This document shows positions 1 through 64,000 of a stretch of DNA of 64,000 nt, piece by piece (within the stretch, counting starts at the first letter, position 1; each line of letters begins with the position of its first letter). Below the pieces are notes generated by a model. That model saw only the letters and a list, made by a program, of their open reading frames with translations, made no database searches and was not told where the DNA came from. The stretch is from Lingula anatina (lineage: Eukaryota > Animalia > Brachiopoda), in the NCBI GenBank assembly GCA_051362555.1, contig CM120646.1, positions 12,524,001 to 12,588,000 on the forward strand, read 5' to 3'. The position numbers and the translations under genes were made by a program.

Positions 1-3000
1 AACCACGACCATGGAATCTGGTATTATTGCTGTACCTTTCTCCATCATTATCATGATCTTCTTCCCCAGGTATTCTGTAGCCAGCTAAGTTCAGCATATC
101 TCTGCACATAGGATCAAAGGCGGGGTGAGGATTACCAGAGTGTCCCTGGATACTGGAAACAAATATATCACTTTATTTCACGACTTATTAAGATGTTTTA
201 AAAGCAAACTTTCACGCGTTTCAGGATTTTTTTCTGCGAAGTGTACATGACCTAGCTGCAGATATTTTACCGATCTCTCGAGAAGTACTGAGAATGTTAG
301 ACAAGTAATATGTTTTTTTCTCCATAGGTAAATGAACAGGACACAGTAAGACACGTTTATAGCAGATATACGTGATTGAATCTTTGTACTTTGTAAAAAT
401 ATCACTTCAAGGAAGCGCTAAAACTTATAAACGTCATTTTATTGCTGGTAATGTGGCCCTCCAGCTAGGTTTATACAGGAGTGCAGCTTGGTTTATACAT
501 TATTTATACATGTAGTATCTTACCCAGGCGCTATGTTGACCTTCAGGACCCAAGATTTCATGTTCTGTCCAGCAGTATACCAAACACTTACCCAGGTGCT
601 ACGTTAACTTCCAGGACCCAGGGCTTTAGGTTCTTGTCCAGCAGTATATCAAAGCCGAACAGTTCATGTCCACTGTATTTGCTCAGCAGGTACCTCTGTA
701 CTCCCTCAAACATATCTGGTTCCCCGCTGTTTAAAAGTATGAGAATAACCGTCACTGTACATTTAGGACTCAAAAACATCTGCCTTTCCTTATTTATTTA
801 CTTATTATTTACTTATTATTATTATTCAGTTGCTACAGGCAACAGAGAGGATAATTACTTTTAATAACAGAAATCAAATCGAAGGGTGTACTACCGGCGA
901 TAAACATGTGCATCAACCTTTAGAAAGAGAAATGTAAATTTAAAATAAAGTAACCTGATTATCGTCTTTAATGTGATGTCTTTGATCTCCTCCCAAATCG
1001 GCTCGTGGTCGGTTCCATCTTTAGTTTTCAAATGCTCCCATAGCTTATTAAATGACCTGACAACAATAGAAATAGCGTTTAAACTATTTCAGCACTATAA
1101 ATGCAACAGTTGTTCCAGATATACACCGACGTTTTAAAAACTGGATGACGCGAAATATATAATTAATGCTCTTAATTTGACAACTCTAGCCTATATCAGC
1201 CGCTTAGGAAAATGTATACTTCTCACTTATATTAATATATAATAATTTTAGTATTGGAGTATGTCAATGGTACCGATAGGTGGGCCAATGTTGGGAATTT
1301 ACGAGATGCTTGGTTGTCTGGTTGTTATACATAGTAAAATCAAATATGTGGGTAACCTTTTAACGATCTACATAAATGCAGGTGACACTTTGTTTCGTCA
1401 GGGGAGTATAGATGTTTGCCTTTAGTTGCATGTAACACCAGGAACAATTACTTGCGAATAGTAACGTGGGGGAATTCTATGTACAGTATAGCACACTTAC
1501 CATTTGTGTCCAGTTTGCATAGAGTAACGTAGTTTGTAGTCCGGGTTTTTCTTATTCACTTCAACGTTAGTGAGATGGATAGTTTCATCAAAGGCGCGTG
1601 TTGTAAACCTAAAATTAAAATATTTATATAAATAAACTACACTGGATTGCAACCGTACAAGATGAAGAAGTAGCTTTATGAGGCAATACAGTCTCTGTCT
1701 TTGTCAGAAATCATCCCGGTTTTGTGTTCTTGACTTGTTTTGAAAAACAAAGATATAAGACAATATAAACATTATTTCATGCACACTCTGCTCATATCTG
1801 GCTTCCCCGAAAAGAAATAAAAAATATACAGATGCTCAATAAAAGTTCCTTTCATGATCACACAATTTGAAGAAAAAAAATTAAAAGACATAATATCTTT
1901 GAAGACTGCACGATCAGTACAAGTCATTAATCATTGTATACTTGCGACATCAAAACTGTCACGATTGCCTTACATGAAAAATCAAAGAACTTAATTGTTT
2001 ATAAACGAATACGTACTTCTTAGTAGCAAATCTGACAAGGCCATCGCGGTACACATACACTCTCAGTGGGTCGACGCTTGTGACGAGGACTAAAACCCGC
2101 AAGTCAAACTTATATCCATTTATGAGAAAGGGGTTTGGAATGTATCTGGAAATGCACGAGCACGAGCCTCAGCATATATATAGTTTTCAACTTAAAATAA
2201 TTTGTAACAAACGAACAAAGAAAAAAAGCTTTTCCTCGTCAGAGGAGGTATGATGAAATCAGAAATGTAGGCCCAATTTATTTCATTGAAAAGTGGTGGC
2301 GATATTAAAGGAGTAAGACATACCTTTGCGCGACGCGTCTATGTTGTAATGGAATCTGTCCAAACTGATGAATCACTTCAATGCCTTTGCCTCCGTAAAA
2401 ACAATACTGGTGAATAAAAAATGATCCCTTGTGAAAAACAATTAACATATGTCAACACTCAAAATATACCTCGTACTTTACTAGTTAATTTCAAAGATTT
2501 AAAATTCAATAAAGACTGACCCGGTAGAACTTCAGACCTCCTTAGTTCGACCTACACCTGAAAAGTTTTGCCGCCACATACGAGCTAGGTTGTACTTATC
2601 TACTACTTCTTAACCCAAACTAAAGAATACTTTAAAAAATGATTTTCATTTAACAATATTACCGGTTTTAAAATCCACAGCTGGTTCTCTGGTCCGCTCT
2701 CCCAAGCCTTCTTAACTGCTTCCATCTCGTCAGGTGTCAGATAGGTAGGTGGGTGAAAATTAAATTGTTTACCGTGAGCCATCTTCATTTTTCGCATCTT
2801 ATGTGCTAGTTTATCCTTACAGCCGATAGACCAGTTGTTTGGTAGATGGTTATACTCAAAGAAGGAAAAATTAATACCTCTTATTTGTAATCGAACTGTC
2901 TCTTAGGTTAATACATTTTGTAGATTTTTACCATTGCATTTCGTTCAACTACTTACACATCACGATTTTGCATGTAATGCATCACAGAAAGATAAATCAT

Positions 3001-5131
3001 CATTAATATTGATAAGACCGTAATCTAATTACCCTTCGCCCACCGCACAAAAAAGAACTGGGCCCCGAATCTCGAAAGCATCGTGTATTGCGAATCGCTA
3101 TATCAAACAGAGACTACAATGTATTATATGGGGCGGGTATGTGCGAGTTATGGAATCGAGACGCTTGCGCATGGTCGCAATGCCCGATGCTTTCGAGATA
3201 CGGGGCCCTGAGGTTTTATAGTGTTTTACAGTGCATCAGTGCATTACTGTACATTTAAAGGACTATATTGTTCTGTCCGTGTTTAACAACTGGTGGGGAT
3301 GTTCTCATTTCTATTGGTAAAGGTATGAACATTAAATATCTTTTATATCATGTACATCAACGTGTTGTAAACATCATTGATGTTAGAAATCCGTTAACAC
3401 TAAGAAAGTGTTGCATAAGAATATAATTGTATGACCTATTTACATATACAACTGTATCTGACCTATCGATAGAATTAACTTTTGAATTCTGTGGAATTAA
3501 CCCGTTCGTATTACCTTTTTATTGGGTGTAATGGTTTTGAACATGTGTGTTTCACTTGGTGGGAAACACCCGGTGTAGCGCCCCACCCACATGTTATCAT
3601 CTGGAAATGCACTGTTGTTTTACTAAGTAAGATTTATAAAGCAGTTTGCAAATGCAAAGCTGTCACTGGTTTAATTAGACGCACTTTAATAAATAGATGA
3701 ACACGAAGGACCACCAGTAATACTTTCTCTAATTACCTTTTTTAAATAAAAGGGTTAATTTTCTATTTGATTTCAACATTGAAATAAATAGTTATTTATC
3801 TACCTTTTAAATGAATCCCAGCACAGGTAGAATTTTGTTTTTTAAACATGTAAGAATCATGTTAATGTACATACCATCAGTGAGGGTGTATCCAGACGCG
3901 AACGCTATGGAAGATATGAGAGGAGAGCCGGACTTGTACCAAAACAAACGACTCTTGATGCTATCTGGAAACGCCTCTCCTACAGCAATTAATGCAGGCA
4001 AGTGATAAATATTCACTTAATGCAAATTAATGAAGCATTTGATTCTGTTTAATTATGTTGCGAATAATTTGATTTTCTTCAAATTTGGGTCGCTTATCTT
4101 GTTTCCAACATACCAGCGTTTTCTTTAATATTTTACTCCAGGAGACACTTAAGATTGTTAATCTGACTGCATTAAGCGAAGATCCCCTAGGAGTTATAAT
4201 CTTAGCATTAGCTAGGATGACAGAATTCATTGTAAACGACCCCTAACAAATACAGGTTGCACCATAATAAATGGAGAACTTAATGAAATTAAGTGTAATG
4301 GTTGAAAATGCATATAGCATGGCACATAAAACGCAACGGTGAATTAGAACTTACTTTGTTGTCCAGGCAGCACAAAGTTAATGACAGGTGGAACATTAGA
4401 GAACAGGCTGGGTATCAGCGCAGGCAGTAAAGGCTCCTGTACCTTCCCTGAAATGGTTTTATATTGAGTAGAATAAATGATAGTGCCCTATGACTGCAAC
4501 CTTTTTTTTTAAATTTCGGAATAAATTATTTTGAGCAATGAGGGTATAATGATATTTAAGACTTTTCAAATTGCACTTTAACAAGTAAGTATACAAAATA
4601 ATTTATAATATAATATAATATAATGAGATAATTATGAACAGGGATAAAATATATATATGATGGATGGATTCTGCAGCAGTGCCTGTAACAATTAATAGAA
4701 TAAAGAAATATACATTTTCGAAATCAAACGCCACATTATTTTCTTCTCGTTTACCTTTAAGTGGTGTTAGTGTGGTGTCACCAGCATGGATTTGGGAACA
4801 TTCCTCTTCACTTGTCGATGTCCTTTTTAAGCAGTGGTCAACTTTAGGTTTTGGGTCTGCACATATCACTTCATATACTTTTCAATGAAAGGTAATATAA
4901 TCTTTATAATTTTGGGAAAAAGGGTTAAAACTAGAATACTTAACTACAACAATACGCGTACTATCTCATTGTTTGTCGCACATCTAAGATGATACAATAT
5001 TTCCACATGTCTTCAATTACAAAATTACAGCAGACTAAATTTAAAAAATACTTACCTTTGGAATAGCCAGGGTGATCAAAAGGAGTAAATATAAATACAG
5101 CCCATGCTACAAACGTCTTCAATTGAGCCAT
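1..5131 (-). CDS. TTLL4: TTLL4-like tubulin-tyrosine-ligase-family ATP-grasp ligase, spliced, 3' end outside the window
   Basis: Phase-consistent GT-AG exons: 5131-5056, 4856-4755, 4447-4355, 3979-3875, 3600-3515, 2854-2663, 2406-2324, 2145-2017, 1608-1501, 1056-955, 726-592, then 152-(36 or window edge). Motifs: [126 protein letters not shown]. These are collinear with TTLL4, but it is probably a divergent paralog rather than the orthologue. Confidence 0.9.
519..586 (-). pseudogene. Decayed tandem duplicate of the 3' half of TTLL exon 726-592, including its donor site
   Basis: cttacccaggcgctatgttgaccttcaggacccaag...tgtccagcagtata mirrors 587-648. It reads FGILLD(frameshift)[14 protein letters not shown]|gtaag. 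Confidence 0.75.
3059..3209. mobile_element. MITE with terminal inverted repeats, in a TTLL intron
   Basis: gggccccgaatctcgaaagcatcg ... cgatgctttcgagatacggggccc. Related termini occur at about 14459-14555 and 38354-38450. Confidence 0.7.
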
Positions 5132-5749
5132 GTTGTTTTTCAACTGTCACGCTGATGGGTAGGAAATTTAAGTACCTCAGTGACCCTATAATTAGGAAAG
5201 GTTAACCTGCTGGTAGCGGTGTTTAACATTCCGTCACACGCTGGTAACCACACACAGTATCACGAAGGCATATGTAGTAAATAATGCACTGTCCACGAGC
5301 CCGATATCACGATGCTATCGTGTATTTCGGGCGAGGGGGTAACAGCTGCTTTATTTGTTATACATACAAAGGGAAATCGTGCGTGTTCTCCACCCAACCC
5401 CACTAACTTTGAATACATACCACGGGGCTGATATCAAAACAAAAGGATTGCAGGGACAGATACAATGAATGAGACGGAGTGACTGCCACGTGCGAAAGAT
5501 GGGCAGGAAATCAGCCAACTACTCACAGAAAACCACTGACCCATGTCCCTGTCAATACACACGCAACCACAAACCATTCACGCAAATGAAAATGATTGGA
5601 CGGTGACCGCAATTAGGCAGTAAACGCGGGGAAAGTCCATTCTTTGATATCACCCCATGCGCACTTTGCTCAACCAGGGCTACAGATTGATTTTTCACTG
5701 GATATTTGAAGATTCTGTGTGGCCCATTTTTCCTCTGTGGCCCCATGAT

Positions 5750-6290
5750 GTAGTTAAATTTATTTATTTCCGTGACAATGCCGAATATATACAAATATAA
5801 TACAATAATGTGAATATATAAGTAACGGCCCAGCCCTATGGGCTTACAAAGTCACCGGTTACCAAACATTAGTTATATTGAAGCTTCTTTCTGACCTGAA
5901 AGCAGTTAAAGAGAAACCTCGCTGTGCTTCTATGAAAATCTGTAAAAAGCACCTGAGGTCTCTCTTTAACCTCTTCCAGGTCATGAAAGATAAGATCACC
6001 CACTTTTACTTTTTCAAACCATTTTTTCCTTAAATTTTTATAAATTGGACAATCAAATAAAAAATGATACTCGTCTTCTACTTTTTTTGTGTTACAAAGA
6101 ATACATAGTCTGTCATCTAATTTTTTTGTTAACAAAGCGGCCCGTTTCTACATATAATGGAAGAACCCCTGATCTAAATTGGGCCATGATCGATCTTTCT
6201 GCAGCTTTTAAATTATACTTAACATAATTTTCCACAACGAAATTTTCTTTTTCTTTTCTATAGACCCTTAACTTGTAATGCAAAAGATAA
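5750..6290 (-). mobile_element. 5'-truncated non-LTR retrotransposon (LINE) 3' end with C-terminal Cys/His zinc-knuckle region
   Basis: Frameshifted ORFs read ..RSIMAQFRSGVLPLYVETGRF / RLCILCNTKKVEDEYHFLFDCPIYKNLRKKWF. The 3' tail sequence (ttatttccgtgacaatgccgaatata) recurs at about 7040-7120. Confidence 0.8.
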
Positions 6291-6316
6291 ACACACACAC
6301 ACACACACACACACAC
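6291..6316. repeat. (CA)n microsatellite
   Basis: Direct observation. Confidence 0.9.
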
Positions 6317-6540
6317 TGGTGGAAAAGGTTGTCCCACCTCCAATGCCATGTGCTTTTATTTACAAATGATCAACTCACAGGTGTAAATTGAAATAAACGG
6401 TGCCTTTTATTCCAGATGCAATATCCATCATGATAAATGGTACAAACATACGAAATAGCGTCGAAGATACCCATATTTAATATCATTAATTCACATTTAT
6501 AACATGTAACCCTTCAAATGCCATGTTTCACTGTGATTTC

Positions 6541-6708
6541 CAGAGGCGGATTTAGGCCGTCTTCTAGGTCTTCCGGAAGACGGTCAGATTTTTAAGTTTA
6601 CATTGTCGGGCATCTAATGTTTTCTGTCAGAAGACGGTCAAAAATGGAGGATGGATCAACAAAGATAATTTGGAAGACTGTCAGAAAATATCTCTGGATC
6701 CGCCCCTG
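6541..6708. mobile_element. MITE of the CAG(A/G)GGCGGAT...ATCCGCCCCTG type
   Basis: Inverted termini, flanked on both sides by ATTTC (candidate target-site duplication). Confidence 0.65.
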
Positions 6709-6794
6709 ATTTCTACAGAGGTAAAGAAATGCATGTCCATTAAATTGAAAAGACACCACCAAATATCGCCAAATTCACACACAATTAGCATTAA

Positions 6795-7032
6795 GATACG
6801 TTTCTCCTACACCATTTTTATGCAGGCAAATGAGAAATATTCACTTAATGCAATTCAATAAAACGTTTGATTCTATTTAATTATGTTGCCAAAAATCTGA
6901 TTTCCTTCAAATTTGGGTCCCTTTTCTTGTTTCCAACATATTCACCAGCTTTTCTTATATTTTACGCATCTCCAGCTCGTTATGTAACCTGTTAATCTGA
7001 CTGCATTCAGCTCGGGTTCCCGAGGGGTTATG
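6795..7032 (-). repeat. Degenerate copy of the TTLL intron and acceptor segment at about 3968-4200
   Basis: atgcaggcaa.tga.aaatattcacttaatgcaa...cttcaaatttgggtc.ctt.tcttgtttccaacata...ttaatctgactgcatt is shared with 3992-4175. Confidence 0.75.
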
Positions 7033-8269
7033 TAGTTAGTTAGTTAAATTGATTTATTTTCGTGACAATGCCGAATATACATGTATACATATATAATACA
7101 TAATACAATAATATATATAGTGTGCATAAGCTAGGATGTTAACATAAAGGTCAGGTGCCGTGTGTGTTTACCGCGTGCTGCAATTATGTACTGATAGCAG
7201 CGTGCCTTGTTTTAAACAAGGGCAAGGGCAACAATTCTGTTTTGTGGGATATTGTTCTTCTGAAGGGCTTGGCGGAGTTGGTCCAGTTCATTAAGAGATT
7301 GGTGTTCCTCGACTCTGCATTGAACACTCCAATTCATGTCACAGGTGCTCAGTAGAGTTAACATCGGGGCACAAAGCTGGTTGCCCCATCCTCAGAACAC
7401 TAAGGTTCTTCAGCAAATCACTTGCCAAACGAGAATTGTTAAAGCAAGTGTGCTGACACGATGAATAATAATAATAATAATATATTAAGATTGCAACCCA
7501 GTGGGCTGAAGTTGTACATAGAATGTTAAAAACATTATAATGATAATAAAATGTTATATTTTTGAGTGAAACTGAGTTAAAATACTGCTACTTGAACTTT
7601 AGCATTACTTTACTGAGGATAAAAGACAACATTATAGTATTGGAAATTTAAAAGTGCATATGGAATAAAAGATCATCGGAATCTATTGTATTTATTATTT
7701 GTACTTAAAAGATGATTTGATTGCTCAATGAAAATGTGATTCAGTTTGCCAGAGGGTTCAGTTATTTTGTAAAAGCCCCCCTTTCACTGGACGGCGTCCT
7801 GTGATATTGCCCCTGTTTGAGAGTAAAAAGATTACACTTAACGTGCCGATAACTGACCGATCATTGAGCATTCATTTTGCGACCAAATCAATGCTGGTGC
7901 CTCCTATCTACGACCACAGTGATGGACGCACAAAGGACACAGTGTAAAGGCCCCTTAATGGCGGTGAGCTGCAGATAATTATCTGAAAATGGTTGCCAAA
8001 ATGCCAAACATGATGATCGAAGTTTTATTTGACTGTGCGCTATGACATTTAGTAAATGGTGCTTTCCAACCTCTAAGATAATTAAAAGTCATTAAAGCTA
8101 TCTAGAACAAATGTATCCTAACTGTACACGGTTTTCGTTGCTTGAAATAAAAAGCAACCTGAAATAAATAAAAACATAGTTTTTTCTTTACAAAAACATA
8201 ATGAGCAACCACGGCTACCAGTATTTTGATTAACTGTATTACCACTCAATTTTTGGTGCGTCAGTAGAA

Positions 8270-8397
8270 ACGACACGATATAATTGGATTATCATTCAGT
8301 TGCATCATTCTGCTGTCTGTCATAGTAAAGACTGGAAGCGAGGGGATCTTTGACGGTTGGATGTATTCGTCAAGTGGAAGTGCTTTTTAAGGGAAAG
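8270..8397 (+). promoter_or_regulatory. Distal paralogous Inr/non-coding first-exon module of peptide gene 1 (donor degenerate)
   Basis: Homologous to 10279-10413. Inr tcagtt is present but the donor is changed to gaaagt. Confidence 0.45.
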
Positions 8398-10278
8398 TAC
8401 TAACCCCTCGTTTTCGATCGAAAATGCTAGTTGTACAATGTTGCTAATGTAGATTCACTATATACATGTGATCATATTCCATTATTGCATAATGACATTT
8501 TTATTTCAAAACAATTGTAAAAATGTGCTCGAAGCAACAAACATCACTGTTATTATCATCATCACCATTTAACACACAGGCTAGTAATCCGAATAACTAT
8601 CTAATGTGGCATTGATACTAGTGATGCTTGTGATCCATTGTATTACTTATGTTTAGAGACTATAGTCATTATAATCTGACCATCGGAATCCATTCTGTAT
8701 CGGTACATGAGAGTAATGAACGCAATATAAGTTTTATGTAAGACGTAAGATGTAAAATGTTTTTTTTTTTAAATAATGGTGTATTTTTAAAATGGTCACA
8801 GTAAATATTCACGATGGATAATCATAAAAGCAACTTCGACACTAACATATAGTACGTATTCGCGACAGAAAAAGGCAACTAACACACTGTTGGTGCAGGA
8901 AATGGAGAATAAACAAAAAATACTTAAATGCGCAAAAACTTATTTATTGGGTTTTTACGACCACTATACTGCAGATAGTTACAAATATTCAAGCTCTCCG
9001 AACAAAAGGCATCATTTTATAGCTAAAAACAACCAATATTGCCAAACATACAAACCTAGCTGCCAAAAACCCTTAAACTAGGTGAATATATTTTTTTCTG
9101 CGACCACTTTAATGAAAATAATGCAAAAAAAGACATCAAAACTCCCCAGAACGAAAGACACGGACACAGCATCTTATTTTTGAAGTCTGTCTTTCGTAAT
9201 CAAAAAGGCGGCTTTGTTTTTAAAACAACACATTTTGATTTCAGACAGCAAAGATGATCAGCTATTTTTGATAATTGTTTATTGCCCAGGATTACATGCA
9301 GTTACAGCACATTTCTTTTGAAAATGGACATATGGGCATCAACAGTGTCCTTCCTTTTGCAAACTCTATAAATAATCTGGCCAGACACACCATATCTAGG
9401 GGCTATCTGGGAGAAATGTACACTGTATACCCTCCTCCATCAGAGTAGCAATTTCTTTTCTTCCTTCACTGCCGGCTCCTGTACGTTTGCCATGGTAGGA
9501 ATGTGACAGCCAGACGTATATTACACCTTTAATGACAAACTTTATATCGTTAGTAATGGATGAAAATTCATCACTGGTTACGCGAGCAATTAACCGCGAA
9601 TCACTTTTTACGATCGGTCCTCCAAGCCAAATAGTGCAGTCTTTACACAGGTGGTGCATTACTTCTTTAATGTTGGTGAATTGCTTGGAATAGTCACAGT
9701 ACACAAAAGACAACTAAGACACTCTTGGTGCAAAAAAGAGAGAATAAAACCAAAATACTTAATTGCGCAAAAACGCATTGAATTGGTTTTACAACCACTA
9801 TATTACAGATAATGCAAATAATACATCAATGCTTTCCGAACAAAAGGCATCATTTTATAGGCAAAAACAATCTTGTATAATGTGAAAAATAGACACTTGG
9901 TTTACAAAACCGCCGATCTTGTCTAGGAACAAGAACGTCACATCATTAATTTTGATAGTCATTTATCGCTCAGAATAGTAATAGTGCATATCCACCGTTG
10001 AAAGAGCAACTAAGACACTCTTGGGGCAGAAAAAAGAGAACACAGCATATTAACTCATCTGTTAAAAAGCTTTATAATTTACTGATTTTTTGCGACCACT
10101 GTAATACAAAAATACAAAAATACATCAAATCTTTTCAGAACAGACGGGTCTAAATTTTCCGAAATGTACATGTGTCTGTTATGGTTTGTTAAAATGCAAC
10201 CTGATAAATTAAGTCACAGTTTGTTTTTACTAAGGATACCAGCATCTTTGGATGATTGTATCACCACTCAATTGTGCC

Positions 10279-10413
10279 ACTAAATAGAACATATAATTGC
10301 ACTATCAACATTCAGTTGCCTCATTCTGCTCTCCGTCGAAGTGAAGACTAGAAGCAAGGGGATCTTTTAGGGTTGGTTGAATTCGTTAAGGTGAAGTGCT
10401 CATTAGGGTAAGT
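10279..10413 (+). promoter_or_regulatory. Putative core promoter and non-coding exon 1 (about 10314-10407) of peptide gene 1
   Basis: TATA-like taaata about 30 nt upstream of Inr TCAGTT, followed by a gtaagt donor at 10408. An acceptor (ttacag) lies 3 nt before the ATG, so an upstream exon is required. The module is conserved in the paralogs. Confidence 0.6.
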
Positions 10414-10888
10414 TCTCTTTTTTGGGAGTTAACAATAAGGGAACACAAACATGGCAGATAAAACTAAAATTTATGTACATTTAGAATTGGCAAGCCAATT
10501 AGAGAATGAAATTACCCCATAAGCATTACATCTGGACCAAAGCAAAGCGTAGAATTCATTAAGAGGCAGAACGAAAACTGGAAAAGGGGATTCACCCTAT
10601 GTTACTATGTTCACACAACAAGATTAAATGATAAGAATTGTTTGCAATATAGTGCTTTAAGAAATGTGAAAGAGATCATTTATGCCAATACCAAACATCG
10701 GTAGTCACTCAGCCATAACGACTCCTGCAGTTTTCAATCAGAAATGTTATTTGTATTGTGTGAATAATGTATTTATTTAATGAAGAAAAACATTTGCCTC
10801 TATTGTACGATTGCATTTTCCAATGCGTAAACAACAGATATTTGTACATCATACGTTGTATTTAGTATTCCGGCTGTAATTACAGGAT

Positions 10889-12385
10889 ATGGTCGGATCC
10901 ATAGTTGGCATCCTGGTGGCAGCATGTCTAACAGCTGCTGTAATTAAAGAAACAGAGGCGGTTTGCTGCAAAGCGGTTACAGGAGGTTTCTGCAAAGATT
11001 GCACTGTTGTAAGTTATCAGTTAATTTGCAATTCCGTGTTGATATGAATACATCAGCCATTGGTTTACTGAGCAACTCTGTTGTTTATGATCAAATGGAC
11101 ATGATTATTTTTGAATATTTACATATTAACTGTGCTTGGGAAATGAGACGGCAGCATGGTGAAATAGCAATAAATGGCAACCTTTTATAGTGGACTACCA
11201 CAGGGAGGATGGAACGCTGCCATAGTTTCCAAGCCCTCAATGCTATCTTTGTGGTCATCAGTGCTTTACATTTCGAGTGCTTTCACATCCCTGTTAAATT
11301 CACGCGTTTAGACTAATTTAGTGAATAAACATAATTTACAACCATTAAGTTGCTCTAACACAAAATATCACATCATAAATTATATTTTCTTTTCAGTAGC
11401 AGTACTCTAAAGCCATTCTGTTCCATGTCCCGGCTCCACACGCACACAGATTTATCATAATATGTAGCGTAGATCTAGCAATATGACATTTAAAAAAGGA
11501 TTGAAGAAATGGACCTAACGGTGAACAGATTTACTTAGTGCTGTTGTCATTCCAGGGGACCCCGTATTGCGGGTATCAGAGTTGCAATATTTTTGGCTGT
11601 GCTTGTGGCGGGGGATGTCGGAGAGACTGTGGTTACAGGTTAGGTGGTTACGGGTGAGTTTTATGAGAATTGGTCGATGGTATGAACACAATACCTAGTT
11701 ATTATAATTTTATTAATGCCGTGAACTATAAATGCTTAGTACATGCAGAGCACACCCTTTTTGAAGAATTACTGCAGAATAAAAAAATATCTAAAAACCC
11801 TTCACCTTTTTTTCGCTTAGAAATCATTACCTCAATATACTTGTATATGGCAATGTTCTATCTTTGATATCTAAAACTTTTACAAAAGGACAACCATTAT
11901 GGTTTTTGAGAGAAACCGACCGTCTACATGCACATGCACCAACAAGCGATCAGTGACAGATGAAGCAAGTGACACTGAGAGAGACAGGTACTAGTATACG
12001 GGGGTAGAAGGGGGGTAGAACTTGTTCCCTTAATATTAAAAAACATATACACATGTAAATCTCTTAAACTGTTTACTGTGCATTGGGCGCTTTTTGTGTA
12101 TTTTAATCTCATTGTGTAACCATAAGGCACAGATCGTATGTTGGAGAAATATATTTTCTTTTTATGTTTCTCAGTTCTAGAATATTTACTTTTCTCAATC
12201 CAAGACGTTTTTCTAAACATAATACATACATGTATCAAACATGTTTGCACAATTAAACTTGAAAAATATTCCAACAGTATTTCCCTTCAAAACAATTTTG
12301 TCTCAGAGATGATCACATTTTCAGGGATGCTTTGGTCGAAAAAAGAAGCATGGACGCAGATTCCATCGCCATGGCCGGAAACTAA
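10889..12385 (+). CDS. Mytimycin-like 12-Cys secreted peptide precursor, copy 1 (125 aa)
   Basis: Exons 10889-11008, 11556-11653, 11889-11987, 12325-12385. Signal MVGSIVGILVAACLTAAVIKETEA; mature VCCKAVTGGFCKDCTVGTPYCGYQSCNIFGCACGGGCRRDCGYRLGGYGTTIMVFERNRPSTCTCTN; then KR-SVTDEASDTERDRDALVEKRSMDADSIAMAGN*. Confidence 0.9.
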
Positions 12386-39820: not shown

Positions 39821-40644
39821 GTCTAATAGATATTTTCCGTGTTCAATGGTATGTTGTCTTGATGCAGTCATAGTAGATTATAGATGACGTAAGGCCGTCT
39901 AAATAAATGTTTAAACTGCAACTCAAGGGTCTTTGCGTCATGGCCAAAACGTATGATTCTTAGAAAGTATCTGAAAATAGTTATTTTTGTCAAGGCAGTT
40001 CGTGAATTAGGCAACAGGTTTTCCTGTTGTCGACTGAAACCCGCACATTTATAAAGTGTATAAACATTTCTGACATATTTTTGCACCATGGATATAAGAG
40101 TTCATTTAATTCTCGTTTTGCTGTCAGCATGCTGCGTTTTTTATACTATTCAGTCACAAACAAACTGAAATGGCACTTAACAAGTAATCAATGTAAACAG
40201 ACGATTATCAGGATTTCTTCACAACGTTATACCGGTGATACAGTGATGATCGAAAACGTATATCGCTGAAAGATTTCTATTTGAAACATCTTTGAAATTA
40301 GGGGCCACTTTGGTGTTAGACTATTACGTTTTTATTTACCATGATTTCCAGGACAGTGAAACTTCGGCACGAAAATCTTAATGTGGGGGACCCTCAAGGT
40401 AACAAACATACTTTCTAACCTGATCTAGATCGTGCCTGTGACATCATTTGCACTTCTTTATTGGGTTTTGGTGATAAGAGTTGCAAACCAGCGGCTATGC
40501 CGGATGATTATGAAGATTCTGTTGAATAACTCCAAATGAAAACTGAATAGCATATAATGCCATATAATCAAGCTAACGTGAATATGCCTCGACTCAAACT
40601 CGGCTTTTTTTTTTTTTAAAGAGAGCTAAATTTCCCAGAACTTC

Positions 40645-41456
40645 TTAGTTCTCGGCCATGGCGACGGAATCCGCATCCATGCTTCTTTTTTCGACCAAAG
40701 CATCCCTGGAAATGTGATCATCTCTGAGAATTGTTTTGAAGGTAAATACTGTTGGAACATTTCCCAAGTTAAATTGTGCAAACATGTTTGATACATGTAA
40801 ATATTATGTTTAGAAAAATAAATATCATTGAACGGGATTCCAGGGAAAAATAAAAAGAAGATATATTCCCCAACATACTATCTGTCCCCTATCGTAACCC
40901 AGTGAGATTAAATACACAACATCGCACAATGCACAGTAAACATTTTAAGAGATTAACGTGTATGTTTTTTTTAAATATTAGTGGAACAAGTTGTACCCCC
41001 TCAAAACCCGCATACTAGTACCTGTCTCTATCAGTGCCACTTGCTTCATTTGTCACTGATCGCTTGTTGGTGCATGTGCATGTAGACGGTCGGGGTCTCG
41101 CAATTACCGTATAGGGGGTCCTAGAGTCAAAGTTTTAGATATCAAAGAAAGAACATTGCCTTATACAGGTATATTAAGGTACCCAGAGGGCAAAATGTGT
41201 TGTTTTAACATTGAAACAACGTTGAACCATAACGTTGATAAGACGTTGGATAAACATTGAATTTGAAAGTTGACTCAACCTCAGATAACAACGTTGTATC
41301 AACGTCGGATAACACAATTGTATCAACCCCAGTTGTTAGACAATATTCTTGCATGAAAAGACATTGAAATATAACCACATTTAAATATAACCGGAGGGTA
41401 GGGTATAAAAGTATGGCCTTTAAGTTAAAATTTCCAAGGTTTCGATAAATAAATAA

Positions 41457-41541
<85 letters not shown>

Positions 41542-42769
41542 CGTTCCATTTATATTGATAAAGTTAGCTACAGTATTGATAAACAAAGTATCACGTTATC
41601 AACAATTAATATTTTTAATATTTTAAATTACAATCCATGTCTGCAAGGTTGTGTCAATGACCAAAATACAACGTTGAGTCAATTATGACGGTGTTTCGAC
41701 GTGGTTGGATGAACGTTAATTTACGTTGAATTTAGATAGATCAACGGTAATCCAATGTATCAACCTGTTTTCAACGTTGATCCAACCCGACTATGCCTGC
41801 TGGGTAATGAAATCAAAGATAAAATGAACGCGAAGAGTTAATAAATATTTGTTTAAATCCGCAGATATTCTTTAAAAATAAAAAAATGGCCTGCATTACT
41901 TTGAATTCATAGTTCAAGGCATTAATAAAATTCGAATAACTATGTTTTTTTTTTCATATCATTTACCAATCCTCATAATACTCACCCCCAATCACTTAAT
42001 TTGTAACCACAGTCTCTCCGACATCCCCCGCCACAAGCACAGCCGAAAATATTGCAACTCTGATACCCGCAATATGGAGTACCCTGGAATGACAACAGCA
42101 CTAAGTTAATCTGTTCAACGTTAGGTCCATTTTTCCATTCCTTTTTGAATGAGATATTGCCTGATCTACGGCCGATATTATGATAATTCTGTGTTTGTGT
42201 GGAGCCGGGACATGGAGCAGAATGGTTTTAAAGTACTGCTACTGAAAAAAAAAAACATAATTTATGATGTGATTTTTGTGTTAGTGCAACTGAAGTTGAT
42301 GATGGTTGCAAATAATGATTATTCACTAACTTAGTCTGAATGAGTGAATTTAACAGGGAAGTGAAAGCACTCGGAATATAAAGAACTGATGACCACAAAG
42401 ATAGCATTCGGGACCGGAAACGAAAGAACTCTGTGATGTCGTTGGCAGCATTCTCTCTGTGGTGATCCACCATAAAAGGTTGCCACTTATTGTAGACTCC
42501 ACCAAATTTAACAATAAAATAGCTCTTTCACCATGCTGCCGTTTCATTTCCCAAGCACAGTTAATATGCGTTCGTTCGTTACTTAACAACAGTAAACCAC
42601 TGGTGGATGTAATCATATGAAACATGGAATTGCAAATTAGCTGACTTACAGCGGTGCAATCTTTGCAGAAACCTCCTTCAACTGCTTTGCAGCAAACCGC
42701 CTCTGTTTCTTTAATAAGAGAAGCTGTTAGACATGCTGCCACCAGGATGCCAACTATGGAACCGACCAT
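40645..42769 (-). CDS. Mytimycin-like 12-Cys peptide precursor, copy 5 (125 aa)
   Basis: Exons 42769-42650, 42083-41986, 41120-41022, 40705-40645. Mature VCCKAVEGGFCKDCTAGTPYCGYQSCNIFGCACGGGCRRDCGYKLSDWGTPYTVIARPRPSTCTCTN; then KR-SVTNEASGTDRDRDALVEKRSMDADSVAMAEN*. Confidence 0.9.
41182..41804. mobile_element. 623-bp MITE (CCCAG...CTGGG, TA target duplication, internal CAACGTTG repeats, central (TA)n) in an intron of copy 5
   Basis: aagg TA|cccagagggc ... gcctgctggg|TA atga; the empty site aaggtaatga is at 31073. A related relic lies at about 56280-56390. Confidence 0.85.
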
Positions 42770-43216
42770 ATTCTGTAATTACAGCCGGAATACTACATAT
42801 GTACACATATCTATCGTTTAGTCATTGGAAAATGCAATCATACAATGGAGGTAAATGTTTTTCTTCATTAAATGAATACATTATTCACACAATACTAATA
42901 ATATTCTGATTGAAAACTGCATGATTCGTTATGTCTTAGTGAACAGGAATACCGATGTTTGCAATTGGCATAAATGATCTCTTTCACATTTGCAAACCAC
43001 ATGACAAAATATTATCATTTTTTTATCTTGTCATGTGGACATAGTAACAGGGAGTGAATCCCCCTTTCTAGTCTTCATTCTGCCTCTTACTAAATTCTAC
43101 GTTTTGCTATAGTCGTCCTCTAAACCCAAAGTATGGCTTGCCAATTCTAAATATACATAACTTTCAGTTTTATCTGCCCTGTCCGTGTTCCCCTATTGGT
43201 AACTCCTAATGAAGAG

Positions 43217-43355
43217 AACTTACCTTTAATGAGCACTTCAGCTTGACGGCTTCAACCAACCCTAAAAGATCCCCTTGCTTCTAGTCTTCACTACGACGAA
43301 GAGTAGAATGAGACAACTGAATGATGATAGTCCAATTATATGTTATATTTAGTGG
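43217..43355 (-). promoter_or_regulatory. Putative core promoter and non-coding exon 1 of copy 5
   Basis: Inverted homolog of 10279-10413: ctaaatataac, TCAGTT, gtaagt. Confidence 0.55.
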
Positions 43356-46300
43356 CACAATTGAGTGGTGATACAATCATCCTAAATGCTGGTATCCTTC
43401 GGAAAAACAAACTGTGACTTTATTTATCAGGTTGAAGTACCATTTGCATTATCTGCAAAATAGTGGTCGCAAAACCAATTCAAACCGTTTTTGCGCAATT
43501 AAGTGTTTTATTCTCTCTTTTCTGCACCAAGTCTTTATTTTTCACATTATAGAATAGGGTTTTTGCCTATAAATGATGCCTTTTGTTCGGAAAGCATTGA
43601 TGTATTATTTGCATTATCTGTAAAATAGTGGTCGCAAAACCAATTCAAACCGTTTTTGCGCAATTAAGTGTTTTTGTATTTATCTTTCTTTTCTGCACCT
43701 AATTGCTATTTTTCACATGATAGAAAAGGGTTTTTGCCTACTTATTGCCTACTTATTTTGCCGACTTATGTACTTGGGGATTTTATGGTAAAAGGTCCAC
43801 TTTTTCAGAAAACGACCCCCCCCCCTTTGAAATTGCTGGTTACGGGCCTGAACCTTAAATAGATTTGGTAATATGCAGCATATCTATTCATGATTTTTAA
43901 ACCTTTCTACGAAGTGTTCACAATGCTTTAATATTTTGAGAGCATGGATTTAGACATATTGTTAGTTTGATACGTGTCTCTGCGGTAAATTTGTGTTTTC
44001 AGCTGTGTATTGACAGCATTCCTTTACTTAAGCATTATTTTTTTTCGCCCTCTCGCACCGATTTGGGGTCCCCAGAGGATGTCCATCCATAAAAATAAAA
44101 AAGTGTGGCCTTAGCAAGATTGATGGTTTTTGTTGAAGAGCTTTGATGCAATATTTGTAATTATCTGCAGTATAGTGGTCGTAAAAACACATTCAATAAG
44201 TTTTTGCGCAATTAAGTATTTTTGTATATTCTCCCTTTCCTGCACTACCATGTGTTAGTTGCCTTTTCAATCGCGAATATGTACTGTTAGTGTCGAAATT
44301 GCTTTTATCCAATATGAATATTTACTGAGACCATTTTCAACAATAGACCATTATTAAAAATAACATTTTACATCTTACGTCTCACATGTACATTCTGGAA
44401 CTTCAATTGCGTTCTTAACTCTCATGTACCGATACGGAATGGATTCCAAGGATCAGATTATAATAATTAAAGTCTCCATATCTAGGTTATAAAATGGATA
44501 AGTATCACTAGTATCAATGACACATGAAAAAAAGTTAATCGGATTACTATCCTGTGGTACTGAATGGCGATTATGATGATAATAATAACAGTGATGTTTA
44601 TTGCTTCTAAATTAAACTTTAATTAAATTAAATTAAAATTATTTGGCGTTTAACATTGCCGATCTTATCAGGCCCAGGGAAAAGGTTCGCCAGTCCTCCA
44701 ACAACCCAGTTAAGTTATTTGTGACTTTTGACAAATTACAGTCCCACTGGAAAGTCTTCTTACAAAAAGGCCGCATGGTCTCCCAACCCTGCCCCTGTAT
44801 GATCGAACAATAGAGGTCGCATGATAATTACAGGGTAGGGGAATGGGCAAGTAATCCTTATAGGACACCCAAATTAGTCGGTTCAACGAACACGCTCTGC
44901 TCCTTCGTAATTGCGTCACTTAAGTTTCCATATTATAGCTGATGCAAAGAGAGTCCTTCATTGTGTTTCTTTAACAGGAAATTGCCTGTCGCGACACTTT
45001 ATGGTCTTCATTTTCCATTTGGGCTATTCCATTAGTGTCTCATTTGATGTTTTTAAATCGCACCTCTTGTTCTCGGAGGCCGATGATACGCAAACGTACA
45101 TAATCGCTAAGAGGCATCTTGGAATTGTGATGATTTAGAAAATATGGGTGTCGATTTATACCGTTCACTAAGCAGGTGACACGATGCACAGAAATCAGTG
45201 ATATAAACATGTCATATTAAACAAAATACTTACTGGCCATTTAGGAAGTCCAGATAAACAAACAATATTGTTGACACGTGTTTGTTGATTGATAATTAGG
45301 TCAAATTGAATAGTTTGGATTGAAGAGCGTTAACATTAATTTTAGAAGTAGTGATTATGTAATAGTCAGAGCTTACTCATTGTGTTCACCCACCAGGAAT
45401 AAAGCTAACCTGTACTGATTGTTAATTAATGTGATATGACACGTGCCAAACAGTGAAGTTAACCCGAAAGATTGTAATCCAGCTTTTTTAATTTATTTTC
45501 TTTGATGGTTTTAAGTATGAAGAAGGATTTTGGTTAAGTTTGGAGTTTAGATCGTAAACATTAACTATTTTCATCGTTTTGAATTTCATAGGTTCATAGT
45601 TAATATTAAACAACGAAAGAGAAGCATTTGTATCAAAATTAAGGCTTATTTCTTTAATAATATTTTACGCGTGTTTAATTATTATTCTTCCTACTTTGTG
45701 TGCTGCTCCAACAATTGACAAGTCTTTCTGGAAAAATGCATTCAATCCATAACCATAGCAAATAGTAATATAAGGACCTACTATAAAAAATAAAGTTCAG
45801 TCGTGTTTATAGTATATGTATATAGCAATAACGGTTTGAGGCCTAATAAATATAACATGCACAAGTACAAGTTGTGTCTCATTTGATCTTTCATAAATTC
45901 ATTTATTCAACTCTATGTGAATTCAATCAATTCATAGCTAAAATGGACACGAAAGTTACTTTCATCACCGAATGTTTTCGGTTAAGTCACTTTAAAAAAA
46001 TCATTTTTAGCAAGTTCTTTTACTTAAAATCTCCGTAACGGAGTAGAGAGATCAAAGTAGAGTGTAGCCACCGCGAGAGCCACTCAGCGAGCTAGGGTTA
46101 GGCTCTTTTGTTAGCAGCAAGTAAAACACGATAATAACCCGATGGGGCAAGGTATGGTACTATTGTTAACAGAAACCCAACAGCGCATGGATGACAATGT
46201 TATTTACAGGCCGTATGAACAACACGCAACGACCCGCAGAGTAAGTAAGGGGACTTTCCGGCGGGTCTGTACGAAATGTATACATGAACATTATGATGTC

Positions 46301-46668
46301 AAAGAAATATAGCAGCAAGGATAGACAGGAAATAGTGATCAAATGATTGGGAAAGATATGCAGCAAACTAATTTGACCTGGAGAAAAATCATTGTATAAT
46401 TTCTATGTTGATGAATTATACTTTTAAACATTTATAACTATTATTGAAGAGAAAAAAAGCATTTAGTTCAGCCTCCCTTCAGGCAGCGTAAAACAATTCA
46501 CAATCAATGTTTTAAGTTATATTTTTAAAAATAAATAAATTAAAATAAAATTGTAAAGGCAGCGCAACCGACGCTAAATTTAAGGAAACCCGCATTTTGT
46601 GACCGAAGTGAGGCTTCTTTACTTTTCGTTACCAGTGAAAGCCCCTGTTTATTTCCCGATACGATTCT

Positions 46669-46738
46669 AGGACAATTCCCCCCCGGACAATTCCCCCCAG
46701 GACAATTCCCCCCAGGACGATCCCCCCCCCCCCCCCCC
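46669..46738. repeat. 15-bp tandem repeat (GGACAATTCCCCCC[C/A]) x3-4 plus poly-C, probably a transposon terminus
   Basis: Direct observation; it sits at a break in homology with the 29050-30000 flank. Confidence 0.7.
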
Positions 46739-47266
46739 GAAGAATATATATTTATATACAAATATAAAATAGAAAGTGTAAAGTTTAAAACATGTAATCC
46801 ATTTTATTAATATTTTTAGTGTCAACAAACTGAAATGGTGCTAAACAAGTAATCTCTCTAAACAAAAGATTATCAGGATTTCTTCTCAACGTTATACTAA
46901 AAAAAAAAAAAATTAAAAAACGCCAGTGGTGATCGAACTTTCAAAGTTAATTAAACGTTTCAGCAGCTGACAGATTTCTATTTGTGACATCTGTGAAATA
47001 TGTGGCCTTTTTAGGGTTTAGAATATTTTTTTATTTACCATGATTCCCAGGAAATGAAACTTCGATACGAAAATCTAAATGTGGGGGACCCTTTGGTAAA
47101 CAAACATAGTTTCTAATCTGTGTACTAAATATTTTCAAGATCGTGCCTGTGACATTATTCCGAATGATAACTGAATATCATATAACGAGGTACAATCGAA
47201 CTAATGTGAATATGCCTCGACTGAAACTAGCCTTCTATAGAAAGAGGCCATAAGAACCGGATCATC

Positions 47267-48847
47267 TTAGTTCTTGGCCATGGCGATGGAATCTCCATCC
47301 ATGCTTCTTTTTTCGATCATAGCATCCCTGGAAATGTGATCATCTCTGAGACAGAATTGTTTTAAAAGTAAATATTTTTAGAACATATTCCACGTTTAAT
47401 TGTGCAAGAATGTTGGATACATGTGTATTTTATGTTTAGAAAAACGTATTGGATGGAGAAAGTAAATATCCTAGAACGGGATTCTAGGGAAAAATAAAAA
47501 CAAATATATTTCTCCAACATACTATCTGTGCCTTATCGTAACCCAATTGAAATACACAAAAAGCACACAATGCAGAGTGAACAGTTTAAGAGATTTACAT
47601 GTGTATATGTTTATTCTGAATATTAAGGGAACAAGTTCTACCCCCCTCAAAACCCGTATACTAGTACCTGTCTCTCTCAGTGTCCCAAAATACACTCATT
47701 GGATCATTTGCATCATTTGCTTCTTCTGCCAATGATCGTTTGTTGGTGCATGTGCACTTCATCGGAATGTTTCCATAAGATGCTACATATCTGAAATTTT
47801 CACCAATATATCGAAGATAGCACATATACAGGCATATTGAGCAAATGATATTTAAGTGAAAAAAAGGCAAATAATTTTCAAATCTTTTTTAACCTGCAAT
47901 TATTCTTTTAAAATTTTGGCCTGCACGTACTGTCAATGTGTAGAAAACGAACGTTAATAAAATTCGAATTACGAAATGTATGTTTTTTCCCCACAGCATC
48001 AACAAATTCTCATAATACTCACCCGTGACCACCTAATTGGTAACCACAGTCTCTCCGACATCCCCCGCCACAAGCACAGCCGAAAATATTGCAACTCTGA
48101 TACCCGCAATACGGAGTCCCCTGGAATGACAAAGGCACTAAGTAATTCTGTTCACTGTAAAGTCCATTCCTTCAATCGTTTTTTTTTAATGCCATTTTTG
48201 CTAGATCTACAGTAGATATTATGATAAATCTGTGTGCCTGTAGAGGGAGGTTGAGCAGAATGGTTTTAATGTACTGTTTTGCTACCGAAAAGAACAGATA
48301 ATTTATATTTTTACTTTTGTGTTAGAACAAATGAAGTTGATGTCGGTTGCAAATAATGATAATAATCACAAAATCATTCTAAACGCATGGGTATAATAGG
48401 GACGTGGAAGCGCCGGGAATATAAAGCACTGGTGACCGCAAAGATAGCATTCAGGGCTGGAAAACGGAAAAAAAACTCTGTCTTGGTGGCAGTGTTCCAT
48501 CCTCTCTGTGGTGATCCACCATAAAAGGTTGCCACTTATTGTAGACTTCATCAAATTTAACAAAAAATTGCTATTTCACAATGCTGCCATCTCATTTTTC
48601 AGATAATATGCAATTAATAAAACATGCAAATATCCATGTCCATTTGATAATTAACAACAGAGTGGTTTAGTAAACCAACGGCTGATGTATCCATATGAGA
48701 CATAGAATTGCAAATTGGCTGACTTACAACAGTGCAATCTTTGCAGAAACCTCCTTTAAGCGCTCTGCAGCAAACCGCCTCTGTTTCTTTAATTACAACA
48801 GCTGTTAGACATGCTGCCACCAGGATGCCAACTATGGATCCGGCCAT
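47267..48847 (-). CDS. Mytimycin-like 12-Cys peptide precursor, copy 6 (133 aa)
   Basis: Exons 48847-48728, 48120-48023, 47790-47668, 47327-47267. Mature VCCRALKGGFCKDCTVGTPYCGYQSCNIFGCACGGGCRRDCGYQLGGHGYVASYGNIPMKCTCTN; then KR-SLAEEANDANDPMSVFWDTERDRDAMIEKRSMDGDSIAMAKN*. Confidence 0.9.
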
Positions 48848-48902
48848 ATTCTGAAATTACAGACGAAATACTATATATATATTTTTGAAATTACAGACGA
48901 AA

Positions 48903-48905
<3 letters not shown>

Positions 48906-48950
<45 letters not shown>
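48906..48950. repeat. (TA)n microsatellite, next to a short duplication of the acceptor region (tgaaattacagacgaaatacta x2)
   Basis: Direct observation. Confidence 0.9.
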
Positions 48951-48954
<4 letters not shown>

Positions 48955-50375
48955 TACAAATAACTATTGGGGATATATTGGAAAATGCCATTATACAATA
49001 GAGGCAAATGTGTATCTTTATATAATGAATATATATTACTCACACAATACAATTAGTATTTCTGATTGAAAACTGCAGGAGTAGTTATAGTGAAGTGACT
49101 ACAGATGTTTGGTAAATGATCTCTTTCACATTTCTTACACTCTTTCACATTTCTTACAGTACCGTATTGCAGTCCACGTGACAAAATATCCTTATCCTTT
49201 TTATCTTGTCATATGGACATAATAACAGGAAATAAATCCCATTTTCCAGTCTTCGTTTTGCATCTTACTAAAGTCTACGTTTTGCTAATGCTTATCTTTT
49301 GCTTATGGGGTCATTTAATTCCCCAACCCAAAAGTATGGCTTGCTAATTCTAAATGTACGTGATTTTTTACCCTTAAAGAGCACTTCGACTTGACGAATG
49401 CAACCAACCCTAAAAGATACCCTTGCTTCTAGTCTTCAATACGACGGAGAGCAGAATGGGACGACTGAATGATGATAGTCCATTTATATGTTCTATTTAG
49501 TAACACGATTGAGTGGTGACTCAATCATCCAAAAATGCTGATATCCTTAGTTAAAACAAACTGTGACTTAATTTATCAGGTTGTTTTTTGACATACCATG
49601 TCAGACATATGCAGTTCGGAAAATTTAGAGGTTTCCGTTCTGAAAAGCTTTCATGTATTTTTGTATTATAGTGGTTGCAAAAAGTAAAACATAAAAATGA
49701 TGCCTTTTGTTCGTAAAACTTTGATGTATTATTTGCATTATCTGTAATATAGTGGTCGTAAAATCAATTTAAACCGTTTTTGGGCAATTAAGTATTTTTG
49801 TTTTATTCTTTCTTTCTGCGCCAAGTCGTTATTTTTCACATTATAGAAGAGGGTTTTTGCTTATAAAATGATGCCTTTTGTTCAGAAAGCGTTGATGTAT
49901 TATTTACATTATCTGTAATATTGTAGTGGCAAAACCAGTTCAAACCGTTTTTGCGCAATTAGGTATTTTTGTTTTATTCTCTCTTTTCTGCACCAAGAGT
50001 GTCTTAGTTGCCTTTTGTGTATTGTGACTATTCCAAGCAATTCTGCAACATTTAAAAAGTAATGACCACCAGTGTAAAGACTGCGCTATTTGGCGTGGAG
50101 GACCGTGATTCGCGGTTTATTGATCGCGTAACCAGTGAAATATTTTCATCCATTATTAAAGATATAAAGTGTGGCATTAAAGGTGTAACATACGTCTGGC
50201 TGTCAAATTCCTACCACGGTAAACGTACAGGATCCAGCAGTGAAGGAAAAAAGAAATTGCTACTCTGATGGAGGAGGGTATACCGTGTAGATTTCCCTTA
50301 ATTATCTCAGTTCACTTAATTATCTCTGTTCAACCCAAAGTGCCTTAATTGCTTTTCCCATCCTGAAATTGTGTT

Positions 50376-50629
50376 GTAGGGGAGAGCAGGGCTAGTTGGA
50401 CCCCGGGGTAAGTCCCCCCCCCCCCCCCCCCATCAAGTCTCTTTAATAAAGTAACTTTAAGATGCTAAATTATTTCATTTGGGCTCACTGCCAACGCTTT
50501 TTTAGCACTATTGGATACGGTCACTTTACAAAATACAGTGATCAATACTTTTACCCCATAGTTACTTTGTCATAAATTGAGGGGGGGGGGCAACTTACCC
50601 CGAGGGCCAACTAGCCTCGGTCTTCCCTA
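50376..50629. mobile_element. MITE with long inverted termini
   Basis: taggggagagcagggctagttggaccccggggtaagt ... acttaccccgagggccaactagcctcggtcttcccta. A half copy lies at 15830-15872. Confidence 0.75.
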
Positions 50630-52714
50630 ACTGCATGCAATTCTGAGCAATAAACGGTTATAAAAAATAAGAACACTGTCTTAGCTGTCTGAAATCTGTG
50701 GTTTTATGATAATGTGTTTAACAAATTACAAAAGACAGATTTCAGAAATAAGAGCCTGCCTCCATGTCTTTTGTTGTATTATTTTCATTAAAAATCACCT
50801 TGTTTAAAGGTTTTTGGCAACTAAATTTATATGTTTAGCAAGATTGGTGGTTTTGCAAACCAAGGCGTTATTTTTCACATTATATATATAGAGGAGCGTT
50901 TTAAGCTATAAAAGGACGCCTTTTGTTTGGAGAGCTTTGATGCAATATTTGTAACTATCTGCAGTATAAAGGTAGTAAAAACCCATTCAATAAATTTTTG
51001 TGCAATTAAGTATTTTTGTTTTATTCTCTCTTTCCTGCACCATCAGTTTGCTAGTTTCCGTTTCAATCGCGAATATGTACGGTAGCTACAGTGTATTCTC
51101 ACCAACAGTGTCAAAGTTGCTTTTTTCTTTCGTCGTGAATATTTACTGTGACTATTTTAAACAATACATCATTGTAAAAAATAATATTTTACGTCTTATA
51201 TGTACATTCTGGGACTTGTATTGCGTTAATTACTCGGTGCTGAACCGATACAGAACAGATTCGAGGGTCAGATTATAATGATTTCAGTCTCTATATCTAA
51301 TCAATAAAATGGATAAGTATCACTTGTATCCGTGCCCCATGAAAATAGTTAATCGGATTACTATCCAGTGGTACTAAATGGTGATGATGATAATAATAAC
51401 AGTGATGTTTATTGCTTCTATGAACCTATATTACCTACATTATACAACTAGTATTTTCGATTGAGGGGTATTTTCATACCGTAGTGAGTGCAGATGTTTA
51501 GTATTACCATATATGATTTCTTTTGCATGCGATTTTTAAAATACCGTACGTATTGCAGTCCATGTGACAAAATATCACTGACCTTTCCATCTTGTTACGT
51601 AGACATAGTAACAAGAGTCGAATGCATTTTCCAGTCTTTGTACATGTTTATAACGTATGCATATTTTCTTCAGGTGGAATTGGATCGGTTGTAAGGCTAA
51701 GGGATCTGTCTCTCTGGATTTCTTAAATCTACAATACGCTACGATTTGTATTGAATGTTTTCCTCCGTTTTATGGTTCTAAATGTACGTAATTAGCCATT
51801 GTATCTGCCCTTCCCATGGTACCCTATTGTTAACTCCCAATAAACAGAACTTACCCGTAAAATGCACTTCCACTTGACGAATACAACCAACCCTAAAATA
51901 TCCCCTTGTTGTCTTTGTTACTTCAGAGAACAGGATGAATGTAGTGATCATGTGATATATACTGATACACCAAAAACTGAGTGGTAATACAATCATTCAA
52001 AAATGCTGGTAGCCTCGGTTGCTTATTGTAATTTTGTAAAGGAAAGCTAGTGGTTTTATTTTCCAGGTTGCCTTTTTCAAAACTATGCAAAATCATGTGC
52101 AGTTAGGATACTCAAGTTCTGGATAGGTTTAATTACTTTTATTTATCATAGAGATTGGAAAGCACTATTTTCTAAATAGCAAATGAAACTCTGATCACCA
52201 GGATAGGGCACGTTGGCATACAATATCAAATAATCACCTACTCTGCGTTAAAATATTTTTTTCATTGCGCATAAGTACAATGAGAGCTTCTCTGTACAGG
52301 ATGCAGATTCCTAAGGTAATACAGTACAAAGAAACCGATCAAGAATGCTTTAACCTTTCTCTGCATACTTCTCTTATTTAAAATAAACCACTGCCTCAGT
52401 AGTTATATTGGATTAGAATATCTTGGTCCTTTCAAAGAAACCTCATCTCCAAAGAGGATTTGTACCATCTTGAAATATACTTATATTGTTTATAGTGGGT
52501 AATTTATTTTCCAAAGATGGTAAAGATCACTTTTTTGTTAGCAACTATCGTGGATTTTACAATGTTTGTAGCAACTTATTGCATTATTGGGATATCTTCT
52601 CCAAATACGATATTGGATAAATTTCTTATCCCTTGGATTACTATCATGCTGTTTATCCAGAATATATATATATTAAACTAAACCTTCGAAAGCGTAACTT
52701 AAAGGCCATACATA

Positions 52715-55700
52715 CAGCTAGGCCAATAAGACCGTTCACAGTAGGTCACGGTCAGTGCGACCGTGACTCCTGATAACCCCCACGTGGATAATAACAGGGC
52801 AAATAGCGACAGTTTAAGCTGTTAAGTTATAAATCGTAACCATCTCGGACTCCCCGCTGTCTACATCGTGTCCCGTCAAGCAGCCTGTGCAATCATACGC
52901 CCCGCTAGTCCCAAGCATTGTTCTGGTGTAGAACGGCACGTGCCCTTTGTTAAGACATGGAAGACTAAATGTTGGGTTTAACCATGGTTCAAGCACTGAC
53001 GATATTTCTGTTTATTCACCGCATTCCAAACTTCGTAGACATTTTCAAAAATAGAATTTTGTAATTGAATGAAATATAATTAATTTACCGATGTTGCCCT
53101 TTCATCTTAATTTTGGCTTCTAAAGGTGAAACGATAAGATTCACGATAACATGCTCAAGCCAATTGAAAAAGTGAAGTATGAATGAAGGGCTAGATTAAT
53201 TAGACAGCTTGATTTAGGTTTGTCAACTGCCACATCGACACGCGCTACCTGTGAGCGTGTGCCTTTACATGTACACTCATTAGGCGTTCTGAAATAATTA
53301 AATACTTTTGATTTCATAAGTCAAATGTGTTGATTATTACAAAATGACAAAAATGAAATAAAAAATACGTGCAACTAATCACCTGCTGTAAAAAGTTTTA
53401 ATTACGTGTTTGGTTGAAATTCGTTTAAATTTCAAGTTTGATGAAACAGCGTTATCATAGCAAAAGATGCAATCTTTTCTGTACACTGCTGTTTAGAGTA
53501 TATACAATTGATTGGTTGGTTGTTAATGTGCACTGTATTTAATGATATTTCTTGTTTATCCCTTGACTTTGAGTGCAGAAATCCTGCTGAAGCGGTGCGA
53601 AGTGCATACAATAAAATCGCCCTGGCTCTCTCGAAAAAGTATACCCCCCCCCCCCGCCCCATATTTATTTAACCATTTCGCCTCTTCAGCCCTGATTGTT
53701 ACATTTAACATCAATAGGAAAGATGTGAATTAAATTTCTTGTTGCTAAACCCAGTGACATTAATATAAGGTTGTTTTAATAGTACATAAAATCGCACCAA
53801 GACCTTATTGGAGTACATATATATAATTACACCCTTTACAGCAACCGGACCCCTTAATTGATGTACACTGTACAATGCACGTATATACACTGCAATTGCC
53901 GCTTTCACCTCCTTTATTGTTCTGTATGAAAAGAAAGGAAGTTGTTTGAGTTTAGTTCAATAAAGGCAGTCCCTTAGTCCGAGGTGCACAGCTTTTAGCT
54001 TCTGTTGCAGATGATTTAACTTAAAATAAATTAATTGATATGCTGCTTTTTCTTTAGGGACTTTTAATTAGGCCACATTTGGAGTAAATATGAAATTATA
54101 CTTGAAACATCTAAGTGAAATCTATCTTGACGTCCTGACAGATGTGATTAGATAAACGTTTATGTACGAACGTTGCTTAGTACTGTATAGCCAATGCACA
54201 TCTCCCGTCTCGACACAATGAAGAGATAACTTTGAGGGAAATTGTCAAGACTCTTTCTTCTATCATACCGGTATATTAATTATCGACGGAGACGCACGAC
54301 CAGAAATTACCTCGTTTCGATGTTTAACGCACTAATGTAGATCAAATTAACCTTTTCAGGTCTATGCCTGACATCACTTAACAAAACTCCAGCATAACAT
54401 TGATTGCCAAGTGTGGTTGTTTTATGTCGGCGACACCATTTCAACCTTTGTAAAGAGTGACTTACTGCATTTCTTCAGGAATGCGGGCTATAAGCAAGCA
54501 AAATGATATACAGTATTTGCCCTTATAAATGCATTTGTATTTAAATATTTAGAATAGACTATTAGTGATAAAGTTGTTTTGAGACTGCCTGTTTTTCAAA
54601 ATGTCCTCAACATTCCTCATATAAAGATGATAGTTGTAGAGAGAATTGTGCGCGATATATTTCGAGAGGAGAATAAATACGTACGTAAGTACATGTATAC
54701 ACAAGTACAGTTAATGTACGCTGCAGGAACAGGAAAATATTTCGGCGTCATTCTTCAAATATCAACTGTACAAGTGAGTCCCTTTTTGATGCTTTTTAAG
54801 TTTCAATACAAGTAAATGACTGTCCCACAGACCAGTTGTACAAATGTTTTTCGATTTTTTCTTAAATATGTATGTTTACATGTGTGGTGTATCAAACTCC
54901 ATCGCATTAAAGGATGAGACCAGCTTGTGACCACCATTGCAGATAAAATCGCAACTATATTGTAGGGCTTCTTATCTGATGCACGTTTGCACGTTGTAAT
55001 TGCTCCTTTCGCCCCCGTTATTGTTCTCTCGGAAAAGAAAGGAAGTTGTCTTTGTCTTCAATACGTTTGAGCTTAGGCAGTCCCTTAGTCCCAGGTGCAC
55101 AGCTTTTAGCCTCTGTTGCAGATGATTTTATTTAAACTGAATTAATTGATATACTGATTTTTTCTTAATGCAATTATAAGTAAGCAACATTCAGAATATA
55201 TATGTAACAATTATTACACTTGATACATCGTAGTGAAATCTATCTTGTCGTCTTGACAAATGTGTGTATATTTGTTTGTGGACCTTTAACGGTGCTGGAG
55301 AGGGTACACATTTGCACCCATCTTAGTGTCATGAAGAGTTTACTTCCTTATCTCTGTAGTGGCGATGCTCTTCATAGTAATTTTTTTAATATCATTCAAC
55401 TAGAAAAAAGACATTTTCATAAATTAACCAAGGCTTATAAACACGTCCTGAAATAATGATAATGTACAGCGTATTTAATTTTTTTGTTTATTTTTATTGA
55501 CTTGTAGATTGAGTGTTATGTTGCCAAATACTATTATTTGCAGACAGATATGGAGTGGTAGAGTGCGATAATGGTGGAGTCGTTAGTGTCGACACGTCAA
55601 AGTCATACTATCATTTTTTATTTATTCTCTTCAAATTGAGCGTTGGTTTGTGTTTACACTTGTTTATTTAAGTGAATATGCTGTTAATTGTATTTTCTGC

Positions 55701-56043
55701 TAAACCCGCTTTATATATTCCCGTTTAACTGACGAAGTACAGTAAGTAGATGCTTTGATTTTTGAAGTAATAAGAAGCGGTGCAATATTTACCGAACAGC
55801 AATTAGCGGCTATTAATGACATCACGCCTAAATGCACACGCTTCCTGAATAAGACGGTCGCCCTCTGCCTGGTTGAGAGATCGGGACACGCTCTCCTGCA
55901 ACGCGACTGGCTAAATATCCATTGTTAAACGATCCTCCTACTTCCATTGTTCAAAAAGTGGGCGGTAGGCTTGGTCACGGTGAAGAGTAACCGTGTTCGT
56001 AGACACGATCACGGTAGTGAGAACAGATTAAAAAGCCTAGCTG
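52715..56043. mobile_element. Putative 3.3-kb non-autonomous TIR element, TA target duplication, with an internal ~270-bp direct repeat
   Basis: TA|cagctaggc...cacggtc..gaccgtgac at the left; gtcacggtg..accgtg...gcctagctg|TA at the right. 53880-54150 resembles 54990-55260. Confidence 0.55.
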
Positions 56044-57361
56044 TATATACTCTACATATATTTAGCCATCAAACATGTCCTACTGCTAAACACATCCAGG
56101 CTAAAAGGGTGTACCATGCTTAGGTGCAAAACATGCTTACACGGTAGGAGCTAAATGTGTTGAAAAAAATCAGACAAAGCAGGCACTTGGATGTTTTTAC
56201 AGTGTACGTTGTAATTGTGTACTTGTGTTTTGTACCAAAAATAAAAACATTTCAGGTCATAATGTCTTTTCATGCAAGAATGTTGTCTAACAACTAAGGT
56301 TGATACAATGTTGTTATCTGACGTTGATCCAACTTTCAAATCCAACGTTTATCCAACATCTTATCAACGTTATGGTTCAACGTTGGGTTATTGACCAGTG
56401 TTTTATTGTAGCTCATCACGGCCACGGAACAAAACGAAGCATATATCAACAGGCATTTCATTTATTTATGTTGTTTTAGGACCTTTCCGTTCTTTTCCCG
56501 TTCTTTCTTTCAAAAACCCAGATCTCATATAAAGAATGTGAATGTATAGTCCGATGTGTCGCTACCAACTAACTGACTACCATAATATGCAGTGGTTGAA
56601 TTGGGTAGTGCTGCTTTGGGCTTGTCGAAGCTTGGCTATGGCGAAACATAGTTCTGGTTTCAACTACTACATAGAACCCTTTGCAATTTTGATTGTTAGT
56701 GGTCGGTTTTGCAGTTTGTAAAATGAGCTAAGCAGCATTTTACAAAATTGTTAATTTGTGGTAGAATGGCGCGAAAAAGACAGACATTGCCAGACAGATA
56801 AAGATTTTTGTGTCACACGGAACGGTACGTACTGTATGTCTTTATATATCAAATCCTTATTACGCAAATGAATAGTCTTCTATGAATGAGTAGTAAACAA
56901 GTAAGAGCAAAAGGAAACCAAATAAGAATGCAGCTGAATATTATTATTCTACGCAATCAGAAGTAATTGAATACGCATTTATAAATGACTTTTTGTTTCT
57001 TTAAAATAAATTTTAAGACCGAGGTCAAATTCCCCAAGATCAACTTTGTCTTCAACTGTGGTGATGAAATCGTGTCAATGCTTCTTTTTTCGGACAAAAC
57101 GTCCCTGGAAATTTGATCACCTTTGAGGCAGAATTGTCAAGTCAATGAACATATATTATCCAACACATTTAATCATTTGGAGCAAAGTGTGGCGTTTACA
57201 GTGCCCATATTTATGGTACAGTATTCCATTAAAATCAGATTAAAAAGCATTACCACAGGACGCACACTAAAAACGTTAATAGTACAATGAACGTATAGTC
57301 TATATTTAAAATATATTTGGGTTAACCCTTTCCTTGCATACCTGCCTCTATCAGTGCCATT

Positions 57362-58925
57362 TTATACACTCACTGCATCAGTACCATCACCAGCTTCATC
57401 TGTCACTGATCGTTTGTTTGAACATTCACATCTAGTAGGGACATAACCTAGTCCAAATTTCATTCTGAAAATAAATATAATTTATATTTTCCCTCCATTT
57501 TTGCTGAAACTTAAAATTATATCTTAAACTTGTAAATGATTTACCATACATAAGTATCATTCATATGATGATATTTAACTTAATGTATTTTGAATCCGTA
57601 AATTCAAGACACGTTAAATGCTTGAATGCCAGACAATATTTCTTTCTAATAGACGTACTTTTTATCCCTGTGTATGCCACCGCAGTCTTTTCGACATCCT
57701 CCATCACAAGAACAGCCGAAAATATTGCAACTCCCATATCCGCAAAACGGAGTCCCCTGAAATAATGTTGATAGTTCTATTCACCGTTAAGATGTAACTA
57801 CATGTATGTTTGGGTTGTATTCTCCCACCGGGAACGTTCCCTTATTTAAAATATACCTTTAATTTTACAAACCAGGTATTATTGCATTTCTATTGAGTAT
57901 GAAATTTAGTACATTAATTATGTACGTGCGGCAAGTGATCAATGAATAAAATAAACATAACTTATTTGTATGTTAGACGGAACACTTATTAATTGCTGCA
58001 GAAATACTGAAGTTACTGTTCACAACTGGAAAAAACACATTGGTATTCGCTATGTCCCATTTTTAATGAATATAAGAATAGAAGTTCTGGAAAAGTATTG
58101 ATGGTCATAAAAATAGTATCTGGTGCTGAGGAATGAATGGCACCCACGATGTTCATCGTGTCAGACCAAGGCCTAGTCGTTGTGGTAATCAACCTATAAG
58201 AGGCTATATCATTCTCATGTCAATAAAACAATAAATAATGTTATTTCTGCCATACAGCTACCTATGATGTATCGGCAATCACGGTCAAATCAGACATGGC
58301 AGTGAATATCCCTCATTTTAAGATGATCAATTTTTTTTTTTGCATTTCTGAAAATTAGGATGATGTCTGACAATGCCAACAAAGGTTCCCCTTTCTCATT
58401 AGTAGAGGAAAAACAGAAGTCACTAGTGGGCTTTATTCGGTCTTAAAGTGCAATTTTAGGTCACAGCAATAGTCTTAAAATCCTTTTAAGATACAAAATT
58501 ATCTAATATTTACGTAGGTGGTCAAGCAATGTTCTCCCCTAACAATGGAGAATACCTCCCCTCACGGAAGGAGAACATGTGTGGGGAGACGGTTGCATTT
58601 CAACTTAATTGCAAATCAACCCAGTTATGATCTTACTCATGGTTTAAGACCATGTAAGATTGTTTGTGATCTGAAATTGCACTTTAAGACCAATCAGGCG
58701 CACTAGTGTGTGAACTAGTACAATCACGCTAATTAACATGTACAAAAAATCGTATGTAATATCTTAAAAGAAAAAATAATAATTTCAACAGGCTTCATGA
58801 CTCCTTACCTTAGTGCAGTCTCCACAGAAACCAAAAGACATAAAGCAACAATCTGTTTCTGTTTCTTTAATGACAACAGCTGTTAGACACATTGCCAACA
58901 GTAAGCCAACTAGAGATCCGGTCAT
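57362..58925 (-). CDS. Divergent mytimycin-like 12-Cys peptide precursor, copy 7 (105 aa; stops in exon 3)
   Basis: Exons 58925-58809, 57756-57659, 57464-57362. MTGSLVGLLLAMCLTAVVIKETET-DCCFMSFGFCGDCTKGTPFCGYGSCNIFGCSCDGGCRKDCGGIHRDKKMKFGLGYVPTRCECSN-KR-SVTDEAGDGTDAVSV*. The homolog of exon 4 persists at about 57104-56980. Confidence 0.85.
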
Positions 58926-59408
58926 CTTCTGAAATGACAGACAAAAATCTGACCATATATTCTATATACAACATAATATTTTATAAAGATCGCGCAGAAT
59001 AATTATATACTCCGTGAGCAAAACAAGTTTTACCTCTAATGCGATGTAAAGAATGATACAGTAATGTATGTCATGAGCCAATTTATATTACTTCTAAAAT
59101 GAATTTTCCCTAAAAAACAATAAGGACATAGTAACAAGAGTCGAGTGCATTTTCCAGCCTTTGTACATGTTTATAAAGTATACATATTTTCTTCAGGTGG
59201 AATTGGATCGGGCGTAAGGCTAAGGGATCTGCCTCTCTGGATTTCTTAAAACGTATCTACAAATCTGCAATACGCTACGATTTGTAGTGAATGCTTTCCT
59301 ATGGGGTCAACTAAATATTTTTGAACTCCGTTTTATGGTTCTAAATGTACGTAATTAGCCATTTTATCTGCTTGCCCATGGTACCCTATTGTTAACTCCC
59401 AATGAACA

Positions 59409-59530
59409 GTACTTACACTTAAATTGCAGTTCCACTTGACGAATACAACCAACCATAAAATATCCTCTTGTAGTCTTTGTTACTGCAGAGAACAGAATGA
59501 ATAATGGTAATCATGTCATATATATAGAGA
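59409..59530 (-). promoter_or_regulatory. Putative TATA/Inr promoter and non-coding exon 1 of copy 7
   Basis: On the reverse strand ctatatatatg lies about 25 nt upstream of tcattc, followed by a gtaagt donor at 59414. Confidence 0.55.
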
Positions 59531-60069
59531 CACCAAAAACTTAGTGGTAATACAATCACTAAAAATGCTGGTAGCCTAGGTTGCTTTTTGTAGTTTTGTA
59601 AAGGAAAGCTGGTGGTTTTATTTTCCAGGTTGCCTTTTTTTTCAAACAATGCAAAATCATGTGCAGTTAGGATACTTAAGTTCTGGATAGGTTTAATGAC
59701 TTTTAGTCTTTGGAGATGTTGGAAAGCACTATTTTCTAAATATCTCACTGTCAAATAAAACTTTGATCATCAGGATAGTGAAAATAACTATCTGGTCATA
59801 GCCATTGAAATAAGCTAATGGAGAATAAATTTACGTCAGTTTCCGCCGAACAGCTCAACTCCTTTTCTACTAACAACCCCACTTTACACTATTAGTTACT
59901 GGTGTACATGTATGCACATATAATTGTTTGGGGTTATGAGTATTTCTGCTGGCTTCCAGCGCGCAAGCTTTTCCCAGCTGACGAGAAAATTCTGTGCCAG
60001 GACTTTGACACTGAAAATCTTATCAGACCCAGCGGAGAAGTTCGCCGGTCCTAAAATAACCAGATTAAG

Positions 60070-60385
60070 ACTGGGTTCCCATACTTAGATCGATCCATCT
60101 GGATCGACCTACCTCCCTAGGGGATCACGCTAAAGTGCTATAAGCTCAAGAGGCTTAGGGTGCATTCCCAGATATTTAGATCGATCCAGAGATTTAGATT
60201 TAGATCGACCTAACTCCCTGGGGGTTCACGCTAAATTGCAGTCAGCCGAGCGCGCACCATAGTTAATTACCCCCTTACAGCTTTTAGTAGGCGGGACAGA
60301 CGCTTAAGCCGGCTAAGCTGACAGTAATCTAGAGATACCCCCCACAGGGATAGATCGATCTAAGATCTATGGGAATTGGGCCTTA
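60070..60385. mobile_element. Palindromic MITE-like element (tagatcgatc repeats)
   Basis: Inverted ends ttcccata.ttagatcgatc / gatcgatctaagatctatgggaa. Partial copies lie at 60575-60695 and 33735-33920. Confidence 0.7.
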
Positions 60386-62213
60386 AATGTCTGTGACGCC
60401 TACCGAATCAGCTAGGGGTAAAGATAGGGAAGGGTGGGGCTAGTCCGCATCATTTTCATAAAAATTAAATGAGAAACATACTATTATCGTCAGGCTCCTA
60501 GAAATTTGTCAGAAGGAAGGAGGGCGTGATTCATGGTTTCACTTTCGAGATATTGGGGTGTGCGAACTTGCCCCACCCTCCCCTAATTACCCCCTAACAG
60601 TTTTACTAGGCGTAACAAACATTTAAATTAAGTTGACAGCAATTTAGTGAGACTCACCAGGGAGATAGATCGATCCAAATATCTGTGGGTATGGTAAGTT
60701 AGGATGTGTTTTCACTGCGTGTCGGCACAATGGGACTCCTCTCAAATATCATGTACTCTGGAAATGAGACACAACTGGGTGCAGATTCCGGTAATACGTA
60801 CACTGAACAAAAATATAAACGCACGAAACTAAAATAGTGAGTTGAAATGGATAACATTGAAATATGCCCAGGTTGATGGTTTATTTTTGAATTTGTCTGT
60901 CTCTCTGCTTTTCTAAAATTTGTAAAATCTACAATTTGTAAAGGAAAAATTGTGTTTATATTTCCCAGGTTGCTTTTTTTTTCAAACAATGCAAAACATG
61001 TGCAGTTAGGATACTTTTTTTTTTGGATAGTTTTAATGACTTTTAATTATCACAAAAGTTGGAAAGCACCATTTTCTTAATATCTCAGTGCACTGTCAAA
61101 TGAAACTTTGTTCATCAGAATAGGGAAAAAGCTATCTGGTCATAGCCATAAGACTTGTTGTTATTCATTTTGAAATAAGGTAATGGAGAATAATTTTTCG
61201 TCAGTTTCCGCCTAACTTTACACTATTAGTCACTGGTGTACATGGGTGCACATATAATTGTTTGGGGATATGAGGATTTTTGCTGGCTTCCATAGCACAT
61301 GCTTTTCCCAGCTGACGAGAAAATTCTGTCTGGAGTTTGACACTGAATATCTTATCAGAGCCAGCTGAGAAGTTCCCTGGTCCTAAAATAACCCGATTAA
61401 GTTTGAGCGTGTTTTCATTGCGTGTCGGCACAATGGGACTTCCTCTCATGTACTCTGGAAATGAGGCACAACTGGGTTCAGATTCCTAAGGTAACGCGTA
61501 CATGTAACAACAAACCAATCAAAAATGGTTCATCTATCCGCATGCCTCTTTAATTTAAATAAACTACCAAATCAAGCAAAGGCAGTTATTTGGGACAACG
61601 ATATATATTGGTCCTGATCTCAAGGAACTTTCAAAGAAACTGCATTTCCAAAGAGGATGTCATTGGGAACTATAGCCTTATCCTAGGACCCATTAGACAA
61701 CATATCCAACTGGACTAATTTCCATTTTAAAAAATCAAAGACTTAAGCAAAATACCAACTTTTGGGGTGGGTTCAGACAAGTTTAATTTCTCCTCTAGCG
61801 CATTCGAACTGTAAAATATTTGCCGACTCCTGGTCAAATACCACCCAGTATCTAGTTGAATTGAAGCCTAAGATTTGAATGCTTTGAGAGATAGGTCCTC
61901 TGTTTATAGACTAACTACTGCACGAAGTAAAATTAAGGTGGGGTGAAAGTTGGTCACTGTTCTATAAAATCAGTTGTCTTGAATCTCGATTCTTACTTTG
62001 ATTCTATACACAAAAACCGAATGCAGATTCGAACATCGTATTGTAAAACATTTATTTTTAGGCTTTTAAATAGATGGCAATTATTATACCCATTCAGTTT
62101 AATTATAGGATGAAATGTGTCTTAAGAGAAATCAAAACATGTTCTTTTCAAATCAAAATACGGCCATTTAACGTAAACTGCCAACGCTTGTAAAGATTAA
62201 GTTGCGCGTCATT

Positions 62214-63366
62214 TTACTCGTCCTGACGACAGTGGTTAATGTTCCTGTCCAGCTTCAAGGAAGGTTCTTCGCACCTGGCCTTGACAAAGTCACATCTGGA
62301 AATGATATAAATATATTTTAACATTATGTTTTTTGATAGAATCTAAAACTTGCAAAAATTGATCATGCATATTTGTGCGCCGGTGCCATAATTATTTTTT
62401 AATAACTGTAAGATGAATTATGCATTTCATAATTTTACAGTGTTTAATGAGAGCACACTACTGCATGTGAGAATATATATAATTATGATTTAAAATTTAA
62501 GTATGTAAATTGTTTATGGTGCAAGCTCACGGCGCATTCACTCACCCAGTTGTGTACATTTTCCCGTTACTGGCGCAAAGCCTCGTGGGGCGGTTCAGTC
62601 TGTCGGAGCAGCCATCTGTCTCAATCTTCTGGCATATGTCTACGGATGGTCTTGTGGGGCGAGGAGGTCTCGTGGGCGGAGGCAGTCTGGTGACGTTACT
62701 GAGCACGTTCACCTGGCTCTGGCAGTGCCTGATGTTCCAGTCAACTCTCAAAGCAGGATCCTCACATCTTGCCTTGGTGAAATCACAACTGTAAAGTAAT
62801 ATAAGTTTATGTTTAAGCAAAATCAACGCTGCTTATGCATACATGCAAACTTTTGGATATTTTGAAAATAGATGACAGACTTATTTGATCCAAATAAATC
62901 AAAATACAAATTATCTTATTCATCTCGATACAGTGTACCTGTGAGTTTATGTATACTGGGGTTCGTTGAACAGTAAGAATAAGTGCTTCACGTACACGTT
63001 CACATGTGTCTTAATGACTTGATCAGCACTTACAACTGCAAATGAAAACAGTTGCGGTTACGTTTTCAAAATGATTTTTTTTCAAAGGTAATGTTGCAAG
63101 TTGATGGCGCTACTTTTACTCACCTGGTTGTGTACATTTTCCCATTACTGGCGCAAAGTCTTATGGGGCGGTTCATCCTGTCGGAGCAGCCGTCCTGCTC
63201 AATCCTCTGGCATATGTCTACGGATGGTCTTGTGGGACGAGGAGGTCTCGTGGGTGGAGGGAGTCTGGTGACGTTGCTGAGCACGTTCACCTGGCTCTGG
63301 CAGTGTCTGATGTTCCTGTCAATTTTCAAGGTAGCATCTTCGCATCTCGCTTTGAAGAAGTCACAA
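62214..63366 (-). CDS. 3' end of a multi-domain Kazal-type protease-inhibitor-like protein with Pro/Thr/Arg linkers (5' exons outside the window)
   Basis: Exons 63366-63124 and 62788-62546 (both 243 nt, phase 2-2, near-identical) and 62295-62214 (..CDFVKARCEEPSLKLDRNINHCRQDE*). Six-Cys pattern DIC-x6-C-x10-CASNGKMYTTxC-x6-C-x13-C. Confidence 0.85.
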
Positions 63367-63519
63367 CTGGAAAACAACAGTCAAGGTAACTTCTATACAC
63401 ATGCAATTTTCTTCTCTTCGTTTAGCAGTGACGTAGTTGTTGTTTTCAAAAAGGATTTTAAAAAACGTTTCTGACTCATTTTACCAGAATATTACAATAT
63501 TATAACAATATACAGACTT

Positions 63520-63980
63520 GGCATTTAATATGGAATATTTCAGTTTCGAATGTATGCCTAGGTAAAAATGCATCCTTTTTTCAAAAAACTCAGATCTCAT
63601 ATAAGATATGTGAATGGAGAAGTGTGTAGTCAGGTGTGTCACTTCCAATTCACTGAGTTCCAGGTTTGTTGCGCTGCTGCATTATGTAATATGCAGTGAT
63701 TTAATTGGGTAGTGCTCCTTTGGGCAGGTCAAAGCTTGGCTTTGGCAAAGCATGGTTCTTCCAAAAAAGTATCCATATGTCGGTAACTACTGCATAGAAG
63801 AATTTGAAATTTGGCATGCAAGTGGTCAGTTTTGCAAGGCGTAAAATGAGCTATGCACTGCTCCGCAAATTTGTTAATCTGCGGCAGAATGGCTCGAAAA
63901 TCCAGGCATTGCCAGACAGATAATTGCGCCAAACGAAACGGTCCGCACAGTTTTATAGAGTAATGTCCAGACTGATGCAC
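63520..63980. repeat. Interspersed repeat also found downstream of most peptide genes
   Basis: Homologous to 29460-29860, 39220-39480 and 56500-56830, and inverted to 12860-13130 and 20760-21200. Confidence 0.7.
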
Positions 63981-64000
63981 CTACACAGAGACCACACCCA

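Follow-up and report, generated by a model that had tools for sequence, protein, structure and literature searches.

We propose, with a probability of about 0.68, that the window (the whole stretch of 64,000 nucleotides of Lingula anatina DNA analysed here) holds two likely independent neighbours: an expressed offshoot of TTLL4 that has a predicted signal peptide and would work as an ATP-dependent amide ligase of the secretory pathway, and an array of tandem precursor genes of the Diedel/mytimycin-like kind, whose acidic tails would be pro-regions. The known TTLL enzymes write the tubulin code in the cytoplasm or in cilia. The preliminary description of this locus had tentatively joined both parts into one system, a RiPP-like cluster in which a luminal TTLL adds amino acids to the acidic tails of the adjoining precursors or cross-links them, and we now regard that pairing as highly improbable.

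The TTLL gene is real, spliced and expressed. Its model has 12 GT-AG exons, and 461 aa can be read before the open frame is cut off by the left window edge (Table 1). A profile scan matched the Pfam TTL domain in three of the exons, and the one exon compared is 97% identical to the Lingula anatina protein XP_013386992.1. The start codon had been placed correctly in the preliminary description. As evidence of transcription we used four runs of raw reads labelled as this species, mapped to positions 1-7000 of the window. Expression was seen in two of the four runs (X1 and X3), in which stranded reads join at least 10 of the 11 introns, the signal-coding exon 1 included; the joint between exons 1 and 2 is crossed by 4 reads in X1 and by 7 in X3, and 3979/4355 is the sole joint absent among the joints listed. 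X4 and X7 gave no reads on the TTLL exons (9.5 and 11.1 million records). Exon 1 contains another hydrophobic frame, which we could rule out because its phase does not agree with that of exon 2; furthermore, the reads carry no indel there and the paralog P0109 matches the chosen frame.

Table 1. Features of the window discussed in the text, with their positions, strand and the basis or a remark.
Feature	Positions	Strand	Basis or remark
TTLL start codon ATG	5131	-	in-frame stop 18 nt upstream
TTLL 5' UTR / approximate transcription start region	5132..5382	-	stranded read depth reaches bin 5149-5382
TTLL coding exon 1, signal-peptide-like N-terminus	5056..5131	-	spliced to exon 2 in RNA; hydrophobicity heuristic
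TTLL exon 2, low-confidence linker, three Cys	4755..4877	-	gene model + RNA
TTLL exons 3-12, TTLL4-derived ATP-grasp core	1..4447	-	gene model, Pfam, RNA
TTLL exon 3	4447-4355	-	gene model + RNA
TTLL exon 4	3979-3875	-	gene model + RNA
TTLL exon 5	3600-3515	-	gene model + RNA
TTLL exon 6	2854-2663	-	gene model + RNA
TTLL exon 7	2406-2324	-	gene model + RNA
TTLL exon 8	2145-2017	-	gene model + RNA
TTLL exon 9	1608-1501	-	gene model + RNA
TTLL exon 10	1056-955	-	gene model + RNA
TTLL exon 11	726-592	-	gene model + RNA
TTLL exon 12	152-<1	-	gene model + RNA; gene runs past window edge
Orphan copy of peptide-gene promoter/non-coding exon module	8278..8401	+	TATA/Inr-like; donor degenerate
Putative g1 promoter and non-coding first exon	10270..10420	+	sequence only: TATA-like, TCAGT, GTAAG donor
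g1 precursor, 131 aa	10889..12385	+	exons 10889-11008, 11556-11653, 11889-11987, 12307-12385
g2 precursor, 139 aa	17813..19514	+	first dibasic site KR -> ER
g3 precursor	22193..25195	-	exon-4 acceptor AC; dibasic site IR
g4 precursor, 130 aa	30534..32040	-	unit closest to g1
g5 precursor, 131 aa	40645..42769	-	gene model
g6 precursor, 139 aa	47267..48847	-	holds the tail quoted in the preliminary description
g7 precursor, most divergent	57360..58925	-	stop in exon 3 leaves a 15 aa tail

Searches with P0001 and P0002 provided a TTLL alignment of 226 rows, the window model counted, and all the rows among them that share the signature of the window TTLL came from Lingula. Besides the window gene these are P0002/P0234, P0013/P0185, P0109, P0091 and P0233/P0198/P0125, located on five other scaffolds. 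In a quick maximum-likelihood tree of 54 chosen rows (P0001 and P0198 were among those left out), nine Lingula rows, including the window model, formed one side of a branch with an SH-aLRT of 100, inside TTLL4. On the alignment and the tree together, the window TTLL belongs, within the searches made, to a Lingula-only clade derived from TTLL4 with about 6-7 paralogs. The cores of this clade are 40-45% identical to animal TTLL4 cores, and the window TTLL shares with TTLL4 the TTL ATP-grasp domain, the fold as seen in the model of a paralog, and the residues for ATP, Mg and phosphate. That model, of P0002, reached a pLDDT of 88 with a 118-sequence alignment, its residues 1-53 being disordered with a pLDDT under 50, and its best PDB match was TTLL6 (E 9e-33). 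The clade differs from TTLL4 in having a signal-like N-terminus, and its full-length paralogs have short N- and C-termini.

Regarding this N-terminus, a home-made hydrophobicity heuristic, whose cut-off was fixed after the values had been seen, found an uncharged run of eight hydrophobic residues within the first 25 residues of all eight clade members with an intact start (six distinct paralogs), and in 3 of the 206 other TTLLs that start with Met. An earlier version of the score, based on 10 residues, missed P0091 and flagged four TTLLs outside the clade. By number of sequons, the clade could not be told apart from cytosolic TTLL4. We consider it likely that the N-termini of the clade are signal peptides, as predicted, and that they lead into the secretory pathway. 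The luminal TTLL on which the earlier RiPP proposal was premised is supported to this extent, the signal-like N-terminus being transcribed and common to the whole Lingula clade. A search of the accessible literature found no earlier report of a secreted TTLL among the matches listed, and none on Lingula together with polyglutamylase. The predicted signal of the window TTLL has a short h-region.

The active site was read with the residue roles and the numbering of mouse TTLL6, taken from the accessible part of 10.1101/2020.06.07.139295, according to which every glutamylase has K283 and K377, and K377A abolishes the activity. In the residue table the window TTLL keeps the catalytic, ATP, Mg and phosphate residues K125, K174, R219, R241, N264, D346, E359 and N361, and it also retains K283, the first of the two lysines for the donor glutamate. 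The second one is lost, position 377 being F, whereas 91 of the 92 canonical TTLL4 sequences have K377. Position 180 is G, neither the Arg of an initiase nor the Gln of an elongase, and canonical TTLL4 has R there in 92 of 92 cases. Further differences from TTLL4 are the change of S266 to E, the changes of both R124 and S177 to C, and a weakly basic core: its net charge lies between +3 and +9 across the clade, against +23.7 ± 7.5 in the 92 canonical TTLL4, of which five have a charge of 9 or below.

The new pair of cysteines occurs in all seven clade rows that cover both positions and in no other row of the alignment; as read from this alignment, the pair is one evolutionary event. Both positions flank the ATP gamma-phosphate site in TTLL6, from which we infer that the two cysteines lie close together. 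The paralogs of the clade vary at positions 265, 266, 283 and 377, and therefore they likely use different donors. Kept catalytic residues, together with the loss of K377 and R180 and with the low charge, suggest that the window enzyme has likely remained a ligase but is likely no glutamylase, and that polyacidic substrates suit it less. Furthermore, as the predicted secretion signal comes with a changed substrate pocket, the TTLL likely works on new targets in the secretory pathway. Its likely role, judged from these residues, would be that of a secretory-pathway amide ligase with a donor other than glutamate.

We can suggest how such an enzyme may have arisen and may work. A duplicate of TTLL4 would have lost its long N-terminus, gained a signal exon in its place and come to reside in the ER/Golgi. 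In that compartment the enzyme would use ATP to activate a carboxylate of the substrate, as an acyl-phosphate, and then join a non-glutamate amino acid or an amine to it. Position 377 is aromatic, as it is in TTL, and position 266 is acidic, so that the donor of the window TTLL may be aromatic or basic; its substrate would likely be a different secreted protein or peptide.

The second neighbour consists of seven related four-exon precursor genes, two on the plus strand and five on the minus strand; the CDS of g7 is 66-70% identical to those of the other six. The precursors have a leader of 24 aa, a cationic region of 64-67 aa with 12 Cys in all seven, a dibasic site (KR in 5/7, with ER in g2 and IR in g3) and an acidic tail. 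In the two genes scanned, g1 and g7, exon 2 passed the Pfam Diedel cut-off of 21.3 bits, the two scores being 23.9 and 26.6 bits, and other Lingula members of the family are annotated as Diedel. The core motif presumably resembles that of mussel mytimycin, this being a likeness of plan and not of aligned mussel sequence. The accessible text of PMC8004829 describes the mussel mytimycin precursor as a signal, a cationic 12-Cys peptide, a dibasic site and an anionic EF-hand extension, encoded in multiple copies. The window precursors share with it the signal leader, the 12-Cys cationic core, the dibasic site in the five KR cases, the anionic extension and the multiple copies, but their extension is of 15-48 aa instead of 75, with a degenerate EF-hand that is statistically undetectable. 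As for Diedel (PF13164), which in the accessible part of PMC3307722 has 10 Cys and is reported only from insects and insect viruses, the window precursors agree in the signal leader, the Cys-rich composition and the Pfam match of exon 2, but they have 12 Cys rather than 10, plus a pro-tail. Judging by this plan, they are new members of a Diedel/mytimycin-like family, and likely defence peptides. Our search of the accessible literature found no prior report of a Lingula mytimycin or of a brachiopod Diedel or mytimycin.

The tails had been described as rich in D and E. They are indeed acidic, but Asp-rich rather than Glu-rich: those of g1-g6 are 38-48 aa long and contain 7-10 D and 2-4 E, and 'EE' is found in the tail of only one of the seven precursors. 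The tail quoted as an example is present in g6, although it extends through the fourth exon and ends in ...DTERDRDDHISRDAMIEKRSMDGDSIAMAKN before the stop. The tails terminate in Asn, or in Val in the truncated g7; five of the six full tails contain a second KR and three of the six have a 10-residue gap. Among g1-g6 the pN/pS was 1.05 in the tail versus 0.37 in the Cys core, values that are noisy with small counts, the leader region also giving 1.06, and a single Glu is invariant across these six tails. The EF-hand register fits by eye, but the likeness was not significant, as 177-385 of 1000 shuffles scored as well, and single exons gave no Pfam match; the homolog P0089 has clear EF-hands. 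The tails are likely ordinary pro-regions removed at the dibasic site, and nothing in their sequence marks them as a conserved enzyme substrate. Any modification of a tail would likely go at cleavage.

The adjacency of both parts is real. From the TTLL ATG to the two promoter-like modules there are about 3.1 and 5.1 kb (8278 and 10270), in agreement with the 3-5 kb given before. The head-to-head arrangement holds for g1 and g2 alone, whereas g3-g7 lie on the TTLL strand, g7 being 54 kb from the TTLL. Among the copies, the unit of g1 comes closest to that of g4, in inverted orientation and at 82% over 2.87 kb, and an inverted match of 95% links 13991-14722 to 38186-38917. The duplicated units begin near 7.8 kb and no TTLL exon is found in any of them. 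An inverted duplicated block without TTLL, and a most divergent g7 on the TTLL strand, make it likely that the head-to-head state is derived: the peptide genes would have multiplied through local duplications, and g1 and g2 would have been inverted as a block beside the TTLL promoter. The precursor array may have neighboured the TTLL before this inversion.

We also compared the scaffolds of both families. The other Lingula Diedel genes are on scaffolds of 255485, 214576, 304393 and 589510 bp, and the other signal-bearing TTLLs on scaffolds of 98289, 285580, 945186, 1719974 and 477176 bp; no length is shared between the latter five and the former four, in an old fragmented assembly. This comparison is weak because the Diedel search gave only seven proteins and the window's own genes were missing. 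With about 34,000 genes in Lingula (PMC4595640, accessible part), a chance adjacency of about 7 paralogs is rare a priori, although this pair was chosen post hoc. The adjacency is likely incidental, a coincidence for which the preliminary description had itself allowed.

Other explanations have to be weighed against that of two independent neighbours. The broadest one is that a writer of the tubulin code was re-routed to the secretory pathway and diversified into peptide-tailoring ATP-grasp ligases whose donor pockets differ, and which, in an RiPP-like manner, would decorate or cross-link either the products of the neighbouring Diedel-like array or secreted peptides derived from the tubulin tail. 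We find this unlikely.

Distinctly unlikely is the explanation that the N-termini are not functional signals, or that the enzymes are inactive, so that the clade would consist of fast-evolving TTLL4 duplicates, cytosolic or membrane-tethered. Bees too have short and divergent TTLL4-like proteins whose 175-183 loops are altered, and an atlas search with the N-terminus of P0109 gave no usable match. However, six distinct paralogs keep the uncharged hydrophobic run despite little identity in that region, all the catalytic residues are kept, and among the 16 exonic TTLL read variants listed 10 are synonymous and 6 nonsynonymous.

It is likewise distinctly unlikely, in our opinion, that the substrates of the signal-bearing clade are secreted peptides made from the alpha-tubulin tail, in an unlinked enzyme-plus-precursor system of the secretory pathway. 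The tubulin tail is the ancestral substrate of TTLL4, and enzyme and peptides would share a compartment; nevertheless, the reduced basic charge and the loss of R180 and K377 oppose the standard glutamylation of such a tail.

The RiPP-like cluster, in which the luminal TTLL would add amino acids to the tails or cores of the adjoining precursors or cross-link them, survives least well: the adjacency and the divergent layout are real, both partners are predicted to enter the secretory pathway, the catalytic residues are kept in a pocket that would fit a non-Glu or Asp-directed reaction, and TTLL expression is restricted to some samples, but the tails lie after a dibasic site, unconstrained and partly deleted or truncated, the enzyme has lost a donor-Glu lysine and much of its basic charge, the inverted block that gave the orientation excludes the TTLL, no second TTLL-Diedel pairing was found among the Lingula scaffolds compared, and the precursor cores already have 12 Cys that would stabilise them.

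Graspetide clusters, following the accessible part of PMC8939145, need a dedicated ATP-grasp subfamily, a leader that binds the enzyme and a stable association of enzyme and precursor. The window resembles them in having an ATP-grasp gene beside small precursors with Ser/Thr/Asp/Glu/Lys. However, its enzyme is of the TTL family and nests in TTLL4, not in the graspetide subfamily, and the precursor N-terminus is a secretion signal and not an enzyme-binding leader. Furthermore, no stable association was seen among the Lingula scaffolds compared, from a fragmented assembly and an incomplete Diedel search, and the tails have no conserved acceptor or donor residues under constraint, given their noisy pN/pS, the one invariant Glu, the deletions and the truncation. 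A search of the accessible literature on animal RiPPs, graspetides and TTLL gave no prior report.

We also considered a role in the shell matrix, which was left without support, the terms TTLL and Diedel being absent from the accessible supplements of PMC4595640 and from the accessible text and supplement of PMC13425148; in the latter, the best 2 of 4 matches to 'tubulin' were both beta-tubulin.

The RiPP-cluster explanation, if true, would matter greatly. With regard to the two independent neighbours that we favour, what deserves to be followed is the TTLL family, which likely acts in the secretory pathway and has a rebuilt pocket. If it is true that a TTLL family has secretion signals and rebuilt pockets, this would be a new animal route to the ATP-driven amide modification of secreted proteins, and the paralogs of the clade would offer naturally occurring variants from which to learn what sets the donor specificity of TTLL enzymes.

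Pieces of the TTLL gene, the minus-strand TTLL4-derived gene of the window, have been duplicated both inside it and upstream of it. The end of exon 11, splice donor included, was tandemly copied inside the following intron (519-653, 82% over 67 nt), and the RNA reads splice at the true donor. Furthermore, a fragment of intron 3 together with the start of exon 4 (3968-4197) is duplicated 5' of the gene (6795-7031), with 79% identity over 241 nt.

Regarding the seven Diedel/mytimycin-like precursor genes (g1-g7), their sequences show signs of decay in some copies: the exon-4 acceptor of g3 is AC (22271), the first KR, which is the dibasic site between the 12-Cys region and the acidic tail, is gone in g2 (18890) and g3, and g7 has a stop codon within exon 3 (57363). 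The additional copies of their promoter/non-coding-exon module could serve as alternative first exons, or they could be orphans.

Additional module copies, repeats and mobile-element remnants in the window
Feature	Position	Remarks
Promoter/non-coding-exon module, additional copies	8278, 15278, 27510, 37673, 51908, 59500	Upstream of gene-proximal copies
LINE-type remnants	5869-6147, 13360-13758	zf-RVT, ALKBH8_N domain matches
Hairpin MITE-like element	3060-3208	Within TTLL intron
Multi-copy repeat	6541-6710	Attracts many RNA reads

The final exons of an adjacent minus-strand gene (62276-63377) carry Kazal-like modules in tandem (Kazal_2, E 0.0045, under the cut-off).

Among the proteins from the TTLL searches, the bee P0018, P0019 and P0024-P0026 are short and TTLL4-like, with an altered 175-183 loop, Arg absent at both 124 and 180 (TTLL6 numbering) and none of them with a signal-like N-terminus. 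They represent a divergent TTLL4 lineage of their own.

What the first reader, a model, noticed from the sequence alone, without database searches (positions are those of the whole stretch)
4755..5131. TTLL4-like ligase begins with an apparent signal peptide
Seen: the first coding exon encodes [25 protein letters not shown] (basic residue, short hydrophobic core, G-x-S cleavage motif) and ends in a phase-1 intron. A short stem exon with two Cys follows, then the TTL domain. Known: canonical TTLL4 is a cytosolic/nuclear glutamylase with a long N-terminal region and no signal peptide. Inference: a secretory-pathway or secreted ATP-grasp ligase acting on non-tubulin substrates. The hydrophobic core is short, so this is not certain.
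Basis: partly seen in the sequence, partly recalled or inferred. Interest (0 to 1): 0.8.

Follow-up and report, generated by a model that had tools for sequence, protein, structure and literature searches.

The report
Secretory tubulin-glutamylase offshoot family in Lingula
In the lamp shell Lingula, a gene descended from the tubulin-modifying enzyme TTLL4 is expressed with a predicted signal peptide in place of the usual long N-terminus and belongs to a family of at least eight such paralogs, which likely attach amino acids to secreted proteins rather than to tubulin.

Summary
The observation mostly holds. Stranded polyA reads confirm the gene and 9 of 11 modelled junctions. They run unspliced through an in-frame stop 6 codons before ATG 5131, so this is the start. 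One correction: exon 2 begins at 4877, not 4856, which adds seven codons and a third Cys. The signal peptide of this copy is weak taken alone. The family carries the claim: eight distinct paralogs (seven of them Lingula by name or by this window, one unnamed) form one clade (100/96) and all begin with a hydrophobic leader. A crude rule scores 6 of 8 as signal-like against 5 of 245 canonical TTLL4s. All eight gained a Cys pair beside the ATP site (0 of 345 other relatives) and lost the initiase Arg; the five complete or near-complete cores also lost the basic surface. The catalytic residues are kept. The Lys that binds donor glutamate is Phe here and varies across paralogs. Best reading: a secretory-pathway ATP-grasp amino-acid ligase family, donor likely not Glu in this copy. 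SignalP, localisation and activity are untested. Precedent: CPED1/C7orf58. The scan noted a separate secreted TTL-like enzyme in a protist.

The parts
5132..5380 (-). Transcribed 5' leader of exon 1 (upper end not determined), with an in-frame TGA at 5149-5147 and a 29-codon out-of-frame uORF from ATG 5229
   Evidence: stranded depth 6.4-7.8 in bin 5149-5382 in X1 and X2; uORFs and acceptors listed
5056..5131 (-). Coding part of exon 1: residues 1-25, predicted signal peptide (Lys5, uncharged core 6-18); phase-1 donor
   Evidence: same Met in P0002; donor confirmed by RNA
4755..4877 (-). Exon 2: end of leader with V-I-C31 (codon 4863-4861, second candidate cleavage site) and low-confidence stem with C41 and C52
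   Evidence: joint 4877/5056 in 4+4 reads; homologous to the N-termini of P0003, P0125 and P0148
4355..4447 (-). Exon 3: first TTLL4-conserved block
   Evidence: tblastn hits from 16 of 16 TTLL4-type queries; read depth in X1, low in X2; its two junctions not among the joints shown; absent from model P0002
3875..3979 (-). Exon 4
   Evidence: joint 3600/3875; alignment to paralogs
3515..3600 (-). Exon 5
   Evidence: joints 3600/3875 and 2854/3515
2663..2854 (-). Exon 6: TTL domain start; new C173 (2821-2819), K174 and K224 (TTLL6 K125 and K174); GAG acceptor
2324..2406 (-). Exon 7: phosphate loop; new C227 (2403-2401); G230 in place of the TTLL4 initiase Arg (TTLL6 Q180)
2017..2145 (-). Exon 8: R269 and R291 (TTLL6 R219 and R241)
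1501..1608 (-). Exon 9: HLTN motif, N310 (TTLL6 N264); V311 and E312 in place of Tyr and Ser
955..1056 (-). Exon 10: K331 (TTLL6 K283)
592..726 (-). Exon 11: Mg ligands D392, E405 and N407 (TTLL6 D346, E359, N361)
36..152 (-). Exon 12: F423 (118-116) in place of the glutamate-binding TTLL6 K377; the gene continues beyond the window edge
   Evidence: joint 152/592; mapping; about 120 further residues in P0004 and P0002

Best explanation
This is an expressed, spliced Lingula gene for a TTLL4-derived ATP-grasp protein whose long N-terminus is replaced by a predicted signal peptide and a short Cys-bearing stem, so it likely enters the secretory pathway and likely ligates an amino acid, probably not glutamate in this copy, onto non-tubulin secreted proteins. 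Shown: gene structure, start codon, expression in 2 of 4 runs, the paralog clade, the TTLL fold (model of paralog P0003) and the residue changes. Inferred: a TTLL4 duplicate acquired a leader exon and then expanded; the leader is cut after C31 or S24; C173 and C227 form a disulfide that braces the phosphate loop in an oxidising lumen; lumenal ATP and Mg activate a carboxylate of the substrate as an acyl-phosphate, which the amine of a free amino acid attacks, as in all TTL/TTLL enzymes; paralogs differ in which amino acid they add because they differ at the two donor-pocket positions.
For: Start fixed by RNA continuity over an in-frame stop; no TTLL4 N-terminal exon upstream in the window (5 weak scattered hits, best E 0.072, all to the catalytic core of the queries). 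All 8 distinct full N-termini of the clade have an early hydrophobic stretch; 6 of 8 pass a strict rule against 5 of 245 Met-starting canonical TTLL4s. The leaders of P0007, P0130, P0240 and P0283 show no significant similarity to this one yet keep the pattern, as expected of signal peptides. Cys at TTLL6 positions 124 and 177 in 8 of 8 against 0 of 345 others; these positions lie next to K125 and in the loop 175-183, which both contact the ATP gamma-phosphate (bioRxiv 10.1101/2020.06.07.139295, passages). Core net charge -5 to +11 in 5 complete or near-complete paralogs against +20 to +35 in 21 canonical TTLL4s. K125, K174, R219, R241, N264, D346, E359 and N361 equivalents are all kept in this protein. 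K377, said to be invariant in glutamylases and essential, is K in 117 of 117 others but F here, and N, H, M, R or K in paralogs. Model of P0003: pLDDT 87.8, residues 1-57 under 50, best fold match TTLL6, E 4.6e-31.
Against: No signal-peptide predictor was available; my rule was set after seeing the sequences, uses a recalled hydropathy scale, and the paralogs are not independent. This copy's leader is atypical: Asp, His and Pro follow the core, and C31 is 13 residues from it. N-glycosylation sequons are not enriched (2-6 in complete paralogs against 2-7 in canonical TTLL4). No TTLL or polyglutamylase word was found in the one supplementary file held for each of two Lingula shell-proteome papers. 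Loss of K377 and of the initiase Arg could mean low or no activity. No substrate or donor was tested.
Confidence: 0.62

Rival explanations
1. The family is secretory but still ligates glutamate (or aspartate), making secreted or shell-matrix proteins acidic after translation; this copy compensates for the lost Lys.
For: K283 is kept here, and paralogs P0130 (R, K) and P0283 (R, R) keep basic residues at both donor positions. Luo et al. report finding no secreted acidic proteins among Lingula shell proteins (PMC4595640, passage).
Against: K377 to Ala abolishes TTLL6 activity; here it is Phe, and the neighbouring Ser is Glu. No TTLL word in the shell-proteome supplements searched.
Confidence: 0.14
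2. The proteins are secreted but catalytically idle, or act only as ATP- or peptide-binding scaffolds.
For: Long branches; loss of the initiase Arg and of K377; R241 is Lys in P0003 and P0125. Inactive versions are reported for the secreted TTL-like CPED1 in teleosts and molluscs (PMC2824669, passage).
Against: K125, K174, R219, D346, E359 and N361 are kept in every paralog that covers them, across pairs only about 40% identical.
Confidence: 0.1
3. The leader is not a working signal peptide, in this copy or in the family; the protein is a short cytosolic, ciliary or organellar TTLL4 variant.
For: Short core and atypical c-region in this copy; no sequon enrichment; 5 of 245 canonical TTLL4 records also pass my rule; no canonical Lingula TTLL4 was identified in my searches, so a cytosolic role for some member is not excluded.
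Against: Hydrophobic leaders at the very N-terminus of 8 of 8 paralogs with unrelated sequence, the shared Cys pair and stem cysteines, and the loss of the basic surface.
Confidence: 0.12
4. Gene-model artefact or pseudogene: the true start lies elsewhere or the locus is decaying.
For: Public models of this locus disagree (P0001 starts in exon 5; P0002 lacks exon 3 and most of exon 11); one GAG acceptor; repeat-rich surroundings; two junctions not seen in the shown table.
Against: Open frame over 449 codons; 9 of 11 junctions read in polyA RNA, the GAG acceptor included.
Confidence: 0.02

Closest known systems
TTLL4 tubulin monoglutamylase (branch initiase; Pfam PF03133)
   Same: Nearest relatives in all three protein searches (up to about 44% identity); TTLL4-type blocks from exon 3 to the C-terminal helices; nucleotide and Mg ligands kept.
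   Different: About 70-115 residues before the first conserved block against a median of 378; hydrophobic leader; new Cys pair; initiase Arg is Gly or Lys; K377 site altered; basic surface lost; C-terminal tail absent.
TTLL6 structures (6VZT, 6VZU and related)
   Same: Best fold match of the P0003 model (E 4.6e-31, TM 0.84 on the target); source of the residue numbering.
   Different: Q180, H362 and K377 determinants differ; TTLL6 is a cytosolic elongase.
CPED1/C7orf58 (Anantharaman and Aravind 2010, PMC2824669; passages read)
   Same: [quoted passage not shown]
   Different: A multidomain protein fused to cadherin-like and PC-esterase domains and only distantly TTL-like; the Lingula proteins are stand-alone descendants of TTLL4 with no such fusion in the 552-605 aa models.
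TTL and the glycylases TTLL3/8/10
   Same: Non-glutamate donors go with loss of the K283/K377 pair; TTL has an aromatic residue at the K377 site, as this protein does (Phe).
   Different: This protein keeps K283, sits with TTLL4 by sequence, and has a leader.

Membership tests
TTL/TTLL ATP-grasp ligases (PF03133) | TTL domain and fold | tested here: met
   Pfam above cut-off in 3 of 12 exon peptides; model of paralog P0003 matches TTLL6
TTL/TTLL ATP-grasp ligases (PF03133) | Catalytic K125, K174, R219, R241, N264, D346, E359 (TTLL6 numbering) | tested here: met
   all present in the window protein (roles)
TTLL4 (descent) | Closest relatives and tree position among TTLL4 | tested here: met
   best hits are TTLL4; the clade falls among animal TTLL4 rows apart from the six distant rows used as outgroup, sister group unresolved
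TTLL4 (function: glutamate initiase) | Arg at the Q180 site | tested here: not met
   Gly here; Arg in 117 of 117 others
TTLL glutamylases | Both donor-binding lysines K283 and K377 | tested here: not met
   K283 kept, K377 is Phe
TTLL glutamylases | Glutamylation of tubulin tails in the cytosol | not testable with these tools
   needs assay and localisation
Signal-peptide (secretory) proteins | N-terminal n/h/c regions at the true start | tested here: inconclusive
   start confirmed; passes a crude rule with 6 of 8 paralogs; no trained predictor available
Signal-peptide (secretory) proteins | N-glycosylation sequons enriched | tested here: not met
   2-6 against 2-7 per core; not a required feature
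CPED1/C7orf58 | Fusion to cadherin-like and PC-esterase domains | tested here: not met
   complete paralogs are 552-605 aa and align with TTLL4 to their ends

The most novel reading that the evidence does not exclude
Lingula re-routed a tubulin-code enzyme into the secretory pathway and expanded it into a set of lumenal ligases with different amino-acid donors, which write an unknown post-translational amino-acid code on extracellular matrix proteins, possibly supplying the acidic side chains that its calcium-phosphate shell proteome lacks in sequence.
Probability: 0.2. Interest if true: 0.92.

Novelty: new variant of a known kind. Interest (0 to 1): 0.72.

Why it matters
TTLL enzymes are known as cytosolic or nuclear writers of the tubulin code (established knowledge). 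Amino-acid ligation onto secreted proteins by a TTL-like enzyme was predicted in 2010 for CPED1, and my searches listed no paper on signal-bearing TTLL4 descendants. These single-domain, well-folded paralogs with differing donor pockets make that idea directly testable. They would also point to a new class of extracellular modification in an animal with an unusual apatite-chitin shell.

Tried and rejected
No genome is held for this window, so paralog count, linkage and a canonical Lingula TTLL4 could not be checked on DNA. The look-up of sequencing runs: no RNA holder listed; the runs laid were offered by species label. First fold with a 14-row alignment failed (pLDDT 35.9); the second used paralog P0003 with 145 rows, and gave no coordinates for a Cys-Cys distance. 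ESM Atlas: whole P0003 gave only TTL clusters; residues 1-75 gave no usable hit. Acceptor 4856 for exon 2, my own first model too, was dropped after RNA showed 4877. Sequon enrichment was tested and not found. Members outside Lingula: none among the named hits listed (best 120 each) or among the 150 representatives, apart from unnamed P0240, which pairs with Lingula P0163. Unnamed P0239 sits weakly next to the clade (82/90, long branch) but lacks the Cys pair; unnamed P0254 has a short hydrophobic start but groups elsewhere. These lists are crowded by canonical TTLL4, so absence from other brachiopods or phoronids is not shown. Literature: nine searches; search listings only, except passages of 10.1101/2020.06.07.139295, PMC2824669, PMC4595640, PMC13425148 and PMC9117372 and a word search of one supplementary file each for PMC4595640 and PMC13425148. 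Tables held as pictures, gene-ID-only tables and the preprint's supplementary alignment were not seen and may bear on the shell-proteome and residue-conservation claims. No complex prediction was run.

Full report
Source and gene. The window is AT-rich, intron-bearing DNA. Its exon 2854-2663 matches a Lingula anatina TTLL4-like protein at 97%, so this is a Lingula or a very close brachiopod. Twelve minus-strand exons from ATG 5131 to position 36 give an open frame of 449 codons, and the gene runs off the window; P0004 and P0002 hold about 120 further residues. No genome is held.

Expression and start. Four RNA runs offered by species label were laid on 1-7000. X1 and X2 cover the exons on one strand only; X4 and X7 show no exon depth, so expression looks restricted by tissue or stage (labels are coded). 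Nine of the 11 modelled junctions are among the 15 joints shown of 23; the two around exon 3 are not. Depth at variant sites is level across 5089, 5139 and 5177. This matters because 5143 is the only one of 9 upstream AGs that could put an earlier exon in frame; unspliced reads there carry the in-frame TGA at 5149-5147. A minor isoform using 5143 is not excluded, and the transcription start was not found. Sixteen TTLL4-type queries find nothing credible upstream in the window. The reads differ from the window at fixed sites, one of which makes residue 15 Leu as in P0002, so they come from another individual or population.

The leader. Alone it is modest: Lys5, an uncharged run at 6-18, then a polar stretch. 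The searches gave eight distinct full N-termini in one clade: this gene (P0002), P0003/P0123, P0125, P0148, P0007, P0130, P0283 (all named L. anatina) and unnamed P0240. The clade has support 100/96 (46 rows, core only, LG+G4), with long branches and no resolved sister. All eight begin with a hydrophobic stretch. A rule I set after seeing them (Met start, 8-mer Kyte-Doolittle mean of at least 2.0 within the first 20 residues, inside an uncharged run of at least 10; scale recalled) passes 6 of 8, against 5 of 245 Met-starting canonical TTLL4s; the two misses are P0125 (mean 1.76, run 23) and P0130 (mean 3.6, run 8). Eighteen canonical rows without a Met start and 82 non-canonical rows were outside that count; none of the 82 passed. 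The Fisher p of 4e-8 overstates the case because the rows are related. This copy's first 45 residues align with P0003, P0125 and P0148 (0, 1 and 0 of 1000 shuffles as high) but not with the other four. The alignment puts C31 on the Cys that ends the uncharged leaders of P0003 and P0125, a fit to the small-residue rule at -3 and -1 (recalled). Cutting there leaves two stem Cys in this protein, P0003 and P0148, but three in P0125.

The enzyme core. With TTLL6 numbering from PDB alignments and roles from Mahalingan et al. (bioRxiv 10.1101/2020.06.07.139295, passages), every nucleotide, phosphate and Mg ligand checked is present. Three things changed. First, positions 124 and 177 are Cys in all eight paralogs, but Arg (114 of 117, 3 gaps) and Ala (117 of 117) in the other hits; 0 of 345 non-Lingula relatives have both. 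K125 and the loop 175-183 both contact the gamma-phosphate, so a disulfide is plausible but unmeasured. Second, the Arg that marks initiases is Gly (Lys in P0007), and K377, which binds the donor glutamate, is Phe here, Asn in P0003 and P0125, His in P0007, Met in P0163, Arg in P0283 and Lys in P0130; K283 is Lys, Arg or Thr (mapping after N361 crosses small gaps in some paralogs, and P0007 lacks an exon right after the 283 site). Third, the core's net charge falls from +20 to +35 (21 canonical rows) to -5 to +11 (5 complete or near-complete paralogs), which fits loss of binding to acidic tubulin tails (inference). Sequons are not enriched. The AlphaFold model of P0003 is confident from residue 58 on and matches TTLL6 best.

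Mechanism. The most likely reading is a TTLL4 duplicate that gained a leader exon, entered the ER and Golgi, and diversified. ATP is available in that lumen, where kinases such as Fam20C work (recalled). The chemistry would be that of TTL/TTLL: acyl-phosphate on a substrate carboxylate, then attack by an amino acid's amine. For this copy a non-glutamate donor, perhaps aromatic or neutral as in TTL and the glycylases, is more likely than Glu. Targeting (about 0.85 for the family, 0.75 for this copy), activity and donor are inferred, not shown. A role in the shell is a guess: the words searched did not occur in the two shell-proteome supplements, though Luo et al. note that they found no secreted acidic shell proteins.

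Comparison and novelty. By descent it is a TTLL4; by two tested determinants it is not a TTLL4-type glutamate initiase. It works most like what was predicted for CPED1/C7orf58 (PMC2824669, passages) but lacks those fusions. Searches pairing Lingula with TTLL4 (0 papers), TTLL with signal peptide, extracellular, glutamylation and evolution (0), and three related sets listed no description of this family; the library lacks most subscription papers. The scan's own notes list a protist secreted TTL-like enzyme fused to temptin and an exported bacterial ATP-grasp pair (untested here), and nothing on this genome or sequence. Verdict: real, a new variant of a known kind, interest 0.72.

Noticed in passing
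window 2854-2857 (minus): Exon 6 uses a GAG acceptor, which is uncommon (recalled); the joint 2854/3515 is read 9 and 6 times.
   Followed up: yes
window 519-584 and 587-653: A 67-nt tandem duplicate of the end of exon 11 with its donor, 82% identical; reads use the first donor (joint 152/592).
   Followed up: partly
window 3968-4197 and 6795-7031: Two copies of a repeat, 79% identical; the match of the intronic copy runs over the exon 4 acceptor and 12 coding bases, so the acceptor may be repeat-derived or the overlap may be chance extension.
   Followed up: no
window 4355-4447 (minus): Exon 3 is missing from public model P0002 and has low depth in X2 (0.44 against 2.73 in X1); in-frame skipping is possible.
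   Followed up: partly
window 5229-5140 (minus): A 29-codon uORF ends a few bases before the main ATG.
   Followed up: no
window 5869-6355 (minus): Broken frames with a Cys/His motif that resembles the C-terminal end of a LINE retrotransposon protein (resemblance recalled).
   Followed up: no
window 7773-64000: Many long dispersed repeats of 70-90% identity, up to 2.8 kb (first 150 self-matches shown); no second TTLL gene in the window.
   Followed up: partly
P0003, P0005, P0007 and P0123-P0125, P0148, P0226: Two groups of paralogs list the same longest-contig lengths (98,289 and 285,580) and near-consecutive accessions, which suggests tandem clusters, possibly two assembled haplotypes.
   Followed up: no
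P0254 (unnamed): A divergent TTLL4-like protein outside the Lingula clade that also starts with a short hydrophobic stretch just before the first conserved block; possibly an independent secretory offshoot, or a truncated model.
   Followed up: partly
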